Assembly: GCA_044225175.1 (NCBI GenBank)
Contig: JBGAJA010000001.1
Coordinates: 742,711 to 806,710, forward strand
Length of the DNA stretch: 64,000 bases
DNA from: Candidatus Omnitrophota bacterium
GTDB taxonomy: Bacteria; Omnitrophota; Gorgyraeia; Zapsychrales; Fredricksoniimonadaceae
Direction: 5' to 3'
This document shows positions 1 to 64,000 of the stretch, one piece after another; position 1 is the first letter of the stretch; every line of letters starts with the position of its first letter. The notes below the pieces were generated by a model. That model had not been told where the DNA came from, did no database searches, and saw nothing but the letters and a program-made list of their open reading frames with translations. The translations under genes were made by a program, and so were the position numbers.

Positions 1-1762
1 TTTTAAATTCTGAATCGTTTGCAACAATGCTTTTGCTGCTTCATGTGGGCCTGTACGTTCCCAGCCATTTAAACCTAAACGGGTTCTCATTTGGCCCATG
101 TAAACATTGGCTTTAAAGAATGCATGGAAATACTTTTCAGCAATTTTGTCATGCAATTCTCTGTATTGAACAGGTCCAAAGACGTTTGCAAAGTAAGAAT
201 GCACAATACCACTTGTGGTTGTTGTTCCTTTGCTCATGACTGTTCCTTCTTTAAATACCTTCAAAGCAGTCTCAGCATTGGTGAACTTTTCAATAACAGG
301 ATGATCCTCATCTAGATCTTCGTAATTATTAGCATAAAGGATAAAATCAAGCTTATGACCTTTGATTAAGCAGTTGAATGTCGTCACAGGTAAGATAATA
401 CGAGCATTCACCTGATTCGCATTCATGATGATCGCTCTGTCAATTTGACCAAGCGCATATCCAGGCTGCAAATCATCTAAACGCAAGAAAGCACCGATTT
501 CTGTTCCATATCCAATGATCGAACCATCAGGGGCTATATCAAAAGACCCCATATCATCTGCAATAATAATAATATCTTGAATCTCATTTTCACCTAAGGA
601 ACGTAAAGCTTCTAAAGTTTCAGACTTACCAGCACCCGTATCTCCTATAAATAAGAATGTGAGATCTTTGTTGCCCTTTAAGATCAAACGGACCATAGCG
701 CCATGGAAAGGCAGACGGCCGAACTTCATGATCTTAATGTTATGCAACGTTAACACCATCTTCTTTAAATAGCCGAAATAACCAAATTCATCACGTCCTG
801 GAACAGCGCCAACTAACATGTCATTTGTTTCGTCATCATAAAAGACAGTTGGCATTTTGCCATAATGATCCAACGCATCCCCCTGAACGCCAAATGTATA
901 CACAGCATCAGGCTTGCGTTTCAAATCCTCATCATCAGCCATATCAAAAAGATTACATAAAGACAGGCCTAGTTCGAAAAATTTCTTATGGAAATATACC
1001 AACATAAGCAACGGACCAACCTTAGCTGGATAGCAAAGCCATTCATCTTTATTAAGGGAAACATCTTCTAAGGGATTCTTTTGAATGCGTTCAAATTTAC
1101 CGGTACGCTTATTCATGGGAGGATTCAAAATTAGTGGAGGATACAACAAAATTTGACGAATCATTGGTATACCTTGAAGCTTCTGATAGCTTCCTGCAGG
1201 CAAGTTCACCTGACGAGGAGATGTAATGACACCCACCTCAGCTCCTGCAATAACCTGACGATAGATTCTAGGGTGATGGTTAAGAAGATTTTCTGCAATA
1301 TCACGATATGTACTGCGAATCAAATGGCTTAATGGCTCAACCAAATCATTAAACGCTCGATAAGGTCTATGATCAAATTCACGGTTTGTTGAATCACAAA
1401 TAATAAAACGCTCAAATGAACGCCAATAGTTGTAGACGTAATCAATAAAGTCATTAAAAAGGTGTCTATCACGCAAAAACTCATCCGAACCAGGAACAGC
1501 ATTAGGTAAAAGATCAACAGAGTTTTTAGTTAAGAATTTTAAAGTTTGAATTAAAAGATTAACATTCTTCTCTTGATAGGAAGATCCAGATAAAAAAATG
1601 TTCAAAAGGATAGAGTTCTTACGTTTTAACGCATCTAAAGAACGAATAAGAATTTGTCTAAAAAGATCGCTCTCCACGACTTCACTTGTTGTAAAACAAG
1701 GATTTTCATGAATACGCATAATAACTTTGTTACCAAAAACGTCAAAATTAGAGATTGCCATC
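1..1762 (-). CDS. Hypothetical protein with HprK/PEPCK-like P-loop kinase motif; 3' end lies beyond the window
   Basis: Uninterrupted minus-strand frame from ATG (revcomp of 1760-1762) to the window edge, ~587 codons with no stop. Motif FLFIGDTGAGKSETLEAL...IIIADDMGSFDI resembles the HPr kinase C-terminal P-loop. Absent from the ORF track, presumably because no stop codon falls inside the window. Confidence 0.5.
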
Positions 1763-1852
1763 AACTAATTCCCCTTCTAATCCTTAAGTTGTTAAATAAG
1801 AACCTTGACCTACTTACAAGCTCAAAGACGAAAGTTTTTGAGCAAAGAAGAA

Positions 1853-1939
1853 CGGAGAGGCAGGGATTCGAACCCTGGGACCAGTTGCCCGGTCAAGTGA
1901 TTAGCAGTCACTTGCAATCGGCCACTCTGCCACCTCTCC
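1853..1939 (-). tRNA. tRNA-Ser (anticodon GCU)
   Basis: Revcomp reads GGAGAGG..AGTGA-CTGCTAA-TCACT..long variable arm GACCGGGCAACTGGTC..CAGGGTTCGAATCCCTG-CCTCTCC-G. Cloverleaf with T-loop TTCGAAT and a long variable arm typical of Ser. No encoded CCA. Confidence 0.85.
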
Positions 1940-2011
1940 ATATATGAAAATTGAGATTAGAAATTTGAAAGTAGACATCAAATCTCTAATTTCAAATCTC
2001 AAATAAATTAC

Positions 2012-2476
2012 TTAATTATTCTTACTTCTCTTCTTCTTAAAAAAATCACTGAGCAGAAACCCACACTGCTCAGATAATAAATCACTCTGAATATCCAGAC
2101 GATGATTAAGTTCTTTGTGATTGGCAATGTTAATGATGGAACCACAGGCGCCAGCTTTTGGATCTGAAGCACCAAAACATACACGATCCAGACGAGCGAG
2201 TACTAATGCCCCAGCGCACATCGAACAGGGCTCGATTGTAACATAGAGGGTACAATCCTGCAACCACTTCGATGATAAATAGTTAGTCGCAGATGTTAGA
2301 GTAATCATTTCAGCATGCGCGGTGGGATCCTTTAATGTTTCGACTTGATTATGTCCCCTGGCAATAATTTTCTTATCATGAACAATCACAGCTCCAATGG
2401 GGACTTCATCTTCTTCCAAAGCCTTCTTGGCCTCTTTAAGCGCTTCTTGCATAAAAATTTCATCGATATTAATCAT
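2012..2476 (-). CDS. tadA: tRNA-specific adenosine deaminase
   Basis: 154-aa ORF with CDA zinc motifs HAEMITL and PCSMCAGAL. Confidence 0.9.
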   Translation of the reverse strand: MINIDEIFMQEALKEAKKALEEDEVPIGAVIVHDKKIIARGHNQVETLKDPTAHAEMITLTSATNYLSSKWLQDCTLYVTIEPCSMCAGALVLARLDRVCFGASDPKAGACGSIINIANHKELNHRLDIQSDLLSEQCGFLLSDFFKKKRSKNN

Positions 2477-2479
2477 AAA

Positions 2480-3193
2480 TTATTGGACGGCGGGAAGGAG
2501 TATTCTTACCTGGGTACCTTTTCGTTGAGAACTATAGATATTTATGGTTCCTCCAGAGCTCTTTACAATACCATACACCACAGATAAGCCTAAACCCGAG
2601 CTCTTTTCAATATCATGTTCCTGGGTCATAACAAATGGTTCAAATACCTTGGCCAAACGTTGATTGGACATCCCCACTCCATTATCGGAAATCTCAACAA
2701 CAACATCCTTTGAACTATCCTTAAATTTCGTACGAATTTTAATTTCGCCACCGGCAGGCATAGCGTTCATGCAGTTAGTTAAGAGATTGTGAATCACCTG
2801 ATGCCCATCTAAGGCATTAATTTTGACCAGCGGAATACTGCTATCCAAGCGAATCGTTGTCTTTATTTTAGAATTAAACAAAGATGACTTTAATAAGTGA
2901 ATGATGTCATTGATCACTTGATTAATATTACAGGACCCCTCCTGAACTTTGAATGATTCCGACCCACTTAATTCTTGAGCTGACTCATAACATTTTTGGA
3001 TTTGCTTATTCATTTGTTCAAGGGTCAAAAGCATCTGTTTGAAATCTTTAAAGGAAATATATTCAAAATTCTTAGCTTTATAGGTATCTAAAAGCTTTTG
3101 AGAGCTTAAAGAAAGGGTTTTTAAGGGAGAACTGATTTTCTGAATGAGGAGTGATTGGAAGTTGGAAGATTGAGAACTTTTATTCTTTATCAT
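2480..3193 (-). CDS. Histidine-kinase-like ATPase protein: soluble, HATPase_c domain, degenerate H-box
   Basis: 237 aa. C-terminal GHKL motifs NAMPAGGEI / DNGVGM / GLGLSVV. Putative DHp region reads KISSPLKTL with Ser where the phospho-acceptor His is expected. No TM segments. Confidence 0.65.
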   Translation of the reverse strand: MIKNKSSQSSNFQSLLIQKISSPLKTLSLSSQKLLDTYKAKNFEYISFKDFKQMLLTLEQMNKQIQKCYESAQELSGSESFKVQEGSCNINQVINDIIHLLKSSLFNSKIKTTIRLDSSIPLVKINALDGHQVIHNLLTNCMNAMPAGGEIKIRTKFKDSSKDVVVEISDNGVGMSNQRLAKVFEPFVMTQEHDIEKSSGLGLSVVYGIVKSSGGTINIYSSQRKGTQVRILLPAVQ

Positions 3194-3211
3194 ATATTCA
3201 GCGAAGAAAAA

Positions 3212-3285
3212 CGCGCCTGAGAGGGATCGAACCTCTAACCCTCAGTTCCGTAGACTGATGCTCTATCCAATTGAGCTACAGGCGC
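3212..3285 (-). tRNA. tRNA-Arg (anticodon ACG)
   Basis: Revcomp reads GCGCCTG-TA-GCTCAATTGGATAGAGC-A-TCAGT-CTACGGA-ACTGA-GGGTT-AGAGGTTCGATCCCTCT-CAGGCGC-G. Canonical 74-nt cloverleaf. Confidence 0.85.
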
Positions 3286-3338
3286 AAATGTATCCAAATA
3301 GAACGAAATTTATAGCAGATTTACAAGTAGCTGTCCAG

Positions 3339-3357
3339 CAGCTTTTCTAGCATTGTC
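3339..3357. repeat. 19-bp direct repeat flanking IS, left copy (cagcttttctagcattgtc)
   Basis: 18/19 identical to 4760-4778. It sits 4 bp outside the left IS terminus. Confidence 0.6.
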
Positions 3358-3361
3358 CCGC

Positions 3362-4752
3362 CAAAATAGAAATGTCCGCTTTCTACCAAATTAGAAATGT
3401 CCGCTTTTTGTATAACTGCCTGGCAACTTAAATAAGCGAAAACCATTGGTCAAGGCCACTGGTCTTCTGCTTCTAAATTTAGGAAATCTACGCTTAACTG
3501 GTTGATATACTTTGGCTGCTGGTCTATCTATTGGCTTAAAATTAAGCCTGTTTTTACCATGCAAGATACCTATCTGTCCATCAAGATATTCATGCACCAC
3601 AACCCGCTGAGCCCTGGTTTTGTCTAACACCTGATACCATTGATTATTGTGCACCAATGTTCGGTCATTACGTAACACATGTCCTGTCTGCACAGATAAT
3701 ATATCCTCGAGGTTAGTCTTTTTAGGAACCGACCTGTGAAAATCCCCACTGCCACGGGCCAATACCTCAAACTTCTTATTAAAAACAGGTAAATACGTTT
3801 TAAGTAGTCGGTTGGCATCTTCAAGGCTATTGATCTGTTCTAAACGTAATTCTTTAACTAATCTATCTTGTAGAGTCTCAAAGACCCGCTCAACACGTCC
3901 CTTAGCCTGCGGACTATGGGCAAATATAAGCTCTATACCAAGCTCGTGACAGGCTCTGCCAAACTGAGTCAATTCTTCTTCATCTCTAAATGGCCAATCT
4001 ATAAAAGTATTCTTACGATTGTTTTTGTACGTCGAGTGTTTATCTAAATAAATGCTTGCCGGCAGCCCATAACGCTGAATATAGCCCTTCAATCCTGCCA
4101 TCGCAGGCATCGTACCTTCATAATCATGAAATTCACCATGAAATCGACTATTAGCATCATCAATATATCCCATTAATACCAATTTAGGCCCTCGGCCTTC
4201 CAACCAATCATGATGACTGCCATCCATCTGCACCATCTGCCCAAAATGTTCACGGCGTTCTCGCCTTGTCCTATCTTTAGGCTTTGCTCTCTTGCTTAAT
4301 TGCCAAAGACCTTCTTTAATCAACCATAATCGCAACGTCTCATCACAGACCGTAATTCCATCCCGCTCCAACAACTTCTCCGACGCTAACACAGGTCCAA
4401 AATCCCAATAACTCTTCCTGTATAAATCTAAAACCTTCTTCCTAAAGCTTAATCCTATCTTACGGTTGCCTTCTTTACCTCTAAGCTTATGAATGACCCC
4501 AGCTTCTCCTTCACGCTCAATGCGTCTTATGATTCGCCGCACTTGCCTGCTATCCAATTTTAAATATTCTGCCGCTTCCTTTTGCTTGATCTGCTTATCA
4601 ATGACTTTTCGAATCACTTGATATCTTTTGATCTCCTTGCGACTCATCATAAAAATGTCCTTCCCGTTGTCCATAATGCCTCCTTGATTGCATTATGAAC
4701 ATTCTAAAAGCGGACATTCTTATTTTGGTCAATCCGGACAATTCTATTTTGG
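3362..4752 (-). mobile_element. Insertion sequence (~1.39 kb) carrying a single DDE/rve transposase gene with ~50-bp imperfect terminal inverted repeats
   Basis: Left end is ccaaaatagaaatgtccgctttctaccaaattagaaatgtccgctttttg. Revcomp of the right end is accaaaatagaattgtccggattgaccaaaataagaatgtccgcttttag. Each end contains the internal duplicated motif AGAAATGTCCGCTTT. Flanked by a near-identical 19-bp direct repeat. Confidence 0.75.
3391..4674 (-). CDS. IS transposase: N-terminal HTH plus integrase-core (rve, DDE) domain
   Basis: 427-aa ORF. N-terminal HTH-like region (KEAAEYLKLDSRQVRRIIRR), then an integrase-core region with acidic residues (VQMDGSHHDW, YIDDANSRF). Size and layout fit IS481/ISNCY-type transposases. 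The true start may be the internal Met (MMSRKEIKRY). Confidence 0.8.
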   Translation of the reverse strand: MDNGKDIFMMSRKEIKRYQVIRKVIDKQIKQKEAAEYLKLDSRQVRRIIRRIEREGEAGVIHKLRGKEGNRKIGLSFRKKVLDLYRKSYWDFGPVLASEKLLERDGITVCDETLRLWLIKEGLWQLSKRAKPKDRTRRERREHFGQMVQMDGSHHDWLEGRGPKLVLMGYIDDANSRFHGEFHDYEGTMPAMAGLKGYIQRYGLPASIYLDKHSTYKNNRKNTFIDWPFRDEEELTQFGRACHELGIELIFAHSPQAKGRVERVFETLQDRLVKELRLEQINSLEDANRLLKTYLPVFNKKFEVLARGSGDFHRSVPKKTNLEDILSVQTGHVLRNDRTLVHNNQWYQVLDKTRAQRVVVHEYLDGQIGILHGKNRLNFKPIDRPAAKVYQPVKRRFPKFRSRRPVALTNGFRLFKLPGSYTKSGHF

Positions 4753-4759
4753 TATTACA

Positions 4760-4778
4760 CAGCTTTTCTAGCATCGTC
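4760..4778. repeat. 19-bp direct repeat flanking IS, right copy (cagcttttctagcatcgtc)
   Basis: Matches 3339-3357 with one mismatch. It sits 8 bp outside the right IS terminus. Confidence 0.6.
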
Positions 4779-4806
4779 GAATAGATTCTACTGCCCTATT
4801 TTAATA

Positions 4807-4841
4807 AGAAAGCCCCTAGTACATATACAAGGGGCTTTCTT
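4807..4841 (-). terminator. Putative rho-independent terminator downstream of the N/Q-rich protein gene
   Basis: Perfect 12-bp stem AAGAAAGCCCCT / AGGGGCTTTCTT with an ~11-nt loop. On the minus strand it is followed by the A/U-rich tract UUAUUAAAAUA. Confidence 0.5.
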
Positions 4842-4865
4842 AACACTACAGGAGAATCAATGAGA

Positions 4866-5675
4866 TTACTTTAAAGATCGGCTACTCTTCGATTTTGATC
4901 CTGAGTGTGATTTAATGGAACTTGTTTGACCACCAGATCCTTTTTGAGATGTTGATCGACTAGGAGAAGAACCATTACTCTCACGCGATGATCTTGAAGG
5001 GGTTCGTGATCCTTGAGACCGAGAACCATGAGATTCTCTAGATTGTTGAAAATTTTGAGAATCATCTTGGTCCCAGCCTTGATTTTGAGAATCTCTCGAC
5101 ATTGAAGAGTTTTGATTTTGCCAATTATCATTATTGTCATTTTGATAATCAGAACGGCTCCTTTGAGAAGATTGGTTATTTTGATACCTCATATCATCAT
5201 TTTGATTATTTCTTGAGCGTGAATGTTGACTACGATCTTGGTCATAATCATCATTTTGATTCTGATTTCTTTCTCTATTTTGAGAATGATTAGAGTATTC
5301 ATCATTACTATTATTACTATTGCGAGAATTCGTACGTTCTCGGTCTTGAGATTGATAATTGGAGTTATTCCAATTCTTAGTGGAACTGAATCGTTCTTGC
5401 TCACGAGGCTGTGAATATTCTCCTCTGCTTGGATTGATTTGATTCATTGGTCTATTATCATCAAAATCTTCATCATTAGATTGATTTTGATTATTACGAT
5501 TGGAACGATGGTCATTCCAGTCATTACCTTGATTTGTATATTCTGGCGACTGCCAAGGTTCATCCCCATAATGGGGTTGTGAAGAACGCTTAGAATCTTT
5601 TTGTTGTCTATCATCATAATCTTGATAAGAGTCCTGATTTCTTCTAGGCTGCGGGTTTCTTGATGAATTTTTCAT
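4866..5675 (-). CDS. Low-complexity N/Q/S/D/R-rich hydrophilic protein; predicted intrinsically disordered, no signal peptide or TM
   Basis: 269-aa ORF. Strong SD (AAGGAGGGTAAT) 5-6 nt upstream of ATG. Terminator hairpin downstream. Sequence is dominated by N, Q, S, D, R, with repeated NQN/SRS/DYQ-type motifs. Confidence 0.6.
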   Translation of the reverse strand: MKNSSRNPQPRRNQDSYQDYDDRQQKDSKRSSQPHYGDEPWQSPEYTNQGNDWNDHRSNRNNQNQSNDEDFDDNRPMNQINPSRGEYSQPREQERFSSTKNWNNSNYQSQDRERTNSRNSNNSNDEYSNHSQNRERNQNQNDDYDQDRSQHSRSRNNQNDDMRYQNNQSSQRSRSDYQNDNNDNWQNQNSSMSRDSQNQGWDQDDSQNFQQSRESHGSRSQGSRTPSRSSRESNGSSPSRSTSQKGSGGQTSSIKSHSGSKSKSSRSLK

Positions 5676-5768
5676 ATTACCCTCCTTATTAAATAAGATT
5701 ATTCTTACTTAAGCACATTTTAGAGGACTGCTAATGAAGAGAAGATGAAAAGAAAATTAAAAAATGGA

Positions 5769-8285
5769 TTATTTTACAAATTTTTCTAAAATTTTTAAAG
5801 ATTTAGACATATCTATTCCTTTTCCGAAAACACCTTTGAATAAATCTCCTTTTTTCTTTAAACGCATAGGCATTGTTTTAATATTAAAATCTTGGATCTT
5901 AAGACTGCGATTCACTTCTTTCCACTCTAACGGAGCCGATACAGGAGCTTGGGGTTTAGGACGAAGACAATAAGCTACTGCCATTGTTGAAGCGTAATGA
6001 TTCTGCAAATAATCCAAATAGATAAGACCTTTTCTTTTCGAAGGACTTCTTTCTAAGCTTGTAACTTCAGGAGCCTGTTTATTAATGGCCATACATAAAA
6101 TCTGAGAAAAATTCTTTGTTTGCTCAAAATCATATTTCTTCTTTAAAGGAATATAAACATGAATTCCCCTTGATCCTGAAGTCTTACAGAAACCTTCCAT
6201 TTTGCAATGATCCATAATCTTCTTGGCAATTAAAACAGTATCTACAATAACCGGAAACTTCACATCAACTGGATCAAAATCTAAAACTAAAAAATCAGGA
6301 TGATGCGGTTTTACAATATCCGAACACCAGGCATTGAGTTCAATGCATCCTAAGTTATTCATTAAAGCCAGAGTCTCTTTATCTTTTCCAATTAAATAAT
6401 GAGTGATTTCATCATCTGTTTCGGATTTTAAAGACATTATCTTCACCCATTCAGGTGTTTTAAAATTAATATCTTTCTGGAAGAAACCAGGATCATTAAT
6501 TCCATCGGGTTGTCTATGCATCGATAAAGGCCGATTTTTAATATGTGGAATAATAAATGGAGCGATCTCTTGATAATAACGAATCATATCTCCTTTGGTA
6601 TAACCATCATCTGGCCAGAACACTTTATCTAAATTTGTTAAAGGAGTTCTAAGATTTAAATCAACCGTTTTATTCTCTGAATTTTCCTTTAGTAAAATCT
6701 TCTTTATCATGATTGGCTTTTCCTGCAAAACTTCTTGAGGCTTCTTATCTTCTCTTAAACCAAGGAATATGGGTTGACGCATATGTCCATCATCGGTCCA
6801 TTCTTGAAATTTAACCTGACATAATAATTGTGGTTTAACCCATGTGACGGGGGCATTGGTGGCTGGTCTTGTATTAAAAGGGCATTTGGATACGATTAAA
6901 GGCTTTAACTTTTGATAAATACTATTTAATAAGTCAAAATCAAATCCTCCACCCGCATGACCAATGTATTTAAGTTCTTTTGCCTTATAAACTCCAAGGA
7001 TTAAAGCTCCAAAAAACTTTCGGCTTCCTTTAGGTTGTGTAAATCCACAAATAATGGCTTCTTGCTCTTGAATAGCTTTGATTTTAAGCCAATTGGAAGA
7101 ACGTGCACCTATTTCATAGGGGCTTTGAAGATTCTTAGCAATAATCCCCTCTAAGCCGTTTTTCTTAGCAGCGTTATAAAAAGAAACTCCCTTGTCTTGA
7201 ATATAATCACTTAATCGGATAGATGGTAATTGGGGAATGACTTGTTTTAAAATTTCTTTACGGCGAGATAAGGGCAATCGATGCAAATCCAGGCCATTTA
7301 AATACAAAATATCAAACACATAGTAAATCAGCTGGCCGGCTTTAGGATCCTTAAGGTAGTTCTGTAGTAACTGAAAGCGACTCAAACCCTCTTGATCAAC
7401 AACAACCATTTCACCATCCAATAACATATCCTGAGGCAAATTTGTTAAGTCTCGAACAACATCAGGAAATTTCTCTGTATAAGTATTATCATTGCGAGAG
7501 TACAATCGCACTTTTTTCTTATTGATCTCAGCCAAGATCCTATATCCATCCCACTTCACCTCAAAAATCCAATCCTTGCGATCAAAAGGCTCATTAACAA
7601 GTGTAGCGAGCATGGGAGAAATTGTTTTAGGAAAAGAAGCTTTGGCTGCTCCCTCTAAATTAAGCTCTTTAGAAATTTTTGGAATTGTTTTCTTTACAGT
7701 GGATTTCCTTTTAGCATTATGAGAGATTTCATCTATAGAACGGCCTGTTTTTACAGAAACGTCATCATTTTTAATCGGTTGATCAGCAAATTCATCCGAT
7801 TTCTTAATTAAAAGCCATTGATTATCTTTCCCCCCTTGGATCTTGACTAATGTATAGAGGCCTTTGAGTTTATGTCCGTTAAGATAAAAAACTAACTTTC
7901 CTTTCTTTAAATCTTCTGTAATCTTTTTATCGTTGTCTTTCTTACTTAAATGTTCATCCACATAATACTCGCCATTATCCCAAAGCATAACCGTGCCTGC
8001 CCCATAGTTCCCCTCTGGGATTGTTCCTTCAAAGCTACCATAGTCAAAAGGATGATCTTCTACTTCAACAGCAAGACGTCTAGTATGAGGATTAGTGGAA
8101 ATTCCTTTAGGAACCGCCCAGCTTTTTAGAACACCATGATTCTCAAGACGAAAGTCATAATGCAAATGAGAAGCATCATGCTTTTGGACGACAAAATGCA
8201 ACTTTCCATTAGTATTGACCATCTGTGGTGGGGGCTCGGGAGTCTTCTTGAAATTTCTTTTCTTACGGTATTTACTCAGCGACAT
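5769..8285 (-). CDS. ligD: Multifunctional NHEJ DNA ligase D (phosphoesterase - ATP-dependent ligase - polymerase/primase)
   Basis: 838 aa. N-terminal PE motif KLHFVVQKHDASHLHYDFRLE. Central ligase motif KxDG (FEVKWDGYR). C-terminal LigD Pol region (VFWPDDGYTKGDMIRYY...HRQPDG). Confidence 0.9.
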   Translation of the reverse strand: MSLSKYRKKRNFKKTPEPPPQMVNTNGKLHFVVQKHDASHLHYDFRLENHGVLKSWAVPKGISTNPHTRRLAVEVEDHPFDYGSFEGTIPEGNYGAGTVMLWDNGEYYVDEHLSKKDNDKKITEDLKKGKLVFYLNGHKLKGLYTLVKIQGGKDNQWLLIKKSDEFADQPIKNDDVSVKTGRSIDEISHNAKRKSTVKKTIPKISKELNLEGAAKASFPKTISPMLATLVNEPFDRKDWIFEVKWDGYRILAEINKKKVRLYSRNDNTYTEKFPDVVRDLTNLPQDMLLDGEMVVVDQEGLSRFQLLQNYLKDPKAGQLIYYVFDILYLNGLDLHRLPLSRRKEILKQVIPQLPSIRLSDYIQDKGVSFYNAAKKNGLEGIIAKNLQSPYEIGARSSNWLKIKAIQEQEAIICGFTQPKGSRKFFGALILGVYKAKELKYIGHAGGGFDFDLLNSIYQKLKPLIVSKCPFNTRPATNAPVTWVKPQLLCQVKFQEWTDDGHMRQPIFLGLREDKKPQEVLQEKPIMIKKILLKENSENKTVDLNLRTPLTNLDKVFWPDDGYTKGDMIRYYQEIAPFIIPHIKNRPLSMHRQPDGINDPGFFQKDINFKTPEWVKIMSLKSETDDEITHYLIGKDKETLALMNNLGCIELNAWCSDIVKPHHPDFLVLDFDPVDVKFPVIVDTVLIAKKIMDHCKMEGFCKTSGSRGIHVYIPLKKKYDFEQTKNFSQILCMAINKQAPEVTSLERSPSKRKGLIYLDYLQNHYASTMAVAYCLRPKPQAPVSAPLEWKEVNRSLKIQDFNIKTMPMRLKKKGDLFKGVFGKGIDMSKSLKILEKFVK

Positions 8286-8289
8286 TGGA

Positions 8290-9060
8290 TTAACGCCCTG
8301 CAGTCGCCAGACTTTCTTTTAACCGAGCAACAATATCTGGGAGAGGGCCCTTTCGAGCAGTAAACTTCTTAATAGGAATTTTCTTACCTTTTTTCTTATC
8401 ATTGATGATCTGTCTTAGTTTCGCTGTGTAATCATCTTTAAATTTCTCAGGATGAAAAGGCTGGGATAATTTATCGATTAACTCTAAAGCTAAATCCATC
8501 TGATTTTTAGGGATTTTCACTTTTTCAGGAAGATGCAGCTCAGAGATGTCTAAGATCTCTTCATGAAAGCGCAGCATATTAAGTATAAGAACACTGCCTT
8601 GAGGTTTGATCATTGTTAAATGCTCTTTTTCCTTGAGAACAAATTTTCCAATACCCACCCTTTTAGACTCAATTAAAGCTTCTCTAAGCAAAGCATAGAC
8701 TTGCTTGGATTGTTTCTCAGGTTCAAGATAATAGGGTTTTTCTGCATACTTAATGTCGATATCTTTCTCTGGAACAAAGGCCTCGATATTGATTGAGTAT
8801 GTTTTTTCGATATCGGCCTGTTTAAAGTCATTCTCATCCAAAATAACATAATCCCCTTTCGTATATTCATACCCACGTACGATATCTTCTTTTTTGACCT
8901 CTTCTCCTGTACTACGACAAACCTTTGTATAACCTATAGGACATAAATCATTCTTGCGCAGCATATTAAAATGAATATGACTTTCTGTGACCGCGGTATA
9001 AAGCTTGACTGGAATATTTACTAAACCAAAGTTGATGGATCCTGTCCAAATAGCACGCAT
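8290..9060 (-). CDS. ku: Ku DNA end-binding protein
   Basis: 256 aa. N-terminus MRAIWTGSINFGLVNIPVKLYTA is the bacterial Ku signature. Lies immediately upstream of ligD. Confidence 0.9.
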   Translation of the reverse strand: MRAIWTGSINFGLVNIPVKLYTAVTESHIHFNMLRKNDLCPIGYTKVCRSTGEEVKKEDIVRGYEYTKGDYVILDENDFKQADIEKTYSINIEAFVPEKDIDIKYAEKPYYLEPEKQSKQVYALLREALIESKRVGIGKFVLKEKEHLTMIKPQGSVLILNMLRFHEEILDISELHLPEKVKIPKNQMDLALELIDKLSQPFHPEKFKDDYTAKLRQIINDKKKGKKIPIKKFTARKGPLPDIVARLKESLATAGR

Positions 9061-9533
9061 TAAAGGTTCTCCATTTTGGGAGTTAATTTTGGCTCCTGGA
9101 CTTTCTCATCAATTGCAACTTTATGCACATAAATCAATTCTCCTCCCAGCCATCCACTCAAACCTAAAAGGACTATTCCCAGAAAAGATAATGCGAATGG
9201 AATTCCTCTGATGTCATATTGATATTCATATCTCAAATAGAAATTAAACGCATATAGAACAACCAATATTAAATTGATGGCCATATGCCATGTAGCAACT
9301 TTTTTAGTTGGGGGATCTTTTAAAGAAAAATAGTCAACAAACCCTGGAAGTGCAGCTAATAAAGCACCTACACATCCCGCTGCCATTGAATAGGAGGCAA
9401 TCACAGCCCACAATGGACTGTTAAGAGAAAAATAAAGTAAATCAGCAATAAATGAAAATACCCAAAGGCCAATAGGGATAGAAACTAACATAGGATGAAT
9501 GGGATGACCTGCAATACGAGCTTTATTTTTCAT
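9060..9533 (-). CDS. DUF2231-like integral membrane protein
   Basis: 157 aa with 4 predicted TM segments. N-terminus GHPIHPMLVSIPIGLWVF is characteristic of that family. Its stop overlaps the Ku start. Confidence 0.65.
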   Translation of the reverse strand: MKNKARIAGHPIHPMLVSIPIGLWVFSFIADLLYFSLNSPLWAVIASYSMAAGCVGALLAALPGFVDYFSLKDPPTKKVATWHMAINLILVVLYAFNFYLRYEYQYDIRGIPFALSFLGIVLLGLSGWLGGELIYVHKVAIDEKVQEPKLTPKMENL

Positions 9534-9610
9534 AAATGTCTCCTTTTTCTTTATTTAAAATAACAAAAGAAAAATGAAGCAAAGATGAAAATACAATGAA
9601 AGGGATAGCC

Positions 9611-9910
9611 TTAGGTGAAGAAAATGATGTAAAGCAAAAAACAGATAACAGCAAAAGAGGCTAAATAGAAATCATTGAAATAAAAGAAATCTTTAAGTTT
9701 CTCTGATGGCGTGTAAGTGTATTGAACATTCTCACTAACAATTTCACCGCTGGAACGTATTTCCATTACTTCATTACGTTTTAAACGCAAAAACTGATCA
9801 GCAATCTTATAAGCTTGTAGTTGTCCGCCATCAATCATATCCATGACTTTTTTTTCGGATATACCAAGGATTTGTGAAGTTTCTCGGACTGTAATGTACT
9901 GACTACTCAT
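9611..9910 (-). CDS. Excisionase-family HTH (HTH_17) protein with hydrophobic C-terminal tail
   Basis: 99 aa. ITVRETSQILGISEKKVMDMIDGGQL matches an excisionase/MerR-type HTH. C-terminus FAVICFLLYIIFF is hydrophobic. Overlaps the upstream bactofilin stop by 4 nt (ATGA). Confidence 0.55.
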   Translation of the reverse strand: MSSQYITVRETSQILGISEKKVMDMIDGGQLQAYKIADQFLRLKRNEVMEIRSSGEIVSENVQYTYTPSEKLKDFFYFNDFYLASFAVICFLLYIIFFT

Positions 9911-10428
9911 GACTTAACCTTACCTGAAGCAGCCCATTGATCAATTTTAACACGTTCAAATTTCCACCCACTATCATCTTTAATGGCAGGGATCTTTCCA
10001 GTTGTGGCCAATTCCTCAATCGCCTGAGCCTCAATCTCTAAATACTGAGACAAATCTTCAATATTCAAAAATTCATCCATCATTTGGCATTGTCCTTGAA
10101 AAATAGCACCTTCAACAATGTTGAGTTTACGACTCGAAATATCTCCTGTGAGAATAGCCGTGGGCATGAGTACAAGCATTTTCTTAGCAATTACATTGCC
10201 TTTGACCTTACCAGCAATGATGATATTATCGCCTTGTATATTCGCTTCTACGTAAGCATCTGGCCCAATCGTGAGAGTTCCTTTAGTTTCTAATTTTCCT
10301 AAGAAACGTCCCATGATCTTTAGATTGATAGGATCATTGAAAGAAAGGGCCCCTTCCATTTGAGCTCCAATTTCAATAACTTTTTCTTCGGGAACCTGTT
10401 CTTTTGCCTCTCTGCGAATAAATGCCAT
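9907..10428 (-). CDS. Bactofilin-family cytoskeletal protein
   Basis: 173 aa. The central part is a repetitive beta-helix-like motif (IQGDNIIIAGKVKGNVIAKK...ILTGDISSRKLNIVEGAIFQG), typical of the bactofilin (DUF583) domain. SD AAGGAG upstream. Confidence 0.7.
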   Translation of the reverse strand: MAFIRREAKEQVPEEKVIEIGAQMEGALSFNDPINLKIMGRFLGKLETKGTLTIGPDAYVEANIQGDNIIIAGKVKGNVIAKKMLVLMPTAILTGDISSRKLNIVEGAIFQGQCQMMDEFLNIEDLSQYLEIEAQAIEELATTGKIPAIKDDSGWKFERVKIDQWAASGKVKS

Positions 10429-10507
10429 TTAAACTCCTTTTGTACGGATAGATCAGTGATCTGTCCCTACCATTATTAATTCAATATATCCAATTGACCT
10501 CTTAAAG

Positions 10508-11461
10508 TCAATTATTGATCATGCGATAGCCAAAACCAGCAATCATGGCTGCATTATCTAAACATAAGGATAGTGGAGGAAAATAGACTTGAATTCCTTT
10601 AGATAGGCCTTGTTCAATCATTTGCTGTCTTAAAGCAGAATTAGCAGCCACTCCACCTCCAATTAACAGCGTTGTAACCTTTTTTTGAACACATGCCCGG
10701 ATAGCCTTATCCGTGAGGGCTCCCACAACACTTTCTTGAAAAGAAAAAGCAACTTCTTCTACTTTATAATCCTTGTTCTTCTGGGTATGGTATAACACAG
10801 CTGTTTTAAGCCCGCTAAAGCTAAAGTCATATTTATTATCTAATTTTGCTTTAGAAAATCGAATTCGATCATTGGCACCTGTTTTAGCCAGACGATCAAT
10901 CACAGGGCCTCCTGGGTAACCTACCTTTAACAGACGCGCAACTTTATCAAAGGCTTCCCCAGCCGCATCATCTACCGTCTTTCCCATAAGCTTTACCTTT
11001 TTGAAATCTTTAATATCAAAAAGACTTGTATGCCCTCCAGAAACCACCAAACCAATGGCAGGAATCTTAGGAAGAGGGGCTTGATCATCTTTGATTCTTA
11101 AGAAGTTTGCATACCAATGAGCTTGAATATGATCAACCTCTATCAAAGGTTTCCCAGAGGCATAGGCCAAAGCCTGAGCAAAGGCAATTCCTACAAGCAA
11201 AGAACCAATCAAACCTGGCTTGACCGTAACTGCAATAGCATCAATATCTTTTAAAGTCATCTTTGCTTCTTTTAAAGCTTGGGAGACTATCACATGAATA
11301 GATTCAATTTGACGACGCGAGGCAATCTCAGGAATAATGCCACCATACTCTGCGTGTTCTTTAAGGGAACTAATCACAATATTAGAATGCACACGAATTC
11401 CATCACTGACAATGGCAGCTGCCGTTTCATCGCATGATGTTTCAATTCCTAGGATGTTCAT
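10508..11461 (-). CDS. tsaD: tRNA N6-adenosine threonylcarbamoyltransferase
   Basis: 317 aa. MNILGIETSCDETAAAIV and the Kae1/Gcp family metal-binding core. Confidence 0.9.
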   Translation of the reverse strand: MNILGIETSCDETAAAIVSDGIRVHSNIVISSLKEHAEYGGIIPEIASRRQIESIHVIVSQALKEAKMTLKDIDAIAVTVKPGLIGSLLVGIAFAQALAYASGKPLIEVDHIQAHWYANFLRIKDDQAPLPKIPAIGLVVSGGHTSLFDIKDFKKVKLMGKTVDDAAGEAFDKVARLLKVGYPGGPVIDRLAKTGANDRIRFSKAKLDNKYDFSFSGLKTAVLYHTQKNKDYKVEEVAFSFQESVVGALTDKAIRACVQKKVTTLLIGGGVAANSALRQQMIEQGLSKGIQVYFPPLSLCLDNAAMIAGFGYRMINN

Positions 11462-12387
11462 TTTTTATTTCTTAGAAGTTCTCGAATACTGACAATTTGA
11501 AAACCTTGTTTCTGAAGGGTCGGAATCTGATCTTTTAAGACCTGAAGAGTCAGTTGCCGATCATGACCGATCGCAACCGCATAACCTTTTTTCCGAGCTT
11601 TTTGGGCTAATTCCACAAGTTGTTTTTCAATAGCTTCACGGGTGTTGACATTATCCAAAAACACATCTCTTTGCGCAAAAGGAACGCCTAATTCATCAGC
11701 AATTGCGCCTGACACGGAATGATGAGGAGATGTCATACTATCTACAAAGAACAACCCTTTATGCCTTACTTTATTCAGAATGATTTTCATCAAAGTCGCA
11801 CTCTCCGTCGCCTTAGATCCCATATGATTATTCACCCCTACAATCATAGGCATTTTCTTAAAAGTCTCATCTACAAGCTTCTCTACTTGAGATTTTGACA
11901 TCTTTGTTGTAATCAAATAATTGTCTGGATAAGGATCACGATTCACGTAAGGTTCAAGAGGCAAATGTAACATAATGTCTTTATCATAAAGACTTGCGCA
12001 TTTCATAATCTCATTGGTTCTCTTAAGATTAGGCAACACAGCAATCGCCATAGGCGTTGCTATTTCTTTTAAAAAATGACAATTGCTCATTCGATAGCCC
12101 CAATCATCAAGAATAAAAGCTATTTTAGCCCCGTTTCCAGGAAGCATTTTTTCATTCAACTGCTGTTTGGGCTTAGTTGGGGTTGAAGATGCCTTTTTTG
12201 TTGTAGTTGTAGGAGCAGTGGTTTTAGCAGCAACAGTCTTGTGTTTGACAGGTGCAGGCTGTTTTTGCTTAGAGAAAAATAAATAAAGACCTGCAAAAAT
12301 AAAAAAGAGCACACTAATAATAACCGTGATTGTTATGATTGAATTATTCTTACCTCTTCCAGAAGGGATTTTAGCTTTTTTGACCAT
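11458..12387 (-). CDS. Divergent polysaccharide deacetylase family protein (YibQ-like)
   Basis: 309 aa. N-terminal TM, then IAFILDDWGY and GVNNHMGSKATE motifs of the YibQ/divergent PDA family. Confidence 0.75.
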   Translation of the reverse strand: MVKKAKIPSGRGKNNSIITITVIISVLFFIFAGLYLFFSKQKQPAPVKHKTVAAKTTAPTTTTKKASSTPTKPKQQLNEKMLPGNGAKIAFILDDWGYRMSNCHFLKEIATPMAIAVLPNLKRTNEIMKCASLYDKDIMLHLPLEPYVNRDPYPDNYLITTKMSKSQVEKLVDETFKKMPMIVGVNNHMGSKATESATLMKIILNKVRHKGLFFVDSMTSPHHSVSGAIADELGVPFAQRDVFLDNVNTREAIEKQLVELAQKARKKGYAVAIGHDRQLTLQVLKDQIPTLQKQGFQIVSIRELLRNKK

Positions 12388-12389
12388 AA

Positions 12390-13766
12390 TTATTTACTGA
12401 AACTCTGATAAACTTTGATTCCCTTAATTACATTAATTGCAGCAACTAATTGATTATCTGCAAGATCTTTCTTGATTTGTTCTTGTTCCTTTTTCTTTTG
12501 TTCTGTCATAACCGCAGGCTCTTCTTTATGCTCTCTTTTTTCAACTTCATCAAAAATATCCTCTAAATCTTTCTTATCTTTCTTATCTTTCTTATCTTCA
12601 GCCTTATCAGAAACTTTCTCTTCTTTGGTTTTTTTGATGACAATATCCGGCGTAATCCCCTTACCATGGATACTCACACCTGAGGGAGTAAAATACTTTG
12701 CTGTGGTTAGGCGTAAACCTGATCCATCTGGCAATGGGATGACAGACTGAACAGAACCTTTTCCAAAAGATTGGGCCCCAACAATGACAGCCCTCTTATT
12801 ATCTTTTAAAGCCCCTGCAAAAATTTCACTTGCAGATGCACTTCCTTCATTAATAAGAACAGCTACTGGCCAATTTAAAAAATCCCCACGGGTATTACTC
12901 GATTTAGATAGCGTATTAAGAGCAGCGTGGCGGCCTTTAGTTGAGACAATGACCTTACCATCAGGAAGAAAATCTTCAGAAATCTTGATAGCTACATTTA
13001 GAAGCCCCCCAGGATTATTACGCAAGTCTACAATAAGGCTGTCTGCACCTTGGCTCTTCAATTTTTCAACATTTTCATGAAATTCATTATAAGAATTCTC
13101 ACGAAACTCTGTTAAGCGAATATATCCAATATGATTGTCAATCAAGTGTGGATCTTTAATGTCTTGAACATGGATCAATTCTCTCGTAATAGTAAATTCT
13201 TTAACTAAACTTTCACTTTCACGAAGAATGGTAATATGGATGACTGTTCCTGGTTTTCCTCTCAAACGTTTTACAGCATCACTCAACGTCATATCACGCG
13301 TGACTTCTTTTTCAATTTTAACTATCCTGTCACCTGCCTTAATTCCGGCTTTCCAAGCTGGCGAATCTTCAACTGGAGTAATAATAGTTAATAAACCATC
13401 TTTAATGGTAATTTCTATTCCTAAACCTCCAAACTTTCCTTGGGTTTCAGTTTTAAGTTCTTTGTAATCATCTGGATCCATAAATTGGCTATGGGGATCT
13501 AGAGATGATAGCAACCCTTTAAGTGACCCATAAATTAAATCTTTAGGGGTCTTTTCTTCCACATATTCTGATTGGATCGTAGTCAATGCATAACTATAAA
13601 GCTCAACATTAGAGTACAGATCTTCTCGGCTCAGAGTTTTACTAGCCTTAGGCAATTCTTTAGTCACATTAACTTTATCTTCATCTGCTCTAAGGACATC
13701 TATACGAGGTAAAACCCCTAAACATACAAAAAATGCCAAAACAATTAATAATCTTCTTTTAAACAT
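12390..13766 (-). CDS. ctpA: Carboxy-terminal processing protease (S41 family, PDZ domain)
   Basis: 458 aa. Signal peptide, PDZ region, S41 motifs (GGLGIEI, DLRNNPGGLL, SASASEIFAGAL). Low-complexity KKDKKDKKD tail. Confidence 0.85.
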   Translation of the reverse strand: MFKRRLLIVLAFFVCLGVLPRIDVLRADEDKVNVTKELPKASKTLSREDLYSNVELYSYALTTIQSEYVEEKTPKDLIYGSLKGLLSSLDPHSQFMDPDDYKELKTETQGKFGGLGIEITIKDGLLTIITPVEDSPAWKAGIKAGDRIVKIEKEVTRDMTLSDAVKRLRGKPGTVIHITILRESESLVKEFTITRELIHVQDIKDPHLIDNHIGYIRLTEFRENSYNEFHENVEKLKSQGADSLIVDLRNNPGGLLNVAIKISEDFLPDGKVIVSTKGRHAALNTLSKSSNTRGDFLNWPVAVLINEGSASASEIFAGALKDNKRAVIVGAQSFGKGSVQSVIPLPDGSGLRLTTAKYFTPSGVSIHGKGITPDIVIKKTKEEKVSDKAEDKKDKKDKKDLEDIFDEVEKREHKEEPAVMTEQKKKEQEQIKKDLADNQLVAAINVIKGIKVYQSFSK

Positions 13767-15222
13767 TCGTAATCCTTTTGGTAATCATCTCATTAAGCTT
13801 CTTAGGATTAGCCTTACCGCCACTTTTTTTCATAGCTTGACCGACCAAGAACCCAGCAGCGGAAGGTTTGCCTTCTTTGATCTGTTGAACCACCGTAGGA
13901 TTTTGATTAATCACTTCATCAATGATTGTCATCAAGGCAGAGTCATCTGAGACTTGAGCCAAACCTTTATCTTGAATAATAACATTAGGAGATTTTCCTG
14001 AATTAAGCATTTCACTTAAGACATCTTTTCCAACTAAGTTACTAATTGTTCCACCTTCCACAGCTTTAATTAGTTCAGCTAAATGAACAGCAGTTAACTT
14101 TAATTCTTTTAAGGAAGCTTTGCGATCACTCATTTCTTTCAAAATAGGACCGTTCAGCCAATTAGCAACCTTTTTTGCCTCAACTACTTCTTTACAACAT
14201 GTTTCAAAGAAAAGGGTTAAATCTTGGTCCATCACTAAAACACCCGCGTCATATTCACTTAAACCATATTGCTTAACAAATCGCTCCACTTTAGCTTGCG
14301 GCATTTCTGGAAGCTCAGCACGGACTTGATCTATTAATTTTTGTTCGACAGTAAAGGGAACTAAGTCTGGATCTGGAAAATAACGATAGTCATGCGCTTG
14401 TTCCTTAGAGCGCATAGTTATGGTGATCGCCTTTTCATCATTCCAAAGTAGTGTCTCTTGAACAATCTTGCCACCTGAAAGAATAACCTGAGTATGACGG
14501 GCCACTTCATAATCAATGGCTTTTTTAACAGCACTGAAAGAATTCATATTCTTTAGCTCTGTTTTTGTACCGAATTCTTTTTGACCAACAGGACGAATGG
14601 ATACGTTCGCATCACATCGCAAACTTCCCTTTTCCATATCACAATCAGAAACGTTTAAATACTGCAAAGAAAGCTTTAGTGTCGTTAAATATTCATAAGC
14701 TTCCTGGGAAGAACGCATGTCTGCTTCTGTGACGATCTCAATCAAAGGAGTCCCCGTGCGATTAAAATCAACCAATGAACATCCGCCTGCATTGTCATGC
14801 ATAAGCTTTCCTGCATCTTCTTCTAAATGGGCTCTGGTGATTCCAATACGTTTGGCTCCAGCAGGAGTTTTAATCATCAGAAACCCTTTGTGGGCAACCG
14901 GAAAATCGTATTGAGAAATTTGATAACCCTTAGGAGAATCAGGATAGTAATAATTTTTTCGATCAAATTTAATAAAAGAATTGATCTGGCAATTCAACGC
15001 AAGTCCAACCTTAATACCAGAAAGCAAAACCTGACGATTTAACACAGGCAAAGCACCAGGCAATCCTAAACAGACAGGGCAAACATTAGTATTGGGATCT
15101 GATCCAAAGACGTTCGCACATCCACAAAAGATCTTTGTCTTTGTGTTCAATTGAAGATGAACTTCTAAACCAATGACTGTTTCAAATTGTTGGCTCATAG
15201 ATTTGGTTTCTTCGTATGCCAC
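13759..15222 (-). CDS. gatB: Asp/Glu-tRNA(Asn/Gln) amidotransferase subunit B
   Basis: 487 aa. N-terminus [22 protein letters not shown] is the GatB signature. gatC-gatA-gatB order. Confidence 0.9.
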
Positions 15223-16622
15223 GGGGTGCTTTGTTCATAGGCGTATGACACCCTAAGCAACATTTCTTCATCAAAAGCCCGTCCCATCAATTGCAGGCCA
15301 ATGGGAAGCCCTTCTTTAGAAAATCCACAAGGCACCGAGATCGACGGAATACCAGCTAAATTAGCTGGAATTGTGTAAATATCTGATAAATACATGGAAA
15401 GTGGATCTGAAACCTTTTCTCCCACTTTAAAAGCTGTTGTTGGAGCTGTAGGCGTTAAGATGACATCACATTCTTTGAAAGCTTCATCTAAATCTTGTTT
15501 GATTAAGGAGCGGACCTTTTGACCTGAAAGATAATAGGCATCGTAATAGCCAGACGACAAAACATATGTTCCAAGCATAATGCGGCGCTTAGCTTCATCT
15601 CCAAAACCATTAGCGCGGGTCTCTTCATACATATCAAGCAAAGCATTTTTACGAATGGAAGTTGGTGACTGACGCAAGCCAAAGCGAACGCCATCAAAAC
15701 GGGCTAAATTAGAACTGGCCTCTGCTGTTGCGACGACATAATACGTGGCCACAGAATAAGGCGTATGCGGCAGGGTTATTTCTTTGATGATAGCTCCCTG
15801 CTTCTTAAGCTGTTCAATGGCCGCTTCAACCGCTGCCCTGACCTGAGGATCTAACCCTTCAATAAATGCTTCTTTAGGGATGCCGATCTTAATACCCTTC
15901 ACATCATTAATGAGCGCCTTGGTGTAATCAGGAACCGGTTCATTGACCGATGTAGAGTCTCTATCATCATATCCAGAAATCACATTCATAAGTAAGGCGC
16001 AATCAGTGACATCCTTGGTTAAAGGTCCAATCTGATCTAAGCTTGAAGCAAAAGCAATCAATCCATAGCGAGAAACACGGCCATAGGTAGGCTTCATGCC
16101 TACGATTCCACAAAAAGAAGCTGGCTGACGAATGGAACCTCCTGTATCAGAACCTAGAGCCCAAATTGTTTCATCTGCAGCAACAGAAGCAGCTGATCCT
16201 CCGCTTGACCCGCCAGGAACATAAGCTAAATTCCAAGGATTAAAAGTTGGCCCATAACAGGAACTTTCAGTCGAAGAACCAAAGGCAAATTCATCCATAT
16301 TAGCAGCACCCAAAATCATGCCCCCGCTTTGATTAATTCTCTCAATGACATGAGCATTATATGGAGCTATATAGCCTTTAAGAATGTTCGATGAACAAGT
16401 CACTTCAGATCCTTTAATATTCATATTGTCTTTGATGGCAATAGGAATAGAAACAGTGCCATTGGGGGCAACTTTGGGTGATCCCAAGCGTGCATAGGCA
16501 TGGACCTTGCTTTCAATCGCTGAAATACGAGACATAACATCTTTAAGGACTTCTTCAGGAGAAGCTTGCTTGGCCTTATACAGGTCTAAAATTTGATGGG
16601 CACTTAAAGAGTGGAGTTTCAT
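15195..16622 (-). CDS. gatA: Glutamyl-tRNA(Gln) amidotransferase subunit A
   Basis: 475 aa. Amidase signature [13 protein letters not shown]. Confidence 0.9.
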
Positions 16623-16942
16623 TCGATAACCAAAGGAACTTTAAAACAGCCGTCTTTTGATTCAACTGCAATCGAAAGGGCTTGGGAGTTAGAAAAAGAA
16701 GGTTTAATAACATCTTCACGTAAAGCGTTCGATAAAGGAACAGCATGACTGGTAGGTTTTATATCTTTTAAATCAAGCTTCTGCAGTTGTTCAACATAGC
16801 CAACGATATCTGTCAGGTTCTTAGTAAAACCTTCCAGTTTCTCAGGGGCAACATGCATTCTTGAAAGGGATGCGATATATTCAACGTCTTTTTTGGAAAT
16901 TGACATAGGGAAAATACTATCATCATCAAAAGCTAAAAACAA
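16619..16942 (-). CDS. gatC: Glu-tRNA(Gln) amidotransferase subunit C
   Basis: 107 aa, directly upstream of gatA with a 4-nt overlap. GatC-like [23 protein letters not shown]. Confidence 0.8.
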
Positions 16943-16965
16943 GGGTTTGTTAGCGAAGATTTACT

Positions 16966-17124
16966 TTATTTTTTCTTTTTATCCGTACGATTTAAAGCTT
17001 TGACCATGCGGTCAAGGGCTTGCTGTTGGCTAGTGCCTTCTGTTAAATGACCATCTGAGATAGCTGCAAAACCACTACGATTCTTGATTTTGAAAATACT
17101 AACTGTTCGTTTTCCAATTTTCAT
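16966..17124 (-). CDS. Small hypothetical protein (52 aa); below the ORF-track length cut-off
   Basis: ATG at revcomp 17122-17124, preceded by SD AAAGGAGAG. Reads MKIGKRTVSIFKIKNRSGFAAISDGHLTEGTSQQQALDRMVKALNRTDKKKK*. Fills the gap between the thioesterase gene and gatC. Confidence 0.35.
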   Translation of the reverse strand: MKIGKRTVSIFKIKNRSGFAAISDGHLTEGTSQQQALDRMVKALNRTDKKKK

Positions 17125-17136
17125 GGTCCTCTCCTT

Positions 17137-17520
17137 TTAGGCAAGCAGTTTATCTTTTAAATCATCAGGAATTGGGGTTGGTTTAAAATCAGCATTCAAA
17201 CAGACAAGCGAAACCTCAGCCTGCACACATAAACGATTGTCTTTGGTGTCAGAAACAGTTTGATCAAAAATCAGTTGGGTTGCGGTTGCTTCTTTGAGTT
17301 TGGCTATGCATTGAAGGACTTGGTCATAACGGGCAGGGCTTTTGTAGGTGATATTGCAATTGCGAACAACAAAAAATAAACCTCGATCCTTGAAAGCTTG
17401 AACGCTCAACCCCCTTTGTTCCAAAAATTCCGTCCGAGCCTCTTCCAGATAACATAAGTATTGTCCATAATAAACAATCCCCCCTGCATCTGTATCATGA
17501 TAATAAATTCGCTTAAGCAT
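17137..17520 (-). CDS. YbgC/4-hydroxybenzoyl-CoA thioesterase family acyl-CoA thioesterase (hotdog fold)
   Basis: 127 aa. YYHDTDAGGIVYYGQYLCYLEEARTEFL is the YbgC signature. Confidence 0.8.
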   Translation of the reverse strand: MLKRIYYHDTDAGGIVYYGQYLCYLEEARTEFLEQRGLSVQAFKDRGLFFVVRNCNITYKSPARYDQVLQCIAKLKEATATQLIFDQTVSDTKDNRLCVQAEVSLVCLNADFKPTPIPDDLKDKLLA

Positions 17521-17571
17521 GAAAAAATTATAGCATGCGCTTAGGGGAAGCTTAGAAATAAATTAAAAATG

Positions 17572-20500
17572 TTACGACTGATAAACTTCTTCAGGATGGT
17601 TTAGGCCAAGAAACTCTGAGACATTGGTCATTGGCTGAATGTTGGTGATGACGGGTTTAAAACCAGGGGCATTCTGCAGTTTCTGCAACATAGATGGATC
17701 GAGGTTAAATCTGATCTCTTCTCCTGCGTTACGAACTTCCAAAGGAGTTTGATTAGCTGTGAAATCAATACCGCCCTTATTCTGGAACCTCGTAGGTTCC
17801 AGTGGCTTGGTGAGTTGGGCTGGGTCCGTTTTGGGTAAGAGTGTTATGACGGAAAGGAATTGCATAAATCTTGAGAATTTTTTATCATGGGTGAATAAAT
17901 CGTTTTTTGTAAGAACACCAAATTCAAAAGAATCCTTTTGAGCATTACTCTCAAAATATTCAAATAAATGGGCAAGTTCATGAATAGTTGTATTAGTAGG
18001 CTTATGGATCGCTCCATTAGAAGAAATATCCATTCTATGAGCTAATTGAGCATTAATGTACACTTTAGAATGACCCGAACGTCTACTGAACAACCCTTGA
18101 AATGGAGCTTCTGCCTTTACTATAACAACCTGCTCAAACCCTAATTTTTGCCCAATCTTTTGCACGAGACTTAACAAACGCTGTTGTTGAGAATTTAATG
18201 CTTCCTCAGGAATAGCCAGTGATTCAGCACTTATCATGGTGGCAATATGAGACATTCGATTAGCAAGCGCTCCTCTTTGCGCACCCCAAGGATCAACTGT
18301 ATTCAAAGCCTGTTGAAAACCTGCTTCATCTATACCCAAACTCTTGGCTCGTCTTCTGGCTGCCTCTTCAGAAATAGCAGCCTGAGTTTTTATTCTGCGC
18401 ATTAAAAGACTATTTTTGCCATCTTTGGTCTGCACATTCAATTGAGCTAAAAATGGAACCAAAGACTCTTCGAAAGATCGATTTACACCCTTACCTTCAA
18501 ACCAGCCTTTAAGAGTAGTTAAATCTTGATGACTAATAAGATGACCAGCATTAATATCGTTAATCACATCAAAAAGAGACCTTTCTTTTGCCAGAGACCA
18601 TTGTGTTTGATTCTCTGGACTTAAAACATTCCAATAAGACTCTCGCGCAGAGGTTTCCCAATCTCGAGGGATTTGGCTAATATGAAAATCAGGGTTAGTT
18701 AATTCTTGATGGATTAGAGCTTTATAAAACTCGAGGGCCACATACTGTTGAATGACAGGCATAATGACGGCTTCTTGTTCAAATGAACTTCTATTTTGAA
18801 TCAAAGGCAGAGGGATCTGAATAACCAAACGAAGCTCCTCAATATGTTTACGTAAGGATTCTGGAATCAAAGCTAAGAATTCCTTCTTCAAAGACAAACT
18901 TTCAACCCTCAATCCCTTTTTATCAATGATTTGCAATGGCATATCTGAATCTTGAGTGGACCAAAGTTTCAAAGGACCATAGTTGTGCTGACCTATTTTC
19001 AAATCTATTTCTGTTAACAAATTCTTTCCTTTAACTTTGACCTGTTCTTCTGTGATACGACCTTCTTCCTTTTCCTTTTCAACAACCAATTTAAACTGCT
19101 CATTAGAGGCCATCCCTGCAAACATTTTCCATGTATGTTGGCCTAACATCTGGTCAAGCTCAGCAATAGAGCTTTGAGAATTTCTCATTCGTCTTATAAT
19201 GACTCCTTTCGAGAAATCTTGAGGATTGGCAATCCCAACCTTAACAACAAAAACTCGACCCAGAGTTCGATTGACCTTCATCTCAAAGACATAAGCTTCT
19301 TGGCCATTGTTAGCAATCATTTGCACACGATCAACACCAGAATAAATGGTGAATTTACCAGTTCCAAAAAAACCAACTGTTTGGCCATTTTGTTGGTCTT
19401 TTATTTTATTGGACTTGGGGATGAGTAAAGCCAATGCTTTTCCCAGAGGAGGCCCTTGACCATCATCCACAGCTTCTTCGACCAGATCGCCCGTTTGAAC
19501 ATCTTTGTAATAACGCACCAGTAACTTATTAGCCCCTGCATCAGAAGAGTTTTGAGGAATTTCAGCCGCATAGCGGCCTGCTTCACCTTGAACATTCACA
19601 TATTGGCTAATTTCCCGTCTAAGATTAGGATTATCGATCGCCATCATTTGGCCTATATGTTCAGGGGTAAATAATCCTGCAATATCATACATACTCGATT
19701 GATCTATTCCAGAGCGCTTGTCCGCATTGAATTGAGCAATGTTTTCAACAGGAATACCTTCCTCTTTTTGCATAAGCCATTGAATATCTTTGGGCAATTC
19801 CAAGTCTTTCGTTTGCACATGATCAACACGGTTAGTCAAGAAGTCCACAAAAAACTGGGCTTCGCCTAATTCTGTAGCAGAACGGCGATCTGTTGCAGCT
19901 AATACGATTTGTTCTAAAGGTGTATGACTAAAGGCTTCATACCAAAGGGCCAAGTAGGATTCTTTACCCTTGCCTTTTGAAAATAAAAGCAATTTGTTTA
20001 ATTGATCTACTGCAATATCAATACTTTTATTGCCATTTTTTGCGACAAGACTTAAGAATACTACCATCAACGAACAAATATGAACGCTTATCTTTTGTCC
20101 ATAAATTTCATATAAAAGATCCAACATTTCATTAATAGGCTTAACTAAATTGATGGAATGATCGGCTTCTATTTTTAAAGAATATGTCATTGCTAATAAC
20201 CAAGAAGGAATATCAGCATTCTCCAAAGAAATCTTTTCATTCATAGCCATTACAAATATTTGATGGCTTAAACCTCTATAAAATTGATCACCAATCTCAT
20301 TATCAACCAAAGTATGTTCACTGGAAGGAAATAAAGGATTGCCTTTCTTCTTTAAATCTTGTAAACCTCTCAACAGTAGACTCATCTTTTTTATAAAAGA
20401 TTCCACCATAAGGTCATCCAAATTGACATGTTCTTTACCATTAGCTAAAGCATCTTTAAAACGTGTTTTAATCTGCTCTTTTTGCTTAGAATAGAAATAC

Positions 20501-23500
20501 TTGAATATTTCTAATAATTTCCCCTTATCTTTGACTTGAAGGAAATCCAAAACAGGTTGATAGGCTTCTCTAGCACGGGCAACAATCTCATCTCTCTTGT
20601 CTGTCACCTGCTTCCAAAGCATCTCTGCCCTAATCCTTTGTTCTTCTGAAACATCGTTCGCAGGGTTATTAGAGTGTTCATGAGCATATTTTTGAGGATC
20701 AAAAAACCTTATTTCATCTGTTTTAGGATTATGAAAGATAAAAACATTACCATTGATTCCCTGCAATTCAAAATCAGCGGGGATGCCTTTGACATCAAGC
20801 CAGGGATTTTCATTGAAATGCAAGGCATAGCCACCAGAATCTAGAGATGTGAGAACATACCTATTATCTGTGGTGACCCATGAGTCTAACCTATAATCTG
20901 CGTACTTACGCGATAAACGACTGTCCTGAAAACGCATATCAAGAAGACTATTATTTAAAGTATCTTTCTTAAACCATATCCCCTGGGAATAAAACGCTTG
21001 GATCTCCTGATCAGGAACTAAAAGATCACTTGTACTAGAACGATTTAAGTCAAGCCAATAGGTAGTTTCTTGACCGCGCTGATTATCTTTAACGATATAA
21101 ATGTTTCCAACCAACATTCGAGTGGAATCTGGAGGAATCAAATTTGTGGGAACTTTGATAAAATGCTGATCTTTCAAGTGAACAATATCAATCTCTCCAC
21201 TTAGAACAAAGGCTTCCCAGTATTCAGGCAAAATTTGATCATAATTAATACTCACCATATCTCCATTACTCCTGATCTTCCAGATCGTGACATGGTATAA
21301 ATCATTAAAACTACACAAGAAAATTTCATCATTGTTTCTAACAATATTAAATCCTACCTTTGATTCACCAATAACCCTCCCATTCTTTATTAAATAAGCC
21401 TTGAGAGTAGTTTCATCCACAGACGAGTACAAAATAATTTTACCCGAGTGATCCAAAGCTAATTTTTTAGTTTGAATGGTTTCATTAGTTACGAAATTAA
21501 TAATTTGATAGTTTTTAATCCCTGTTTCAGTTGATGTAAACTCTTGAATAAGCACTTCACTGTCCTTTATGAAATATTGTTTTAACGTGTGGTTAGTAAA
21601 GTGTAGAGCATCTATTTCAGCTTGCTCGACACCTCCTCGATCGTTAACCGCTAGAAACACTGTCACTTTATCAGGTGAAGTCATCCTTGGTGTGAATACA
21701 ATAAATTTCCCAGAATCAGAAATAGACACTTCGCCATTAAGATTTTGGTTTATATATTTTTCATTTTTTAGATTATAAATTGATTTTCCATATGGACCTT
21801 CCAGCAGAACAAGCTCACCTTTTACTTCTTTAACTGTTGTATTAGGAGGCACTAAAAAGACGTATTGGGATGCATATAGGGTTTGTCGACCATCATTGCT
21901 TGTAACAACAAAAACTTCCGGCGATATTTCGAGATAATCAACATAAGATATTGGATTTAATTTAGGATTACTCAAATCTCTGAGCTCAATCTTCTGTCCT
22001 TTTCGAAAGCTAGTCCATCGAGTTGCTAAAACTAAAGGAGGATTTTCACTAAAAAAATGATCGATAGGCGCGGTTAGAATTTTGGTTGGTTCATCAGGAT
22101 CCACATAAAGCGCCTTGCCATTGTCTGGATTATAAAACACAAAATATTTGCCATCGAATTCGACTCGGGGATATTCTTTAACAAATACAGGAATTTCACC
22201 TAACCCTCCTGCCTTTAACCCATCACTAATCATATACCGCTCTGATATGGAATTCGCATAAACGATCTTATGGCTCGATTCATCATACGCGCCAGCATCA
22301 ATATTTGGATCTAAACGTGGATTCATCATTCCGAAACTTAAAGTACCATCTTCTAATAAAACAATAATAGTAACCCTAGAAAGAGTTCCAATTAATTTTC
22401 CTTTAAATTTAAATTTTGCAAGCGAATCCTTTAAACTCCATGCTATCGTGTGGGTTGGATTGCTTTCATCAATCAAGAAAGGAAAACGAGGATGCTCATA
22501 AATCTTTCCAAAAATATTTTTTAAATCAAACTCTGCGCCACCTACCCCTAAAATTCCTTCTCCATTAATCCATAAAGCCATAATAGAATTTTTGTAGTTT
22601 TCCGAAAGCAATACTTGAAAAGATTTATCTTTTAAAAAAAACTTATTGGATGCTGTTTTTAATCTAAAGGCCCTATTTCCATCTTTGTCAAAACCTAATA
22701 CAGCTTCTCTATATTTCTCTTCAGAATCATTTAACCATTCCTTCGTTTCTGTGTTATAAAGTCTCACCTGGTCCCCATACGAAAAAATAGCAACTCCAGA
22801 AAGCGGATCAATATAACAAGATTCTGCCTGCGCAATCCCAACTTGAAGATCAACATAATTAGCTGTACCAGAATTTGGTTTTCGTAATTCCATAATCGAA
22901 GAATAGGGATGGAAACTCACCTCTCCTTCAAGATCAGCTAATCTGAGTACTGACTTGTCTTTCATATCAAAAATATGATAGTCATTCATAATACCTTTTA
23001 TTTTAAAAACAATAAATCGACCGTCTGGACTTATTTTCATTTCTTTAATTTTCCTTAATTCTTGGATCTCTCCTTCAAGAAAATTAATATATTTAGATTT
23101 TTCTGTATCAAAAGCTGTATATGAACCATTACTTAACTGATAAAACACATGCCTTCCATCTGGACTTAATATTGGCTCACCTATAGCATCCATCGGGTTT
23201 TGCCATATCAGTTGACTACCCGACTTAAAGACTAAAGCATTGTGGTGGATAGGATCACCTTCAACAGCAACAGCATATTTGTACTCAACCCACATATAAT
23301 CCCCATGTAAAACTCGTATCTTTGTAATTGTTGTTGCTTCACCCACCCATTTAATCTTTTGCCCCGTTGCAATCTCATAAACGTCCCCATTTCTCAACAT
23401 ATATTTCATTCGCGCATCTGCAGGAACATACACTTGTTCTTGAGGTTGTGTCATATCTGGTGGGGTGGTTAAGAACTTCGAAATAGCTTGATTATCTGCA

Positions 23501-26500
23501 GCTCCATCATCGTAAACTTTTAAATCCGGCGTGATAGGAGTATTCATTTTAGCCGTGGGTTGCGGAGCCCCCATTTCGTAACTGGTTGCTGGCTCATCTT
23601 CAGCCAAAAGCTTGATACGTTCCCCTAAGCTTAATAATTCCGTATGTTCATCAGCGCTTAATGGTGATTTACGTCTTTGCTCTAAAAGGTCTAGAAATCG
23701 CTGGGCCATTTGTCTGGGTACAATGACATAGCCATTGGTTTTAATTTTAGGCAAATCGTGGTGTTTTAGGAAATCGAATGTTCTAACATCATAGTTCATA
23801 AACGCTCTTAATGCGTCTGGTGTGAAATCAGCCACGATCAATTCTAATGTCTTTGAACCAAGGGTTTGTTTACTGATTAAATGAAAGTCATTGTATCGAA
23901 CAATGGTGGCACCGATCGATTCAAGCGCTTTTTGGGCGCCCCATTCAAATATATCTTCATTAACAAAGAGAACTTCTTTGCCTTGCTTCATAAGTAATTG
24001 GCCAAAACCTTTCTCATTAGGCAAAAGCACATACTTACCACTAGACTGCAAGGAATTGATCAAACGAGCAATTTTCTTTTTGATCATTCGCTTGATATCA
24101 TTAACCACATAGGCATTTTCTTGATTATCAGCAATCAAAGCTTCTAAGCCAGCCACAAGTGTATTGATGTATTTGATCTTCTGCACATCTCCCATTGGAT
24201 TCTCAAGAATACCTTTGACCATTTGTTCAACAGCCAATTGCATAGGCCAAGGGTTTCGAGCGTCATGATCCGATGGAAAGATGACCTTGTCTCTGGATTG
24301 TTGAACATTGATAAGCGTAGCAAACTCAAGGGCCAAATTTCCTTCAATTACAGAATCAGGATGAGTGGTCTCAGAAAGAGGAATACGCATGATAACTTCC
24401 CCATTTCTAACAAATGCGACAGACCTGCCTGGCTCATGAACATGAATGACCTTGATCTTACGAAGCTCCTCTTGAATGTCTCCTTGTGATAAGCTTTCAG
24501 TTGCCTTTGTTCCCCCTTCACCCGGGACTAACATTCCAGATAACACAGAAATATTCATCCCACTGCCATTATCAACAACCTTGATTTCGTGTTCATTAAA
24601 ATCAATGTTAATCCATTTTTCTTCTGATTTCACAAGTTGGTGTCCACTTGGCACAATAAACTCTCTATTTTCCCATCCATTGATCTTTTCTGTCTGTTGA
24701 TTTAGCTGTGTGGTAATTTTGATGTTTTCTACAATTCCAAAACGACTATGAATATTGTCCTTTAACCATTTTAAAGAATTGACTTGGCCATCCTGTACAA
24801 TGCTTTTGACTTTTCCTATTCTTACAACAGTCCCTTGTGTCATTCCTGGAACTTGGGTGGCCTTAAGAAAATCATCATCAGTCATAGAATAAATTTGTAT
24901 TTGATAAGCCTTATGTTCATCTTTCATGACTGTTAAACGCCAGGCTGGTTTGCCTTCTTGTTTGGTTACAATATCCAATCGATCTCCTGGATCCTCCAAC
25001 CAATCTAAAATTTGTTTAACTCCCTTACCAAACTGACCAATAGAGCCGCCCAATGCATCAATGCTATTAGCAACTGCTTCAATAATCGATTGCCCCTTGG
25101 GGTTTCCACTTTGTAAGCCAATGACAGAATCTAACCGTATCTCTTCATTAGTTCCTGCCTTTAAAGATTTGATCATGGCCTCTGTATAGCCTTGTTTGGC
25201 TAAAGCTTCTAGTGTTTCGATCGGAGATTCCTGACGCTTAAGCTTTTTCTGTGCCCTTAAGAATTCTAAAAGGTTAACCCCATTAAAAGGCAAAGCATTC
25301 CAATAGCTGTTATCACCCACCGGGTTGTCGGGATCAATCCTGGCAGAAACCATGGCTAAATCGCCCATTAAAGCATCTTTGGATATGGATTGAACTGTTT
25401 TAAAAACTTCTCCTAATCCATATTTAGAAGAGTTCAAAGCTAAATCAGCTCCCCCAGAGAAATACTTTCGTGGAATTGATTGATGGGTTATAGGATCAGT
25501 TACTTCTTTGATATAGTTGTAGACGCCTTTTTTGAAAGCGGTCAAGTAACGTTGGTAAATTAATTCGATATCTGTAGGGGCAGGGCTTGTCCCTGCCCTA
25601 GATAGGGCGGGTGTAAAACCCGCCCCTACAATTTTATTCTGATCAATATACACCTTTGCTAAAATCGAATCCCTAATCTTCTTCTTGTACCAGGTAGCTA
25701 GAATCAAAGAACCATACACCTGCCTAAGCTGCACAAAGTTGGCCCCTTCATTGATCTCTTTGGTCAATTCAGGAATAACAACCTCCCGTATGATCTGACT
25801 GTGCAAAAAGGTGTCAGACACCTTTTTATCAACCCGCCCCTTCAAAAAGGTGTCTGACACCTTTTTGGAGGCTACGTAGTCTTCTTCCAACATCACCTTT
25901 AGCCTGGATTCCACTACATAGGCTGTTCCTGCTTTAGCATTCTCATAAACCACTGCCTTTTCAGGGACTATCCATACCTTGTTGAAAGTATTGACTGGGA
26001 TATTGGTTGTTCCATACCTTTTGGCGGATTCTTCATAGATTCTTCTCCAGAATCTCTTTCCTATCTCATCTTCTGGGTACATAAGGCTGGCTGTGATCTG
26101 CTTTAGCATGTAGTCCTGGGCTAATAGGTCACGTCCCATCTCGGTTTGGCCAAAGCTTTCTGGGACAATGCGGTTTTTCTCATAGGGACTTAGATTCACC
26201 CATAGGTCGGCTTCTGGGGTGGTTAAAGAGGCCAAAAAGTACTTGATTAGACGGCTGGATTCTTGCCTTAAATTATGTGCATCAGCGACGGAACGTGACC
26301 CTGGATCTAGGATAAAATCGAAGCGAAAGGGGTTATCTGGATGGACCTTGATTCCTTTGAGTAGAGGTGGGGTCACAGGCGGACTTAAATGCACTCTCAC
26401 CCCAGGCTTAGGCAAATGAATGTCCTGGGCGTACGTCGGCATAGGACCCATACTGGTCACAATAAAACTAACCAAGATGACAATGACTAATGGGGTTTTG

Positions 26501-26547
26501 AGCATATCTATATTACCTTTATATAAATATGCCATATATAAAGTCAT
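17572..26547 (-). CDS. Giant secreted multidomain protein (2991 aa): shared N-terminal module, two GHKL/Hsp90-sacsin-like ATPase-motif regions, PD40-like beta-propeller repeats, C-terminal HExxH, shared C-terminal module
   Basis: Single uninterrupted ORF. Probable true start at Met15 (MLKTPLVIVILVSFIVTSMGPMPTYA-QD signal peptide; AAAGGT ~10 nt upstream). Canonical Bergerat motifs in order: EIPQNSSDAG (I), VDDGQGPPLG (II), GFFGTGKFTIYS (III). An earlier EAVANSIDALGG / DNGSGM region. Repeats of SPDGR(F/H)(I/V)(V/F). HELAHLFEYFE near the C-terminus. Confidence 0.8.
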   Translation of the reverse strand: MTLYMAYLYKGNIDMLKTPLVIVILVSFIVTSMGPMPTYAQDIHLPKPGVRVHLSPPVTPPLLKGIKVHPDNPFRFDFILDPGSRSVADAHNLRQESSRLIKYFLASLTTPEADLWVNLSPYEKNRIVPESFGQTEMGRDLLAQDYMLKQITASLMYPEDEIGKRFWRRIYEESAKRYGTTNIPVNTFNKVWIVPEKAVVYENAKAGTAYVVESRLKVMLEEDYVASKKVSDTFLKGRVDKKVSDTFLHSQIIREVVIPELTKEINEGANFVQLRQVYGSLILATWYKKKIRDSILAKVYIDQNKIVGAGFTPALSRAGTSPAPTDIELIYQRYLTAFKKGVYNYIKEVTDPITHQSIPRKYFSGGADLALNSSKYGLGEVFKTVQSISKDALMGDLAMVSARIDPDNPVGDNSYWNALPFNGVNLLEFLRAQKKLKRQESPIETLEALAKQGYTEAMIKSLKAGTNEEIRLDSVIGLQSGNPKGQSIIEAVANSIDALGGSIGQFGKGVKQILDWLEDPGDRLDIVTKQEGKPAWRLTVMKDEHKAYQIQIYSMTDDDFLKATQVPGMTQGTVVRIGKVKSIVQDGQVNSLKWLKDNIHSRFGIVENIKITTQLNQQTEKINGWENREFIVPSGHQLVKSEEKWINIDFNEHEIKVVDNGSGMNISVLSGMLVPGEGGTKATESLSQGDIQEELRKIKVIHVHEPGRSVAFVRNGEVIMRIPLSETTHPDSVIEGNLALEFATLINVQQSRDKVIFPSDHDARNPWPMQLAVEQMVKGILENPMGDVQKIKYINTLVAGLEALIADNQENAYVVNDIKRMIKKKIARLINSLQSSGKYVLLPNEKGFGQLLMKQGKEVLFVNEDIFEWGAQKALESIGATIVRYNDFHLISKQTLGSKTLELIVADFTPDALRAFMNYDVRTFDFLKHHDLPKIKTNGYVIVPRQMAQRFLDLLEQRRKSPLSADEHTELLSLGERIKLLAEDEPATSYEMGAPQPTAKMNTPITPDLKVYDDGAADNQAISKFLTTPPDMTQPQEQVYVPADARMKYMLRNGDVYEIATGQKIKWVGEATTITKIRVLHGDYMWVEYKYAVAVEGDPIHHNALVFKSGSQLIWQNPMDAIGEPILSPDGRHVFYQLSNGSYTAFDTEKSKYINFLEGEIQELRKIKEMKISPDGRFIVFKIKGIMNDYHIFDMKDKSVLRLADLEGEVSFHPYSSIMELRKPNSGTANYVDLQVGIAQAESCYIDPLSGVAIFSYGDQVRLYNTETKEWLNDSEEKYREAVLGFDKDGNRAFRLKTASNKFFLKDKSFQVLLSENYKNSIMALWINGEGILGVGGAEFDLKNIFGKIYEHPRFPFLIDESNPTHTIAWSLKDSLAKFKFKGKLIGTLSRVTIIVLLEDGTLSFGMMNPRLDPNIDAGAYDESSHKIVYANSISERYMISDGLKAGGLGEIPVFVKEYPRVEFDGKYFVFYNPDNGKALYVDPDEPTKILTAPIDHFFSENPPLVLATRWTSFRKGQKIELRDLSNPKLNPISYVDYLEISPEVFVVTSNDGRQTLYASQYVFLVPPNTTVKEVKGELVLLEGPYGKSIYNLKNEKYINQNLNGEVSISDSGKFIVFTPRMTSPDKVTVFLAVNDRGGVEQAEIDALHFTNHTLKQYFIKDSEVLIQEFTSTETGIKNYQIINFVTNETIQTKKLALDHSGKIILYSSVDETTLKAYLIKNGRVIGESKVGFNIVRNNDEIFLCSFNDLYHVTIWKIRSNGDMVSINYDQILPEYWEAFVLSGEIDIVHLKDQHFIKVPTNLIPPDSTRMLVGNIYIVKDNQRGQETTYWLDLNRSSTSDLLVPDQEIQAFYSQGIWFKKDTLNNSLLDMRFQDSRLSRKYADYRLDSWVTTDNRYVLTSLDSGGYALHFNENPWLDVKGIPADFELQGINGNVFIFHNPKTDEIRFFDPQKYAHEHSNNPANDVSEEQRIRAEMLWKQVTDKRDEIVARAREAYQPVLDFLQVKDKGKLLEIFKYFYSKQKEQIKTRFKDALANGKEHVNLDDLMVESFIKKMSLLLRGLQDLKKKGNPLFPSSEHTLVDNEIGDQFYRGLSHQIFVMAMNEKISLENADIPSWLLAMTYSLKIEADHSINLVKPINEMLDLLYEIYGQKISVHICSLMVVFLSLVAKNGNKSIDIAVDQLNKLLLFSKGKGKESYLALWYEAFSHTPLEQIVLAATDRRSATELGEAQFFVDFLTNRVDHVQTKDLELPKDIQWLMQKEEGIPVENIAQFNADKRSGIDQSSMYDIAGLFTPEHIGQMMAIDNPNLRREISQYVNVQGEAGRYAAEIPQNSSDAGANKLLVRYYKDVQTGDLVEEAVDDGQGPPLGKALALLIPKSNKIKDQQNGQTVGFFGTGKFTIYSGVDRVQMIANNGQEAYVFEMKVNRTLGRVFVVKVGIANPQDFSKGVIIRRMRNSQSSIAELDQMLGQHTWKMFAGMASNEQFKLVVEKEKEEGRITEEQVKVKGKNLLTEIDLKIGQHNYGPLKLWSTQDSDMPLQIIDKKGLRVESLSLKKEFLALIPESLRKHIEELRLVIQIPLPLIQNRSSFEQEAVIMPVIQQYVALEFYKALIHQELTNPDFHISQIPRDWETSARESYWNVLSPENQTQWSLAKERSLFDVINDINAGHLISHQDLTTLKGWFEGKGVNRSFEESLVPFLAQLNVQTKDGKNSLLMRRIKTQAAISEEAARRRAKSLGIDEAGFQQALNTVDPWGAQRGALANRMSHIATMISAESLAIPEEALNSQQQRLLSLVQKIGQKLGFEQVVIVKAEAPFQGLFSRRSGHSKVYINAQLAHRMDISSNGAIHKPTNTTIHELAHLFEYFESNAQKDSFEFGVLTKNDLFTHDKKFSRFMQFLSVITLLPKTDPAQLTKPLEPTRFQNKGGIDFTANQTPLEVRNAGEEIRFNLDPSMLQKLQNAPGFKPVITNIQPMTNVSEFLGLNHPEEVYQS
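25573..25630. repeat. GC-rich double-hairpin palindromic element, copy G1, in-frame inside giant CDS
   Basis: TGTAGGGG-CAGGG-cttgt-CCCTG-CCCTAGATAGG-GCGGG-tgtaaaa-CCCGC-CCCTACA. Terminal inverted repeats TGTAGGGG/CCCCTACA and two internal stem-loops. Encodes ...PALSRAGTSPAPTDIE... Confidence 0.75.
25805..25866. repeat. Two 23-bp perfect palindromes (AAAAAGGTGTC[A/T]GACACCTTTTT) 36 bp apart inside giant CDS
   Basis: 25805-25827 and 25844-25866 are exact reverse complements of each other, and each is self-complementary. They encode the duplicated peptide KKVSDTFL. The spacer contains AACCCGCCCCTT, resembling half of the double-hairpin element. Confidence 0.7.
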
Positions 26548-26585
26548 TTACAAGGGGTGGGAAGGCTAAATGAGAAAACGTTATC

Positions 26586-27365
26586 TTAGAGATTATTAAG
26601 AAGAGAAATGTAGTTTTCAAGGGATATTTCTTCTGGTCTAGCTTTGGGACTAATTTTTAGACGTTCGAGCTCTTTCATAAGCGTGTCATGATCATAATAC
26701 CCTTTAAGAGCATTACTAATAGTTTTTCTTCGTTGCATAAAAGCTGTTTGAATCATTTTAAACAACTTTTCTTCATTATGTGCTTTAAGATTTGGTTTAG
26801 ATTTAGGGATTAAAGAAATGAAACAAGAATCCACCTTAGGAACTGGATGAAAACTGCCTTTGCTAATTTTAAAAAGTATCTTCACATCCATGTAGTACTG
26901 AACAAAACATGATAAAGAACCATAGTCTTTGTTTCCAGCAACAGCAGCTACACGTTCTGCAAATTCAAGCTGTACGGTCATAAATGCCTTTTTAATTTGA
27001 TGTCTTTGCGCAATGATTTTTTCAATGATGGGCGTTGAAATGTAATAAGGAATGTTTCCAAGAACAATTAAATCATTAGGCAAAGTATTCATATCCCACT
27101 TAAGAAAGTCCCCTTCAATGATTTCCAACGACTCCTGAGGATATGTTTCTTTAAGAAATGAAACTAAATTACGATCTTTCTCAACCGCAATAACTTTCTT
27201 AACCAAAGGCAAGATGCGTTGAGTAATGGCCCCTTGACCTGGACCGATCTCAATAACGGTATCATCTGAGTGCAAATCACAAGAATCAATAATCTTTTGC
27301 TGAATACGCTGATCTTTCAAGAAATTCTGACCTAAACTTTTGACGGGACGGTGAGTGTTTTTCAT
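26586..27365 (-). CDS. rsmA: 16S rRNA (adenine1518/1519-N6)-dimethyltransferase
   Basis: 259 aa. LGQNFLKD and SAM-binding motif IEIGPGQGAIT. Confidence 0.9.
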   Translation of the reverse strand: MKNTHRPVKSLGQNFLKDQRIQQKIIDSCDLHSDDTVIEIGPGQGAITQRILPLVKKVIAVEKDRNLVSFLKETYPQESLEIIEGDFLKWDMNTLPNDLIVLGNIPYYISTPIIEKIIAQRHQIKKAFMTVQLEFAERVAAVAGNKDYGSLSCFVQYYMDVKILFKISKGSFHPVPKVDSCFISLIPKSKPNLKAHNEEKLFKMIQTAFMQRRKTISNALKGYYDHDTLMKELERLKISPKARPEEISLENYISLLNNL

Positions 27366-28243
27366 GCGAGTTGAAACGCCAGTTTGATGGCCGCGATCAT
27401 TGAAGAAGGATCAGCTTTATTCTTACCTGCAATATCAAAAGCTGTCCCATGGACAGGAGAAGTACGAACAAATGGAAGGCCTGCGGTAAAATTAACCAAG
27501 TCCTTAAAATACATGCCCTTAATGGGTGCGAGTCCTTGGTCATGATACATAGCTATAATCCCGTCGTATCCTTTGTCATGACAAAAGAATGTATCAGCTG
27601 GAAAAGGACCAAAAGCCTTAATTTTCCTTTGATTTGCTTCTTTAATCGCAGGAATAATCTGTTTAATTTCTTCCTTACCTAGCAATCCCAACTCTCCTGC
27701 ATGAGGATTGAGCCCAAGAACTGCAATACGAGGCTTAGAGATCTTAAACTGTTCTTTCAATGTTCTATGCATTAATTCAATCGATGAAAAAATAGATTTC
27801 TTGGTGATTAATCTTGAAACATCTTTTAAAGCCACATGCCTTGTCACCAAAGATAATCTTAAATTGGAAGAGACAAACATCATGTCAAATTGCTTAACAT
27901 TAAAACTTGAAGCTAAATATTCAGTATGCCCCAAGAAGTTCTTTTGATAATGGCTAACCCTCTCTTTAGATAAAGGAGCTGTAACAAGAGCATCCGCAAT
28001 GCCACCTTTGATCAAATCAATGGCAGTATTTAACGACTTGAATGAACCTTCTCCTGCATTGCGATAAGCAACATCCACGACGGGAAATTTGGACCTTCCC
28101 AAGAGCTTACGGTCTCCAACAAGAATAATAGAACCAAGGCGAGAAATATCTTTATTTGAAAGGGCCTTCAGAATCACCTCAGGGCCAATACCTTGAGGAT
28201 CTCCCATGGTGATGGCGATGGTTTTAATTGCGGATCTCGACAT
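27362..28243 (-). CDS. pdxA: 4-hydroxythreonine-4-phosphate dehydrogenase
   Basis: 293 aa. ITMGDPQGIGPEV, TRHVALKDV, MYHDQGL motifs. Conserved surA-pdxA-ksgA arrangement. Confidence 0.9.
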   Translation of the reverse strand: MSRSAIKTIAITMGDPQGIGPEVILKALSNKDISRLGSIILVGDRKLLGRSKFPVVDVAYRNAGEGSFKSLNTAIDLIKGGIADALVTAPLSKERVSHYQKNFLGHTEYLASSFNVKQFDMMFVSSNLRLSLVTRHVALKDVSRLITKKSIFSSIELMHRTLKEQFKISKPRIAVLGLNPHAGELGLLGKEEIKQIIPAIKEANQRKIKAFGPFPADTFFCHDKGYDGIIAMYHDQGLAPIKGMYFKDLVNFTAGLPFVRTSPVHGTAFDIAGKNKADPSSMIAAIKLAFQLA

Positions 28244-29168
28244 ATGCCTTTTCCCGCAACTTATCTAACCATGTTTTAAACTTAGCACGGAACTGGTCAT
28301 CGAAAAGTTTATTATAAATTTCATTCTTTACATCTTCGATTCCCTGCTTTTGACCAAGAACAATATTTTTAACTTTAAACAAATAGACACCACTCTCTAC
28401 TTCCACTGGCTGAGAAACCTCTCCTTGTTTCAAAGAAAAAACTTCTTTTTCTATGGCAGGGACCATTTGACCTTGCTCAAGCATTCCAACGGAGGGAGCT
28501 TGAGAGTATTGCTTACTGACTTTTTCAAAATCTCCGCTAACTATTAAATCTTTTCTGGCTTGCTTGATTTTATTTAATGCATCTGATTTTCCATCTTTAA
28601 AAGAAATATAAATGGAATCCAAATCATATTGAGACTTACTTTCAAATTCATCTTTATGATTATTGTAATAAACTGTCACATCTTCAGGATTGACAAAATT
28701 TTTGTCTCTTACTTCAAGATCAACTTCATATTTACTTTTCATCTGATTAATAATTTTCTTTTTGATATCTGTGACCGTAACCCCCTGGGTATTGATTTCC
28801 GTTAAAAAAGCATCCTCCGAAGGATACCGACTTTTAATTTCCTTCAATCTTTTTTCAACAACTTCGCCCCTAATCTCAATGCCCTTTTTATTAGCAGCTT
28901 CTAAGATCAACTTGTCTTCAATAAGCTGGTTGACCCCACGCTCTTCGTAAGAAGCAATGATCTGTTGAATTTCTTCAGGAGTTTTATGTTCAACTTTTAA
29001 CTGGCGGTAAATACCAGCAATATAATCCTTTAAATCTTTTAGGGTGATGACTTCACTGTTGACGATTGCAACAATGGCATCATTAATAGGTTTAGCGGCA
29101 AAACTATTGGCAGGTATTATTACAAGCATTAAAACAATAAGAGCAGACATTCCTAATTGCTTAGTCAT
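28224..29168 (-). CDS. surA: SurA-like periplasmic chaperone / parvulin-type peptidyl-prolyl isomerase
   Basis: The ORF track extends to 29237. The likely true start is Met24 (MTKQLGMSALIVLMLVIIPANSFA signal peptide), ATG at 29166-29168 with GGAGA upstream. SurA N-domain-like region plus a C-terminal parvulin-like region. Confidence 0.75.
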   Translation of the reverse strand: MTKQLGMSALIVLMLVIIPANSFAAKPINDAIVAIVNSEVITLKDLKDYIAGIYRQLKVEHKTPEEIQQIIASYEERGVNQLIEDKLILEAANKKGIEIRGEVVEKRLKEIKSRYPSEDAFLTEINTQGVTVTDIKKKIINQMKSKYEVDLEVRDKNFVNPEDVTVYYNNHKDEFESKSQYDLDSIYISFKDGKSDALNKIKQARKDLIVSGDFEKVSKQYSQAPSVGMLEQGQMVPAIEKEVFSLKQGEVSQPVEVESGVYLFKVKNIVLGQKQGIEDVKNEIYNKLFDDQFRAKFKTWLDKLREKAYVEIRN

Positions 29169-31053
29169 TTTTCTCAATCTCCAATTCTTTCTTAAGATTC
29201 TCAATACATTCTTTAAGCATGCGGCAATACAAATCAAAACCTATGGCCGTAATAAAACCATGCTGCTGACTTCCCAGCAAATTCCCAGCCCCTCGAATCT
29301 GTAAATCTTCAAAGGCTATGTGGAAGCCTGCCCCTAAATCACTGTGTTTCTCGATTGCTTTTAATCTATGCTTGGAAACATCTGATAGCACTTCTTTGGC
29401 TGGCACAATTAAATAAGCCCAAGCTTGAATATCTAAACGACCAACTCGTCCACGCAATTGATGTAATTCAGAAAGACCAAACTTGTCCGCCCGGTTAACA
29501 ATCAATGTGTTTGCTGTTGGGACATCAATTCCCGACTCAATAATCGTCGTACAAACCAAAACATCTATCTTTTGTTGTAAGAATTTTAACATAATTTCTT
29601 CTAAAAGACGACCACTCATTTGCCCATGAGCGATCTCTATCCTGGCTTGAGGGGCCAAGGCTTTGACTCGATTGGCAATTGTTTCAATATTGTCCACACG
29701 ATTGTGCAAAAAGAACACTTGTCCCTTACGCTTTAATTCCCTTTTAATAGCCTCTTCAATAATCTCATCATCCCATTGAATAGTCTCTGTCTTAATGGCC
29801 AATCGATTGGTAGGTGGCGTTGATATTACGGACATGTCTCTTGCTCCCGAAAGCGCCATATACAAAGTTCTTGGAATAGGAGTAGCAGAAAGCGTCAAAA
29901 CATCAGCCAAAAGCCGAAATTGCTTTAACTTTTCTTTAGATTTAACTCCAAAACGCTGTTCTTCATCAATAATCACCAATTCAAGGTTCTTAAATCCAAT
30001 ATCCTTAGACAAAAGCCTATGAGTCCCTATCACAATATCGACCTTGCCTTCCCTAAGCTCTCTAACAATAACAGCCTGCTCTGCCTTGGTTCTAAATCTT
30101 GAAAGCATTCCCACTTTAACGGGAAAATTAGCCAGACGTTTAGAGAAATTGATATAGTGCTGTTCCGCTAAGATGGTTGTTGGAACAAGGATAGCGACCT
30201 GTTTGCCATCCATCACAGCCTTAAAAGCAGCCCGCATAGCTACTTCTGTCTTACCATATCCCACATCAGCACAAATGAGCCTATCCATTGGTCTTGGGGA
30301 CTCCATATCCGCCTTAACTTCTGCGGTGGACTTTAGTTGATCAGGGGTTTCCTTAAAAGGAAATGTAGCTTCAAATTCTTTTTGATATTCTGTATCTTTA
30401 GAAAATGCAAACCCACTTAATTGAGTGCGTAATGCCTGAATACGAAGAAGTTCAGCAGCCATAAGCCGCAATCGTTTTTCAATAGACTTTCTAGTTGATT
30501 CCCACTCTTTACTTCCTAATTTATGAAGACTTGTTGAACGCTTAGTAAAAGACACATATTTTTGGACCAAATGCACGTCATGCTTAGGAACAAAAAGCTT
30601 GTCTCCATCCTTGTATTCAATAATCAAATGCTCTTTTTTCTCATTATTTAATTCAAAGTCTCTTACGCCAACGAATCTTCCAATTCCATGATTATTATGG
30701 ACAACAAAATCACCTGTTTCGATATTAACAAAATTATTTAAAGGAATTTCACTAGAGAATACGGAGTTGGAAGACGTCTTAAAGGGAAGGATAATCACAA
30801 TCTGATGGTTTTCAATGATTTGACCACTGGAAAGGTCGAAACCTGAAATAGTTCGGATCACATCATCTTCTGTGTCAAAACGTATAGGAGTTTCAAAATT
30901 GGCTGGATAAATATCAAGAATTCCCCCGCGAAGGGCGAATTCTCCTTCTTTAAAGGCTTTGGTCACACGACTATAACCAAAAACCACTAAGGATTTAAGG
31001 ACATCATCAAAATTAATATTTTGACCTACAATAAATTCTAATGATTTAAACAT
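29161..31053 (-). CDS. mfd: Compact Mfd-like transcription-repair coupling factor / RecG-type SF2 translocase (630 aa)
   Basis: GEFALRGGILDIYP (Mfd D2-like), Walker A ADVGYGKTEVA, DEEQRFGV, TATPIPRT, and Mfd-specific DLQIRGAGNLLGSQQHGFITAIGFDLY. It ends ~20 aa after that motif, so the D7-equivalent region is absent. N-terminal D1 and most of D3 also appear absent. Confidence 0.75.
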   Translation of the reverse strand: MFKSLEFIVGQNINFDDVLKSLVVFGYSRVTKAFKEGEFALRGGILDIYPANFETPIRFDTEDDVIRTISGFDLSSGQIIENHQIVIILPFKTSSNSVFSSEIPLNNFVNIETGDFVVHNNHGIGRFVGVRDFELNNEKKEHLIIEYKDGDKLFVPKHDVHLVQKYVSFTKRSTSLHKLGSKEWESTRKSIEKRLRLMAAELLRIQALRTQLSGFAFSKDTEYQKEFEATFPFKETPDQLKSTAEVKADMESPRPMDRLICADVGYGKTEVAMRAAFKAVMDGKQVAILVPTTILAEQHYINFSKRLANFPVKVGMLSRFRTKAEQAVIVRELREGKVDIVIGTHRLLSKDIGFKNLELVIIDEEQRFGVKSKEKLKQFRLLADVLTLSATPIPRTLYMALSGARDMSVISTPPTNRLAIKTETIQWDDEIIEEAIKRELKRKGQVFFLHNRVDNIETIANRVKALAPQARIEIAHGQMSGRLLEEIMLKFLQQKIDVLVCTTIIESGIDVPTANTLIVNRADKFGLSELHQLRGRVGRLDIQAWAYLIVPAKEVLSDVSKHRLKAIEKHSDLGAGFHIAFEDLQIRGAGNLLGSQQHGFITAIGFDLYCRMLKECIENLKKELEIEKND

Positions 31054-31065
31054 ACTTTATTATAC

Positions 31066-33693
31066 TTAGCTTAAAGGAATATCCAAGAAGGTTTGTGGAC
31101 TTGCAAGTGGAACAATGCGAAGAATCATTGGCTCAATTCCTAAGAAATCCTCACCTTGAAATTGAGCCGTAAAGGCTGGAAATTTCATCTCAATATTTTT
31201 ACCTTCTTTAACAACATCTAATTCCATATTCTTTGAGCTCAAATCAACACCACCAGGATTATTAATCTTGGCAGCTTTTGAATGACTCATAGCAAAATCT
31301 ACTTTCTTACTAAAACCTTCGGGATACTGGGTTACCCCATCTTCTTCTTTTAAAATAATCTGATAAGTATTTCCTGATATTCTCTTATGGCTCAAATATT
31401 TCTCAACCAACTCTGCGAGCTCATCAAGTTTACTATTTAAATCATCAATCTCTACAAAATCATTCCACAGATCATGGGTTAAATTGTTAACTATGGAAGT
31501 CTTTATTCTATTTCTTAGTATTACCCTCTCAGCTTCTCCTATTGGTGGAGCCGTAAATCTAGAGCCTTTCAAAGATTCCGCAATACTATGAGGGTCATAT
31601 GTATCAATCCTCTCAAGCAATAATGAAATTATGTGTTGAACATCAGTCATTGACAAATTTCTTGATAAATCAAGGTTAAAATCACCAGCACCAAGAGGAC
31701 GAATAGTCAATAGATTAAGGGCTTCAAGAATATCGTCGTCTTTTACAAAGGGGAACGCACGTTTCAAGAATTTTCCAAGTTGTTCTTTAACATTTGATTT
31801 AGACATCAGCGGACTCATAGAAAAAAATTCTTTATGAGCTATATTAGCCAAAACAATACTTCTAATTTCTGCAGGGATGTCTGTACTTAGAATATAATTA
31901 GAATCTGTCTTAAAATTGATCGTATGCTTTAGTTTTTCTTGGATTCTAAAGCCCTCTATAGCTGAGCGGATGATCGTCAATATGGGGAGTTTTATGTTAC
32001 CATTGTTATTAAACAATCTTTCTCTGATAAGATTTGCTTCATCCTGAGTTTGATTCTCAAATAATCGATATCTATTATTCTGCATTTGATCAACCTTCTG
32101 CACTAAACGATCAAATAAATTACTATTTTTATAAAAGATCTTTTCTAAAAGCGGCAATCCTTCCTTATCAAGATAATCCGGGTTTTCAAAAGCCTCACGA
32201 AACAACCTGCCGATTACATCTCCTTTCTTAGCAAAACGTATAAATTGTTGAAAATCATAGAATGAAACATTTGAATTCATCGCAAAATCTTTAGATTTGT
32301 TATGTACTCTTGCCATATAGACACTAGCCATAGCCAAATCTCCATTGGCCCCCAGACTATCTTGAGAGGACGCCGTTGAAACACGCTGTAGTACATTCGG
32401 AATCCCCAAGTCTTGAGCTATGCCCCCTGAGAAGTACTTCCTAGAAATTCGCTGGTCTCGGGTTGATTCTAGATCTTCTTTGATGTAGTTAAATACGCCT
32501 TTTTTGTAGGCTTGGAGGTATTGATGGTAGATGGTTTCAACGTCAGATGGTGGGTTCCTCTGGGTCGCTTTCAGTTTCAACCCTGAGTCGCTTGGCAATG
32601 TGCTTGGGGACACGTTCCTGTTGATTTTGACCTGAACATGTCCCCTGGTCGGCGTTGTATAACCAATTCCTTCAATTTTCTTCTTATCTGCATACACCTG
32701 ATTCAATAATGTATTCTTAAGGGTTTGTTTGTACCATGTGGCTAGGATCATGGAATAGAACATTTGGCGCAAGGGGGCGAAGTTTTGGCCTTGGTTGACC
32801 TCGTTTTCTAATTCGGGCAATATGATGTCGCGGATGATTTGGTTTGCTAAGGCGTTGGGGGTGTTTCCCTGGGGTGCTTTCGCATTCAGCGCTGTCTCGC
32901 TTGGCAGCATGCTTGGGGACACGTTCTTATTGGTTTTGTAATGAACATGTCCCCTGGTTGGCGTTTGATTTTTTTCATTAGCTAGATAATCTTCCTCCAA
33001 CATCACCTTCAAATGCGCTCCAACGATATACCCTACGTTATTCCTCTCAAGAACCTTGGCTTTATCGGCTACGATCCATACTTTATTGAATGTATTCACA
33101 GGAATTTGGGTATTACCATAAAGGGCTTGGGCCTTTGCATAAACCTTGTCCCAGAATTTCTTGCCTAGGTCTTTCTCAGGATAAATTAGAGAAGCGGTTA
33201 ATTGTTTGAGGATGTAATCTTGGGCCAGCATGTCTCGGCCTAGCTCGGTGTTCCCTAGTTCTTCAGGAACTATTCTGTCTTTCTCATAGGGGGATAAATT
33301 CACCCAGAGGTCTTTTTCGGGGATAGTTAATGAGGCTAGGAAATATTTGATTAATTTGTTTGATTCGTCTTGTAGGGGTGACCCTTGCGGTCGCCCTTTT
33401 TGGACAGGGGCGAGCCCTGCCACTACGGACAATCCAGAATTCCCTGTATCCACGACGAAATCAAATAACAAAGGATTCTCTGGATGGACTTTCAGGCCTT
33501 TGATCATGACAGGCATATAGGCCTGGCTCAAAGACATCATTTCTCCAGGCACAGGCAATTGTAGGGGCGAGGTTCCCTCGCCCTTAATAGGCCTGGGAAA
33601 CCCAGCCCCTACATCAGCCCAAGTAGAGCGTGGCCCCAAAATGCCTGTAATTATGAAGCACAGGAGAATAACAACAGATGTCATTTTTTTCAT
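31066..33693 (-). CDS. Secreted protein (875 aa), paralogous to the N- and C-terminal modules of the 2991-aa giant protein
   Basis: Signal peptide MKKMTSVVILLCFIITGILGPRSTWA. N-terminal ~400 aa align with the giant protein (e.g. LIKYFLASLT(I/T)PE(K/A)DLWVNLSPYEK(D/N)RIVPE...NTFNKVWIV...LKVMLEEDY). The C-terminal ~70 aa are also related. Confidence 0.8.
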   Translation of the reverse strand: MKKMTSVVILLCFIITGILGPRSTWADVGAGFPRPIKGEGTSPLQLPVPGEMMSLSQAYMPVMIKGLKVHPENPLLFDFVVDTGNSGLSVVAGLAPVQKGRPQGSPLQDESNKLIKYFLASLTIPEKDLWVNLSPYEKDRIVPEELGNTELGRDMLAQDYILKQLTASLIYPEKDLGKKFWDKVYAKAQALYGNTQIPVNTFNKVWIVADKAKVLERNNVGYIVGAHLKVMLEEDYLANEKNQTPTRGHVHYKTNKNVSPSMLPSETALNAKAPQGNTPNALANQIIRDIILPELENEVNQGQNFAPLRQMFYSMILATWYKQTLKNTLLNQVYADKKKIEGIGYTTPTRGHVQVKINRNVSPSTLPSDSGLKLKATQRNPPSDVETIYHQYLQAYKKGVFNYIKEDLESTRDQRISRKYFSGGIAQDLGIPNVLQRVSTASSQDSLGANGDLAMASVYMARVHNKSKDFAMNSNVSFYDFQQFIRFAKKGDVIGRLFREAFENPDYLDKEGLPLLEKIFYKNSNLFDRLVQKVDQMQNNRYRLFENQTQDEANLIRERLFNNNGNIKLPILTIIRSAIEGFRIQEKLKHTINFKTDSNYILSTDIPAEIRSIVLANIAHKEFFSMSPLMSKSNVKEQLGKFLKRAFPFVKDDDILEALNLLTIRPLGAGDFNLDLSRNLSMTDVQHIISLLLERIDTYDPHSIAESLKGSRFTAPPIGEAERVILRNRIKTSIVNNLTHDLWNDFVEIDDLNSKLDELAELVEKYLSHKRISGNTYQIILKEEDGVTQYPEGFSKKVDFAMSHSKAAKINNPGGVDLSSKNMELDVVKEGKNIEMKFPAFTAQFQGEDFLGIEPMILRIVPLASPQTFLDIPLS
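32552..32656. repeat. ~105-bp direct repeat, copy A, inside the 875-aa paralog CDS, with internal inverted repeat GGGGACACGTTC...GAACATGTCCCC
   Basis: Near-identical to 32861-32966. Each copy encodes TPTRGHV..K.N.NVSPS.LPS. The internal ~12-bp inverted repeat could form a hairpin. Confidence 0.7.
32861..32966. repeat. ~105-bp direct repeat, copy B, inside the 875-aa paralog CDS
   Basis: See copy A. About 309 bp separates the copies. Confidence 0.7.
33371..33428. repeat. Double-hairpin palindromic element, degenerate copy P2, in-frame in the 875-aa paralog CDS
   Basis: TGTAGGGG-TGACCC-ttgc-GGTCGCCC-tttttgga-CAGGG-gcgag-CCCTG-CCACTACGG. Same termini and architecture as G1, with a degenerate 3' end. 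Encodes LAPVQKGRPQGSPLQDE. Confidence 0.55.
33560..33613. repeat. Double-hairpin palindromic element, copy P1, in-frame in the 875-aa paralog CDS
   Basis: TGTAGGGGC-GAGG-ttc-CCTC-GCCCTTAATAGG-CCTGGG-aaa-CCCAGC-CCCTACA. Encodes GAGFPRPIKGEGTSPLQLPV just after the signal peptide. Confidence 0.75.
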
Positions 33694-33751
33694 GTTAGGA
33701 AAGCATAATATATAAATTAAGTATTGGCTACTTGTGGATGTCCAAAAGTCG

Positions 33752-33780
33752 AAAAAAAAGGGCCAGATTTCTCTGGCCCT
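33752..33780 (-). terminator. Rho-independent terminator downstream of secDF
   Basis: Stem AGGGCCAGA / TCTGGCCCT with loop tttc. On the minus strand it is followed by U8 (plus-strand aaaaaaaa at 33752-33759). Confidence 0.7.
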
Positions 33781-33794
33781 TGATTAATTGTGTT

Positions 33795-36005
33795 TTACCA
33801 CTTCTTTTTGCCCTGCCACCATAAGAATAATGGTGAAACGACATAAACTGTGGAGTACGTACCCAATAAGAAACCACGGATTAAAACAACAGCAAATGTA
33901 TTCAAAACTTCGCCTCCAAAGAAATACAAAGACAAAGCTGATAGGGTTGTCATGAAAGTCGTCATAACTGTACGCCCTAATGTCTGATTGATACTTTCGT
34001 TAATGACATCAGCTAAGGGTTTATTTCGCATCTTAGGCACATTTTCACGCACACGGTCATAGATGATAATCGCATCATTAGTCGCATAACCAGTGATTGT
34101 CAAAATAGCTGTCACAACCAAAAGATCAATTTCACGCCCTAAAAGGATCAATAGTGACAACGTTAACAACACGTCATGAAAAATAGCTACAACTGTGGCT
34201 GCAGCAAACGCAAAATGTTTGAAGCGAATTCGGATATAAATCAGCATTCCCAGCAAGGCGAACACAATGGCATAAATCGCTTTAGTCCGTAAAGCTTGAC
34301 CAACAATAGGACCAACCTTCTCGATACGTAAGATTTCAAACTTATTATCCGGCATTTTCTGTTTAAGAACTTCCGCTACTTTCTCATGAGTGTCTTCATG
34401 AGTACGGATAATCACATTCTCTGGAGCCTTTGGAAATGTTTGAATCGTAGCATTCTCAATCTTTTCCTCTTTTAAAATATGACGTAATTGATCCGCCGTC
34501 ACAGGTTTGGCAAATTTGAACTCTTGGATTTGTCCACCTGCAAAATCAATACCGTAAACAGCACCTTTTTTATGAACATAATCAAAAATCCCTGCAAAAA
34601 TCACAATGGCAGAGAAAGCAAAACATATGTATTTCTTGTTAAGAAAGTTGAAATTGGTTTTCTTAAATAAATGCATCATAGGCAATGACTTGATCATTTG
34701 CCCAGCTACCATCCAATTAAAAATAGTACGTGTTACATAAATGGAACTGAATAAACTGGCAATCAACCCAGTGGATAATGTGACCGCAAAACCCTTGATT
34801 GGACCAGAGCCAAATTCAAATAGGAAGAATGCAGCAATCAATGAGGTCACATGGGAATCAAGGATGGCTGACCAAGCACGGCTGTAGCCGGTATTAATGG
34901 CGGCACTCAAAGGCTGACCATTGTCTAACTCTTCCCTAATCCGTTCATTAATAAGGACGTTAGCATCAACAGCAATACCTAAAGTTAAAATAATACCCGC
35001 AATTCCAGGAAGGGTTAATGTGACTTGGGATTCAGGAAGAAGAATATTTAAAAGCCCCATACAACCAAAAATCATAAGAAAATTAACGCCTAAAGCAACA
35101 GAGGCAATAATTCCTCCTAAGAAATAATAGATGCTCATGAAAAAAACAATGGCAATCGCCCCCAAAACAGTCGCTTTAATCCCTGCATCAATAGAATCTT
35201 TTCCTAATAAAGGACCAATGGTTCGTTCTTCTTCAACCTTCATAGGAACTGGCAAAGAACCCGTACGCAACGCTAAAGCTAAAATCGAAGCTTCTTCAAA
35301 TTTAAACTGCCCAGAGATTTCTGCACTTCCCGTTAGAATTGGTTCACGAATATTTGGAGCTGAATAAACCTCATTATCCATGATAATCGCCAAGCGCTCT
35401 CCAACATGAGATGTCGTTAAATCACCAAAATCTTTGGTTCCTTTTTCATTAAAAGTCATTGAAATCTTAGGTTGCATTCCTGTTTGGCTATCAAAATCCA
35501 CACGTGCATCCTTAATAGATTCCCCGCCCATAGCCACTTGTTTTGAAATTAAAAGAGTTTGACCTTCTTCTTTATGAACAGTTTTCAATTCAAAGCCTTC
35601 AGGAACCTTTCCTTCTAAAGCTTCTTTTAAACGAATAGGATCAGAATCGACAATGTGAAATTCTAAATGTGCCACACGGCCAATAATATCTAACGCTCTG
35701 TTACGATCTGTAACACCAGGCAATTGAACCAAAATTTGATTCTCACCCTGACGTTGTAAAAGCGTTTCTCCAACGCCTAATCCATCGATACGATTACGTA
35801 AAATTTCCATAGATCGAAGCACAGCATCATTTTTAGCTTCAGGAGTAGCTAGCTTTTCATTCTCAACTCTGAGAATCAAATGCATACCACCCTTAAGATC
35901 GAGACCTAAATTAATTCGTTTATTGATTGGATAAAGAGAAGCTAGGGAACCTGCTATGACTAGAAATATAATCAAAAATCGTTTGCGTAGAGTTGCGCTC
36001 ATCAC
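33795..36005 (-). CDS. secDF: Fused protein translocase subunit SecDF
   Basis: 736 aa. SecD-like N-terminal half with a large periplasmic loop, SecF-like C-terminal half. 12 predicted TMs. Confidence 0.9.
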   Translation of the reverse strand: MMSATLRKRFLIIFLVIAGSLASLYPINKRINLGLDLKGGMHLILRVENEKLATPEAKNDAVLRSMEILRNRIDGLGVGETLLQRQGENQILVQLPGVTDRNRALDIIGRVAHLEFHIVDSDPIRLKEALEGKVPEGFELKTVHKEEGQTLLISKQVAMGGESIKDARVDFDSQTGMQPKISMTFNEKGTKDFGDLTTSHVGERLAIIMDNEVYSAPNIREPILTGSAEISGQFKFEEASILALALRTGSLPVPMKVEEERTIGPLLGKDSIDAGIKATVLGAIAIVFFMSIYYFLGGIIASVALGVNFLMIFGCMGLLNILLPESQVTLTLPGIAGIILTLGIAVDANVLINERIREELDNGQPLSAAINTGYSRAWSAILDSHVTSLIAAFFLFEFGSGPIKGFAVTLSTGLIASLFSSIYVTRTIFNWMVAGQMIKSLPMMHLFKKTNFNFLNKKYICFAFSAIVIFAGIFDYVHKKGAVYGIDFAGGQIQEFKFAKPVTADQLRHILKEEKIENATIQTFPKAPENVIIRTHEDTHEKVAEVLKQKMPDNKFEILRIEKVGPIVGQALRTKAIYAIVFALLGMLIYIRIRFKHFAFAAATVVAIFHDVLLTLSLLILLGREIDLLVVTAILTITGYATNDAIIIYDRVRENVPKMRNKPLADVINESINQTLGRTVMTTFMTTLSALSLYFFGGEVLNTFAVVLIRGFLLGTYSTVYVVSPLFLWWQGKKKW

Positions 36006-36014
36006 AGGCCTTTC

Positions 36015-36311
36015 TTATTTAATTACTTCCGGCTTTATTGTTTTGGATTTAACTAAAGCGATCACTTCCTTATCGAATTCAATATCGCAATTATCATCTA
36101 CCTTTAAAACCACTGTCTTATCTTTAATATAGGTCACAGTTCCGTGAATACCTGATGCCGTCACAACTTCATCACCTTTTTTTATATTTTCTATCATTGC
36201 CTTAAGCTCTTTTTGCTTCTTTTGCTGTGGACGAATGACAAAAAAATAAAAAATACCAAAAATCGGCAAATACAAGAACAAAATTTGTGTTAAACCAGAG
36301 TCTTGAGGCAT
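36015..36311 (-). CDS. yajC: Preprotein translocase subunit YajC
   Basis: The track ORF extends to 36326. The likely start is MPQDSGLTQ... (ATG at 36309-36311, AAAGGA 8 nt upstream). Single TM plus conserved motif VVTASGIHGTVTYIKDKTV. Confidence 0.8.
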   Translation of the reverse strand: MPQDSGLTQILFLYLPIFGIFYFFVIRPQQKKQKELKAMIENIKKGDEVVTASGIHGTVTYIKDKTVVLKVDDNCDIEFDKEVIALVKSKTIKPEVIK

Positions 36312-36330
36312 GGAAAATCCTTTCAAAAAT

Positions 36331-36356
36331 AAAAAAACAACCTGTTAAGGTTGTGA
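36331..36356 (-). terminator. Rho-independent terminator downstream of rpsP
   Basis: Stem CAACCT-gtta-AGGTTG at 36338-36353. On the minus strand it is followed by UUUUUUU (plus aaaaaaa at 36331-36337). Confidence 0.65.
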
Positions 36357-36358
36357 TT

Positions 36359-36601
36359 TTATTTAGCTTTTTTCATTAAACTACGAACGGTATCGCTTAA
36401 TTGAGCGCCTTTGGCAACCCAGGCATTGATTTTTTCTGTGTTAAGAGAAAAAACTGCTGGTTTCTTAGCGGGATCATAATAACCTAAGATATCTAAGGTT
36501 CTTCCATCACGAGCAGCATTACGTGGAAGAGCTACAACACGCCAGTTATATGATTTATTTGATGCCTTACCTGCTTTTTGTAATCTGATTCTTACTTCCA
36601 T
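36359..36601 (-). CDS. rpsP: 30S ribosomal protein S16
   Basis: 80 aa. RLQKAGKASN..YNWRVVALPRNAARDGRTLDILGYYDP is the S16 signature. Confidence 0.9.
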   Translation of the reverse strand: MEVRIRLQKAGKASNKSYNWRVVALPRNAARDGRTLDILGYYDPAKKPAVFSLNTEKINAWVAKGAQLSDTVRSLMKKAK

Positions 36602-36622
36602 TATTGTGTTTCCTTTCGGTAT

Positions 36623-36681
36623 TGTTGGGGCAGGTTCTAAACCTGCCCTTTAATTGGGTGGGTTTGGAACCCACCCCTACG
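36623..36681. repeat. Double-hairpin palindromic element, intergenic copy I1, between rpsP and the trpE-like gene
   Basis: TGTTGGGG-CAGG-ttctaaa-CCTG-CCCTTTAATTGG-GTGGG-tttggaa-CCCAC-CCCTACG. Fills the whole intergenic gap. Stems differ from G1 by compensatory changes (CAGGG/CCCTG to CAGG/CCTG; GCGGG/CCCGC to GTGGG/CCCAC). Confidence 0.75.
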
Positions 36682-36682
36682 A

Positions 36683-38176
36683 TTAATGCGCCAATTCAAT
36701 CGCCCTAATCTGCGCCCGGGCTTTGTTGACTGTTTCTTGGTATTCTGTAGCTGGATTTGAGTCTGCCACCAAACCTGCTCCGGCTTGGACATAAGCTCGC
36801 CCGCGACAGACGACTATTGTACGTATAGTTATGCAAGTATCAAGGTTTTTCGAAAAACTGAAGTATCCGACCGCCCCCCCATAAGTGGCCCTTCTTTGGG
36901 CCTCTAAATCCTCAATAATCTCCATGGCACGAATTTTGGGAGCTCCGGAAAGCGTTCCAGCAGGAAATGCAGCTTGCAAGACATCTAAAGCATCTTTGTC
37001 GTCTCGGATTTGGCCTTGAACATTGCTGACAATGTGCATTACATGGGAATATTTCTCCACACTCATGAAATCCGAAATCTTGACTGTTCCCTGTTTGCAC
37101 ACACGGCCTAAATCATTGCGTCCCAAATCAACCAACATCACATGTTCAGCTTTTTCCTTAGGATCTGCTAAAAGCTCCTTTTCGAGGGCTTTGTCTTCTT
37201 CCTGGGTTTTGCCGCGATGGCGGGTCCCAGCAATTGGACGAGTCTCAACTAAGCCATCTTCACAGCGAACCAAGAGCTCTGGAGACGCTCCCACTAACTG
37301 TAAACCATCAAAATTTAGATAAAACATGTATGGAGAAGGATTTAATGCACGCAAGGCACGGTAAATATTGAATGGATCAACGGAAATTTTGGCTTCAAAA
37401 CGCTGGGATAAGACAACTTGGATAATATCGCCATCATAAATATGCTTCTTTGCCTTTACAACCATGTCTTCATACTTCTTTTGAGTACAATTGGACGTAA
37501 CTTTGAGGGATTTCTTTCCTGCCAGCTCAAGACTTTTTATGGCAATAGGCTGACGCAATTCTTTGATGAGACCATCAATCTTCTTGATTGCTTCGTTATA
37601 TTTCTTAATCTTAGTAGCCTGAGAATCACCTTTAGCTAAATGTACTGAGGAAACGACTTTGATGGTGTGATGACGATGGTCAAAGACGACCAAATCCTGA
37701 GCTAAAACCATGATCATGTCTGGAATATTCAAATCATCTTTGGCCTTAACAGGCAGACGTTCAAAGAAACGCACACAGTCATATGTTAAGAAACCAACCA
37801 TACCGCCATAAAATTTGGGTAATTGAGGGATATCAACCGCTTGATAAGCACTCATCAATTCACGGATGATTTCAAGTGGTGAAGATTGAATAGCCCTTTT
37901 TTCAGTGGTTGTCTTGCCTTTAACCACTCGAATAATTTGAGCATCTTGACCTTTAGAACGAATAATCAGCGACGGACTACGAGCTATAAAAGAGAACCGA
38001 GCGGTCTTCTCCCCGCCTTCCACAGACTCTAAGAGAAAAGAGTGCTTAGCTTTCTTAGCCAGATGCAAATAGGCAGAGGTCGGGGTCAAATAGTCCCCTA
38101 AGATTTCCTTGAAAACAGGAATCAAATTGCCCTTTTGGCTTAAATTTAGAAATTCTTCTTTTGTTAAATGATTCAT
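36683..38176 (-). CDS. Chorismate-binding enzyme: anthranilate synthase component I / aminodeoxychorismate synthase-like
   Basis: 497 aa. MLVDLGRNDLGRV and C-terminal chorismate-binding motifs (GGAVGYFS, AGAGLVADS). No adjacent amidotransferase subunit gene in the window. Confidence 0.8.
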   Translation of the reverse strand: MNHLTKEEFLNLSQKGNLIPVFKEILGDYLTPTSAYLHLAKKAKHSFLLESVEGGEKTARFSFIARSPSLIIRSKGQDAQIIRVVKGKTTTEKRAIQSSPLEIIRELMSAYQAVDIPQLPKFYGGMVGFLTYDCVRFFERLPVKAKDDLNIPDMIMVLAQDLVVFDHRHHTIKVVSSVHLAKGDSQATKIKKYNEAIKKIDGLIKELRQPIAIKSLELAGKKSLKVTSNCTQKKYEDMVVKAKKHIYDGDIIQVVLSQRFEAKISVDPFNIYRALRALNPSPYMFYLNFDGLQLVGASPELLVRCEDGLVETRPIAGTRHRGKTQEEDKALEKELLADPKEKAEHVMLVDLGRNDLGRVCKQGTVKISDFMSVEKYSHVMHIVSNVQGQIRDDKDALDVLQAAFPAGTLSGAPKIRAMEIIEDLEAQRRATYGGAVGYFSFSKNLDTCITIRTIVVCRGRAYVQAGAGLVADSNPATEYQETVNKARAQIRAIELAH

Positions 38177-38298
38177 ATTACCTTTGTAAAATTAATAATT
38201 GTCCAATCATATATTAAATCCTGCTTTTTTCAAACACTTTTGCCCCATCCTTCATTAGTCTTATAGTAGTTAATACAACCTGTATCTTTAAGACCATA

Positions 38299-38892
38299 TT
38301 ACTTATTTTGAGCAAATTTCAAAAGATTTGAATAGTCTCCAGCATCTGCTTTTCTTAAGGCATTTAAGTAAAATTCTCTTACTTTATCATTATCTTCAAC
38401 CTCTTCAATGATCCAGCTAAAAGGCTTTTGCTTAAGCACATTGGTCAACAGCATATCTGTCATCAAACGCGCATGTCTGCCATTGCCATTAGGAAATAAG
38501 TGAATCCATACTAACTTATGATGAAATCGAACAGCTATTTCATCTGCGGGATACACTTTCTCTGTGATCCAATGCTTTGTATCTTCTAATAGTAAATGTA
38601 AGGCAACTGATATTTGATTAGCCTCTACTCCAATATTCTTTCCACTTTTACGGAATTGACCGGCCCAACGCCATACTTCGCCAAACATCTTCTTATGTAA
38701 AACCTTAATGAACTTCTCAGTTAATATATCACCTTGACGATGCGTTTGCATCCAGGACAAAGCCTCATTAATATTGTCTTGTTCCCAACGATTAAGTTCT
38801 TCACGGGTTGTTATATGCTTTAACTTAAGCCCTTCTATCTCATCTGGATCGAGCGGTGTTGCTCCAGGAAGATAATCAAAACTATTTTTCAT
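38299..38892 (-). CDS. Fic/DOC family protein ('mobile mystery protein B'-like)
   Basis: 197 aa. Fic motif HLFPNGNGRHARL. Translationally coupled to an upstream HTH gene (11-nt overlap). Confidence 0.8.
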   Translation of the reverse strand: MKNSFDYLPGATPLDPDEIEGLKLKHITTREELNRWEQDNINEALSWMQTHRQGDILTEKFIKVLHKKMFGEVWRWAGQFRKSGKNIGVEANQISVALHLLLEDTKHWITEKVYPADEIAVRFHHKLVWIHLFPNGNGRHARLMTDMLLTNVLKQKPFSWIIEEVEDNDKVREFYLNALRKADAGDYSNLLKFAQNK

Positions 38893-39349
38893 CCCAAAAA
38901 TCCTTTGGCTGTTCTATTAAAATCTTTTCAATCATATCATTTAAAGCTTTTTCTTGTTCTTGTGAAGACAGCTCCTGCTTTTCCAAACGCATAGTATTGT
39001 TCAAATTCTTAAGTCTTTTTAAAACGATTTTCTTAGCTTGCTCTTTAACCATCTGTTCAAGACTTGTTTCTGAAACAAACCCGTAAACAAACTTCATATT
39101 TAGACCTTTGGCAATTTTCTCTAAAGAAGATAATTTTAGATTGCCACTTTTTTCAGCATTCTCTAATCGAGATATTCTTGATTGGTCAATGCCTACTTTC
39201 TGGCTTAATTGTCTGCTAGTCATTCCTAAGGCTTCTCTGATACCTTTAATCCATCCCTGCTGAAAAATACCTGATTCAGGCAAAACCTTTAAAGGTGCTA
39301 ATTTATTATTAAGTTGCTCACGTAACTTCTTTTGATCCCAGTATTTCAT
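38882..39349 (-). CDS. HTH (XRE-like) DNA-binding protein ('mobile mystery protein A'-like) paired with Fic
   Basis: 155 aa. HTH region MTSRQLSQKVGIDQSRISRLENAEKSG. Palindromic operator-like sites in its upstream region. Confidence 0.7.
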   Translation of the reverse strand: MKYWDQKKLREQLNNKLAPLKVLPESGIFQQGWIKGIREALGMTSRQLSQKVGIDQSRISRLENAEKSGNLKLSSLEKIAKGLNMKFVYGFVSETSLEQMVKEQAKKIVLKRLKNLNNTMRLEKQELSSQEQEKALNDMIEKILIEQPKDFWDEK

Positions 39350-39401
39350 ATTTTAGCTCCTTGTCTGCCGACAACTTATATCTTCAAACTACACCTATTT
39401 G

Positions 39402-39450
39402 ATGCTAAATATAGCATATTTTTAACGTTTGTCAATGCTATAAATAGCAT
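39402..39450. promoter_or_regulatory. Two tandem palindromic operator-like sites (ATGCTAaataTAGCAT and ATGCTAtaaaTAGCAT) upstream of the HTH/Fic operon
   Basis: Perfect 6-bp half-sites ATGCTA/TAGCAT separated by 4 nt, at 39402-39417 and 39435-39450, 33 bp apart (about three helical turns). Located 50-100 bp upstream of the HTH start. Confidence 0.5.
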
Positions 39451-39522
39451 AATTGTACATATTTTCGCAATTAATTGATTTTCTAAGGATTTATGGCAGG
39501 CAGGGATAAAAGAAAATTCTCG

Positions 39523-39882
39523 CTATAGAATCTTTCTATAAAAACAACTGCGCGCATTGGTGTGGCAGGCGGAGCCGATTTGGTCCACCTTCATTAAAAG
39601 CACATCGCAGTCGCAGTCATAATAAACTTCTTTCACATGTTGAAAATGTCCTGATGTTTCTCCTTTAACCCAATATGTCTTTCTGGAGCGAGACCAATAG
39701 GAGGCTTTTTTATTGGTTAAGGTGTCTCTTAGAGAATCGATGTTCATCCAGGCCATCATAAGGACATCGCCTGTTTTGTAATCCTGGGCAATGGCTGGGA
39801 TTAAACCTTCGGAATTGAATTTAAGTTTCTCAAGATTATCTTTGGTAATTTGAATTGTTTCAATTTCAGGATTTGAGCTCAT
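39523..39882 (-). CDS. hisI: Phosphoribosyl-AMP cyclohydrolase
   Basis: 119 aa. HisI fold motifs ([27 protein letters not shown]). 4-nt overlap with hisF. Confidence 0.85.
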
Positions 39883-40631
39883 CGGATATTCACTTTCTTA
39901 TTTTTTAAATATTGTTTTACTTCTGGCACAGGTATTTCTCCAAAATGAAAGACTGAAGCAGCCAATGCGGCATCTGCACTGGTTTTCGTAAATACATCAT
40001 AAAAATGTTCAAGCTTTCCTGCTCCTCCTGAGGCGATAACTGGAATCGTGACTGCCTCAGAAATTGCCTTAGTTAATGCCAAATCAAAGCCATTCTTGGT
40101 GCCATCGGCATCCATGCTAGTTAGAAGAACCTCTCCTGCTCCTTTAGCCTGACCTTCTTTAGCCCAAAGTATAGCATCTTTGCCAGTTGCCGTGCGACCT
40201 CCATGGGTAAATACTTCCCAACGGTTTCCTACACGTTTAGCATCAATCGCAATCACAATACACTGAGATCCAAACATATTGGAGGCACGAAGCAATAATC
40301 CTGGTTCATTTACCGCCGCGGTATTAATAGAAACCTTATCAGCCCCTGCATTTAAAAGAGCACGGATATCCGACACATTATTAATCCCGCCACCCACCGT
40401 CAAAGGCATAAACACTTCTTCAGCTGTTTTCTGAACAACATCTAAAAAAATCTTACGCTTCTCAAAGCTAGCTGTAATATCCAAAAACACCAACTCATCT
40501 GCCCCAGCTTTATCGTAAGCCCGCGCACAATCCACCGGATCCCCCGCATCCCGAAGTTCCACAAAATTAACCCCTTTGACCACCCGGCCGTCTTTGACAT
40601 CTAAACATGGAATAATGCGTTTGTTTAACAT
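39879..40631 (-). CDS. hisF: Imidazole glycerol phosphate synthase cyclase subunit
   Basis: 250 aa. [20 protein letters not shown] is the HisF signature. Confidence 0.9.
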
Positions 40632-40633
40632 AA

Positions 40634-41230
40634 TTAAATATAAGACTGTTTAAATTGCATAGAATATAAAAAAAAGTACATAGAGATAACGAGCCCTAAT
40701 AACATAAATAATGTGTATTTAAATATTAATGACTCTCGATTAATAATTACAATTTTAGGATTAGATGGATTGTAATATATTTTTACCATAGAACCTTCAG
40801 GATATTTCTCTAAAGCTTCATGGGCTGAATTTCTTGTTGGATAATCAAAATGGTTCATTAAACTATTTCTTTTAAGATATTTATTGCCACTGACAGTGTA
40901 CTCAATAATAGATTCAGCGATATATGCGACACCTTCACCCCGTGACTCAACCACATTATTCTTAATAATCTTACCTTCAGTTATTGGCCATTGCCGAGTC
41001 ACAAGAATATGTCGGATACAGTACCAACACAGAGTAATATAAAATAAGCCAATTAATATAACAATCAGAGGAGAAACATACACAAATCCGAATGTTTTAA
41101 TAAACAATATGGAATTACTTAAAAAAATTAATATAAACGTAGTAATAACTAGATACAAAAGCGAATATATTATTATTTTGAACATAAACTTAATCTCCTG
41201 ACTTAACCGCTCTTTTCTGTTTTTTGTCAC
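40634..41230 (-). CDS. DUF3592-like membrane protein inserted within the his operon
   Basis: 198 aa. Two N-terminal TMs, a soluble region ([10 protein letters not shown]...YYNPSNP), and a C-terminal TM. The ORF-track start is GTG; an internal Met is possible. Confidence 0.55.
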
Positions 41231-41292
41231 CCCCGAATACTTTAATCGGGGGTCCAGGTCCTAGATTCCCGACAAAAACATTCGGGAATGAC
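41224..41292. repeat. Second-type double-hairpin palindromic element (TTGTCA...TGACAA termini), intergenic
   Basis: TTGTCA-CCCCCGA-atactttaa-TCGGGGG-tccaggtcctagat-TCCCGA-caaaaacat-TCGGGA-ATGACAA. Shares the central CCTAGAT spacer with element G1. Confidence 0.65.
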
Positions 41293-41299
41293 AAAAGTT

Positions 41300-42019
41300 T
41301 TAACTACAAAGCTTCAAAGCTTCCTTAAAGTCTAGTTTTCCCTCGTAAATAGCTTTTCCTGTGATTGCACCAGCCACACCTTTCATGGCTGCAAGCTTTC
41401 GGACATCATCGATTGTACCGATGCCTCCAGAGGCAATGAGTTTGGTTTTCTTTAAAGTGTTTAACATAGTCTCCAGCTGTTCAAAGTTTGGTCCAGCCAG
41501 GGTTCCGTCTTTGGCGATGTCGGTGTAGACCATCCATTGAACGCCTAAAGCTTCCAGCTCCAAAGCTAAGTCTGTGGCTTTGACATTGGTTGTAGACACC
41601 CAGCCTCTTTGAGCTACCATTCCATCATTGCAATCTAGGCTTACACAAATCTTCTCCCCATACAGACCTAATACTCTTTTTAAGAATGTGCGATCTTCAA
41701 TAGCACGCGTGCCAAGAATCACACGGGCCACATTGGCTTTAATTAATTCATCAATTGTTTGCTGACTTCTGATTCCACCACCAACTTCTACGGGTATCTT
41801 TACTGTCTGTGCAATTTTCTTAATGATCTCTTGATTAAACATTACTCCATCTTTAGCTCCATCTAAGTCAACCAAGTGCAGCCATTTAGCTCCAAGATCC
41901 TCCCACTTGCGGGCCATACTTAATGGATCATCAACATATTGGGTCACTTCAGAGAACTTTCCCTGAAACAATCGAACGACTTTTCCATCTTTAATATCTA
42001 TAGCAGGAATTAGAATCAT
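41300..42019 (-). CDS. hisA: ProFAR isomerase (1-(5-phosphoribosyl)-5-[(5-phosphoribosylamino)methylideneamino]imidazole-4-carboxamide isomerase)
   Basis: 239 aa. MILIPAIDIKDGKVVRL is the HisA signature. Confidence 0.9.
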   Translation of the reverse strand: MILIPAIDIKDGKVVRLFQGKFSEVTQYVDDPLSMARKWEDLGAKWLHLVDLDGAKDGVMFNQEIIKKIAQTVKIPVEVGGGIRSQQTIDELIKANVARVILGTRAIEDRTFLKRVLGLYGEKICVSLDCNDGMVAQRGWVSTTNVKATDLALELEALGVQWMVYTDIAKDGTLAGPNFEQLETMLNTLKKTKLIASGGIGTIDDVRKLAAMKGVAGAITGKAIYEGKLDFKEALKLCS

Positions 42020-42615
42020 AATTGAGCGAAATTCTTGAGGATTTGTAAGCCTACAGACTGGCTTTTCTCAGGGTGAAACTGAACCCCCCAAACATTACCT
42101 TTGACGACGGAAGAACAGTAATTAATACCGTAACTAGTGCTGCTGGCTACGATCGTTTTATCCTTAGGAATCACATAGTATGAATGACAAAAATAAACAT
42201 TTTCTCCATCTGCAATCCCTTTATAAATCGCTGCTCCAGCAGATTGAACTTGAATTTGATTCCAGCCCATATGAGGAACTTTACCTTGAGTGAATTTCTC
42301 AACAGAACCTTCTAAAACCTGAAGTCCTTGCACGGTTCCACCTTCAGTACTTTTGTCAAAAAGCAGCTGCAAACCTAAACAAATTCCTAGAAAGGGTTTA
42401 TTCTCTCTAGTCACTCGGCTAATCACATCAACCAATCCTAATTCACGTAGTCTCTGCATGGCAGGGGCCATAGCGCCAACTCCGGGCAGGACAACCTTAT
42501 CAGCCTTCAAGATTTCTTGAGCCGAAGATGTCACCGATACAATGGCACCGACCTTTTCAAAGGCCTTCTGCACACTGCGCAAATTCCCCATTCCATAGTC
42601 GATAATTGCAATCAT
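42016..42615 (-). CDS. hisH: Imidazole glycerol phosphate synthase glutaminase subunit
   Basis: 199 aa. MIAIIDYGMGNLRSV, class-I GATase catalytic Cys in GICLGLQ. Confidence 0.9.
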   Translation of the reverse strand: MIAIIDYGMGNLRSVQKAFEKVGAIVSVTSSAQEILKADKVVLPGVGAMAPAMQRLRELGLVDVISRVTRENKPFLGICLGLQLLFDKSTEGGTVQGLQVLEGSVEKFTQGKVPHMGWNQIQVQSAGAAIYKGIADGENVYFCHSYYVIPKDKTIVASSTSYGINYCSSVVKGNVWGVQFHPEKSQSVGLQILKNFAQL

Positions 42616-42657
42616 AATTGAGGATGAGTCTTGAGTTGTGGGTTATGGGTTTGGTTA

Positions 42658-43287
42658 TTAATCAATAATTCCTTTTGTAGAAGGGACTTTTCCTATACGT
42701 CTAGGATCTATAGTAGTTGCTTGATCTAAAGCAATGCCTAAAGATTTAAAAACTGTTTCAGCAATAGAATGCATATCACCTGAACCTCCAGGATTCTTAA
42801 CATTAACAATTAATGTAGCTCCTAGTTGTTTAGCAAATGATTCTAAAAAGTGTTCCAAATAACTAAATGTATACTCTCCTTGATTACTAATAGCTGGTAA
42901 ATCACCTGCTGTTTTGCCATCAAGAGTTAGATTTAAATGACCTCTGCCATTAATGTCAATAACAGAATGTCCCAAGGTCGATTCCATTGGAGCAAATGCT
43001 GAACCAAAACGTTTGATACCTGTTCGATTTTCGCCTAAGGCTTTACTAAAAGCCTTACCCAAAGCAATACCAATATCCTCATTAGTATGATGAATATCGA
43101 TGTGCGTATCGCCTTTTACTTCTATATCTAAATCAAAATATCCATGAAATGCAAATAGCTCAAGCATGTGACTTAAAAGACCATTAGGAGTTTTTATCTT
43201 TGCTTGTCCAATACCATCAATATTTATCATTCCATCAATCTGAGTCTCATTCGATTTACGTTGAATGGGAGCTTTTCTAGACTCCAT
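42658..43287 (-). CDS. hisB: Imidazoleglycerol-phosphate dehydratase
   Basis: 209 aa. IGPD motifs (DIHHTNEDIGIALG, His-rich metal sites). Confidence 0.9.
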   Translation of the reverse strand: MESRKAPIQRKSNETQIDGMINIDGIGQAKIKTPNGLLSHMLELFAFHGYFDLDIEVKGDTHIDIHHTNEDIGIALGKAFSKALGENRTGIKRFGSAFAPMESTLGHSVIDINGRGHLNLTLDGKTAGDLPAISNQGEYTFSYLEHFLESFAKQLGATLIVNVKNPGGSGDMHSIAETVFKSLGIALDQATTIDPRRIGKVPSTKGIID

Positions 43288-43288
43288 A

Positions 43289-43708
43289 TTAAATCCTTTC
43301 TTTATTTAAAGCATTATTCCAACTTTGACCTAATCTATAAATCTGTTTCCCAGCAATATCGTATTCTTTAATGAGATTATTAGCACTTTCAATATCCTGA
43401 CTATTGCAATACAAATCTCTATAACAGGACAAATGAACAATCATTTCATTACATTCTCCCATGGCATCTTTAAGATATTTCTGCCATTCTTTCGGATAAT
43501 ATTTTCTAGCATAGCCTTCCGCAATAATAGCTAAAGGTGCCTTTGAAGCTCTCCGCATTTGATCTGCTAAACCGAATCTTTCTTCTATAGGTAATTTTGT
43601 GATAATTTCTTTTGTAATAGTTATCATAGCCTTATAAAGACGCTGATAAACATCTAAATCTGAAAAAGTTCTAATCTTCTCACTCATCATACCCATTACC
43701 ATCCCCAC
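43289..43708 (-). CDS. Four-helix-bundle protein (23S rRNA intervening-sequence protein family) inserted in the his operon
   Basis: 139 aa. DLDVYQRLYKAMITITKEI...EERFGLADQMRRASKAPLAIIAEG is typical of that family. Confidence 0.65.
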   Translation of the reverse strand: MGMVMGMMSEKIRTFSDLDVYQRLYKAMITITKEIITKLPIEERFGLADQMRRASKAPLAIIAEGYARKYYPKEWQKYLKDAMGECNEMIVHLSCYRDLYCNSQDIESANNLIKEYDIAGKQIYRLGQSWNNALNKERI

Positions 43709-43730
43709 AACTCACAACCCATGAACCACC

Positions 43731-44957
43731 CTAAGACTTAAACCTCACATTGATTGAATCCGCATGTTTAACTAAACCTTCTAATTTAGCGACCATTTCC
43801 AAAGGAGCTCTCATCTTTTCCAGCGCCTTCTTTGAGTATGAAATCACATGATTTGTTTTCATAAAGCTATTTAAACCCAAACTTGAGAAGAACTTTGCTG
43901 TTCCCATGGTTGGAAGCACATGACTTGGGCCAGCGCCATAATCTCCTAATGCTGTTGGACTATAGGGCCCCAGAAACACAGCACCGGCATGCTTAATGCT
44001 TCGAGAAACACTCAAAGCATTATTGGTCATAATCTGCAAGTGTTCAGGAGCGAGTCTATTAGCAAGCTCAATCGCTTCATTCATATTCTTACAATAAATC
44101 GCATAGCCATTGTTCACACGTGAGCGCACTTGTTGAATCAAAAGCTTGGATGTACTAATTAAAATGGATATACCACCTACGTGTTCCATTTGGGCTTCAA
44201 GGTCTGCCACCACATAATCCACATTGCTATGGCGATTGGCAATAACAACAAGCTCTGTTGGGCCAGCCAGCATATCAATATCCACATATCCAAACAGCTG
44301 ACGCTTAGCTTCTGTCACAAAGATATTTCCAGGACCTACAATTTTATCCACCTTAGGAACTGTTTTTGTTCCAAGCGCTAAAGCTGCAATAGCCTGTGCA
44401 CCACCTATTTTATAAATCTCTGAAACCTTAAGAAGATTAGCCACCGCCAAAATATGAGGATTGACCCCGCCATCTTTCGTTGGAGGAGTGACAATGACAA
44501 TGCGCTTAACCCCTGCAATGATGGCAGGAACAGCTGTCATATATACTGATGAAACCAAAGGCGCTGTACCAGCTGGGATATAAATCCCGACAGAATCCAA
44601 AGGCTTAATCTCTTCTTTGAGCATAATCCCATCATGACCTTTGACTCGAGCTGGTTTCTTTAATTGTTTCTTATAGTAAGTTGAGACATTGTTGATAATT
44701 GTCTTTAAATTACCTACAAATTCTGGGGTAATGTTTTGAAAAGCACTCGAAATTTCTGACTCAGCAACCTTCAATTGTCTGGCAGTCATTTTGACATTAT
44801 CAAAGCGGCGGGTGTATTTCAAAAGCGCATCATCGCCTTTAAGACGTACATCATCAATGATCGCCCGCACCTTTTCCTCAACGCTTTTCTTTCGTGAAAA
44901 AAGGGCTCGATTGTAAAGTTTCTCAATACTTAAACCAGTCTGTTTAATCAGTTTCAT
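43731..44957 (-). CDS. hisD: Histidinol dehydrogenase
   Basis: 408 aa. HisD motifs (IYIPAGTAPL, NEAIELANRLAPEHL, LGDYGAGPSHVLPT). Confidence 0.9.
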   Translation of the reverse strand: MKLIKQTGLSIEKLYNRALFSRKKSVEEKVRAIIDDVRLKGDDALLKYTRRFDNVKMTARQLKVAESEISSAFQNITPEFVGNLKTIINNVSTYYKKQLKKPARVKGHDGIMLKEEIKPLDSVGIYIPAGTAPLVSSVYMTAVPAIIAGVKRIVIVTPPTKDGGVNPHILAVANLLKVSEIYKIGGAQAIAALALGTKTVPKVDKIVGPGNIFVTEAKRQLFGYVDIDMLAGPTELVVIANRHSNVDYVVADLEAQMEHVGGISILISTSKLLIQQVRSRVNNGYAIYCKNMNEAIELANRLAPEHLQIMTNNALSVSRSIKHAGAVFLGPYSPTALGDYGAGPSHVLPTMGTAKFFSSLGLNSFMKTNHVISYSKKALEKMRAPLEMVAKLEGLVKHADSINVRFKS

Positions 44958-47524
44958 AGAATGACTAAATCCTTCGCTTGAGATAATGCCGATTCAATTT
45001 TTTGAGGTTCCTTGGAGCCTGCTTGAGCGAGCTGAGGCTTGCCTCCACCGCTTGCTCCAAATAGCGGGGCTATTCTTCCGACGATGTCATTGGCTTTAAT
45101 CCCCCGGGCAACTAAATCGTCAGACACAGAAACCACCAATGAAGCATCCTCTTGAGATTTGCCGCCAAGAACAAAAACTCCAGAGGCCAGCTTCTTTCTT
45201 AAGATATCTGAAAGTTTACGCAATGAACCAATGTCCACATTATCTAAACATTGAATGAGAACATTTGTGCCCTTAACCGTTGCAGTGTTTTTAATCAAAT
45301 CATCCGCTGAAGATGCAATTTTCTGAAAATTAGCAGCAGCTTGCTGTTTGTCTTGCTCTTTTTGTTTTTGAATTTGCAATCTTGCTTGCTCTTCTTCATT
45401 CTTCTTATTTAAGAACTCACTGACCACAGCTTTACCTGTTAAAGCCTCAATACGGCGAATACCTTGAGCAACAGAACCTTCAGAAACAATCTTGATGGCC
45501 TCAACTTCAGAGGTAGAAGCCAAATGCGTGCCCCCACAGAATTCGCGGGAATAATCACCAATGGACACAACGCGAACAGTAGCACCATATTTCTCAGCAA
45601 AGAAGGCCAAAGCACCTTTTTTCTTAGCCTCTTCAATAGGAAGAACCTCTACTGAAACTGGATCAGCCTTTTTGATGAATTCACTCAGACGGCTTTCGAT
45701 TTTCTGCATCTGCTCAGGCTTAATTCCACTTGGATGAGCAAAGTCAAAGCGCAAACGGCCTTCTTCCACAAGCGAACCTTGCTGCTTGATGTGACTGCCC
45801 AGGGTTTCCCTTAGAGCAGACTGAAGCATGTGGGTTGCCGTATGATTACGTTTAATAGCCTGGCGTCTGGCCTCATCGACCTCGGCTTCAAGCATGTCGC
45901 CCGTCGCTGTTTGGCCCTCTAGGACCTCACAGGAATGGATAAAAATGTCATTGGTTTTCTGGGTATCTAGCACCCGAAGTTTGCCCTGGGGTGAACTCAA
46001 AAAGCCCGTATCTCCCACCTGACCGCCGCTTTCAGCATAGAATGGCGTGCGATCAAGAATGACAAGCACCTTTTGTCCTTTGGAGGCAACAGCTGCTTCC
46101 TTAGCCCCTTCAATGATTTTAAGCACCTTAACTTGGGCCTTGGTTACTTCATAACCCACAAACTGGGTCTTAGGCACATTCAACTCGACATCTTTATCTG
46201 CAAACCTCTCCCCAGTCATTTTGCTGCCTGCACGAGAGCGTTCTTTTTGTTCTTCCATTTTAACTTCATAACTTTTGATTGCTTCATCAATTGTGTGTTG
46301 AGAAACACCAGATTCTTTAGCAACTTCACAGATGGTAGACAAAGTTAACCCGTGTGTATCGCGATACAAAAAGAACAAAGAACCCAAATCAACACCCTTA
46401 GCTGTCAATTTTTCTTTCAACTCTGGAATTCGTTCACGTCTAACTTTAATAAAGGACTCCTCAATACGCTTGATGGCATCTTTGACATCTGAAGCTTTCC
46501 CTATGAGCTCGGGATAAGGTTCTTTGTGAACATCTACAATGACATCTACAAAGGTATGAATAATTGGTTTCTCTACCCCTGCACGAATAGCTAAGTCTGT
46601 GATATCCACAATCAGTTTGCGCATAACGTAGCCGCGGCCTTCATTGGAAGGAATTACCCCGTCAGAAATACCAAAGGTGATGGCACGGATATGATCAGCC
46701 ACAATACGAAATTCACTTTCAGTAAGCTTGGCGTTATTGGCAGCAAAGGTATCTTTTATAACTTTCAAGATGACGGCAAAATTATCTGTTTCATAATTAC
46801 TTTTAACCCCTTGGACCACAGAGGCCAAACGCTCGAGTCCCATCCCTGTATCAATATTCTTTCCTGGTAATGGCTCCAAGATACCGCCGTCTTTACGGTT
46901 AAATTGTGTGAAGACCAGATTCCAGACTTCAGTAAAACGCCCACAGCTACAAGATGGATCACACTTTTGGCTCTTGCAATTAGGATTCACACCATAATCA
47001 AAGAATATTTCGGTGCAGGGACCACAAGGACCATTGGGACCATTCTTCTTAGCTTCAGCTGGCCAGAAATTATCTTTATCTCCTAAGCGGACAATCTTTT
47101 CTTTGGGAAAGCCCATTTTGACCCATTCATCGTAGGCTTCCTGGTCTTCTTCATACACAGAAACCCAAAGCTTGTCGCCTGATAGTTTCATTTCTTTAGT
47201 CAAAAACTCCCAAGCCCAGGCAATAGCTTCTTTCTTAAAATAATCACCAAAGGAAAAATTCCCCAGCATTTCGAAGAATGTGTGATGACAGGGTGTCTTG
47301 CCGATTTTATCTAAATCATCGGTACGAAGGCATTTCTGAGATGTTGCTGCACGCGTATACCCATCAATGCGTCCTAAGAATTGCGGCTTGAATTGCTGCA
47401 TCCCTGCTGTTGTAAACAACACAGTGGGGTCATCCTTAGGGACAACAGAGTCACTGGCAATGATGGAATGACCTTTAGATTTAAAAAACTCTAAGAATTT
47501 TGTTCTAATTTGGTTTGTTGTCAT
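44954..47524 (-). CDS. alaS: Alanine--tRNA ligase
   Basis: 856 aa. Class II aaRS core, editing-domain HxxxH (NHTATHMLQ), C-terminal DHHA1-like region. Confidence 0.95.
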   Translation of the reverse strand: MTTNQIRTKFLEFFKSKGHSIIASDSVVPKDDPTVLFTTAGMQQFKPQFLGRIDGYTRAATSQKCLRTDDLDKIGKTPCHHTFFEMLGNFSFGDYFKKEAIAWAWEFLTKEMKLSGDKLWVSVYEEDQEAYDEWVKMGFPKEKIVRLGDKDNFWPAEAKKNGPNGPCGPCTEIFFDYGVNPNCKSQKCDPSCSCGRFTEVWNLVFTQFNRKDGGILEPLPGKNIDTGMGLERLASVVQGVKSNYETDNFAVILKVIKDTFAANNAKLTESEFRIVADHIRAITFGISDGVIPSNEGRGYVMRKLIVDITDLAIRAGVEKPIIHTFVDVIVDVHKEPYPELIGKASDVKDAIKRIEESFIKVRRERIPELKEKLTAKGVDLGSLFFLYRDTHGLTLSTICEVAKESGVSQHTIDEAIKSYEVKMEEQKERSRAGSKMTGERFADKDVELNVPKTQFVGYEVTKAQVKVLKIIEGAKEAAVASKGQKVLVILDRTPFYAESGGQVGDTGFLSSPQGKLRVLDTQKTNDIFIHSCEVLEGQTATGDMLEAEVDEARRQAIKRNHTATHMLQSALRETLGSHIKQQGSLVEEGRLRFDFAHPSGIKPEQMQKIESRLSEFIKKADPVSVEVLPIEEAKKKGALAFFAEKYGATVRVVSIGDYSREFCGGTHLASTSEVEAIKIVSEGSVAQGIRRIEALTGKAVVSEFLNKKNEEEQARLQIQKQKEQDKQQAAANFQKIASSADDLIKNTATVKGTNVLIQCLDNVDIGSLRKLSDILRKKLASGVFVLGGKSQEDASLVVSVSDDLVARGIKANDIVGRIAPLFGASGGGKPQLAQAGSKEPQKIESALSQAKDLVIL

Positions 47525-47533
47525 ATTTTCCTA

Positions 47534-47603
47534 GTGTCATTGCAAGGAGCAAAGCGACGAAGCAATCTATTAAAGGATTGCTTCACTTCGTTCGCAATGA
47601 CAC
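47534..47603. promoter_or_regulatory. 70-bp nested imperfect palindrome immediately upstream of alaS RBS (downstream of recX)
   Basis: Outer 10-bp stem GTGTCATTGC/GCAATGACAC. Inner 9-bp stem GAAGCAATC/GATTGCTTC around loop tattaaag. Ends ~15 nt before AGGAAAATATG (alaS). Confidence 0.5.
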
Positions 47604-47608
47604 GCAAT

Positions 47609-48058
47609 TTAACTTAACTTCTTAATCACCTTTAATACATCACTTGGAGCAAACCCTCTCCTTAGCAGAAAGTCATGTATCCGTTTTTTTCTTTTTTGAG
47701 GATCAATCGAAGAAAATCTTTGCCAGCGTCTCTTGGCGACTTCTAAAGCTGTTTCTTCTGAAGAATAATCTTCCCGAGCGGATGCAACTGCTTCTTGGAT
47801 AATGTCATCAGAAACACCCTTCTGTTTTAATTCTCTGATGATCCTCATAAAACCAAACGGCCGGGCTAAACGATATTGGATCCAACTCTTCGTAAAAGCC
47901 CGGTCGTCAAGTAATTGTATGTCTTGAAGCCACTTCAAGGTTTCTGTAATGTCTTTTTCTTCAAAACCTTTTGCTTCCAACTTAACTTTTAATTCTTCAA
48001 CTGCACGTGGTCGAATCTTTAAAAACCTGAGTGCTGATGTACGACATGAAGCGCCCAT
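47609..48058 (-). CDS. recX: Recombination regulator RecX
   Basis: 149 aa. Immediately downstream of recA with a 1-nt overlap. RecX-like helical-repeat composition. Confidence 0.75.
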   Translation of the reverse strand: MGASCRTSALRFLKIRPRAVEELKVKLEAKGFEEKDITETLKWLQDIQLLDDRAFTKSWIQYRLARPFGFMRIIRELKQKGVSDDIIQEAVASAREDYSSEETALEVAKRRWQRFSSIDPQKRKKRIHDFLLRRGFAPSDVLKVIKKLS

Positions 48059-49092
48059 TACACCTTTTTAGTTTTTAATTTCTCGATCACTTGTTTTTCA
48101 ATCTTGGCTAATAACTTTGGGTTGTCTTTCAAAAGCTTACGAGCAGCTTCGCGACCTTGGCCGATCTTTTCATTCTCGAAAGATAACCATGATCCGCTCT
48201 TTTGAATGACTTCTTGGGCAACGCCAAGATCAATAATATCTCCAGCTTTAGAGATACCTTCATCAAAATAGATTTCAAATTCAGCTTCTTTGAAAGGAGG
48301 CGCAACCTTATTTTTAACGACTTTTGCTTTCACACGGTTAGCAATGATATCTTCCCCAGATTTAATGGATTCAATTTTACGAAGATCAATACGGACAGAG
48401 GCATAAAACTTCAATGCACGACCACCAGTTGTCGTCTCAGGAGAACCAAACATGACACCAATTTTCATACGAACTTGGTTAATGAATATGACACAACTTT
48501 TGGATTTGCTGATGGCAGCTGTTAATTTACGAAGAGCTTGGCTCATCAAACGGGCCTGAAGACCCATATGAGAGTCCCCCATTTCCCCTTCGATTTCAGC
48601 GCGTGGAGTTAAAGCAGCCACAGAGTCGATGACAACTAAATCTACAGCATTGGAACGAACTAATGTTTCAGCGATTTCTAAGGCTTGCTCACCTGTATCT
48701 GGCTGAGAGACCAAAAGATCATCCAGCTTTACGCCTAATTTGATAGCATAACTGGCATCAAAGGCATGCTCAGCGTCAATAAACGCTGCAACTCCACCTG
48801 CTAATTGTAATTGTTTAATAATACTTAATGTTAATGTGGTTTTACCCGAAGATTCTGGGCCGTAGATTTCGATCACTCGGCCGCGAGGAACGCCCCAAAC
48901 ACCTAAAGCAGCATCAAGGGCCAAAGAACCGGTTGAGATGACAGGGATGTCAACTACAACCTTACTATCCATACGCATAATGGAACCTTTACCGAACTGT
49001 TTTTCAATTTGTGCAAGGGCTAAATCAAGAGCTTTTAAACGGTTCTCTTTATCACCGGAAGGTTTTTCAACAACTGCTTTGTCTTGCGCCAT
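48058..49092 (-). CDS. recA: Recombinase RecA
   Basis: Walker [12 protein letters not shown]1/L2 loops. The track ORF starts 5 codons earlier (49107). MAQDK (ATG at 49090-49092) with GGAGGCAGG upstream is the more likely start. Confidence 0.95.
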
Positions 49093-49120
49093 AATGCCTG
49101 CCTCCATATTTATATTAAAT

Positions 49121-49150
49121 TAAGAAACGGATTATACATGCATGGGGATT
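49121..49150 (-). promoter_or_regulatory. Putative sigma70-type promoter for recA (TTGACA-18 nt-TATAAT on the minus strand)
   Basis: Revcomp of 49145-49150 is TTGACA. Revcomp of 49121-49126 is TATAAT. ~30 nt upstream of the recA start. Confidence 0.4.
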
Positions 49151-49187
49151 GTATTGTCAATTCCAAAGGGTGTGGAATGTTATTTGT

Positions 49188-49916
49188 TTATTCGAGTAGA
49201 AAATGGACCAAACTGACTGTAGCAATAGCGGCAGTTTCGACCTTTAAGACGGTATCTCCTAAAGAAATAGGCACACATCCAGCCTTGACCGCTTGCTCCA
49301 CTTCATCTGGAGTAAAATCGCCTTCTGGACCGATAAAGATAGTTACAGATTTATTGGTGCTGTTTCCTATGATTTCTTTAATATGTTTTGATTTACCATT
49401 AAGCGATGGGAAAAGATGCAATCCTTGAGGGTCTAAATTCTTTAATACTTGGGATAAGTCTGTCATGGGGTGGATCTTGGGCAAATCGGTTCGTTTGGAT
49501 TGCTTGGAGGCATTCATGGCTACCTTTTGAAAACGACTAAGCTTTCCTGCCATCTTATCGGATGAGTACACCACATCTCCTCTTTTCGTCTTAAGGGGAA
49601 TGATTTCATCAACACCAAGCTCCGTGCACTTCTCAATGATCCATTCAAACTTGTCTTTCTTAGGAGGCGCGCAGGCTAGAATGATTTTGACTTTCTTTGA
49701 ACTTGCCTGGCGAATGGATTGGACTTCTACTTTAAGACCTTGTTGGGTAAAGTCTTGAATCATAACCTCAGCCTCTTGGTTCTGACCATTAAAAATCTGA
49801 ATCACAGCCCCCTTTTTAAGACGCAGCACATCCTTCATATGATGAACTTCATCCTTATCTGTGATTGTCAGGATCTTTTGCGAGAAATTGGCGTGTTGGG
49901 AATAAAAACGGTGCAT
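49188..49916 (-). CDS. rsmE: 16S rRNA (uracil1498-N3)-methyltransferase
   Basis: 242 aa. RsmE family (N-terminal PUA-like; C-terminal IFIGPEGDFTPDEV...VSLGDTVLKVETA). Confidence 0.8.
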   Translation of the reverse strand: MHRFYSQHANFSQKILTITDKDEVHHMKDVLRLKKGAVIQIFNGQNQEAEVMIQDFTQQGLKVEVQSIRQASSKKVKIILACAPPKKDKFEWIIEKCTELGVDEIIPLKTKRGDVVYSSDKMAGKLSRFQKVAMNASKQSKRTDLPKIHPMTDLSQVLKNLDPQGLHLFPSLNGKSKHIKEIIGNSTNKSVTIFIGPEGDFTPDEVEQAVKAGCVPISLGDTVLKVETAAIATVSLVHFLLE

Positions 49917-49947
49917 AGTGGTTATATGTTAGCAATGTTATGGTGAA

Positions 49948-50217
49948 TCATCTATAAACATTTTTTCTGTGATCAATATCTACTATCATAATTAACAAGT
50001 AATTCTTTAATGGTTTATACAAAATTCTAATCACCCCTATTCGATAAGACCGAAGCCACTTGAATGGTCCACTCAAAAGTTTGCCGACTAAAGGATCCTT
50101 CGTAATAATATTTTCAAGTGTATCAAGGATATATTCTTTTAATTTCTTATCTTGAATGTTGTTAAACTTTTTAAGCGCTAGGGGATCCCATCTTATCAAA
50201 TAAATATTTTGTCTCAT
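49948..50217 (-). CDS. Type II toxin, RelE/ParE superfamily
   Basis: 89 aa, basic. 4-nt overlap with the upstream Phd/YefM antitoxin gene. RelE-like C-terminus (YRIGVIRILY...IVDIDHRKNVY). Confidence 0.7.
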   Translation of the reverse strand: MRQNIYLIRWDPLALKKFNNIQDKKLKEYILDTLENIITKDPLVGKLLSGPFKWLRSYRIGVIRILYKPLKNYLLIMIVDIDHRKNVYR

Positions 50218-50483
50218 ACTCTTTGAGGTCTTCCTATAGCTTTTTCAAATGAAACACCTTTGCCTTTATCTGCATCTTTCATACGTCTAATTAACTCTTT
50301 GGAATATTCTTTATCCTGAAGAATTTCGATCGTTTCAAGCATGCCTTCATAATCCTGCTGACTCATGATAACCCCATAAGGCTTACCATTAAGTGTCACT
50401 GAAAACACCTCTCCCAAATCATTAGATTTTCTTAACACGTCCAAAAACTGACTTTTAGCTTGAGTTACCGTCATCGTTTTCAT
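50214..50483 (-). CDS. Type II antitoxin, Phd/YefM family
   Basis: The likely start is MKTMTVTQAKSQFLDVL... (ATG at 50481-50483, AGGAGG 6 nt upstream). The track ORF extends to 50519 across the operator palindrome. Confidence 0.75.
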   Translation of the reverse strand: MKTMTVTQAKSQFLDVLRKSNDLGEVFSVTLNGKPYGVIMSQQDYEGMLETIEILQDKEYSKELIRRMKDADKGKGVSFEKAIGRPQRV

Positions 50484-50499
50484 GTCCTTCCTCCTGTAT

Positions 50500-50519
50500 A
50501 TGGTCATAATTATGACCAT
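50500..50519. promoter_or_regulatory. Perfect 20-bp palindrome ATGGTCATAATTATGACCAT in the TA promoter region (putative antitoxin operator)
   Basis: Exact dyad symmetry. Lies 17 bp upstream of the antitoxin start codon. Confidence 0.5.
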
Positions 50520-50837
50520 TACAAGAATACCATTCTAATATTAGAGCGTCAAATGGCTATTTGCTTACAAGTCTACGGATTTTCTTTAATTCACTTAATG
50601 CTGCTTCCGCGAAGATCCTTGAAAGATACTTCCTTTGGACAATTCTTTCTAAGGCAATGATAGGAGCCTTCAATCTTAGGCGTAGTTCGTTGACTAATAG
50701 TTTTTTCATAGATTGTCTAAAAATATTCAAGGCGTCCGATAAATGTTCGGCGTAATCAAAGATGTTCCCCAGGATTTACTTCCGCCGGCCGTCCGTAAAT
50801 CCACATCCGATTTGGGGACGCCTCGAATGGTGTACCA

Positions 50838-51110
50838 CTACTCTCTTTGTTCCTGATAAGCTTGTAAAACTTTCCTAACAATCTTCCCTTGGACAAATTT
50901 ATCCGAGCATTGGACCTTTTCATACCAACGTTCATTTTTTCCAAGTTGAGAAGGCATAGATACAAATAGCCCTTTATCACCATCAATGACTCGTAGACCT
51001 TTAATAATCAAAGCATCATTGACCGATAAATCCACAAAAGCCTTAAGACGATGGCCTTCGGGAAGTCGATGCATCTTAACTATTTTGAAATCTAAAAGAT
51101 CAGAAGACAT
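50838..51110 (-). CDS. spoVG: SpoVG family protein
   Basis: 90 aa. LIIKGLRVIDGDKGLFVSMPS matches the SpoVG core. Confidence 0.8.
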   Translation of the reverse strand: MSSDLLDFKIVKMHRLPEGHRLKAFVDLSVNDALIIKGLRVIDGDKGLFVSMPSQLGKNERWYEKVQCSDKFVQGKIVRKVLQAYQEQRE

Positions 51111-51121
51111 TTCTCCTCCTA

Positions 51122-51364
51122 TTAGCTAGCTACTGGTGGATTAGAAACTACTGGTGCGGCTGGATAACATTTCCCACAAGGTTTAAGACCTTTTTTAGTT
51201 GCCTCTTCCATAGCAATGGGCTTGGCATTCTTTTTTTGAATCATTAAACAATCTTGCTTGTGATACTTCTTTCCATTCTTTGTTGCATACACATCTTCTG
51301 CAAAAGCAAATGTGGAACTAACTAGAACCATTGCAACCAACATCACTCCTAAAACCTTTTTCAT
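51122..51364 (-). CDS. Small exported Cys-containing protein (hypothetical)
   Basis: The likely start is MKKVLGVMLVAMVLVSSTFAFA (signal peptide), ATG at 51362-51364 with AAAGGAGAAG upstream. Mature part has C-x-...-PCGKC motifs. Confidence 0.55.
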   Translation of the reverse strand: MKKVLGVMLVAMVLVSSTFAFAEDVYATKNGKKYHKQDCLMIQKKNAKPIAMEEATKKGLKPCGKCYPAAPVVSNPPVAS

Positions 51365-51558
51365 AACTTCTCCTTTTGTTATAAATGTTAATTCAACTTT
51401 CGGAATCCTAATCATATTTTGATCTTTTGTCAAATATTATTTTAATCTAACATCAATTTTTGAGATCAAATCCAATTTATCGTCAAATAATATTGCATTT
51501 TAATCAAGATGTGGTAAGCTTGTGTAGTTCTAAAGATTTGTCAAAACAGGAGAGACAC

Positions 51559-52110
51559 ATGCTAATCGGAGATAAACTTCAAGAAATACGAAAAAAGAAA
51601 AAAATGACGCTCACTGAACTTTCTGAAAAAAGCGGCATTCAACTAGCCACCCTAAGCCGCATTGAAAACAAAAAAATGACTGGCACAATCGAATCCCACA
51701 TTGCAATCGCCAAGGCCCTTGAAATCGACGTAGTTGAGCTTTACAAATCCGTCATCCATCAAAATAAAGAAATTGAATTGATCCAGGCCCCTGAAACTTC
51801 AGAAGTTTTTACACATAATGACAAGTCTTCCTTTGAAATCCTCACCAAAAACGTTTTAAGTAAACATATGATGCCTACCTTAATACGCATTGAACAAGGC
51901 GGGGCAACTCAGCAGGAACAAGGAAAACCTAACAGCGAAAAGTTTATTTTTGTGTTGGAAGGCCCGATCGAAGTGGTTGTAGATACAAAGACCTTTATTC
52001 TTAAGAAAAACAACACGCTATATTTTGATGGTTCTCTACCCCACATATTTAAAAATACTTCAAAAAATACCGCTAAATTATTGTGCGTTGCAACCCCGGT
52101 TGCCCTATAA
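51559..52110 (+). CDS. XRE-family HTH plus cupin-domain transcriptional regulator
   Basis: Start MLIGDKLQEIRKKKKMTLTELSEKSG (AGGAGAG 7 nt upstream). The track ORF begins 33 codons earlier. N-terminal HTH_3-like region, C-terminal cupin beta-barrel region. Confidence 0.75.
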   Translation: MLIGDKLQEIRKKKKMTLTELSEKSGIQLATLSRIENKKMTGTIESHIAIAKALEIDVVELYKSVIHQNKEIELIQAPETSEVFTHNDKSSFEILTKNVLSKHMMPTLIRIEQGGATQQEQGKPNSEKFIFVLEGPIEVVVDTKTFILKKNNTLYFDGSLPHIFKNTSKNTAKLLCVATPVAL

Positions 52111-52128
52111 CTTATAAGGAGAAAGACA

Positions 52129-52488
52129 ATGAACCAAAAAATTTTAATCTGTGATGACGAAGAAAACATCCGTGAAACAATCAAACTAGTCCTGGGAGAT
52201 TTCTACGAACTCTTTCTGGTTGCAACCGGCGAACAAGCCCTCTACACCCTAGCCCACAATAAAGACATTAAATTGGCCCTTTTAGACATCAAAATGCCCA
52301 AAGTCAGCGGCCTTGATCTATTAAGTGAAATCAAAACCAAATACCCCGACATAAAAATCATCATGGTCACCGGCTACCGCTCCGTCGAGACAGCAGCCGA
52401 AGCTTCCAGACTCGGAGCCTCTGGATACCTGGTTAAACCGTTTAAATCGCATGATATTTTGGAGACGGTGAGAAAGAATTTAGGCTAA
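52129..52488 (+). CDS. Single-domain response regulator (CheY-like receiver)
   Basis: 119 aa. ILICDDEENIRE, phospho-acceptor D in LALLDIKMP, conserved T (MVTG) and K (YLVKP). Confidence 0.85.
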   Translation: MNQKILICDDEENIRETIKLVLGDFYELFLVATGEQALYTLAHNKDIKLALLDIKMPKVSGLDLLSEIKTKYPDIKIIMVTGYRSVETAAEASRLGASGYLVKPFKSHDILETVRKNLG

Positions 52489-52495
52489 ATACTTA

Positions 52496-54088
52496 ATGAA
52501 TTTTAACCCATACACAATCCCACCAATTTTGTGTTTGTTACTGGCTGTTATATGTGGTGTTTTTGTTATTGGTCAGAATCCTAAAGCAAAACTAAATCAG
52601 ATTTTCTTATTTATATGCCTAACATTTATAGGCTGGTTCTCCTTTTACATCCCCTTTAATTTTCCATACTCAGAGCATCAAATATTAATTTGGACTAAAA
52701 TTTCTTTTTGTTTTATTTCTTTCATTCCTATAACGACTTTCACATTTATTTCCACTTATTTACAAATCCCTAAGAATGAATTCTGGTTTAGAATAAACTC
52801 ATTAATTGGATTAGTATTCTCTATATTAAGCCTAAGTACTGATTGGATTATTAAAGGAGTCTTGCATTTGCCTTGGCATCCTTATCCTGAGGCTGGCATT
52901 CTTCATCCACTACTAATATTACACTGCCTTTCCTTAGCTTATTGGGGGATAAAATTGACACTTATTACGCTAAAAGATAAATCCCTTTCTGATAAGCGGC
53001 GCAATCATATCAAATACATGTTTATCGCCATGATTGCATTAACACCTGGAGCCATTGACTTTCTAGGAAATTATAATATTCAAGTTTACCAAATCGGATA
53101 TATACCGGTATCTGCTTATTTATTAATAACGACAATCGCCATCATTAAATATCAATTAATGGACATTCAGATTATATTAAAGAAAAGTCTTCTTTATACA
53201 ATTTTGATTGCCGTTATTGCCCTGTTCTATTTTCTTTCCATTTATGTGGCTGAACATGCTCTACAGAATATCTTTAAATATCAGTCTATTTTTATTTCTC
53301 TATTCTTCGCCACTATTATTGCTATTGTCTTTATTCCGATTAAAAACTTTCTAGAAAAGCATCTGTTTAATAAAAGTTTAGGGATGATTGCCGAAGAAAA
53401 TGATCTTTTAAGAGTGGAAGTTGCTCAAACTGAAAAATTCAAAATGGTAGCCAATCTGGCCAGTAGCATTGCCCATGAAATCAAAAATCCCCTGACTGCC
53501 CTTCAAACTTTTAATGAATATTTACCTCAAAAAAAGAATGATCCAGAGTTTTTTGATAAATACCAAACCATCGTATCGCAAGAGCTCAATCGTATTAATG
53601 GTTTAGCACAAGAACTTTTAGCTTTTGCCAAGCCTTGCCCCCCTCAAATCCAACAAGTCAATCCCAACGAAATCATTACTCAAATCATCCAATTAGTTCA
53701 TCAGAAATGCTCTGCAAATAAAATCAATATTGAAACTAAGCTAGAGGCCCATAACCTTATATCAGCCGACCCCAATCAACTCAAACAAGCATTGCTTAAT
53801 ATTATCCTGAACGCCATTGATGCCATGCCTGATGGAGGCATATTAACTATTTCTACCAGTGTCATTGCGAGCGAAGCGAAGCAATCTTTTACTATTAGCA
53901 TCTCCGACACCGGCTCCGGCATCTTCCCTAAAGATTTACCTCATATCTTTGAACCGTTTTATACAGGAAAAGAAAAAGGCACAGGATTAGGACTTGCAAT
54001 TACTCAAGGGATTGTTGAGAAACATGGCGGGAAAATATTCGTAGAAAGCAAAATTAACCAAGGCACAACATTTACTATAAAACTATGA
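52496..54088 (+). CDS. Sensor histidine kinase 1 of tandem array (multi-TM N-terminal sensor + HisKA + HATPase_c)
   Basis: 530 aa. ~6-7 TMs, H-box [14 protein letters not shown] boxes ([25 protein letters not shown]). 4-nt overlap with next HK. Confidence 0.85.
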
Positions 54089-55674
54089 CACCATTTGCGC
54101 TTTCAGGACTCTTAATTGTGATCACTCATTTAAGTATGGGCACATTTCTACTAATAAAAAATTTTCATAATCCCATTAATCGACTGTATTCATATTTTAC
54201 TTTTGTAGTAGTAATCTGGGGATTAGCAGCTTTCAAAATCGGTACTATTCAAAATTTAGAATCTGCCATCTTATGGTGGAAAATAGGTCATATAGGTATA
54301 ATTTTCGTTCCTATTATGTTTCTTCAATTTGTTTATAGATTTATTGAACAGAAAAATCAAATCTTAATAGTTAGTATTTTTACTGTAACTATTTTCTTTT
54401 TAGCCACCCTTTTTTCCGGACATTTATTAAATACACCGGAATTTATTTTCAATTCATTCTATTACAATGCACACCCCAATCTTTTATACAAAATATTTAC
54501 TACTCTTTGGTTAATGGCTATTATTTTTAGTCATTGCCTTTTATACAAACAGTTAAGAAAAGTTTCCAAGATTAAACAGAATCAAATTAAATATTTCTTC
54601 TTAGCAATAATAATTGGATATACCGGTAGCATCACTAACTTTTTACCCGTATTTGGTATAAATCTTTACCCTTATGGAAATTTTACAATCGTTATTTATC
54701 CAATAATTATGACCTACGCCATTTTGAAATATCAACTAATGGATATAAATATTGTTATCAGAAAAAGTCTTATTTATTCTTCCTTAGTAACAGTTATTAC
54801 ACTGATCTTTTTAACCTCCGTATTAATTTCAGAAAGAATATTCCATCATTTTTTTCAATACAAAGATTTATTTACTTCCATTTTGACTGCTGGTCTTATT
54901 GCTTTAATATTTATTCCCTTAAAGAATGTGATCCAAAACTTTATAGATCATTTATTCTTTAAAGGAACAACGATTGAAATAGCCCAACAAAACGAACAAT
55001 TACGTCACGAAATAGCCCAGACAGAAAAATATAAAATAGCAGCAGCTTTATCCAGCGGAATTGCTCACGAAATCAAAAATCCTTTAACTTCCCTGTCCGT
55101 CTTTACCGAATATCTTCCTGACAAGAAAAATGATCCCGCCTTTCTTGAACAATATCAAAAGATTGCCCAACAAGAAATCGGCCTCATTAACAGCCTTTTA
55201 CAAGAATTACTAGACTTTGCTAAACCCTGCGCACCTCAAATGCAACAGACCAATCTTAATGAGGTCATCACACAAGTCATTCAATTGGTCAGAAAAAAAT
55301 GTGAACAGTCAAAAGTTCTTATTGAAACCTCACTCCAAGCTGATAAAGATCTATCTGCAGACCCAAATCAACTCAAACAAGCCCTGCTAAATTTGATACT
55401 TAATGGTATGGATGCCATGCCTAATGGTGGCACATTAACTATAACCACAGTGATATCATCACAGCACATAATCACCATTTCCGACACCGGCTCTGGAATC
55501 GCCGCCAAAGACCTCCCTCACATTTTTGAGCCCTTTTATACAAAGAAAGAAAAAGGCACTGGATTAGGACTAGCTATTACTCAAGGCATTGTAGAAAAAC
55601 ATGGTGGAAAATTAGAAGTCGAAAGCAAATTAAACCAAGGGTCTACATTTAGGATAACTTTAAAAGTAATATGA
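54085..55674 (+). CDS. Sensor histidine kinase 2 of tandem array
   Basis: 529 aa. Same architecture, H-box [12 protein letters not shown]. Paralogous to HK1, HK3 and HK4. Confidence 0.85.
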
Positions 55675-57266
55675 ACTATTTTAGCATTACTGCGATTTTA
55701 AATTCATTAACAAGCGCCTTGGCATGTATCTTTATACTTTTAAACAATACAACAACTAAAACAAATCAATATTTTGCTCTGTTTGCATTTGCTGTATCTA
55801 TATGGGCGTTCTTTTTTCGAGTATACGCTTCAAATGAAGCTTCACAGGAAGAAGCATTATTAGCTATGCGAATAGCTATTGGGGTCGCCATCTTTATCCC
55901 AACTCTCTTCTTACATTTTGCAACACACTTAATCAATGAAAATGGTAAGCATCTAAATACATTGCGCTTATTATATTTATTTACTTGTATTATAGCCTTA
56001 ACAGCATTCTCTCCACTATTCATTAAAGATGCTAAACAATATTTGCTTTTTAAATATTGGCCTGAGCCTGGTCCAACTTATATTTTCCACACTCTTAATT
56101 ACGTATTTGTTCCACTTCTAGGTTTTAAAATTTTATATTCAAAAATTAAAATAACAGCAGGACATAAACAAAAACAATTAAAGTTAGTATTTTGGGGAGT
56201 TCTTCTAGCCTATCTTGGAGGATTAACAAATTTTCCACTGTCATATAACTTCCCTTTACTGCCAATAGGCAACGTATTCGTTTCTTTCTATATAGCTTTT
56301 ATTACATATGCGATCTTTAAATACCAATTAATGGATATTAATATCATTCTTAAAAAAAGCTTAATTTATACAATTTTAATTTCAATAATTACTGTCTTTT
56401 ATTTAATTCTTATTTATCTTACCGAACATATCATTCAATCTTTATTGGGGTATAAGTCTCTACTCGTATCCATTATATCAGCTACTGGCATTGCATTAGC
56501 TTTCATACCTTTAAAAAACTTTGTTCAGGATTTTGTAGAAAAGTCTTTCTTTAGCGGATCATATACTAAAATTTCTGAAGAGAATGATCTATTAAGGGAT
56601 GAAGTTGCTCAAACTGAAAAATTTAAAGTAATTGCTAATCTAGCTAGCAATATTGCTCATGAGATAAAGAACCCCCTCACTGCCCTCAAAACTTTTAATG
56701 AATATTTACCTCAAAAAAAGAATGATCCTGAATTCTTTAACAAATACCAAACTATTGTCGCTCAAGAATTGGAACGTATTAATAACTTAGCACAAGAGCT
56801 ATTAGCTTTTGCTAAACCGTGCCCGCCACAAATGCAGCAAATTAATCCTAATGATGTCATTAACCAAGTCCTTCATTTGGTTCAACAAAAGTGTACAGTT
56901 AATAAAATCGACATTGAGACTGAATTTAAAGGTAATATCCATTTAGATGCGGATCCTAATCAGCTTAAACAAGCTTTATTGAATTTGATTCTAAACTCCC
57001 TTGATGCGATGTCTAATGGTGGAATCTTAAGAATCTCCACCAAAACTCAAAATATACATTACACAATCGACATTTTAGATACGGGCTGCGGAATTGATCC
57101 CAAAAACCTCCCACACATATTTGAGCCCTTTTATACTAAAAAAGAAAAAGGAACAGGGCTAGGCCTTGCCATTACGCAGGGAATTGTTGAAAAACATGGC
57201 GGGAAATTAACAGTAGAAAGCAAATTAAACCAAGGAACCACATTTAGAATAATCTTACCGATATGA
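55671..57266 (+). CDS. Sensor histidine kinase 3 of tandem array
   Basis: 531 aa. The kinase core is near-identical to HK1 (e.g. AEENDLLR[V/D]EVAQTEKFK..., [15 protein letters not shown]). Confidence 0.85.
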
Positions 57267-58870
57267 CATTCTTTATTATTACCAGCTTTATCAACGCTTT
57301 ATCTTCTGGATTTTGTTGTTTATTTATTCTCTTGAATAATATTAAATCTAAACCTGCTAAATCGTTTGCAATATTCTTTTGTTTCGTAGCTCTGTGGTCT
57401 TTCTTTTATTTCTTAAGCATGCTTGCCACGGAATATAACGAAGCGATTTTCTATTCAAGAGCTTTAAATACACTAGCACTATTTATCCCTCCAGCTTTCT
57501 TAAAATTTTGTATTGAATATACAAATGAAAAAAACTTGTTATTTAGAAGAATATTATTTCTTTTCTTCATCATTGATCTAGCTATCCTACCTTTTGTTAA
57601 TACTCCATACTTTATTGTAACTATGAAGCATGTTCTATTCTTTAAATTCTGGCCTCAAGCAGGCATACTCTTTCACATTTCTTTTATACAATACATGATT
57701 ATCATTCCTATTTCACTCCATCTTCTAAGGAAAAAACTAATTCAATCGACTAGACAAAATTCTCACCAACTAAAAATTTTAGTTTATTCTTTATTAATTG
57801 GATTTCTAGGAGGAGGAACAAATTATTGCCTTTGTTTAAATATTCCCATTGCACCCTATGGAAACCTACTAGTGTGCGTCATTGCTTTTGGTTTTCTTTA
57901 TTTGGTTTTTAAATATCAAATTATGGACCTGAAAATAACTCTTTCCAGAGGTCTTGCATATACCATACTAATTTTTCTTATCACTTTATCCTACTTTACA
58001 ACCACCTACATAACAGATTCTTACTTACAAAGACTCACGGGTTATAAATCTTTTCTTTTTTCATTTTTAATCGCCACAATTACTGCTTTAGCTTTTGTGC
58101 CTTTGAGAAATTACCTTCAAAACTTAATAGACAAGTTCTTCTTTAAAAAGTCGATACAGGAAGTGGAAGAAGAAAATCTTTTTCTAAGGCAAGAAATAAC
58201 CCAGTCAGACCGTCTTAAATCTATAGCTATACTAGCAAGTGGCATGGCCCATGAAATCAAGAATCCTCTCACCGTTCTTAAAACCTTCACTGAATACTTG
58301 CCCAAAAAAATGGACGACAAAGAATTCTTAAAAAAGTTTACTCCTATGGTTGCCGAGGAAGTTACCCGTATTGATAATTTGGTGCATGAACTTCTTGATT
58401 TTGCTAAGCCTGCTTCTCCTGTTCTTAAACCACTTAAAATCAAAGAGCATGTTCAAAGCACCCTAGATCTTTTGAGCAATGAGTACATTAAACACAATAT
58501 CAAAACAACTACGGATTTTCTTTTACCGGCTGATACCACAGTCATGCTTGATCCAAATCAAATTAGACAAGCTCTCTTAAACATACTTCTTAATGCCATT
58601 GATGCTATGCCAACAGGTGGACAATTAAATATAGGAATATATAGCTCTTCTGAGGGTACGATTAACATTAAAATCCAAGATTCAGGGCCAGGAATTGACC
58701 CTAAGGATTTGCCTCATATTTTTGATCCATTTTATTCCAAAAAAGACAATGGAACTGGCTTAGGCCTTGCCATTACTTATGAAATTGTTCGAAATCACGG
58801 TGGGAAGATTTTTGTGGAAAGCTCTAAAGGTAAAGGTGCGGCGTTTGTGCTGGAATTTCCTTCTATCTAA
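57263..58870 (+). CDS. Sensor histidine kinase 4 of tandem array
   Basis: 535 aa. More divergent paralog. H-box [12 protein letters not shown]. Same TM-sensor layout including the conserved KYQ(I/L)MD(I/L) amphipathic linker. Confidence 0.85.
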   Translation: MTFFIITSFINALSSGFCCLFILLNNIKSKPAKSFAIFFCFVALWSFFYFLSMLATEYNEAIFYSRALNTLALFIPPAFLKFCIEYTNEKNLLFRRILFLFFIIDLAILPFVNTPYFIVTMKHVLFFKFWPQAGILFHISFIQYMIIIPISLHLLRKKLIQSTRQNSHQLKILVYSLLIGFLGGGTNYCLCLNIPIAPYGNLLVCVIAFGFLYLVFKYQIMDLKITLSRGLAYTILIFLITLSYFTTTYITDSYLQRLTGYKSFLFSFLIATITALAFVPLRNYLQNLIDKFFFKKSIQEVEEENLFLRQEITQSDRLKSIAILASGMAHEIKNPLTVLKTFTEYLPKKMDDKEFLKKFTPMVAEEVTRIDNLVHELLDFAKPASPVLKPLKIKEHVQSTLDLLSNEYIKHNIKTTTDFLLPADTTVMLDPNQIRQALLNILLNAIDAMPTGGQLNIGIYSSSEGTINIKIQDSGPGIDPKDLPHIFDPFYSKKDNGTGLGLAITYEIVRNHGGKIFVESSKGKGAAFVLEFPSI

Positions 58871-60054
58871 AGCTCACCCTTTTTAAATAATTCTACTAGG
58901 GCAGCAACTGGCATTGGATTAAACTGGGCACCCTTGCAATTCTGAATCTCAATCATGGCCTGATCTTTACTCAAACCCTTACGATAGGAACGATCTGTTG
59001 TCATTGCATCAAAGGCATCGGCAACAGCAATGATCGAGGCAACTAAAGGTATTTCATCTCCCTTTAATCCTTCTGGATAACCTTTTCCATCATAACGCTC
59101 ATGATGATATTTAACTCCATTAATACACTCTTTGAAGCCTGTTAGAGGGGCCAAAATTTCTGCACCTCTGGTTGTATGGGTCTTCATGATTTCGTATTCT
59201 TCAGCAGTTAATTTGTCTTGTTTGCTTAAGATAGCTTCTGGTATGGCAATTTTTCCAATATCATGCAAGAGCCCAGAAATATAAAGATTTTCAAAAAACT
59301 TAGGCGGAAATTCAGATAATCCTGAAGCTTCCATTTGCCTGGCTATGGCTAAAGAATATTTAGTCACACGCTCCGTATGACCATGAATGTAGGCATCTTT
59401 GGCTTCGATGGCTGAAGCTAAGGCAATGGTTGTTTGAATGAAAAGATTGCGATTTCGCTCAGCTTCGCGTTTTAAATCTTCAAAAAGCTGGGCATTACGA
59501 ATGGCCATGGCCACATCAGAAGCTAAGGCTGAAAAGAAATCTAGCTCCTCCTGTTCAAATCTCTCCCCATCATATTTTGGTCCAAGAATTAAAATCGCCA
59601 TTAACGCATGCTGATGATAGGCTGGCACACAGGCAACCGCATTAAGCTTTGGCATGATCGTACTTACATCATGCAACAATTGTTTAGTCCCATTGCCGTT
59701 TGAAATAATACTTTCTTTCCAAAGCAATTTATTAATATCTTCACTTAAAATAGCATTACGGCCGGCAACCAAATATTTATGTTCCTTCTCTATAAAAAGA
59801 CGAATTAAAGGACTTTTTTTATCAAAACGTACAAAACCTTCAGGAATTTTTGATCCCGGCTGACCTTTAGAGATGGACATAATATAAACATCCTTTTGAG
59901 TGTCATGAAGAATCATGCCGGCATGCTCAAGATGGACTTTATGGACAATGGAACGGACAATAAGTTTAATGAGAAGTTTAGGGTCATGAATGAGAATCAT
60001 GCCCTTGGAAGCGGATTCAAGCTCTTTTTTATAGTCAATCTTAACTGAGGCCAT
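58867..60054 (-). CDS. HD-GYP domain phosphodiesterase with N-terminal GAF-like domain
   Basis: 395 aa. HD motif LLHDIGKIAIPE and HHERYDGKGYP (HD-GYP signature). Confidence 0.85.
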   Translation of the reverse strand: MASVKIDYKKELESASKGMILIHDPKLLIKLIVRSIVHKVHLEHAGMILHDTQKDVYIMSISKGQPGSKIPEGFVRFDKKSPLIRLFIEKEHKYLVAGRNAILSEDINKLLWKESIISNGNGTKQLLHDVSTIMPKLNAVACVPAYHQHALMAILILGPKYDGERFEQEELDFFSALASDVAMAIRNAQLFEDLKREAERNRNLFIQTTIALASAIEAKDAYIHGHTERVTKYSLAIARQMEASGLSEFPPKFFENLYISGLLHDIGKIAIPEAILSKQDKLTAEEYEIMKTHTTRGAEILAPLTGFKECINGVKYHHERYDGKGYPEGLKGDEIPLVASIIAVADAFDAMTTDRSYRKGLSKDQAMIEIQNCKGAQFNPMPVAALVELFKKGEL

Positions 60055-60416
60055 TATTTTTTATTTAATTCAGATAGGACAATTTGTTCAAGCTCTTCAA
60101 GCACTAACGGTTTGTGGATAAACCCGACTACACCTAATGCTTTAGTTTCCTTAATAGTTTCTTCATCTTCAACACCGGAAACCATGATGATCTTTGTTGA
60201 TTGGTCTTTTTTTCGAAGCTCTTTGAGGACTTCCACACCAGTCATTTGCTCCATGCGCACATCTAATAACACTAAATCAGGCTTTTCCATCAAAATAATC
60301 TCCAAAGCTTCTGCTCCACCGCTTGCCGTAAAAACTTCAATATTTCGTTTCTTAAAATAACTTTTAGCAAATTCTCTGATGTCAATTTCATCATCTACAA
60401 TCAATAACTTAGACAT
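60054..60416 (-). CDS. Single-domain response regulator (receiver)
   Basis: The likely start is MSKLLIVDDEIDIRE (AAGGAGG 9 nt upstream). The track ORF starts 6 codons earlier. Phospho-acceptor D in LVLLDVRM. Confidence 0.8.
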   Translation of the reverse strand: MSKLLIVDDEIDIREFAKSYFKKRNIEVFTASGGAEALEIILMEKPDLVLLDVRMEQMTGVEVLKELRKKDQSTKIIMVSGVEDEETIKETKALGVVGFIHKPLVLEELEQIVLSELNKK

Positions 60417-62577
60417 TAGATTGACCTCCTTCAAAACTCAAAGGTAACAAAAGCTTCATTTGAGTTCCCTGCATGTATTTCGACGAGAACTCAACCTTCC
60501 CTTTGTGATTATCTTCAATGATCTTTCGAATCACATAAAGCCCCAATCCAGTTCCTTTTTTACTTGAAAGCTTAGTTGTAAAAAATGGCGTAAAAAGCTT
60601 GGTTGAATCTTCATCCTTGACTCCAATACCATTATCTTCAAAAATCATTTCAAGATTTTCACCTTGTATCTTGGCATAAATATTCAAAATAGGATGATAA
60701 CCTTCTTCTTTAAGATCATTCTTACGCTGCATCATCGCATCATAACCATTATCAATAAGATTAAAGAAGACTTCCTGAAGCTGCGTCGAATTCCCCTTAA
60801 CCTTTGGCAAAGTATTTATATCATACTTTCGAACCAATGACATTTGAGAAGTTTTAATTTTAAATTGCGCCATTTCATAAGCATTAGAAATAACCGCATC
60901 CACGTCAGTTGGAACAAAACCATCCTGACCCTTTCGAGTATATCTTAAAAGACCTTGAACAACTTCCCCACCCTGCTTCACATTATCCTGAACTCTATTA
61001 AACGCTCTTTCGAGATCTTTAAGAACATCTTTGATTTTATCCGTCATCTCTAGATGTTTAGACAAATTAATTGTATCCAAAGCATCCCCCGCAATAAATC
61101 CAAGCGCATGAAATCGATTATTAATCTGATGAGAAAGACCATCCGCCATGGTCCCAATAGTCGCCATCTTTTCAGCTTGAAAAAGCTGCTGTTGAGTAAT
61201 TTTCATATCTTCATAAAATTTAGCATTTTCAATAGCTAAAGCTGCTTGACTGGCAAGAATAGTAAATACAGCTAAATCATCTTCTGAAAAAAGTTTACCA
61301 CTTTCCTTTTTGCCCATAGCTACAAAAGCAAATAGCCGACTATCTATATAAATTGGAACTATTAAAGCCGCTTTTACTTCTTCAATCTCATTTTCAACTG
61401 AAGTCAACATAGGATCTTTATAATCCAAAGCTTTTTGTTTAATCTCTTCAAAAATAATAGAATTATGATGTTCCTTTAAATAAGATATCAAAAATGATTT
61501 TTCAGAAATTTGAGCAATAAAGGAACTCCGAGAACTTCGAAGCTTTAGTGCTCCTAGCTTATATATCTTCTTAGGTTCATCGTAAATATAAATAACACTA
61601 TGTTCCAGACGGACTGAACGGGTTAAAATAAATACAATTAAATTAAGTAATTTTTTTAAATCTTTAATTCTGCCCATACCTGCCGAGGCTTTTCGTAAGG
61701 TAGCTTGATATGATTTTTGTTCTTTAAGGAGTCGGTCTTCTGCACGTTTTTGGATGTAAAAATAAATAAATGGCCCCGCAACTGCAAACCAACCCATCAT
61801 ACCCATAGGTATTAGCCATAACCCTTTTCCTAACAATTGAAAGCCGACCCAAATTGGAATACCTAGAATTAAAGTATAAACAAAAATAAAAATAGCTACT
61901 CTCGTAACAACAATTTTAATATCTAAAACTTGATATCGGAAAAGAGCATATGTTTGTATTGCTGCATAAACACAAACAAAAAAATGCCAACCAGGATAAA
62001 AATTTATTCCATATGAAGGAATTGCCGTAGTTGCACCACTAACAAACCCTATCAACATCCCATAAATAAGATACTCACATTGTATACGTTTTAGCCCTTT
62101 TGAATTTATCCACTGTTGATATAAATGGACAAAAGCTTTTACAACGATAAGAATCCAAAGAAAGAAGAAAGAATTGAAAGCAATGTTCGCCTTGAAATAA
62201 TAAAATTGTCCAAATTTAAATTCTAAGTCATGTACAACTGTCGTCGTTAAAATGGAGGCAAGAAAAAACAAAGCACCATGTAAATGAGTCAAACGTAAGA
62301 ATAACTTATCTTTAAGGCCACAAAATTCATGGACAGTGTGATAGAAAAAAACTGCTATATAAGCAATACCACAAAAGGATATTTGCCAACTAAAAAAAGC
62401 GTCATTGTAATTACGAGAAACTCCAACTAAAAAAGTGCCAAAACCAAATACTGCAATAGCAGCATTCATAAAACCCCATACTAAATGTAATCTTCTTTTT
62501 GTATTTATGAAAATTATAAAAGCCAGCAAAGAACTGGCTATACCTAGTGATAAACTGGCTAAGACAAATAAATTCAT
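60409..62577 (-). CDS. Sensor histidine kinase with multi-TM sensor + GAF + HisKA + HATPase_c (fifth paralog of the N-terminal sensor type)
   Basis: 722 aa. N-terminal TM bundle ends in RYQVLDIKIVVTR (same motif as the 4 tandem HKs). H-box LSHQINNRFHAL. HATPase motifs (DNGIGV, GTGLGL). Confidence 0.8.
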   Translation of the reverse strand: MNLFVLASLSLGIASSLLAFIIFINTKRRLHLVWGFMNAAIAVFGFGTFLVGVSRNYNDAFFSWQISFCGIAYIAVFFYHTVHEFCGLKDKLFLRLTHLHGALFFLASILTTTVVHDLEFKFGQFYYFKANIAFNSFFFLWILIVVKAFVHLYQQWINSKGLKRIQCEYLIYGMLIGFVSGATTAIPSYGINFYPGWHFFVCVYAAIQTYALFRYQVLDIKIVVTRVAIFIFVYTLILGIPIWVGFQLLGKGLWLIPMGMMGWFAVAGPFIYFYIQKRAEDRLLKEQKSYQATLRKASAGMGRIKDLKKLLNLIVFILTRSVRLEHSVIYIYDEPKKIYKLGALKLRSSRSSFIAQISEKSFLISYLKEHHNSIIFEEIKQKALDYKDPMLTSVENEIEEVKAALIVPIYIDSRLFAFVAMGKKESGKLFSEDDLAVFTILASQAALAIENAKFYEDMKITQQQLFQAEKMATIGTMADGLSHQINNRFHALGFIAGDALDTINLSKHLEMTDKIKDVLKDLERAFNRVQDNVKQGGEVVQGLLRYTRKGQDGFVPTDVDAVISNAYEMAQFKIKTSQMSLVRKYDINTLPKVKGNSTQLQEVFFNLIDNGYDAMMQRKNDLKEEGYHPILNIYAKIQGENLEMIFEDNGIGVKDEDSTKLFTPFFTTKLSSKKGTGLGLYVIRKIIEDNHKGKVEFSSKYMQGTQMKLLLPLSFEGGQSNV

Positions 62578-64000
62578 ATTTTAAGATTTTGCATTAGTTT
62601 AATAAAATTAGTTGGTGTTTTTAAGGGTATGATTTCATTATTTAGAATTGAAACAAATAAAACCTTTTGTCTTGCAGAAGCAAGTTTCTTTATCTTTTTT
62701 CCTTTTTCTGTTTTACTAAATTCAAAATATACTTCCACTCCATTTTCAAAAACTCGATCAATAAACATTTCAACCAATATTTGATCAAAAGGAAAAGCTT
62801 CATTATAGAAATCGATAGAACAGTGAGAACAAAATATTTCTTTTTGCCCTGAATAGTCTTTGTAGAAATCTGGCGAACAAGAATGAAAATACTCATCAGA
62901 TAATTGACCAATCCACTTAGCAAAACTTGCAAAATAAATATTAGAAAGTAAATTTGAGTTTTCAAGAGTAGCAGTTACTAGCTTTTCAAAAACTTTGAAT
63001 TTATTTGGCAAATGAGATCTAAAGATACTTAATTCATCTCCTGAGTAAAAACTAAAGGGTTTGTTATCTTTTAAATTTGGCACCTTTACTCTAGTCGTCT
63101 TAGGACCCATTAAATTTACAAATTGATTCACATAAGATGGGTATTCATCGATCTCTGTTTTACCATCCTGATGGATTTTAATCCAAATTGTGTCCTGCCT
63201 ACAATCAGCTACTTTATATATTCTTTCCCTATTAATTACACTCCACTCATAGTACATATTCATAGTCGATTTCTTATCGCCTTTTACCCCATCCATCCAT
63301 AATTTACCTTCAAGAATATCTCCGATTTGGACCGGATTATAAACATCTAAACTAGTCATTTTAGTAACCATGGATGTTGTACCTATTTTTGCTGTATCTA
63401 AAAATTTCTTAGATATCGGAAAAATACTGTATTCCCTTAAAGTTCCACAAAAATCAAAGTAATTAGTAAAGTAAACATTCTTACTTAACAATTGATTATG
63501 TTTAAATGTTACTGGAAAGTGACATTTAAAAACTAATTGATCTTGAGGACCTTTATAATCAGCATCTACTCCACACAAATCCTTTAACGAAAAACCCAAA
63601 CTTTCAAGCGAATCAAAAGAAATCTTTTCTTGAAGATTTTTATTTTGTTGTTCAATTTTCTGAACATTAGCAATAAAGGTAACTATTTTTTTTCTACCTC
63701 TAGTTAATTCTATTATTCCTGATATGATTCTTTGCTCTTTTCCCAACAGTCTTGACAAAAACAAATAATTACCATTATGTGTTTTTTCATATGTGATTTC
63801 ATCTTGATCTTTTCCTAAAGCCTTATAAATAGTTTCAACAATCGACCAAGCGCATGTACCAGCAATATTAAGCTCTACTCCAATACTAAGTAATTGTTCT
63901 AATATTGATCTTGCTGTTACATTTAATAGCGCTTGCCAGACATCAATATCCCGTTCTTGAATATCTTCAATATCAATTCCTTGTACTGTATTTCCTAAAG
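62574..64000 (-). CDS. Hypothetical protein; 5' end (N-terminus) lies beyond the window
   Basis: The ORF-track start at 63764 is a TTG. The same frame stays open upstream to the window edge (...GTCAWSIVETIYKALGKDQDEITYEKTHNGNYLFLSRLLGKEQ...). The gene therefore begins outside the window. No confident domain call. Confidence 0.5.
   Translation of the reverse strand, partial: LGNTVQGIDIEDIQERDIDVWQALLNVTARSILEQLLSIGVELNIAGTCAWSIVETIYKALGKDQDEITYEKTHNGNYLFLSRLLGKEQRIISGIIELTRGRKKIVTFIANVQKIEQQNKNLQEKISFDSLESLGFSLKDLCGVDADYKGPQDQLVFKCHFPVTFKHNQLLSKNVYFTNYFDFCGTLREYSIFPISKKFLDTAKIGTTSMVTKMTSLDVYNPVQIGDILEGKLWMDGVKGDKKSTMNMYYEWSVINRERIYKVADCRQDTIWIKIHQDGKTEIDEYPSYVNQFVNLMGPKTTRVKVPNLKDNKPFSFYSGDELSIFRSHLPNKFKVFEKLVTATLENSNLLSNIYFASFAKWIGQLSDEYFHSCSPDFYKDYSGQKEIFCSHCSIDFYNEAFPFDQILVEMFIDRVFENGVEVYFEFSKTEKGKKIKKLASARQKVLFVSILNNEIIPLKTPTNFIKLMQNLKI

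Follow-up and report, generated by a model that had tools for sequence, protein, structure and literature searches.

Sticker-and-spacer low-complexity domains of the FUS and hnRNPA1 type drive phase separation, and uncultured lineages commonly encode disordered proteins that are orphans. In A. baumannii, the hydrophilic intrinsically disordered proteins (IDPs) DtpA and DtpB promote desiccation tolerance (PMC13552118). A richness in Asn and Gln is reported for hydrophilins, whose defining criteria include a glycine content above 6% (PMC4190154). Q/N-rich prion-like proteins are defined by at least 30 Q or N residues within 80 consecutive residues, and prion-composition predictors of the PrionScan and PLAAC type score charged residues, Cys and Trp negatively (PMC8409284). 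The genes for bacterial non-homologous end joining (NHEJ), ku and ligD, are induced by stress or in stationary phase in S. meliloti and are under sporulation control in B. subtilis (PMC6379672).

Here we describe a locus whose product can be compared with these systems. The window, by which we mean the whole 64-kb stretch of DNA that was analysed, contains on its minus strand an open reading frame (ORF) at 4866-5675, with its stop codon at 4866-4868, for a protein of 269 amino acids rich in N, Q, S, D and R. We regard it as very probable that the ORF is a genuine gene and that its product is a fully disordered protein of extreme hydrophilicity. As the earlier note on this DNA had described, the ORF is wedged between an insertion sequence and an NHEJ operon, with an ISNCY element on one side and ligD on the other.

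The product and the ku-ligD unit

The 269 residues are dominated by S (20.8%), N (15.6%), Q (13.4%), R (11.2%) and D (10.0%), with 10 Y, 5 W and 3 F scattered among them; A, C and V are absent, and there are two I and one L. The 39 basic and 38 acidic residues leave a net charge of about +1, the fraction of charged residues is 0.29 (D and E together make up 14%), and the GRAVY of -2.43 marks the most hydrophilic stretch of the window by far. No segment is hydrophobic enough for a transmembrane helix or a signal peptide. A single-sequence AlphaFold2 model, of a kind that is generally weak, gave a mean pLDDT of 45, a pTM of 0.12 and no DSSP element, which is consistent with a product that is disordered throughout. 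The picture drawn in the earlier note, of an intrinsically disordered chain of polar and charged residues with Y and W sprinkled in and with neither membrane segment nor signal peptide, is thus borne out by the residue counts, the hydropathy and the predicted complete disorder.

Within this composition the chain has an internal order, and it is a bipartite polyampholyte with a slightly acidic N/Q/D body and a basic Ser/Arg/Lys tail. The body (residues 1-210, positions 5046-5675, minus strand) carries all 18 aromatic residues, and its residues 31-210 have a net charge of -12. The tail (residues 211-269, positions 4869-5045, minus strand) is rich in S, R, K and G, with 24 S, 12 K or R and two D or E, and it contains no aromatic residue and no Asp. 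All patterning statistics on this protein are post hoc. In these, the gaps between aromatic residues of the body have a standard deviation of 5.7 versus 10.1 in shuffles, a fraction of 0.0085 of which were at or below the observed value, and 8 of the 18 aromatics have D or E at position -1 (p = 0.0065). In composition-preserving shuffles, likewise post hoc, the last 60 residues were free of aromatics with a probability of 0.009 and free of D with a probability of 0.0005. Global charge segregation over the 269 residues was not significant, being reached by 15% of shuffles; among the charge features, the tail alone is distinct. This non-random organisation, seen in the even spacing of the aromatics and in the separate basic tail, speaks for selection on the protein, and the tests taken together suggest that its architecture has been under selection.

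The genes upstream of the ORF, identified by Pfam matches and coordinates, lie on the same strand and encode a DUF2231 membrane protein (9060-9533), Ku (8290-9060) and a three-domain LigD (5769-8285), so close together that neighbours either overlap or stand 4 nt apart. The spacer between ligD and the ORF is 93 nt long (5676-5768, minus strand) and has no terminator-like structure, its fold being not significant (z = -0.72), and no terminator-like site was found on the minus strand from 9600 down to the ORF. The first strong stem-loop downstream of ku-ligD on this strand is a stable hairpin at 4805-4842, past the end of the ORF, with 17-nt arms (4805-4821 and 4826-4842) and a 4-nt loop. It folds in context at -33.8 kcal/mol (z = -5.5), none of 200 shuffles matched it, and there is no second such hairpin in the 64-kb window. 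The U-tract that follows it is weak (UUAUUAAAAU), which is why a consensus terminator scan missed the hairpin. It is likely to be the transcription stop of the whole ku-ligD-ORF unit. The hairpin that had been assigned to the ORF as its own terminator is present, but it need not be the ORF's "own", since it is the first strong stem-loop after ku-ligD. Because the ORF shares the strand of the operon, the 93-nt spacer is unstructured and the first strong hairpin comes only past the ORF, we infer that the ORF is probably the last, co-transcribed cistron of the DUF2231-ku-ligD unit.

On one hand, this arrangement lets us hypothesize a functional link between the ORF and NHEJ, built from its position in one lineage and from the stress flavour of the ku-ligD neighbourhoods of its relatives. 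The reading that we prefer, tentatively and as something short of probable, is that the protein is a lineage-restricted, stress-phase cytoplasmic protectant or condensate-former that is co-expressed with NHEJ. Each time the ku-ligD unit is transcribed, as happens elsewhere among bacteria in stationary phase or under stress, the 269-aa protein would be produced and could act. Nucleic acid or other polyanions could be the binding partners of the basic tail, and the polar body, studded with aromatics and Arg, may allow weak multivalent self-association and retain water. On the other hand, standing beside a famous operon says little about a common function where synteny is not conserved, and homology and synteny are what the proposed link has to be weighed against.

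Homology, synteny and a possible young orphan

An exhaustive phmmer search with the 269-aa protein against 1.84 billion representative proteins gave no match, and a word-indexed HMMER search against 5.8 billion clusters gave 494 candidates, none of them at E <= 1e-3. The phmmer result is informative because heavily diverged copies would be detected at that database size: control copies in which 70% of the residues had been resampled from the same composition were found with E = 7e-12 at the same database size, and shuffled sequences of the protein gave no match. Scans of JGI metagenomes and of viral contigs, with a back-translated pattern and with tblastn, found no relative, and there was no match to the protein among PDB sequences, Pfam (searched at E <= 0.1), NCBIfam, PHROGs or PADLOC. 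The exact 269-aa sequence is absent from a 15-billion-protein collection, which is why the phmmer search returned no self-match. The Ku, LigD, TsaD, DUF2231 and transposase proteins of the same 819,945-bp NCBI contig are present in that collection, and therefore the ORF may be left uncalled by some gene-calling pipelines or may have been filtered by the collection. On these sequence comparisons the protein is an orphan that is restricted to one lineage.

The neighbourhoods of ku and ligD elsewhere lead in the same direction. The earlier note had suggested surveying whether similar low-complexity ORFs accompany ku-ligD in related genomes. ORFs that are N/Q/S/D/R-rich or very hydrophilic were sought at 170 loci, made up of 80 genome and 80 metagenome LigD loci and 10 neighbourhoods around close Ku relatives, and the only 80-residue N/Q/S/D/R-rich windows of comparable strength were those of two identical copies of the gene itself. 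The remaining flags in the 170 loci were out-of-frame Arg-rich artefacts of GC-rich DNA and a few unrelated hydrophilic ORFs. In Rufibacter, a 185-aa G/N/D-rich hydrophilic ORF lies directly upstream of ligD. Relatives of the LigD, sought with one genome per species and in JGI metagenomes, are at most ~53% identical to it. In the five nearest Ku relatives (Ku 69-76% identical), the genes after ligD are different; among relatives, ligD is followed by a YgaP-like membrane protein and GH15/TREH_N, by a convergent ferritin gene, by KaiC-KaiB or by a GFO/IDH oxidoreductase. Two close Ku relatives, with 72% and 55% identity, are the only ones that carry a name, Candidatus Omnitrophica/Omnitrophota, and judged from these the DNA probably comes from an uncultured, Omnitrophota-like bacterium. 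The contig of the sister assembly GCA_020049755.1 (~92% nucleotide identity) ends inside ligD, and when the LigD C-terminus was used to search for the sister's region, the nearest match was a 60% identical stand-alone PrimPol followed by an AHSA1 gene. Because the 170 loci held no similar ORF besides the two copies and other genes follow ligD in relatives, the linkage of the ORF to NHEJ is not conserved. What recurs in relatives is the stress-type neighbourhood of ku-ligD, not the ORF; in the nearest relatives this neighbourhood includes genes for DUF892/YciE-like, DUF6496, BON, DJ-1/PfpI, ferritin, GH15/TREH_N and DUF3185/DUF3175 proteins.

A parallel in general design comes from the relative GCA_964499685.1, which encodes, upstream of ku (L083:393-1010), a disordered hydrophilic protein of 206 aa with a GRAVY of -1.82. 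In a style like that of the 269-aa protein, it passes from a basic N-terminus through an acidic, aromatic-sprinkled middle (GW, SW, QW, DW, GY) to a basic C-terminal tail, and it belongs to a ku-ligD neighbourhood. It differs in being rich in E/S/K/G/P, whereas the 269-aa protein is N/Q/D-rich, and in lying upstream of ku rather than after ligD. Homology between the two is rejected (BLASTP E = 3.1, Smith-Waterman z = 0.18).

The earlier note had named a lack of both homologues and synteny conservation as what would count against its proposal of a link to Ku-LigD, and on the sequence side this is what we found, with three exhaustive or large searches giving no homologue. Of the proposed link, adjacency and probable co-transcription stand, in one lineage; support from homologues or from conserved synteny does not. 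Nearly as likely as a stress-phase protectant is a young or fast-evolving translated orphan that is unrelated to NHEJ or stress and whose place beside ligD is a historical accident; such a gene may have arisen de novo out of an A-rich 3' trailer of the operon. The absence of homologues despite adequate sensitivity and the lack of synteny conservation fit such an origin, as do the strongly A-rich coding strand of the ORF and its 53% A at codon position 2. Young genes typically show low complexity and disorder. However, the strongest Shine-Dalgarno sequence in the window and a native-like codon usage, both described below, weigh against a gene of this kind, and the ordered architecture of the chain suggests selection on the product, though it offers no tie to NHEJ specifically.

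Coding evidence and less likely readings

It is unlikely that the ORF is spurious, that is, untranslated 3' trailer or spacer DNA whose biased composition avoids stop codons. The lack of homologues, the low complexity and the absence of the exact protein from a large collection in which its neighbours are present would all suit such DNA, but the reading frame itself does not. Its stop-free run spans 280 codons, whereas the runs in 2000 shuffles of the local sequence averaged 74 codons and never exceeded 191; when the whole 64-kb window was shuffled (n = 20), one shuffle of the twenty had a longest stop-free run above 190, at 243. The synonymous codon choice of the ORF follows that of 29 long genes of the window (RSCU r = 0.95), and its codon log-likelihood is -241 under genome preferences versus -295 under uniform usage. 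At codon position 2, A accounts for 53% and T for 4%, a pattern specific to this frame, and both GC content and codon usage are native-like.

The start signal also speaks against spurious DNA. A Shine-Dalgarno sequence, AAGGAGGG, lies at 5680-5687 on the minus strand, at the right distance (4 nt) upstream of the first in-frame ATG. When the 20 nt upstream of each of 45 window genes were scored against the canonical anti-Shine-Dalgarno sequence, AAGGAGGG ranked first of the 45 at -12.7 kcal/mol; for most of these genes the signal is weak or absent. The claims of a strongly signalled gene and of a perfect Shine-Dalgarno sequence are upheld by this rank and by the coding-like behaviour of the ORF against shuffles. 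The identical gene, with the same ligD upstream, is present in two independent read sets (SRR28480385 and SRR28480388), and gene callers independently reported the identical 269-aa protein on both Logan assemblies, whose contigs are each 100% identical to the window. These two are the only other copies of the ORF that were found, each 100% identical to the window's. Sources of low complexity in DNA slippage, tandem arrays or internal peptide repeats are ruled out by a repeat scan and a self-alignment: Tandem Repeats Finder reported a single 18-nt array in the ORF, and the split self-alignment of the protein scored 106, no better than shuffles (98 +/- 8). We hold it highly likely that the ORF is a translated gene, and it illustrates that orphan genes which are well signalled and encode disordered proteins exist in uncultured lineages.

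A more specific version of the link to NHEJ has a slim chance in our view. The protein would be a lineage-specific disordered NHEJ accessory factor produced along with Ku and LigD, with the tail coating or bridging DNA and the body forming, at broken ends in dormant or dehydrated cells, a condensate that protects them or promotes their synapsis. If this were true, the protein would be the functional counterpart in bacteria of Dsup-like shields or of the condensates at eukaryotic repair foci.

Slimmer still is the chance of a prion-like or amyloid Q/N-rich protein that acts as a heritable or reversible conformational switch. The earlier note had likened the composition to prion-like domains, and for Q/N density this is right: the densest stretch, residues 132-211, has 35 Q and N in 80, above the 30 of the definition, and S and Y are enriched as well. 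The Q+N density and the enrichment in S and Y are shared with the prion domains of Sup35, Ure2 and Clostridium botulinum Rho. Depletion of charge and Trp, however, is not seen, as 23 of the 80 residues in the densest stretch and 29% of the whole chain are charged and five Trp are present, features that composition predictors count against a prion (PMC8409284). The chain, which lacks A and V and has L once and I twice, also has no hydrophobic or amyloid core. In its ~29% charged residues, its Trp and its want of an amyloid-prone core, it is unlike the yeast and C. botulinum domains, and it stands alone as a protein, whereas Q/N-rich prion domains are attached to a functional partner.

The insertion sequence beside the gene is an ISNCY element at 3339-4775 (minus strand), with a transposase gene at 3391-4674 that scores 394.6 bits against the ISNCY equivalog (cutoff 250) and inverted repeats at 3361-3396 and 4717-4752. 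A perfect 15-bp direct repeat, CAGCTTTTCTAGCAT, flanks it at 3339-3353 and 4761-4775, and each of two independent short-read contigs (L001 and L002) breaks off at window position 4730, inside the inverted repeat. From the direct repeat, the inverted repeats and the contig breaks, the element is a recent insertion between the hairpin and a tRNA-Arg(ACG) gene. That the ORF travels as passenger or cargo with this or some other mobile element, or encodes an effector exported by a host-dependent bacterium, is very improbable: it does adjoin the ISNCY copy and the tRNA-Arg gene, and its strong Shine-Dalgarno sequence is similar to that of the transposase gene, but both the gene (4866-5675) and the hairpin (4805-4842) lie outside the inverted and direct repeats, so that IS cargo is rejected, while codon usage and GC content are native-like, there is neither signal peptide nor hydrophobic segment for export, and viral contigs, PHROGs and PADLOC hold no match.

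Comparison with known systems

Returning to the preferred reading of a stress-phase protectant or condensate-former, hydrophilins, desiccation-related IDPs and plant LEA proteins are the first group for comparison. With them the 269-aa protein shares extreme hydrophilicity and predicted full disorder; like hydrophilins it is rich in Asn and Gln, and it sits beside genes that are stress-induced in other bacteria. Its GRAVY of -2.43 lies well under the hydrophilin limit of -1, and its mean hydrophilicity is 0.74 on the Hopp-Woods scale and would be 2.43 with an inverted Kyte-Doolittle index, so that it falls on one side or the other of the hydrophilin value of 1 according to the scale. The Gly content, at 4.1% (11 of 269), is below the hydrophilin threshold, and for this reason we do not file the protein as a hydrophilin. 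Unlike hydrophilins and LEA proteins, it has no 11-mer or other repeats and no potential for Lys/Glu/Ala-rich amphipathic helices, it matches no LEA, KGG or CsbD family in Pfam, and it has no sequence homology to hydrophilins; neither a LEA or dehydrin family (Pfam, E <= 0.1) nor a repeat motif of these proteins (self-alignment) was found in it. The suggested kinship to hydrophilins or LEA proteins thus does not extend to membership, given the Gly content and the empty Pfam and NCBIfam searches. In a loose sense, as an extremely hydrophilic IDP, the protein may be regarded as akin to proteins of the DtpA/DtpB type.

Tardigrade Dsup offers a second comparison. Like Dsup, the protein is predicted to be disordered, is Ser-rich and ends in a basic segment with the potential for DNA binding; its association with DNA-break repair is one of genome position. 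It is unlike Dsup in having no homology to it and in the bulk of its chain, which is acidic or neutral and N/Q-rich; an HMGN-like motif is not a feature we could point to in it.

The resemblance appears closest to the sticker-and-spacer domains of FUS and hnRNPA1, by aromatic spacing and by Arg. As in those domains, polar S/N/Q spacers separate regularly placed aromatics in a chain with abundant Arg and predicted disorder, and the aromatics are uniformly distributed along the polar chain to a degree reached by 0.85% of shuffles (post hoc). The 269-aa protein differs from FUS and hnRNPA1 in being much more acidic (D+E 14%), in its use of Trp, in being Gly-poor, in having no RNA-binding domain and in being bacterial. 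If it is made together with Ku and LigD, it would join a very small number of disordered proteins in bacteria that stand alone and are linked to a module for DNA repair or dormancy, and it would offer a compact and tractable bacterial case of sticker-spacer architecture.

The orphan protein and its start signal

The exact sequence of the orphan protein (window 4866-5675, minus strand) was not found in a collection of 15 billion proteins. The same collection does hold five neighbouring proteins from the gene's own 819,945-bp NCBI contig, and either the ORF was skipped in the gene calling of the assembly or sequences of this kind are filtered by the collection. When the starts of all 45 genes in the window are compared, most have a weak Shine-Dalgarno sequence or none, and a strong one is present only at the orphan ORF, the IS transposase, the bactofilin-HTH gene, and DUF2231, with which the ku unit begins.

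The ISNCY element and other features of the window

The ISNCY insertion sequence beside the orphan ORF occupies window 3339-4775, including the flanking direct repeat, which is perfect, 15 bp long, and present on both flanks (CAGCTTTTCTAGCAT). It has a transposase (3391-4674) and imperfect inverted repeats (3361-3396 and 4717-4752), and it looks like a recent insertion beside the adjoining tRNA-Arg(ACG) (3211-3286). The element is probably multi-copy, because independent short-read assemblies break within its inverted repeat, at 4730. Elsewhere, the first ~1.8 kb (1-1850), upstream of tRNA-Ser(GCT) (1852-1940), contain neither an ORF longer than 100 aa nor an Rfam match at the gathering threshold. 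A giant ORF of 2991 aa lies on the minus strand (17572-26547), and four tandem ORFs with overlapping stops, 529-535 aa each and probably paralogues, lie on the plus strand (52496-58870).

Genes upstream of the ku unit

Upstream of the ku unit, on the minus strand (9611-10428), are a 173-aa fusion of a bactofilin domain to an HTH_17 DNA-binding domain and a separate 99-aa HTH_17 protein. The latter has a hydrophobic segment at its C-terminus, and comes after the fusion and directly upstream of DUF2231-ku-ligD. This order is also kept in the sister genome (GCA_020049755.1), whose contig JAHZTO010117583.1, compared with window 7370-10838, shows ~92% nucleotide identity across bactofilin-HTH, HTH_17, DUF2231, and ku and into the 5' portion of ligD. 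Within ligD there is an apparent indel at about 7645-7700, past which identity falls to 85%; the contig stops short of the orphan ORF.

ku-ligD neighbourhoods in other genomes

In the closest relatives (loci L083, L084, L086, L088, and L089), ku-ligD is surrounded by stress-type gene sets, comprising DUF892/YciE-like, DUF6496, BON, DJ-1/PfpI, ferritin, DUF3185/DUF3175, GH15/TREH_N, and KaiBC. One such set, in GCA_964499685.1, includes a 206-aa disordered hydrophilic protein (L083:393-1010) that is unrelated to the orphan protein, and secreted T/G/N-rich low-complexity proteins are also found among these sets. In Rufibacter roseus, the ORF just upstream of ligD (L003:9198-9752) encodes 185 aa, is G/N/D-rich and very hydrophilic (GRAVY -1.6), and has no match in Pfam or NCBIfam. 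A conserved P/E/K-rich ORF of 75-81 aa is found in Chitinophaga loci, ~4 kb upstream of ligD.

Follow-up and report, generated by a model that had tools for sequence, protein, structure and literature searches.

A 2991-residue, apparently exported Omnitrophota protein carrying two GHKL-like modules, a propeller region and a zincin-like domain between two conserved family modules

The Omnitrophota are a widespread phylum of uncultured, ultra-small bacteria that are believed to depend on other cells for their living. GHKL ATPases normally form ATP-driven dimeric clamps. The N-domain of Hsp90/HtpG, one such ATP-binding module, resembles the module of the present protein that we call GHKL-II in its motifs I-III, in the catalytic Glu, the Mg-binding Asn and the adenine-binding Asp, as well as in a 'K-S-x-K' segment and the GxxGxG lid. 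Unlike Hsp90, this protein has no sequence match to the middle or C-terminal domains, places GHKL-II at aa ~2320 of an apparently exported chain, follows it with a zincin-like domain and carries a second, rearranged GHKL-like module. Sacsin is a giant polypeptide in which ATP-binding modules of the Hsp90 kind occur several times (PMC3710099), and the protein described here is likewise very large, with the rearranged module as a putative second one beside GHKL-II. In contrast to sacsin, it is bacterial, has a predicted signal peptide, a propeller and a zincin-like domain, and lacks ubiquitin-like domains as well as DnaJ and HEPN domains (none in Pfam or NCBIfam at E ≤ 1).

Omnitrophota have been read as host-dependent or predatory, and large exported proteins with a similar domain repertoire have been reported from them (PMC10066038; bioRxiv 10.1101/2023.11.21.568195). 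Archaeovorins are longer than 30,000 aa and combine numerous predicted transmembrane helices with SecA-like domains (West-Roberts et al. 2023 preprint). The protein studied here has in common with them the phylum and the predicted export, and its family has a comparable repertoire (methyltransferases, HATPase_c, GGDEF, HAD, AAA_5, PPDK_N). However, at 2991 aa, with one N-terminal signal peptide and no SecA domain in Pfam searches, it differs from an Archaeovorin-type giant protein in length, transmembrane helices and SecA-like domains. In an incomplete survey of the Omnitrophota giant-protein literature, we found no description of the family of proteins to which it belongs or of the combination of GHKL, propeller and zincin-like domains.

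We analysed a 64,000-nucleotide window of the genome of an uncultured Omnitrophota bacterium; all coordinates refer to this window. The gene occupies 17572..26547 on the minus strand and codes without interruption for 2991 aa, with a body of ~330 kDa. The first-pass annotation had proposed this reading frame from the sequence, and it is intact with every listed motif in place: MGPMPTYA|QD at aa 33-42, EAVANSIDALGG at aa 490-501, DNGSGM at aa 659-664, SPDGRHVF at aa 1128, SPDGRFIVF at aa 1173, EIPQNSSDAG at aa 2329-2338, VDDGQGPPLG at aa 2360-2369, GFFGTGKFTIYS at aa 2392-2403 and HELAHLFEYFE at aa 2856-2866. Because homologues start with MLKTPL and an AAGG lies ~10 nt upstream, Met15 (window position 26505) is probably the true start. 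Homologues were aligned as a set of 22 sequences (26-38% identity), and domain profiles were built from 19-22 of them, except for the propeller profile, which was built from 8 sequences. The query by itself scored below the curated cut-off of every GHKL, sacsin, PD40 and peptidase model.

Counted from Met15, the chain begins with a predicted Sec-type signal peptide (26428..26505, minus strand; aa 15-40) that reads MLK, TPLVIVILVSFIVTSMG and PMPTYA|QD, namely an n-region MLK, 17 hydrophobic residues and a processing site with small residues at -3 and -1. By sequence rules, the basic n-region, the short h-region and the small residues at -3/-1 correspond to a Sec signal of the SPase I type. The same N-terminus recurs throughout the family, with K/R in the n-region, a hydrophobic core of ~15 residues, a GPxP breaker, A-x-A|Q/D and LPxPG; the LPxPG anchor is found in 110 of 120 members and K/R in the n-region of 98 of these 110. 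The signal peptide and TYA|QD cleavage site called from the single sequence are thus corroborated by a Sec layout and an A-x-A-like site that are conserved across the family, and the protein is apparently exported, which we infer to mean past the inner membrane. Only one other hydrophobic stretch was detected in the whole protein, the moderately hydrophobic aa 2150-2172, whose peak hydropathy (1.75) is lower than that of the signal peptide; a further membrane segment was not detected. The window also contains a gene for a SurA-like periplasmic chaperone, which points to a diderm envelope.

GHKL-II (18469..19659, minus strand; aa 2297-2693) has its Bergerat core at aa ~2320-2460. Its motifs stand in the canonical order, E-x3-N-x2-D (E2329, N2333, D2336), then D-x-G-x-G (D2361 to G2365), K2381, and G-x-x-G-x-G (G2392 to G2397), and they lie in register with E33, N37, D79 and GxxGxG of Hsp82. 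In the 22-sequence alignment, N2333, D2336, D2361, G2365, G2392, G2395 and G2397 are invariant, and across exported homologues that share ~30% identity the nucleotide-contacting residues are all either invariant or conserved to at least 90%. The catalytic Glu, Asn and Asp, flagged earlier as residues to be checked, are thus intact. The family profile matched Hsp90 N-domains at E 8.5e-7, with motifs I-III in register and 127 PDB sequences at E<1, supporting at the level of family profiles the membership of GHKL-II in the GHKL/Bergerat-fold superfamily and bearing out the Hsp90/sacsin-like Bergerat domain of the first-pass annotation. The Pfam model HATPase_c_3 matched 8 of 19 homologues (best 6.1e-7), the NCBIfam model of the sacsin-type ATP-binding domain matched 10 of 19 (best 5.5e-6) and the HSP90 family model 3 of 19. 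The query alone reached 13 bits with HATPase_c_3 (cut-off 25) and only 13-19 bits with the GHKL and sacsin models as a whole. These conserved residues would predict an ATPase activity.

Neither narrower label was retained for this domain. The sacsin-type model is the best single-sequence match of the protein (E 0.0012), but NF047352 scored 19.2 bits with the whole protein and 17.9 bits with the segment against a curated cut-off of 50, and together with the lack of DnaJ and HEPN domains this score led us to reject membership in the sacsin family. Hsp90 proper was also rejected, as the profile of aa 2290-2700 matched N-domain residues only; middle and C-domain structures of Hsp90 appeared in Foldseek at E ~2 only. 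The core is followed by a conserved extension of ~230 aa (D2542, G2545, P2579, R2586) and preceded by the N-terminal part of the contiguous region that we call Core B (19660..20667, minus strand; aa ~1961-2296), which is conserved, contains the stretch aa 2150-2172 and matched no family in Pfam or NCBIfam. Core B aligns contiguously with the homologues from aa ~1900 on.

The other GHKL-like module lies in Core A (23548..25287, minus strand; aa 421-1000), where GHKL-I spans aa ~480-700 and is followed by a conserved region to which no fold is assigned. It contains an N-box-like E490/N494/D497, a G2-like IGQFGKG (aa 503-509), an invariant N623 and the G1 box D659-N-G-S-G-M; E490, N494, D497, D659 and G663 are invariant in the 22 sequences. 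The motifs thus run N-box-like (490), G2-like (503), N623 and G1 (659), whereas the canonical order is N box, G1, G2. The match of the family profile to HtpG (E 0.002) was confined to the G1 box. Pfam HATPase_c matched 7 of 19 close homologues, and a distant homologue, P0203, scored 28.6 bits with this model against a cut-off of 26.4. The GHKL-II HMM also matched aa 503-560 within GHKL-I, and hhalign aligned the two modules with 49% probability. With profile support that is weak to moderate, we describe GHKL-I as a putative rearranged GHKL-like module, possibly a permuted Bergerat fold. What had been taken for a partial second motif set is a real and conserved module with its motifs in a rearranged order, more than an incomplete copy.

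Between the two cores lies a variable middle (20668..23430, minus strand; aa ~1040-1960) of beta-propeller type, which is missing or replaced in many homologues. Strand motifs made of SPDG and a hydrophobic residue lie at aa 1128, 1173, 1465, 1612, 1701 and 1932; the propeller-type strand motif was observed 9 times against 0.3 expected from shuffled sequences, with 7 of the 9 within aa 1000-1960. A profile of aa 1040-1500 matched the archaeal YVTN surface-layer protein 1l0q best (E 4.9e-6), followed by the hydrazine synthase beta subunit 5c2v (E 5.5e-5), the PpgL lactonase 6igb (E 5.7e-4) and the WD40 protein CFAP52 (8snb, E 8.3e-4); these matches cover several blades, and the HMM matched again at aa 1596-1729 and 1932-1953. 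The profile comparisons support the placement of aa ~1040-1960 in the beta-propeller superfamily (YVTN/lactonase/WD40-like). The first-pass annotation had named a PD40/TolB-type propeller in the middle third. The propeller stands but its type does not: Pfam PD40 stayed below its 20.9-bit cut-off both with the whole protein (E 0.47) and with the segment (E 0.06), TolB appeared in the profile search at E ~1.4 only, and the best matches are seven-bladed propellers of the YVTN/lactonase type. We therefore dropped the TolB/PD40 assignment and describe the region as a generic propeller of YVTN/lactonase type.

The zincin-like core (17833..18210, minus strand; aa ~2780-2905) combines H2856-E-L-A-H2860 with T-H2887-D ~27 residues further on, in the spacing HExxH-x26-T-H-D. 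H2856, E2857, H2860 and H2887 are invariant in the 22-sequence alignment; the HExxH motif and H2887 are likewise invariant in a set of 20 sequences, and 76 of 78 representatives retain them. The AF2 model of the domain (pLDDT ~75-90) places a helix and three strands before the HExxH helix and a further helix after THD. Foldseek gave no match at E ≤ 1e-3, but its sub-threshold matches (E 0.07-1) are all zincins, namely SPRTN (best, E 0.079, probability 0.82), BepA (E 0.13), HtpX, BlaR1 and MATCAP. Pfam likewise gave no significant match, only scattered sub-threshold zincins, and the domain profile found no match among PDB sequences. Like the minimal zincins (SprT/SPRTN, M48 HtpX/BepA, M56 BlaR1, MATCAP), the domain is modelled with the HExxH helix after a three-stranded sheet and a candidate further metal ligand on the next element, but its spacing and context fit no Pfam peptidase family. 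H2887 would be the third metal ligand, and the domain may act as a protease. The HExxH motif, earlier treated as a weak hint, is therefore a stronger one, given the invariance of the motif and its downstream His and the zincin-like core of the model. The domain was found in only 106 representatives of 1.84 billion, and in all of 80 relatives it directly follows GHKL-II.

The ends of the protein define its family. The N-module (25348..26427, minus strand; aa ~41-400, ~360 aa) is the common head and carries the conserved motifs FRFDFILD, WVNLSPYEKNR, TEMGRDLLAQDY.LKQ, TFNKVWIVP and RKYFSGG; it is predicted to be an alpha/beta structure with long helices, not a beta-helix, and to represent a novel fold. 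The common tail is the C-tail of ~65 aa at the extreme C-terminus (17575..17790, minus strand; aa 2920-2991), with the consensus GGIDF...L.V.N.G..I.F..DP..L..LQNAPGF.PVI.NI.PM.N...FLG. Of 120 family members, 109 carry it, with a median of 6 residues between its end and the C-terminus, and the tail of the 2991-aa protein is ~55-61% identical to those of many other members; its AF2 pLDDT is below 50. An 875-aa paralogue in the window (31066..33693, minus strand) has a similar signal peptide and N-module, an unrelated middle without Pfam domains and a divergent C-tail. BLASTP aligned the two N-modules at 44% identity over aa 22-401 (E 2e-105), confirming the shared N-terminal module noticed at first pass, and the N-module HMM matched the paralogue at E 2.3e-139. 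The idea that the two proteins also share their C-terminus is well founded for the family at large but weak for this pair, the tails of which matched at E 1e-3 only (BLASTP).

With more than 1600 large proteins in Omnitrophota and many copies per genome, the family is very large; it is spread over no fewer than 590 genomic loci, of which single MAGs hold many, and the best 80 all lie in Omnitrophota-type MAGs. Its members have only the N-module and tail in common, and the cargoes between them are unrelated and include methyltransferase, kinase, helicase, GGDEF, AAA, ATP-grasp and other enzyme domains of cytoplasmic type, many of which obligately depend on NTP or SAM. The 2991-aa protein, which had seemed a singular oddity, is thus one cargo variant of an Omnitrophota-specific family, and the puzzle of an ATPase outside the cytoplasm therefore concerns the whole family. 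In their logic, a Sec signal plus terminal modules of 60-350 aa on variable passengers, these proteins resemble TpsA proteins with their TPS domain (type Vb) and type IX substrates with their CTD. Unlike in those systems, the N-module and C-tail have no sequence or fold likeness to Haemagg_act or the T9SS CTD, the N-module is not predicted as a beta-helix, and no transporter gene adjoins. Models of the T9SS CTD, PEP-CTERM, LPXTG, autotransporter barrels and RTX/T1SS (Pfam/NCBIfam) matched neither the whole protein nor 22 tails; the C-tail also had no match in PDB or in NCBIfam, including its models of known C-terminal sorting domains, and a hydropathy scan detected no hydrophobic anchor in it. 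We accordingly rejected the C-tail as a known sorting signal; neither module had detectable relatives among known families, folds or sorting signals. Their position and conservation would fit a role in export, anchoring or delivery.

The unit GHKL-GHKL-zincin also occurs in a small subfamily of proteins without a signal peptide, and one of these carries the label Candidatus Dojkabacteria (Patescibacteria), likewise a lineage that depends on hosts. These soluble relatives indicate that the cargo was ancestrally a cytoplasmic, nucleotide-using machine. The neighbours of the 2991-aa gene are housekeeping genes, and neither beside it nor beside 80 related loci was a secretion-system, immunity or partner gene detected; the 80 loci have no conserved neighbour, and the only recurrent 'ORFs' in them are antisense shadows of the N-module. 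A role in defence was rejected on this housekeeping context and on the absence of any PADLOC family, and a polymorphic toxin was rejected on the conservation of both ends around a variable middle and on the absence of an immunity-like neighbour.

Tentatively, and with somewhat less than even confidence, we favour a Sec-exported effector of ATP-dependent clamp/protease type, acting upon a host cell or inside it. A cleavable signal peptide, the N-module and the C-tail would enclose a cargo composed of GHKL-I, the inserted propeller, GHKL-II and the fused zincin-like domain. The propeller would bind a macromolecular target, the two GHKL modules may form an intramolecular version of the dimeric clamp, the zincin-like domain could then cleave or process the captured substrate, and the N-module and C-tail would serve export, anchoring or delivery. 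Since nucleotide-binding residues are invariant in exported forms and other cargoes of the family depend on NTP or SAM, the site of action is most likely a nucleotide-containing compartment, at the surface or in the interior of a host or prey cell. Clamp behaviour, host targeting and the route of delivery are what we infer from this anatomy.

The shared head and tail suggest an undescribed export of enzymes that are normally intracellular. It is conceivable, although we think it rather unlikely, that signal peptide, N-module and C-tail constitute a new Omnitrophota export or delivery cassette and that the cargo is a new ATP-driven protease. The cassette would correspond in function to a secretion tag or a platform for translocation and would send large arrays of cytoplasm-type, nucleotide-dependent enzymes into or onto hosts, and the GHKL pair would hold the substrate bound by the propeller in its clamp for a novel zincin.

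ATP is absent from the periplasm and the exterior, so the ATPase reading fails if the protein stays in the periplasm. A nucleotide-independent resident of the surface or periplasm, part of a coat or adhesin layer in which propeller and GHKL modules only bind or scaffold and the zincin cleaves host surface proteins or family members, would sit well with this and with the signal peptide; propellers and zincins are moreover common extracellular domains, and the best propeller match is to an archaeal surface-layer protein. We nevertheless consider it doubtful, as the invariant or nearly invariant E2329, N2333, D2361 and glycine lid are hard to explain without nucleotide binding, and many cargoes of the family are obligately NTP- or SAM-dependent. 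Still less probable is a membrane-tethered cytoplasmic protein, in which an uncleaved anchor would hold the 330-kDa body inside the producer as a chaperone/protease quality-control or regulatory machine. Such a location would provide ATP for the intact ATP-binding motifs and would suit the cytoplasmic-type cargo domains and the relatives that lack a signal peptide, and many long Omnitrophota proteins have been described as inner-membrane-anchored with cytoplasmic domains (preprint 10.64898/2026.06.07.730766). Against it, the positive n-region of 98 of 110 members orients the protein with its N-terminus inside and its body outside, a 17-residue hydrophobic core is short for a membrane-spanning helix, and GPxP and A-x-A|Q/D at a fixed distance from LPxPG are features seen in cleaved Sec signals. 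The idea that the motifs arose by chance in a large filler protein that evolves fast and has no real GHKL, propeller or zincin domains, the case that a lack of significant GHKL profile matches would have made and to which the sub-threshold query-only searches lend some colour, can be set aside as a negligible prospect given family profiles at E 8.5e-7 (Hsp90) and 4.9e-6 (propeller), motif residues invariant in 20-22 homologues and a domain order fixed in 80 of 80.

Were the 2991-aa protein merely an envelope binder, it would be an ordinary uncharacterised surface protein. Its fixed fusion of a GHKL ATPase with a zincin, along with a rearranged second GHKL, would be a new architecture coupling ATP to proteolysis. 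The cargoes of its family require ATP, SAM or GTP, none of which the periplasm offers, and if head and tail are indeed an export or delivery device, the effector repertoire of the whole phylum could be listed directly from genomes.

The minus-strand ORF at 17572..26547 is intact, encodes a giant protein of 2991 aa (numbered from the first ATG) and resembles the remainder of the window in base composition. All motifs quoted in the first-pass annotation were found in it at the expected places. Because homologues begin with MLKTPL and an AAGG lies ~10 nt upstream, Met15 (26505) is probably the true start; the NCBI gene model, which starts at Met5, and the ORF's first ATG are both probably too long (26505..26547). 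Housekeeping genes flank it on the same strand: a thioesterase gene and gatCAB downstream, and rsmA, pdxA, a SurA-like chaperone gene, a short Mfd-like helicase gene and secDF upstream. The Mfd-like protein (29161..31053 (-)) has UvrB-interaction, CarD/TRCF-RID and helicase domains in just 630 aa, far below the typical Mfd length, and the 3' end of its gene overlaps the beginning of the listed SurA-like ORF. Elsewhere in the window, a full LigD (phosphoesterase, ligase and primase-polymerase; 5769..8285 (-)) lies beside a 256-aa ORF (8290..9060 (-)) that is putatively Ku-like by position alone; the two would be an NHEJ pair.

A full-length search returned more than 1600 relatives of the giant protein, one of them 100% identical and located on an 820-kb NCBI contig; all relatives carrying organism names come from Candidatus Omnitrophica/Omnitrophota MAGs. 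Match mapping and a 22-sequence alignment yielded the architecture. The signal peptide (aa 15-40) is family-wide, and nearly all matches cover the N-module (aa ~41-400, 55-69% identity) and the C-tail (aa 2920-2991), which enclose variable cargo. Core A (aa 421-1000) and Core B (aa ~1960-2910) are found in the same ~20 homologues, and the variable middle (aa ~1040-1960) is shared in part.

Searches with the giant protein alone gave weak matches, though at the right places: Pfam HATPase_c_3 (E 0.1, aa 2328-2412), the NCBIfam sacsin-type ATP-binding domain (E 0.0012, 19 bits against a cut-off of 50, aa 2325-2410), Pfam PD40 (E 0.47, aa 1123-1136) and, in the PDB, yeast HSC82 (E 0.23, aa 2390-2455). 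These alone would not settle domain assignments. A profile of 19 sequences spanning the C-proximal module, GHKL-II (aa 2290-2700), matched 127 PDB sequences at E<1 (best E 8.5e-7), and Hsp90-family N-domains made up 60 of the 60 matches listed. The previously proposed Hsp90/sacsin-like Bergerat motifs, which lie within aa ~2320-2460, are thereby confirmed. In the alignment to Hsp82, E2329 corresponds to the catalytic Glu, N2333 to the Mg-binding Asn and D2361 to the adenine-binding Asp, with the GFFGTG lid in register with GxxGxG, and among homologues every motif residue is either invariant or conserved to at least 90%. HATPase_c_3 was found in 8 of the 19 homologues (best 6.1e-7), a sacsin-type model in 10 and an HSP90-family model in three. 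GHKL-II is thus a genuine Bergerat domain of the Hsp90/sacsin branch whose nucleotide site is, judging from sequence, intact. We rejected it as sacsin or Hsp90 proper because scores fell under the curated cut-offs and because the giant protein showed no DnaJ or HEPN domain and matched neither the Hsp90 middle nor the C-terminal domain.

The earlier module, GHKL-I, is less canonical. Its motif residues (E490, N494, D497, G504, F506, G509, N623, D659, G663 and M664) are invariant, in keeping with the partial set noted on first reading, but their order is unusual: an N-box-like motif is directly followed by G2, and the G1 box lies 150 residues on, past N623. Its family profile matched HtpG over the G1 box only (E 0.002). 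HATPase_c was found in 7 of 19 homologues, reaching the gathering score in the distant homologue P0203 (28.6 bits against 26.4), and aa 503-560 (G2 and subsequent strands) are matched by the GHKL-II HMM as well. In a weak alignment with a bona fide histidine kinase encoded in the window, N623 pairs with the N-box Asn. GHKL-I may be a permuted or split Bergerat fold. Its interpretation was helped by a 237-aa soluble histidine-kinase catalytic core (2480..3193 (-); PDB matches down to E 3e-15), which the Core A profile picks up weakly. The window also contains four tandem genes of ~530 aa each (52496..58870 (+)), of which the two scanned both encode 7TM-HisKA histidine kinases, and nearby a fifth kinase with a GAF domain and, in between, an HD_5 (HD-GYP-like) protein (60409..62577 (-) and 58867..60054 (-)), a sensor-kinase density unusual for a small genome.

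The HExxH motif, initially regarded as a weak hint, proved to be more than that. Across 20 sequences sharing 21-36% identity, H2856, E2857, H2860 and the H2887 of T-H-D never vary. An AF2 model of aa 2690-2991 (mean pLDDT 68, core ~75-90) orders a helix, three strands, the HExxH helix and a helix past THD. Foldseek returned nothing at E <= 1e-3; its best matches were almost all zincins, including SPRTN (prob 0.82), BepA (0.77), HtpX, BlaR1 and MATCAP, and Pfam and PDB profile searches gave scattered sub-threshold zincin matches only. Only 106 proteins with the domain turned up when 1.84 billion representatives were searched exhaustively with an HMM; HExxH..(T/S)H was retained in 76 of 78, and the domain directly follows GHKL-II in 80 of the 80 proteins having both. 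We interpret it as a new zincin-like domain whose function is linked to that of the ATPase.

A profile of eight sequences (aa 1040-1500) indicates that the middle region is a beta-propeller. Its best match among solved structures was the YVTN surface-layer protein 1l0q (E 4.9e-6), followed by the hydrazine synthase beta subunit (5.5e-5), a periplasmic lactonase (5.7e-4) and a WD40 protein (8.3e-4). The HMM matches again at aa 1596-1729 and 1932-1953, and the strand motif is enriched ~30-fold in the giant protein. The propeller predicted at first thus stands, but not its PD40 label; TolB reached just E ~1.4. This region is the variable part, absent or replaced in many homologues.

The N-module has no relative by sequence in Pfam, NCBIfam or the PDB; its AF2 model, confident over residues 1 to ~260 of the module, shows two beta-hairpins packed with long helices. 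Species-representative genomes contained at least 590 N-module loci. The best 80 were all from Omnitrophota-type MAGs, some of which bear the database label 'uncultured Planctomycetales' and one the label Candidatus Elulimicrobium; at least eight of these 80 loci belong to a single MAG, and no conserved neighbour gene was found across the 80. The C-tail, once suspected to be a sorting tag, occupies the extreme C-terminus of 109 of 120 family members, lacks a hydrophobic anchor and matched no known sorting domain or structure. Since four close homologues (P0017, P0018, P0020 and P0026) replace it with a ~110-aa domain after a GGIDFR..LP motif, the family seems to have at least two alternative tail types. 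Other cargoes include methyltransferases, ABC1 and protein kinases, SNF2/DEAD helicases, MutS, AAA, GGDEF, receiver, ATP-grasp, HAD, GNAT and glycosyltransferase domains. An 875-aa paralogue in the window (31066..33693 (-)) has a signal peptide and N-module as in the giant protein (44% identity), an unrelated middle without a Pfam domain and a divergent C-tail.

Relatives of ~1850-2400 aa (P0203, P0213, P0214, P0206, P0212, P0188, P0179, P0217, and one at 4324-9852 of locus L081, among housekeeping genes) combine Core A with GHKL-II and the zincin-like domain; signal peptide, N-module, tail, hydrophobic segment and any recognisable propeller are missing. One, labelled Candidatus Dojkabacteria (Patescibacteria), also lacks HExxH. 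Given these soluble forms, the cargo seems to descend from a nucleotide-using machine of the cytoplasm, before which Omnitrophota put an export signal.

The domain anatomy of the giant protein is well supported; its function we infer. GHKL ATPases are ATP-closed dimeric clamps. Two such modules, with a propeller between them that could bind substrate and an obligatorily adjacent zincin-like domain, suggest an ATP-gated capture-and-cleave device. Two GHKL modules in a single chain recall sacsin, which has three Hsp90-like modules (PMC3710099). Each individual domain kind is already known, as are large exported Omnitrophota proteins; the N-module/C-tail cassette, the fixed GHKL-zincin fusion and the rearranged first GHKL module were absent from Pfam, NCBIfam, PADLOC and the literature searched.

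We prefer a site of action on or inside a host cell, because the nucleotide site is conserved in exported forms and the family exports nucleotide-dependent enzymes. That same conservation makes a nucleotide-independent role at the surface or in the periplasm less likely. A membrane-tethered protein with a cytoplasmic role is unlikely. Strong hydrophobicity is confined to aa 11-40 (aa 2150-2172 is weaker and looks like a buried helix), and the listed family N-termini share an n-region with K/R (98 of 110), a hydrophobic core of ~15 residues, GPxP, A-x-A|Q/D and a mature LPxPG (110 of 120). These features of a cleaved Sec signal, which uphold the signal peptide originally annotated, speak against a body that stays in the cytoplasm. 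The significant GHKL-II and propeller profiles, the invariant motif residues and the fixed domain order exclude chance motif matches. Action on or in host cells would fit both the host-dependent or predatory lifestyle proposed for Omnitrophota (PMC10066038) and their exported giant proteins, whose domain repertoire is that of this family's cargoes (10.1101/2023.11.21.568195).

Follow-up and report, generated by a model that had tools for sequence, protein, structure and literature searches.

Two proteins of a Candidatus Omnitrophota bacterium belong to a very large, phylum-specific family with conserved ends and unrelated cores

Based on homology searches and structure models we found that two proteins encoded in a 64,000-nucleotide stretch of a Candidatus Omnitrophota genome (the whole analysed stretch, hereafter the window) are members of one very large, Omnitrophota-specific protein family that carries no name in Pfam or NCBIfam. 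Its members share a layout of a hydrophobic signal with an A-x-A↓Q site, an alpha/beta N-module of approximately 350 aa, a cargo, and a C-module of approximately 65 aa. The explanation that we favour, although our confidence in it is evenly balanced, is that the N- and C-modules form a phylum-specific pair of handles through which diverse cargos share one extracytoplasmic fate (sorting, anchoring or delivery), with a short D-x-A-M (DxAM) motif marking junction or processing sites. The family is apparently undescribed, as no description of it was found in the literature and Seymour et al., 2023 (PMC10066038) contained no signal-peptide, secreted, N-terminal or effector terms.

Two genes with related ends

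The initial annotation reported two ORFs of 2991 aa and 875 aa on the minus strand, about 4.5 kb apart. Both were present, at positions 17572–26547 (the large protein) and 31066–33693 (the small protein), with a measured distance of 4,518 bp; the coordinates of all protein features given below are on the minus strand. The block between the genes was also as reported and consisted of ksgA/RrnaAD, pdxA, a SurA-like PPIase gene and a gene for a short (630 aa) Mfd-like helicase. Translation of the large protein probably begins at M15 (MLKTPLV..., position 26505), a likelier start than M5, where database entry P0163 (2987 aa) begins; the entry of the small protein, P0001, has 872 aa and starts at M4. 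When all six frames of the window were scanned with HMMs of both modules, no carriers beyond these two ORFs were detected.

The reported similarity of the N-termini was borne out, with 44% identity and 60% positives between aa 22–401 of the large and aa 7–457 of the small protein (BLASTP, E 2e-105), and the 19% gaps in this alignment are mostly in-frame inserts of palindromic elements. The similarity of the C-termini, which had also been claimed, was weak in pairwise comparison (21% identity, BLASTP E 0.001) but decisive by profile. The C-module profile was built from the C-termini of 112 homologues and the large protein was left out, so that its score of 66 bits (aa 2923–2987, E 1e-22) is an independent test; the small protein gave 71 bits (aa 811–872). 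Between the two cores, claimed to be unrelated, no HSP was better than E 0.5 (BLASTP).

The N-module of the large protein (aa 41–405, positions 25333–26427) is of type A (WIVPEKA subtype) and ends in the strand GDLAMVSAR, whereas that of the small protein (aa 27–465, positions 32299–33615, family HMM 585 bits) is of type B, ends in LAMASVYMAR and is broken by four in-frame repeat-element inserts. The C-modules are found at positions 17587–17781 in the large protein, where it is of the 'QNAPGF' subtype, and at 31078–31263 in the small one (GGVDLSSKNMELDV...ILRIVPLASPQTFLDI). AF2 models gave a mixed alpha/beta structure with about 8 helices and three beta-hairpins for the N-module and beta-beta-alpha-beta-alpha (pLDDT 76–93) for the small protein's C-module.

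Neither module was matched in Pfam or NCBIfam for the two proteins, or in Pfam for 41 relatives. The N-module and the whole 875-aa protein had no sequence match in the PDB, and a Foldseek search of the PDB with them gave no fold relative (best E 0.59). A known domain as the source of the modules was consequently rejected, and judging from the model the N-module appears to be a fold without a solved relative. We also considered whether the tail of the N-module (YFSGG...GDLAM) duplicates the first half of the C-module (GGIDL...FDPAM), which was rejected since the hhalign probability was 29% and only DxAM aligned.

Size and range of the family

The pair is not isolated, as a search for the same N-terminal module elsewhere gave 8,059 representative clusters (50% identity) at E<=1e-3, and 6,131 at E<=1e-30. 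The module is always N-terminal, covering approximately residues 1–400. More than 4,052 matches were found in a 90%-identity database, and all the named ones are Candidatus Omnitrophota or Omnitrophica. Essentially all of the clusters come from Omnitrophota MAGs. GTDB species genomes hold at least 592 N-module loci, and within the best 80 a single MAG had as many as 8. Each genome has several to many members, scattered among housekeeping genes. The annotation had allowed that the N-module might be a widespread known domain with many unrelated partners; widespread and with many unrelated partners it is, but it is not a known domain. The C-module stood at the protein end in 112 of 120 and in 237 of 267 sampled N-module proteins, ending at a median of 3 aa before the C-terminus. 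ORFs of these loci that carry the C-module only were mostly cut at an edge or split by a frame, with at least one exception (locus L046, 532 aa), and a homologue search with the C-module profile returned short fragments only.

Cargo length varies from 100 to about 3000 aa, giving proteins of 0.5–3.4 kaa. N-modules are 45–90% identical and contain many invariant polar residues, and their identities across protein pairs correlate with those of the C-modules (r = 0.75). Core similarity of any kind was detected in only 125 of 27,966 protein pairs. Even when the N-modules were at least 75% identical, the cores were unrelated in 693 of 720 pairs (96%), as in P0041 and P0047, which share 92% of the N-module and 80% of the C-module with no core match. 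The 'QNAPGF' C-subtype accompanied none of 92 type-B N-modules and occurred only with type A or unclassified ones. The cassette-like architecture of conserved ends and variable payload, first noticed in the two proteins, is thus right and far more general, with cores being swapped while N and C co-vary. This co-variation can be explained through shared descent alone.

N-module identity was 66.7% within and 60.3% between genomes, and the best match lay in the same genome for only 16 of 70 N-modules, indicating that the paralogues are old. The same values give weak support to concerted evolution as the origin of the N-module likeness, and this was rejected. An association with phages was likewise rejected, as only 3 loci were found among 2.9 million viral contigs.

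Gene neighbourhoods and the comparison with polymorphic toxins

Across 80 related loci, the most frequent neighbouring gene family was present in no more than 7. A ShlB/TpsB-like neighbour was seen in a single case, two genes downstream of P0073, and beyond it no secretion machinery was linked to the family in these neighbourhoods; among the approximately 20 of about 45 larger ORFs of the window that were scanned, no TpsB (ShlB/POTRA_2) transporter gene was seen. Downstream of the large gene is a 4HBT/YbgC-like thioesterase gene and downstream of the small gene the mfd-like gene, in line with the earlier remark that no immunity-like small ORF is evident beside either.

These observations bear on the likeness to polymorphic toxins that the annotation had proposed. 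Cassettes of toxins or effectors that serve conflict between bacteria and are paired with cognate immunity would similarly show conserved ends with unrelated payloads and greatly expanded paralogues, and the large cargo contains an HExxH motif. However, the variable part is internal and the C-module closes both proteins and 237 of 267 relatives, no small ORF follows either gene and no neighbour recurs across the 80 loci. Furthermore, toxin, pre-toxin, RHS, TPS, LXG or RTX domains were not detected in either protein or in the 41 relatives, and the large cargo is a conserved functional unit (30–43% identity elsewhere) and not a rapidly swapped tip. With a central payload, a conserved C-terminus, no immunity gene or recurrent neighbour and no toxin domains, the likeness to polymorphic toxins did not hold, and we consider such cassettes highly improbable. 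Effectors in a wider sense are still conceivable, given that the cargos consist of intracellular-type domains preceded by a predicted Sec signal.

Cargo cores

The family carries thousands of unrelated middle sections, many of which resemble enzymes that are normally intracellular. Pfam domains in the cargos of the 41 relatives were GGDEF, Pkinase, PP2C, HTH_3, methyltransferases, HATPase_c and S8; further cargo types include PGK, HAD, response regulator, sigma54-AAA, DnaJ, M28 and PPDK.

Within the core of the large protein (aa 406–2918, positions 17794–25332), aa ~421–1000 and ~1970–2910 are conserved in 11 large Omnitrophota proteins and aa ~1000–1970 are variable; relatives of the core in other MAGs are 30–43% identical, some of them lacking the N- and C-modules. 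Searched as a whole against the PDB, the large protein had as its sole match a marginal Hsp90-like one within the cargo. The segment aa ~2310–2440 (positions 19228–19620) is, from profile and motifs, an Hsp90/sacsin-like GHKL ATPase domain. Its N-box (EIPQNSSDA, 2329), G1 (DDGQG, 2361) and G2 (GFFGTGK, 2392) are in the order of a GHKL member and at positions invariant in 8 relatives, and its profile matched the N-domain of Hsp82/Hsp90 in the PDB (E 9.3e-5). The resemblance to the sacsin family NF047352 of NCBIfam is one of similarity only and not of membership, since the score of 19.2 bits (E 0.0012) is below the curated cut-off of 50 bits. A further block (aa 475–760, positions 24268–25125) has the GHKL-like motifs EAVANSIDA and DNGSGM and can be assigned to GHKL only marginally, with PDB profile matches to GyrB (E 0.019) and HtpG (E 0.045). 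Close to the end of the core is HELAH, an HExxH motif (aa 2856–2860, positions 17968–17982), and 11 of 12 related proteins have HExxH near the corresponding C-terminal position; the region is a zincin candidate with a weak Pfam match to ATLF (E 0.064).

The core of the small protein (aa 466–810, positions 31264–32298) was modelled by AF2 as helical with low confidence, and had no relatives among 320 family proteins and no match in Pfam or the PDB. The predicted cargos of the window are therefore an Hsp90/sacsin-like GHKL ATPase with HExxH in the large protein and an orphan helical core in the small one.

Export signal and location

Both proteins have a predicted Sec signal peptide, at aa 15–40 of the large protein (MLKTPLVIVILVSFIVTSMGPMPTYA↓QD, positions 26428–26505; hydrophobic segment with Kyte-Doolittle 2.09 and family consensus) and at aa 1–26 of the small protein (...PRSTWA↓D, positions 33616–33693). 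The family consensus at the predicted cleavage site is A-x-A↓Q-[ED]-[FL]-x-LPxPG, and this pattern indicates Sec export as far as sequence can predict it. K or R is present in the first 15 aa of 249 of 269 family proteins, and 176 of 269 have no second TM-like segment. The description of the two proteins as secreted is accordingly supported by the hydrophobic N-terminal segment and the A-x-A↓Q consensus, as a consensus-based prediction only. Most of the recognisable cargos (ATPases, kinases, SAM methyltransferases, an HTH domain and PGK) need cytoplasmic cofactors or substrates, which is odd for periplasmic or surface proteins, so that either delivery into a host must be assumed or export doubted.

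If export is doubted, the hydrophobic segment could be an uncleaved anchor that tethers cytoplasmic enzymes to the inner membrane, making the family a small counterpart of the Omnitrophota giant proteins. The cargos are indeed of the cytoplasmic enzyme type, and methyltransferase, HATPase_c, HAD, response regulator and HD domains also dominate the giant proteins according to a preprint (bioRxiv 10.64898/2026.06.07.730766). Against this, a positively charged n-region, an h-region of 15–20 aa and a strongly conserved A-x-A↓Q c-region together characterise a Sec signal that is cleaved and leaves most of the protein outside, and a cytoplasmic bulk would require the opposite orientation. We judge such a tether to be quite unlikely, a little less so than the toxin cassettes.

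If the proteins are exported, they may simply be anchored, with the N-module, with or without the C-module, binding a component of the envelope (peptidoglycan, an outer-membrane protein or a surface layer) and the family forming a surface proteome similar to SLH- or CWB2-anchored proteins. The numerous scattered and old paralogues (16 of 70 N-modules with a same-genome best match), which have no immunity or transporter partner, are consistent with this, as are the predicted Sec signal and the contrast between a highly conserved handle and a freely varying payload. However, the cargos are signalling, ATP- or SAM-dependent and DNA-binding proteins and not typical surface hydrolases or adhesins, similarity to SLH, CWB2, LysM, OmpA or other anchoring domains was not found, and both the second conserved module at the C-terminus and the DxAM motifs are left unaccounted for. 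Envelope anchoring alone therefore seems unlikely to us.

The D-x-A-M motif

A six-residue junction motif, D-x-A-M-x-[AST], is specific to the family. It occurred 603 times in family cores compared to 26 expected (23-fold), whereas non-family ORFs of the same loci had 15 (22 expected) and the rest of the window 2 (1.2 expected). A copy is located beside the N-module end in 71% of the members and at most 30 aa before the C-module in 47%, and shared core segments have their boundaries within 15 aa of the motif 3.4 times as often as expected. The large protein has a single copy, D396 LAM, within the last N-module strand (positions 25351–25362). The small protein has three: D452 LAM (32329–32340), D469 FAM at the core start (32278–32289) and D799 FAM, 12 aa before the C-module (31288–31299). 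The first copy was modelled as a confident beta-strand docked on the N-module (aa 453–462 of the small protein with pLDDT ~95, aa 398–403 of the large one).

The Ala codon of the motif varies, which points to selection on the peptide. A DNA-level recombination site was rejected, as Asp codons occur at background frequencies and Ala is encoded by all four of its codons. A relic ribosome binding site and start codon of fused genes was rejected as well, since gene starts in the window are A/T-rich at -3..-1 and not GCN.

The position of the motif at junctions and its specificity for the family would also suit an autoprocessing polyprotein, in which the N-module would be an enzyme (e.g. a Ser/Lys- or His-dependent protease) that cuts at DxAM strands and releases cargo units, with the C-module as pro-domain or regulatory cap. 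The docked first copy, the invariant polar residues of the N-module (N, S, E, T, D, K, Q, R) with a nearly invariant His, and a conservation unusually high for a passive sorting tag are in favour of it. On the other hand, the N-module resembles no protease family in Pfam, NCBIfam or the PDB, has no invariant Cys or His and presents no identified catalytic constellation. In addition, DxAM is missing near the end of the N-module in approximately 29% of the members and ahead of the C-module in about half, and the large protein has one copy only. In our opinion autoprocessing is improbable, to about the same degree as envelope anchoring.

Comparison with known secretion systems

Type IX secretion (T9SS) cargo of Bacteroidota similarly combines a Sec signal, a diverse middle part and, at its very C-terminal end, a small conserved domain, and is encoded by many scattered paralogues per genome with no dedicated partner gene alongside. 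However, the Omnitrophota family had no Por_Secre_tail or T9SS CTD match (Pfam, NCBIfam, E<=0.1), its C-module is predicted to be beta-beta-alpha-beta-alpha and not an all-beta sandwich, and it has an extra 350-aa N-module and intracellular-type cargos in a different phylum.

MARTX toxins carry short processing sites between their domains. They also have conserved N- and C-terminal regions around an exchangeable central effector array, and near-identical scaffolds with different effector sets, as in the present family. In contrast to MARTX and other RTX/T1SS proteins, the Omnitrophota family had no match to RTX repeats (HemolysinCabind) or the CPD cysteine protease, and it has a Sec-type signal, whereas MARTX uses type I secretion. 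It further differs from MARTX in a size of 0.5–3.4 kaa, in the thousands of different cargos and in having several paralogues in one genome (as many as 8 loci in a MAG within the best 80).

In mycobacterial PE/PPE proteins, the N-domain serves secretion and not payload function, and a conserved N-terminal domain, a large paralogous family and variable downstream regions are common to both. Sequence and fold are nevertheless dissimilar, and PE/PPE proteins have no Sec signal or conserved C-terminal cap and use ESX/type VII secretion. Polymorphic toxins such as Rhs and CdiA share the modular combination of a conserved part for trafficking with a payload that is swapped. In the Omnitrophota family, however, the payload is internal with no C-terminal tip and no immunity gene, and no domain known for trafficking or toxicity (RHS, TPS/haemagglutinin, LXG, PT-TG) was matched. 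The family is also unlike TpsA/TpsB, having no Pfam Haemagg_act match, an N-module modelled as mixed alpha/beta and not as a beta-helix, and no recurrent TpsB neighbour in 80 loci. Classical autotransporters differ in a beta-barrel of ~250–300 aa, compared to a C-module of ~65 aa, and no Autotransporter Pfam match was obtained.

From the same phylum, giant 'multi-enzyme' proteins have been treated for sizes of at least 10 kaa (bioRxiv 10.1101/2023.11.21.568195, West-Roberts et al. 2023; 10.64898/2026.06.07.730766) and described as membrane-anchored (bioRxiv 10.64898/2026.06.07.730766, Nielsen & Lui 2026). The giant proteins also combine a signal peptide or membrane targeting with methyltransferase, HATPase_c, HAD, response regulator, HD and PPDK domains, whereas the present family is of 0.5–3.4 kaa with a fixed end-cap layout. 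In the sections of both preprints that were consulted, no description of the N- and C-modules or of DxAM was found.

A proposed route and its implications

With the N- and C-modules as handles, we propose that the Sec pathway would export the preprotein, after which the signal peptide would be removed. The two modules might then jointly serve as a common handle pair for very different cargos and be recognised by one and the same machinery, whether for sorting, secretion or anchoring. Replacement of the cargo between both handles would give rise to new family members, and DxAM would be a domain-junction signal, most plausibly a processing or docking site. The N-module is far better conserved than typical sorting domains, so that an enzymatic or a multi-contact structural role fits at least equally well.

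Omnitrophota are widespread, uncultivated and ultra-small, and are believed to live on other cells or to prey on them. Possibly the cargos are delivered into the cell that serves these host-dependent nanobacteria as host or prey. More tentatively, and with considerable doubt, the family could represent an undescribed sorting and delivery route, restricted to Omnitrophota, that by means of the N/C handles exports and possibly injects thousands of ATP-, SAM- or DNA-dependent enzymes, with DxAM as a processing or docking code and the N-module as a new fold. Given its conserved ends, intracellular-type cargos and export signal, the family is a strong candidate for the main interface of Omnitrophota with their surroundings. 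The N-module HMM, the C-module HMM and the DxAM motif provide three searchable markers for cataloguing the repertoire.

Palindromic and repeat elements

Palindromic elements of the type GTAGGGGC...GCCCCTAC had been noted in the window only in these two genes and at one intergenic site, and the same distribution was found here. A double-hairpin element of ~55 nt lies in frame in a loop of the large N-module (25574–25629). Two in-frame copies interrupt the small protein, one directly after the signal-peptide site (33561–33612) and one in a loop of the N-module (33372–33426), and the intergenic copy is at 36624–36680. In addition, a repeat of ~108 nt is present in two copies (32549–32656 and 32858–32965, together spanning 32549–32965) that are 79% identical and encode TPTRGHV..NVSPS.LPS inserts in two loops of the small N-module.

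Two paralogous proteins with unrelated cores

Based on BLASTP comparison we found that two predicted proteins, one of 2991 aa (17572-26547, minus strand; the big protein, P0163) and one of 875 aa (31066-33693, minus strand; the small protein, P0001), align over residues 22-401 and 7-457, respectively, with 44% identity (E 2e-105). Their final ~70 residues aligned weakly (21% identity, E 0.001), and no further alignment was detected by BLASTP outside the two ends. The conserved front part of about 350 aa is called here the N-module and the conserved end of about 65 aa the C-module; no Pfam or NCBIfam model matched these parts in either protein, and no other ORF in the window carried them. The two genes are separated by ksgA, pdxA, a SurA-like PPIase and a short Mfd-like helicase, and the pair is flanked by gatCAB, a 4HBT thioesterase, secDF and trpE. 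The Mfd-like ORF (29161-31053, minus strand, 630 aa; UvrB_inter, CarD_TRCF_RID, DEAD, Helicase_C) is missing the C-terminal portion typical of TRCF, and its 3' end overlaps the SurA-like ORF (28224-29237, minus strand, TTG start) by 77 nt.

A large family in Omnitrophota

The small protein as query gave more than 4,052 significant homologues. Among the matches listed, all named organisms were 'Candidatus Omnitrophota/Omnitrophica bacterium', and the alignments were confined to ~45-58% of the query, at its N terminus. An exhaustive phmmer search of 1.84 billion cluster representatives with the big N-module matched 8,059 clusters at E<=1e-3 and 6,131 at E<=1e-30, always at residues ~1-400 of proteins of ~500 to 3,414 aa. 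GTDB species genomes held at least 592 N-module loci. The best 80 of these all lay in MAGs labelled Omnitrophota, except that some had an automatic 'Planctomycetales' label and that a single 6-kb contig was labelled Elulimicrobium; one MAG held up to 8 loci. Four members (P0001, P0163, P0018, P0058) lie on a contig of 819,945 bp, presumably that of the window. The Elulimicrobium contig (DYOU01000064.1, 6.3 kb) belongs to a MAG named Candidatus Elulimicrobium, of the Patescibacteria group, and its N-module locus may reflect a binning error or a rare case beyond Omnitrophota.

A set of 2.9 million viral contigs yielded only 3 family loci. No neighbour gene family recurred at more than 7 of the 80 loci, and housekeeping genes surrounded the example loci. 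The paralogues are old rather than homogenised: N-module identity was 66.7% within genomes and 60.3% between genomes, and the best N-module match lay inside the own genome in only 16 of 70 cases.

Coupled end modules and unrelated cargos

It was found that the consensus GGIDLNaknMxLdVxKdGxGiemkFDPAMvaeFqxGdFxGvxPvIlxItPIxsplpxLGL terminates 112 of 120 homologues. A C-module HMM built without the big protein recognised its residues 2923-2987 (66 bits, E 1e-22), and residues 811-872 of the small protein scored 71 bits. The initial annotation, which had described paralogous ends around unrelated cores, was thus confirmed, including the C-terminal similarity that was weak in the pairwise alignment. 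In a larger sample, the C-module was present in 237 of 267 N-module proteins, never in more than one copy and ending a median of 3 aa from the C terminus. Across 81 loci, 58 ORFs had both modules and 6 had the C-module only; the latter were mostly cut at the locus edge or split by frame, with at least one (L046, 532 aa) lacking such an explanation. The C-module is real, and its presence is coupled to that of the N-module. Many members run 5-20 aa past the C-module with a recurrent ...[LV]A[KG][GVL] tail (e.g. ...LAKG, ...LAGV), which is absent from the big and small proteins.

Additionally, we compared all 27,966 pairs of the 237 proteins having both modules. N- and C-module identities were correlated (r = 0.75), whereas only 125 pairs had any core similarity at E<1e-3. 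Unrelated cores were present in 693 of the 720 pairs with N-modules at least 75% identical; P0041 and P0047, for instance, are 92% and 80% identical in the N- and C-module, and their cores of 805 and 917 aa gave no match. Core length ranged from 100 to 2,990 aa. The N-modules fell into two subtypes, type A (big-like) and type B (small-like). The 'QNAPGF' subtype of the C-module was never combined with type B (0/92), its partners being type A N-modules or ones left unclassified by the motif test.

The big core had 11 relatives, all large Omnitrophota proteins of 2.3-4.2 kaa. In five of them the N-module, the C-module and both core blocks (aa ~421-1000 and ~1970-2910) are present, with 30-43% identity; another has the N-module but no detectable C-module, and the other five have the core blocks and neither module. 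The big cargo thus forms a functional unit that is conserved within this frame and apart from it. An ordered set of N-box, G1 and G2 occurs in block 2, whose profile matched Hsp82/Hsp90 N-domains (E 9.3e-5), consistent with a sub-threshold sacsin-type NCBIfam match of the big protein; block 1 was only marginally GHKL-like. Of the 12 related proteins, 11 have an HExxH motif close to the matching C-terminal position. For the small core no domain match was obtained, and none of the 320 family proteins collected was homologous to it, which leaves it an orphan. Downstream Pfam domains in homologues of the small protein were most often absent and otherwise very diverse, and included PGK, HAD, response regulator, sigma54-AAA, methyltransferases, PPDK, HD, TPR, HATPase_c, M28 and DnaJ. 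Most of 41 further members surveyed had no Pfam match, the others showing GGDEF, Pkinase, PP2C, HTH_3, methyltransferases, HATPase_c, HEAT and S8. The gene of the minimal member P0073 (536 aa, 100-aa core) precedes one for a 1,165-aa protein without Pfam match, after which comes a ShlB/POTRA_2 (TpsB-type) outer-membrane transporter; this gene order occurred in a single instance.

A junction motif

In an initial set of 121 proteins, the motif D-x-A-M showed a 21-fold enrichment that was specific for Met at position four. Family cores contained 603 copies against 26 expected, compared to 15 against 22 in ORFs outside the family at the same Omnitrophota loci and 2 against 1.2 in the other window proteins. 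In 249 internal copies the information was limited to six positions, D-[ARQS]-A-M-[TANK]-[ASTG]. The motif adjoins the N-module end in 71% of members (typically GDLAM[AV]S) and lies within 30 aa upstream of the C-module in 47%; ends of shared core segments fell within 15 aa of it 3.4 times as often as for random positions. Its Asp codon usage equals the background and all four Ala codons are present, and therefore the constraint acts on the peptide. A gene-start relic was rejected as its origin, window gene starts being unlike the coding sequence of the motif. The motif occurs once in the big protein (aa 396) and three times in the small one (aa 452, 469, 799), and in both AlphaFold2 (AF2) models the segment from the first DLAM was predicted as a confident beta-strand of the N-module.

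Predicted export signal and structure

Lys or Arg occurred within the first 15 residues in 249 of 269 members and a strongly hydrophobic N-terminal segment in 208, while 176 had no additional TM-like segment. The 12 residues preceding a conserved LPxPG had the consensus G-P-[PL]-P-x-A-x-A-Q-[ED]-[FL]-x, a predicted classical A-x-A↓Q signal peptidase I site. Cleavage is predicted after aa 40 in the big protein (TYA↓QD) and after aa 26 in the small one (TWA↓D), and we infer from these features that both proteins and the family probably carry a cleaved export signal.

The AF2 model of the small protein (73-sequence alignment, mean pLDDT 66) had confident N-module elements and a beta-beta-alpha-beta-alpha C-module (pLDDT 76-93); its core and repeat-element inserts were modelled at low confidence. 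Modelled by itself, the big N-module (pLDDT 75, pTM 0.67) gave a mixed alpha/beta domain containing three beta-hairpins and some eight helices. A Foldseek search of the PDB gave no fold match (best E 0.59). PDB sequence searches gave no match for the N-module or the whole small protein, and for the whole big protein one marginal match, in the cargo (HSC82, E 0.23).

A possible sorting function

The family is securely described as phylum-specific, with the layout signal, N-module, variable cargo punctuated by D-x-A-M, and C-module. In our favoured reading, the proteins would be exported by Sec, after which the two modules, as a pair of handles, would be recognised by shared machinery that sorts or anchors the proteins or secretes them onward; exchange of cargos would take place between the handles, and D-x-A-M may be a junction, processing or docking signal. 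The very high conservation of the N-module leaves room for a less likely rival reading, in which it is an enzyme with an autoprocessing role. The interpretation in the initial annotation was partly supported: its cassette of conserved ends and variable payload held, and its analogy with polymorphic toxins failed in layout, immunity and domain content. The main argument against a simple periplasmic or surface function is the intracellular-type cargos, which also fit delivery into another cell, in line with the host-dependent lifestyle that has been proposed for Omnitrophota (PMC10066038; bioRxiv 10.1101/2023.11.21.568195).

No detectable relation to any known system was found in Pfam, NCBIfam, PDB, Foldseek or literature searches, and full-text literature searches found no description of the modules or the motif; a term search of Seymour et al. 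2023 (PMC10066038) found nothing relevant. The closest published context is that of Omnitrophota proteins of at least 10 kaa, with the same cytoplasmic-type domains behind signal peptides or TM helices (bioRxiv 10.1101/2023.11.21.568195; 10.64898/2026.06.07.730766). The family is a new, very large version of the theme of conserved sorting modules plus variable passenger.

Repeat elements and other genes

Double-hairpin palindromic elements of ~55 nt (GTAGGGGC...GCCCCTAC) were located within the two genes (25574-25629, 33372-33426, 33561-33612) and in an intergenic site (36624-36680). The three genic copies are inserted in frame in low-confidence N-module loops, recalling the in-frame palindromic elements of Rickettsia; homologues in other MAGs have peptide footprints of the other in-frame repeat types (e.g. 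TPTRGHV...VSPSTLPS, VIPAKAGIQ) in their N-module loops. The small gene also has two ~108-nt repeats, 79% identical (32549-32656 and 32858-32965), which encode ~36-aa inserts in two separate N-module loops, and the big gene has a perfect 24-nt inverted repeat pair (25804-25867) encoding KKVSDTFL twice.

A histidine kinase cluster (52496-58870, plus strand; 60409-62577, minus strand) comprises four tandem ~530-aa kinases with overlapping stops and starts, each with an N-terminal 7TM domain (HisKA_7TM + HisKA + HATPase_c); nearby are an HD-GYP-like protein (HD_5) and another 7TM kinase, the fifth, which has GAF domains. A complete three-domain LigD (5769-8285, minus strand; phosphoesterase, ATP-dependent ligase and primase-polymerase) is present in this apparently small Omnitrophota genome.

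Follow-up and report, generated by a model that had tools for sequence, protein, structure and literature searches.

The giant gene of 2,991 aa (17572-26547, minus strand) in the Omnitrophota-like genome analysed here carries in its N-terminal module a doublet of short palindromes, which we consider, with a probability of roughly 0.6, to be REP-like selfish palindromes of the type spread by RAYT-like Y1 transposases, kept in frame within a permissive loop. The window, to which all positions refer, is the whole 64-kb stretch of DNA that was analysed. Copy 1 (25805-25827, AAAAAGGTGTCAGACACCTTTTT) and copy 2 (25844-25866, AAAAAGGTGTCTGACACCTTTTT), neither of which is assigned to a strand, each consist of 11+11 paired bases around one unpaired centre base and are identical except at this base, reading AAAAAGGTGTC-A-GACACCTTTTT and AAAAAGGTGTC-T-GACACCTTTTT, respectively. 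The coding (minus) strand reads ...ASKKVSDTFLKGRVDKKVSDTFLHSQ... across the doublet and encodes KKVSDTFL twice: copy 2 gives the first KKVSDTF(L) of the protein (aa 228-235) and copy 1 the second (aa 241-248), with a 16-nt spacer (25828-25843, minus strand) between them, which reads GAAGGGGCGGGTTGAT on the coding strand and yields the peptide KGRVD. Both palindromes and the duplicated peptide had been reported in a preliminary description of this DNA and are real. The same description called the copies exact reverse complements of each other; they do match in this way, but this means only that one copy has an A and the other a T as its centre base. The relative orientation of the two copies carries no information, since the centre base alone defines it and seven doublets found in metagenomes, whose spacers are unrelated to each other, have opposite centres in four cases and the same centre in three. 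The inverted pair extends to 24 nt with 100% complementarity (25804-25827 and 25844-25867, the arms being separated by 16 nt). Taken as direct repeats, the copies are spaced 39 bp (13 codons) from start to start, in phase and with 96% identity. As the 15-16 nt downstream of each copy are mutually unrelated, the doublet is not a simple 39-bp tandem duplication. It is in frame and stop-free and leaves the 2,991-codon ORF intact, with one open frame per strand across the doublet. Its folding energy is -31.9 to -33.0 kcal/mol, compared with a median of about -7 to -10, and in a scan of the window for 60-nt hairpins it reached -31.9 kcal/mol (median -6.9). A search of the 64-kb window with AAAGGTGTCWGACACCTTT, allowing up to 3 mismatches, returned the two doublet copies, for which shuffled sequences give an expectation of 0.02, and no copy of the palindrome at any other locus. 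Four further candidates were rejected: an invertible switch, for which the 16-nt spacer is too short, a CRISPR-like array, because of the irregular spacing, an assembly artefact, given an intact ORF and a second gene with the same peptide, and an intrinsic transcription terminator, as a consensus scan of 25300-26300 gave no terminator-like site.

The module harboring the doublet (25450-26547, minus strand) comprises a signal peptide and about 320 aa. It is conserved and secreted, and is also present in a gene for an 875-aa paralogue (31066-33693, minus strand; 47% identity over the aligned part). At least 1,467 homologues exist, which have diverse C-terminal fusions; the doublet was checked in the 120 that were listed and the alignment was made over 122 module sequences. 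No Pfam domain was found in the giant gene or the 875-aa paralogue. The top aligned homologues are 55-75% identical to the giant's module, and the conserved core (aa 45-366) is broken by four length-hypervariable regions, aa 36-42, 85-92, 228-248, and 309-329, with which the palindromic DNA of both window genes coincides. The loop between the motifs LKVMLE[EQ]DY and QI[IV]RE, here referred to as site 3 (25798-25872, minus strand; aa 226-250), varies from 16 to 65 residues across the family and consists in the giant gene almost entirely of the doublet. Since the giant's loop of 26 aa is about as long as the family consensus loop of 24 aa, the event looks like a replacement and not like a clean insertion. 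In an AlphaFold2 model of the module (mean pLDDT 72, pTM 0.71) aa 234-243 form a low-confidence connector between two helices, with pLDDT <50 at 234-239, and the second site is a coil (aa 308-325) adjoining a stretch below 50 (302-313). By the alignment the doublet sits in a variable region, and the model predicts this region to be structurally tolerant.

The doublet is not the only hairpin element of these genes. In the giant gene, site 4 is occupied by the GTAG-type double hairpin G1 (25573-25630, minus strand), which encodes VGAGFTPALSRAGTSPAPT and contains the strongest 60-nt hairpin of the window (-38.5 kcal/mol). Elements of the G1 type begin with GTAGGGG, unlike the doublet palindrome. 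The paralogue contains an element of about 108 bp at site 3 (32858-32965, minus strand; peptide TPTRGHVHYKTNKNVSPS...), the position homologous to that of the doublet, with an internal hairpin GGGGACA...TGTCCCC, and a second, 79% identical copy of it at site 4 (32549-32656, minus strand). It was this second copy that had been placed at the doublet's homologous site before, as 32552-32656; it actually precedes IYHQYL, and the copy between LKVMLEEDY and IIRD is the one at 32858-32965. Moreover, the two genes differ in palindromic DNA at four positions and not at two as was described, the paralogue also carrying GTAG-type double hairpins at site A just after the signal peptide (33560-33613, minus strand; peptide VGAGFPRPIKGEGTSPLQ) and at site B (33371-33430, minus strand; peptide VVAGLAPVQKGRPQGSPLQ). 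Another GTAG-type double hairpin is intergenic (36622-36681, minus strand), directly 3' of the stop of the ORF 36683-38176, and closely resembles the site-3 insert of the homologue P0080 from another Omnitrophota assembly (L131). In Omnitrophota, GTAG-type relatives are found inside genes as well as in intergenic DNA. The five strongest 60-nt hairpins of the 64-kb window are at 25571, 36621, 33556, 25806, and 33371, and four of them lie inside the two modules. In each of the six module genes whose DNA was analysed, the strongest hairpin-forming DNA of the module falls in these loops, which holds for P0003, P0033, P0080, and P0011 as it does for the two window genes. These hairpins come from several repeat families, and a third copy of the REP in P0011 was found at a different place on the P0011 contig. 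The spacer of the doublet has an exact 11-mer, AGGGGCGGGTT, that is also present at the 5' end of the GTAG-type element lying 230 bp further downstream in this gene, a length of match reached by 8 of 20,000 random 16-mers of the window, and we infer that the spacer is a remnant of an earlier GTAG-type occupant.

The relatives demonstrate that the content of the loop changes. At the syntenic locus L126 of another genome, the gene carries a different hairpin element in this loop, which shows a turnover of elements at this position, and the homologue P0038 has the consensus 24-residue loop and no strong hairpin. Among the 120 listed homologues the doublet is missing in 119; had distant orthologues shared the sequence, it would have to be regarded as ancient. 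The one homologue that has it, P0001, has a near-identical central region and is probably a paralogue from the same contig, and the two doublets may represent one event that was copied by duplication or gene conversion. Taken over alignment, loop lengths, structural model, and relatives, the preliminary view that palindromic inserts arose independently at shared positions, at hot spots or in tolerated surface loops, is supported. A hot spot in this sense can be either targeting or just the survival of tolerated insertions.

The palindrome itself leads beyond this phylum. A scan of species-representative genomes for AAAGGTGTCNGACACCTTT gave at least 118 loci; in several genomes the copies are numerous, with arms extended in a lineage-specific manner and with doublets that recur, and also outside the window the core AAGGTGTCNGACACCTT is dispersed as singlets, doublets, and clusters. 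Metagenome contigs of 68-71% GC contain palindrome doublets and clusters in which the A5/T5 flanks are kept. Long stop-free stretches are common in high-G+C DNA, and for this reason a stop-free test cannot place the copies in other genomes as intra- or intergenic. The recurrent neighbor gene encodes a Y1_Tnp protein (PF01797, E 1e-11 to 3e-15), whose sole NCBIfam match is "REP-associated tyrosine transposase" with 62-81 bits at a cut-off of 80. In an all-against-all BLAST of 1,238 ORFs near the palindrome, ordinary families like short-chain dehydrogenases and histidine kinases recur besides the transposase. At five loci from five lineages (Bacteroidales, Pirellulaceae, another Planctomycetota genome, Syntrophomonadaceae, and Phycisphaerae) core copies with 0-2 mismatches are present on both flanks of the Y1 gene, within about 90 bp or overlapping its ends, and the identity between the window palindrome and the bracketing repeat extends over all of the 17-19 nt core and also over the A/T flanks. 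Of three loci picked by transposase homology alone, two have AAAGGTGTCAG repeats immediately upstream and CACCTTT directly following the stop, and the third has a variant of the repeat. When the five Y1 proteins flanked by the palindrome were used for a profile search, at least 7,921 matches were obtained; among the best 120 of them the named ones are Planctomycetota and none is located on the contig of the window. A Y1 transposase gene was not found in the 64-kb window either, and no Omnitrophota label is present among the genome matches listed (at least 118 loci) or the seven metagenome doublets. A literature search with 13-15-nt core sequences found no match. Given the great number of hairpin repeat families in 185,000 species, convergence could explain some of the sharing of an 18-nt palindrome between phyla.

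We propose that the palindromes are copies of a short hairpin repeat belonging to the type that RAYT-like Y1 (HUH) tyrosine transposases disseminate, and we infer that the copies in this genome came by transposase-mediated mobilisation rather than by local duplication. They would persist in the giant gene because they are in frame, have no stops, and lie in a disordered, permissive loop of a conserved secreted module, and different palindromic repeat families would repeatedly occupy the four loops of the module and replace each other there. The KKVSDTFL peptide itself presumably has no specific function. A rather unlikely alternative is that the doublet arose locally, by slippage, short duplication, or hairpin-templated repair in a fast-evolving loop, and that the match to other phyla is coincidence or convergence on an A/T-clamped hairpin. 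The single palindrome locus in 64 kb, a window free of transposase genes, the missing Omnitrophota label among the at least 118 genome matches listed, a loop as long as the consensus, and the in-phase spacing of 13 codons would all fit such an origin. However, a 39-bp tandem duplication does not agree with the unrelated 15-16 nt after each copy, and coincidence would have to account for the identity of the full 17-19 nt core and its A/T flanks with the repeat bracketing the transposases. Furthermore, adjacent loops of the same genes hold demonstrably dispersed elements, and every other module gene examined has an unrelated hairpin repeat in these loops.

Still less can be said for a selected cis-acting structure, in which the 24-bp perfect hairpin or two small hairpins would act in mRNA or DNA, possibly by pausing translation between folding units of a secreted protein, by serving as an RNase site or internal attenuator, or by allowing recombination that adds or removes 13 codons. 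Both arms are perfect and the hairpin is strong, the identical peptide is retained in a second paralogue, and direct repeats spaced by 39 bp could mediate an in-frame deletion. Nevertheless we regard this idea as highly improbable: homologues with unrelated elements or none at the loop indicate that no conserved structure is required, it is the position of the loop that is conserved and not any sequence inside, and the consensus scan detected nothing terminator-like there. The loops might also be exposed and under diversifying selection, for instance in surface recognition or phage/host interaction, with the repeats being recruited or targeted as stop-free cassettes. This would agree with the highly conserved core and the four hypervariable loops of a secreted module with diverse C-terminal fusions, with about 2.4 kb of module coding sequence holding four of the five strongest hairpins of 64 kb, and with the apparently composite site, whose spacer resembling a GTAG-type end suggests repeated hits at one spot. 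However, tolerance together with an attraction of new elements to existing hairpins gives the same pattern, and the DNA examined is that of six module genes; adaptive diversification is very unlikely in our view. In a broader proposition, which we hold to be unlikely, the four loops would go beyond tolerance and be preferred for the landing or retention of palindromes from several families. Selfish hairpin DNA would then account for most of the variation in length and sequence within an exposed domain, as a repeat-driven hypervariable-loop system, and new elements might home in on existing hairpins, at which the composite spacer hints.

Selfish palindromes that lie in frame have been described in genes of Rickettsia, Pseudomonas, Opitutus, and other bacteria, and our finding extends them to an Omnitrophota-like genome. 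Like intragenic REPs and RPEs, the elements described here are short palindromic repeats in frame in the variable regions of intact genes, often as dimers and sometimes twice per ORF, and the GTAG-type elements encode VGAG...PAPT-like peptides similar to those of Pseudomonas putida REPs. As in other proteins "decorated" by such repeats, the gene is intact around a stop-free, in-frame insert that nearly all listed homologues lack (119 of 120). Unlike those, the doublet palindrome has no GTAG/CGTC tag of classical REPs, the host is an Omnitrophota-like genome, the inserts are concentrated in four fixed loops of one phylum-wide domain family instead of being scattered, and several unrelated repeat families use the same loops. 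The concentration of palindromic inserts in one protein domain family is unusual, notable, and unexplained, and the module with its at least 1,467 homologues and four fixed loops is a natural system for asking whether such elements are merely tolerated or rather targeted or selected. Over half of the intragenic REPs are dimers encoding 20-30 aa, and self-complementary repeats flank RAYT-like "TIRYT" genes, some at short mutual distances (Di Nocera et al., 2013; PMC3733652). As in REP/REPIN-RAYT systems and "TIRtrons," the core is found on either side of RAYT-like genes in five lineages and is dispersed in singlets, doublets, and clusters, whereas the 64-kb window shows no such transposase and no dispersed copies. 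The doublet units are short hairpin-forming palindromes, as REPs are (20-40 nt), but many dispersed, mostly intergenic copies are not seen within the window, which has two copies at one intragenic locus. The perfect 24-nt inverted match resembles a REPIN, but both arrangements occur among the metagenome doublets. With bacterial MITEs the doublet shares the build of a small unit, here of about 63 bp, bounded by perfect inverted repeats of 24 nt; unlike in MITEs, no flanking direct repeat or target-site duplication was seen at the doublet, doublets elsewhere have no conserved internal sequence, and each "terminal repeat" is the repeated unit itself. The palindrome core is common to RAYT-like transposase loci in at least five lineages of very different G+C content. 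For annotators it is useful to know that the palindrome repeat, when translated, gives peptides such as KKVSDTF, KGVRHLF, and KRCQTPF.

The two palindrome copies AAAAAGGTGTCAGACACCTTTTT and AAAAAGGTGTCTGACACCTTTTT lie at 25805-25827 and 25844-25866, respectively, exactly where the preliminary description had read them from the sequence. Extended outwards, they form a perfectly complementary inverted pair of 24 nt with a 16-nt gap between the arms. Regarded as direct repeats, they start 39 bp apart and differ by one mismatch; the sequences following the two copies are unrelated to each other. Since each palindrome consists of 11+11 nt flanking one unpaired centre base, their designation as mutually reverse-complementary is correct insofar as the centres are A and T, but it means nothing beyond that base; the centres are opposite in four and the same in three of seven comparable doublets found in a metagenome scan. 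No further copy is present in the 64-kb window with up to three mismatches allowed (0.02 expected from shuffles). A single palindrome has at most one stop codon across the six reading frames, and the complete doublet leaves only one open frame per strand, which is the one used by the giant gene: within its 2,991-codon ORF (17572-26547) the doublet is translated on the minus (coding) strand as ASKKVSDTFLKGRVDKKVSDTFLHSQ.

Scanning one genome per species for AAAGGTGTCNGACACCTTT gave at least 118 loci, and among those listed Pirellulaceae and other Planctomycetota, Thermoleophilia, Syntrophomonadaceae and Bacteroidales are the main lineages, several genomes supply many contigs, and lineage-specific arm extensions as well as doublets 48-97 bp apart recur. 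The seven metagenome doublet loci are located on contigs of 68-71% G+C, on which the palindrome retains its A5/T5 flanks and forms clusters of two to five. Clustering of ORFs located no more than 1.2 kb from the palindrome yielded one informative recurrent family, which matches Pfam Y1_Tnp (E 1e-11 to 3e-15) and has "REP-associated tyrosine transposase" as its sole NCBIfam match (62-81 bits, cut-off 80). At five loci from five lineages this Y1 gene is bracketed on both flanks by the palindrome with 0-2 mismatches, at most ~90 bp from the gene ends or overlapping them, which is the layout of REPtrons/TIRtrons; at a sixth locus, situated at a contig end, one copy is located 30 bp upstream. As an independent check, three loci were picked solely by transposase homology, two of which show repeats of AAAGGTGTCAG just upstream and CACCTTT adjoining the stop codon on its 3' side, while the third has the variant AAAGGGGTCA. 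It is worth recording that the palindrome core is common to RAYT-like loci (the REP-associated tyrosine transposase type) of distant phyla; an Omnitrophota label appears neither among the genome matches nor among the transposase relatives listed. In a Bacteroidales MAG, a RAYT-like ORF (L018:1129-2244) reads through two in-frame palindromes (RCQTPL, WCQTLL) in a long C-terminal extension, with four more copies at most 200 bp from its ends. At Planctomycetota-type loci the copy at the transposase 3' end is the asymmetric variant AAGGTACCTGACACCTT (L023:7903-7919; L073:3648-3664), whereas the repeats upstream of the Y1 gene (L128, L129) read AAAGGTGTCAGGTAC, so that the ends of the unit differ from each other.

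At least 1,467 homologues of the giant's first ~400 residues were found, and those with names come almost entirely from Candidatus Omnitrophica/Omnitrophota. The homologues have a signal peptide and a conserved module of ~320 residues in common, while beyond the module their lengths and precomputed domains vary widely (HAD, methyltransferase, HEAT, kinase and others). In the window this secreted, conserved N-terminal part is encoded at 25450-26547 and 32500-33693, in the giant gene and its 875-aa paralogue; it matches neither a Pfam family nor a PDB fold. The module core (aa 45-366, giant numbering) is strongly conserved (47 columns are invariant among 98 sequences), and in the 122-sequence module alignment it is interrupted by four regions variable in length and content (aa 36-42, 85-92, 228-248, 309-329), the loops termed sites A, B, 3 and 4. 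The palindromic DNA of both paralogues falls at exactly these regions. Palindromic differences between the two genes had been described at two positions, both of which hold, but the count was too low, as there are four; moreover, the paralogue's element at the loop homologous to that of the doublet is located at 32858-32965, and the coordinates originally cited for it, 32549-32656, belong to the second loop. In an AlphaFold2 model (mean pLDDT 72, pTM 0.71), site 3 is a coil (234-243, pLDDT <50 at 234-239) between helices 221-233 and 244-267, and the second site is a coil (308-325) adjoining a sub-50 stretch (302-313), so that both are predicted to act as flexible linkers outside the core. The structure prediction and the homologues support the earlier interpretation of independent palindromic inserts at hot-spots or in a tolerated loop.

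Among 60-nt windows folded along the entire 64 kb (median -6.9 kcal/mol), four of the five strongest hairpins lie within ~2.4 kb of module coding sequence: those starting at 25571 (giant gene, site 4; -38.5 kcal/mol), 33556 (paralogue, site A; -33.8), 25806 (the doublet; -31.9) and 33371 (paralogue, site B; -29.6), the second most stable (36621; -36.3) being intergenic. Module genes of other assemblies follow the same pattern, with hairpins at site 3 of homologue P0003 (-33.3 kcal/mol), at sites B and 3 of P0033 (as low as -39.7), and at site 3 of P0080 (-41.7), which has a second one of -30.7. P0011 carries one REP hairpin, TCATTCCCGCGAAAGCGGGAATCC (peptide VIPAKAGIH), at both sites B and 3 (L132:6223-6262, 6697-6736), and a third copy on this contig (L132 3702) falls within an unrelated RNA methyltransferase gene or at its end. 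The site-3 loop ranges from 16 to 65 residues, and many homologues have a consensus of 23-24 residues (LSLQKHEGIQS..Q.KDTNQLGS), probably the earlier state; P0038 has this loop without a strong hairpin at site 3 and serves as unoccupied comparator. Locus L126 of another genome has the order SecD-SecF-Mfd-SurA-PdxA as in the window up to the module gene, yet its site 3 contains, instead of the KKVSDTFL palindrome, a GGGGACATG...CGTGTCCCC hairpin belonging to the family that the 875-aa paralogue carries. Such comparisons show that the content of site 3 has turned over and is not ancient sequence. The identical doublet peptide occurs in only one of the 120 homologues among the matches listed (P0001), which is most likely a third module paralogue located on the contig of the window. 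In its central region P0001 hardly differs from the giant, while its site 4 holds another variant of the element, and the doublet was probably copied together with the surrounding gene segment.

G1, the element in the giant's site 4, and three other window elements have one architecture (GTAGGGG, hairpin 1, short A/T spacer, AGGGC with hairpin 2, CCCCTAC), in which stem sequences differ and pairing is retained. These GTAG-type neighbours are classical REP-like elements. One is intergenic (36622-36681), immediately 3' of the stop codon of ORF 36683-38176, and is a close match to the insert that P0080 carries at site 3 (L131:4705-4764; Omnitrophota assembly GCA_015233165.1); members of this family are thus scattered both inside and outside genes and over different genomes. 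The 16 nt that separate the palindromes, GAAGGGGCGGGTTGAT (25828-25843), form a spacer that has an exact 11-mer in common with the G1 5' end, which is equalled by 8 of 20,000 random window 16-mers (p ~4e-4, post hoc). This suggests, as a hint only because the test is post hoc, that site 3 may formerly have been occupied by a GTAG-type element partly replaced by the palindromes, i.e., that the site may be composite or nested.

The best-supported reading is that of a transposase-spread repeat kept in a tolerant loop: RAYT-like Y1 transposases would spread hairpin repeats, intragenic insertions would usually be lost, and surviving copies would be those that keep the frame without stops in a loop tolerant of any flexible peptide. 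We infer mobilization of this genome's own copies by such a transposase; the 64-kb window contains no Y1 transposase. As the giant's loop is about as long as the consensus loop, there is no clean comparison of filled and empty states. A local origin of the doublet by slippage or duplication is possible, but the sequences after the two copies are unrelated and the whole core matches the transposase-bracketing repeat. That the doublet is a selected RNA or DNA structure is unlikely, because inserts in homologues are unrelated or absent and no terminator-like site was called there. Since the hairpin concentration in the loops is extreme, the most interesting open reading is that hairpins may accumulate there adaptively or in a targeted manner. 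REPs inside genes, mostly dimers coding for 20-30 residues, and self-complementary repeats clustering near RAYT-like genes are already described in the literature (PMC3733652). The doublet is a further example of known in-frame REP/RPE-like elements, here in an Omnitrophota-like genome, and what deserves recording is that four loops of a phylum-wide secreted domain are sinks for several palindromic repeat families.

The two module genes are surrounded by genes of a bacterial chromosome (KsgA, PdxA, SurA, Mfd-like helicase, SecDF, GatA-like) at a window G+C of ~38%. A typical Mfd/TRCF protein has ~1,100 aa; the Mfd/TRCF-like gene product is short here (630 aa, 29161-31053) and at the syntenic locus (605 aa, L126:6241-8058), with UvrB-interaction, CarD and helicase domains and without the long C-terminal part. 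Four tandem plus-strand ORFs of 530, 529, 531 and 535 aa with 4-nt overlaps (52496-58870) look like a paralogous gene array, which is located in the part of the window with the lowest G+C (31-36%).
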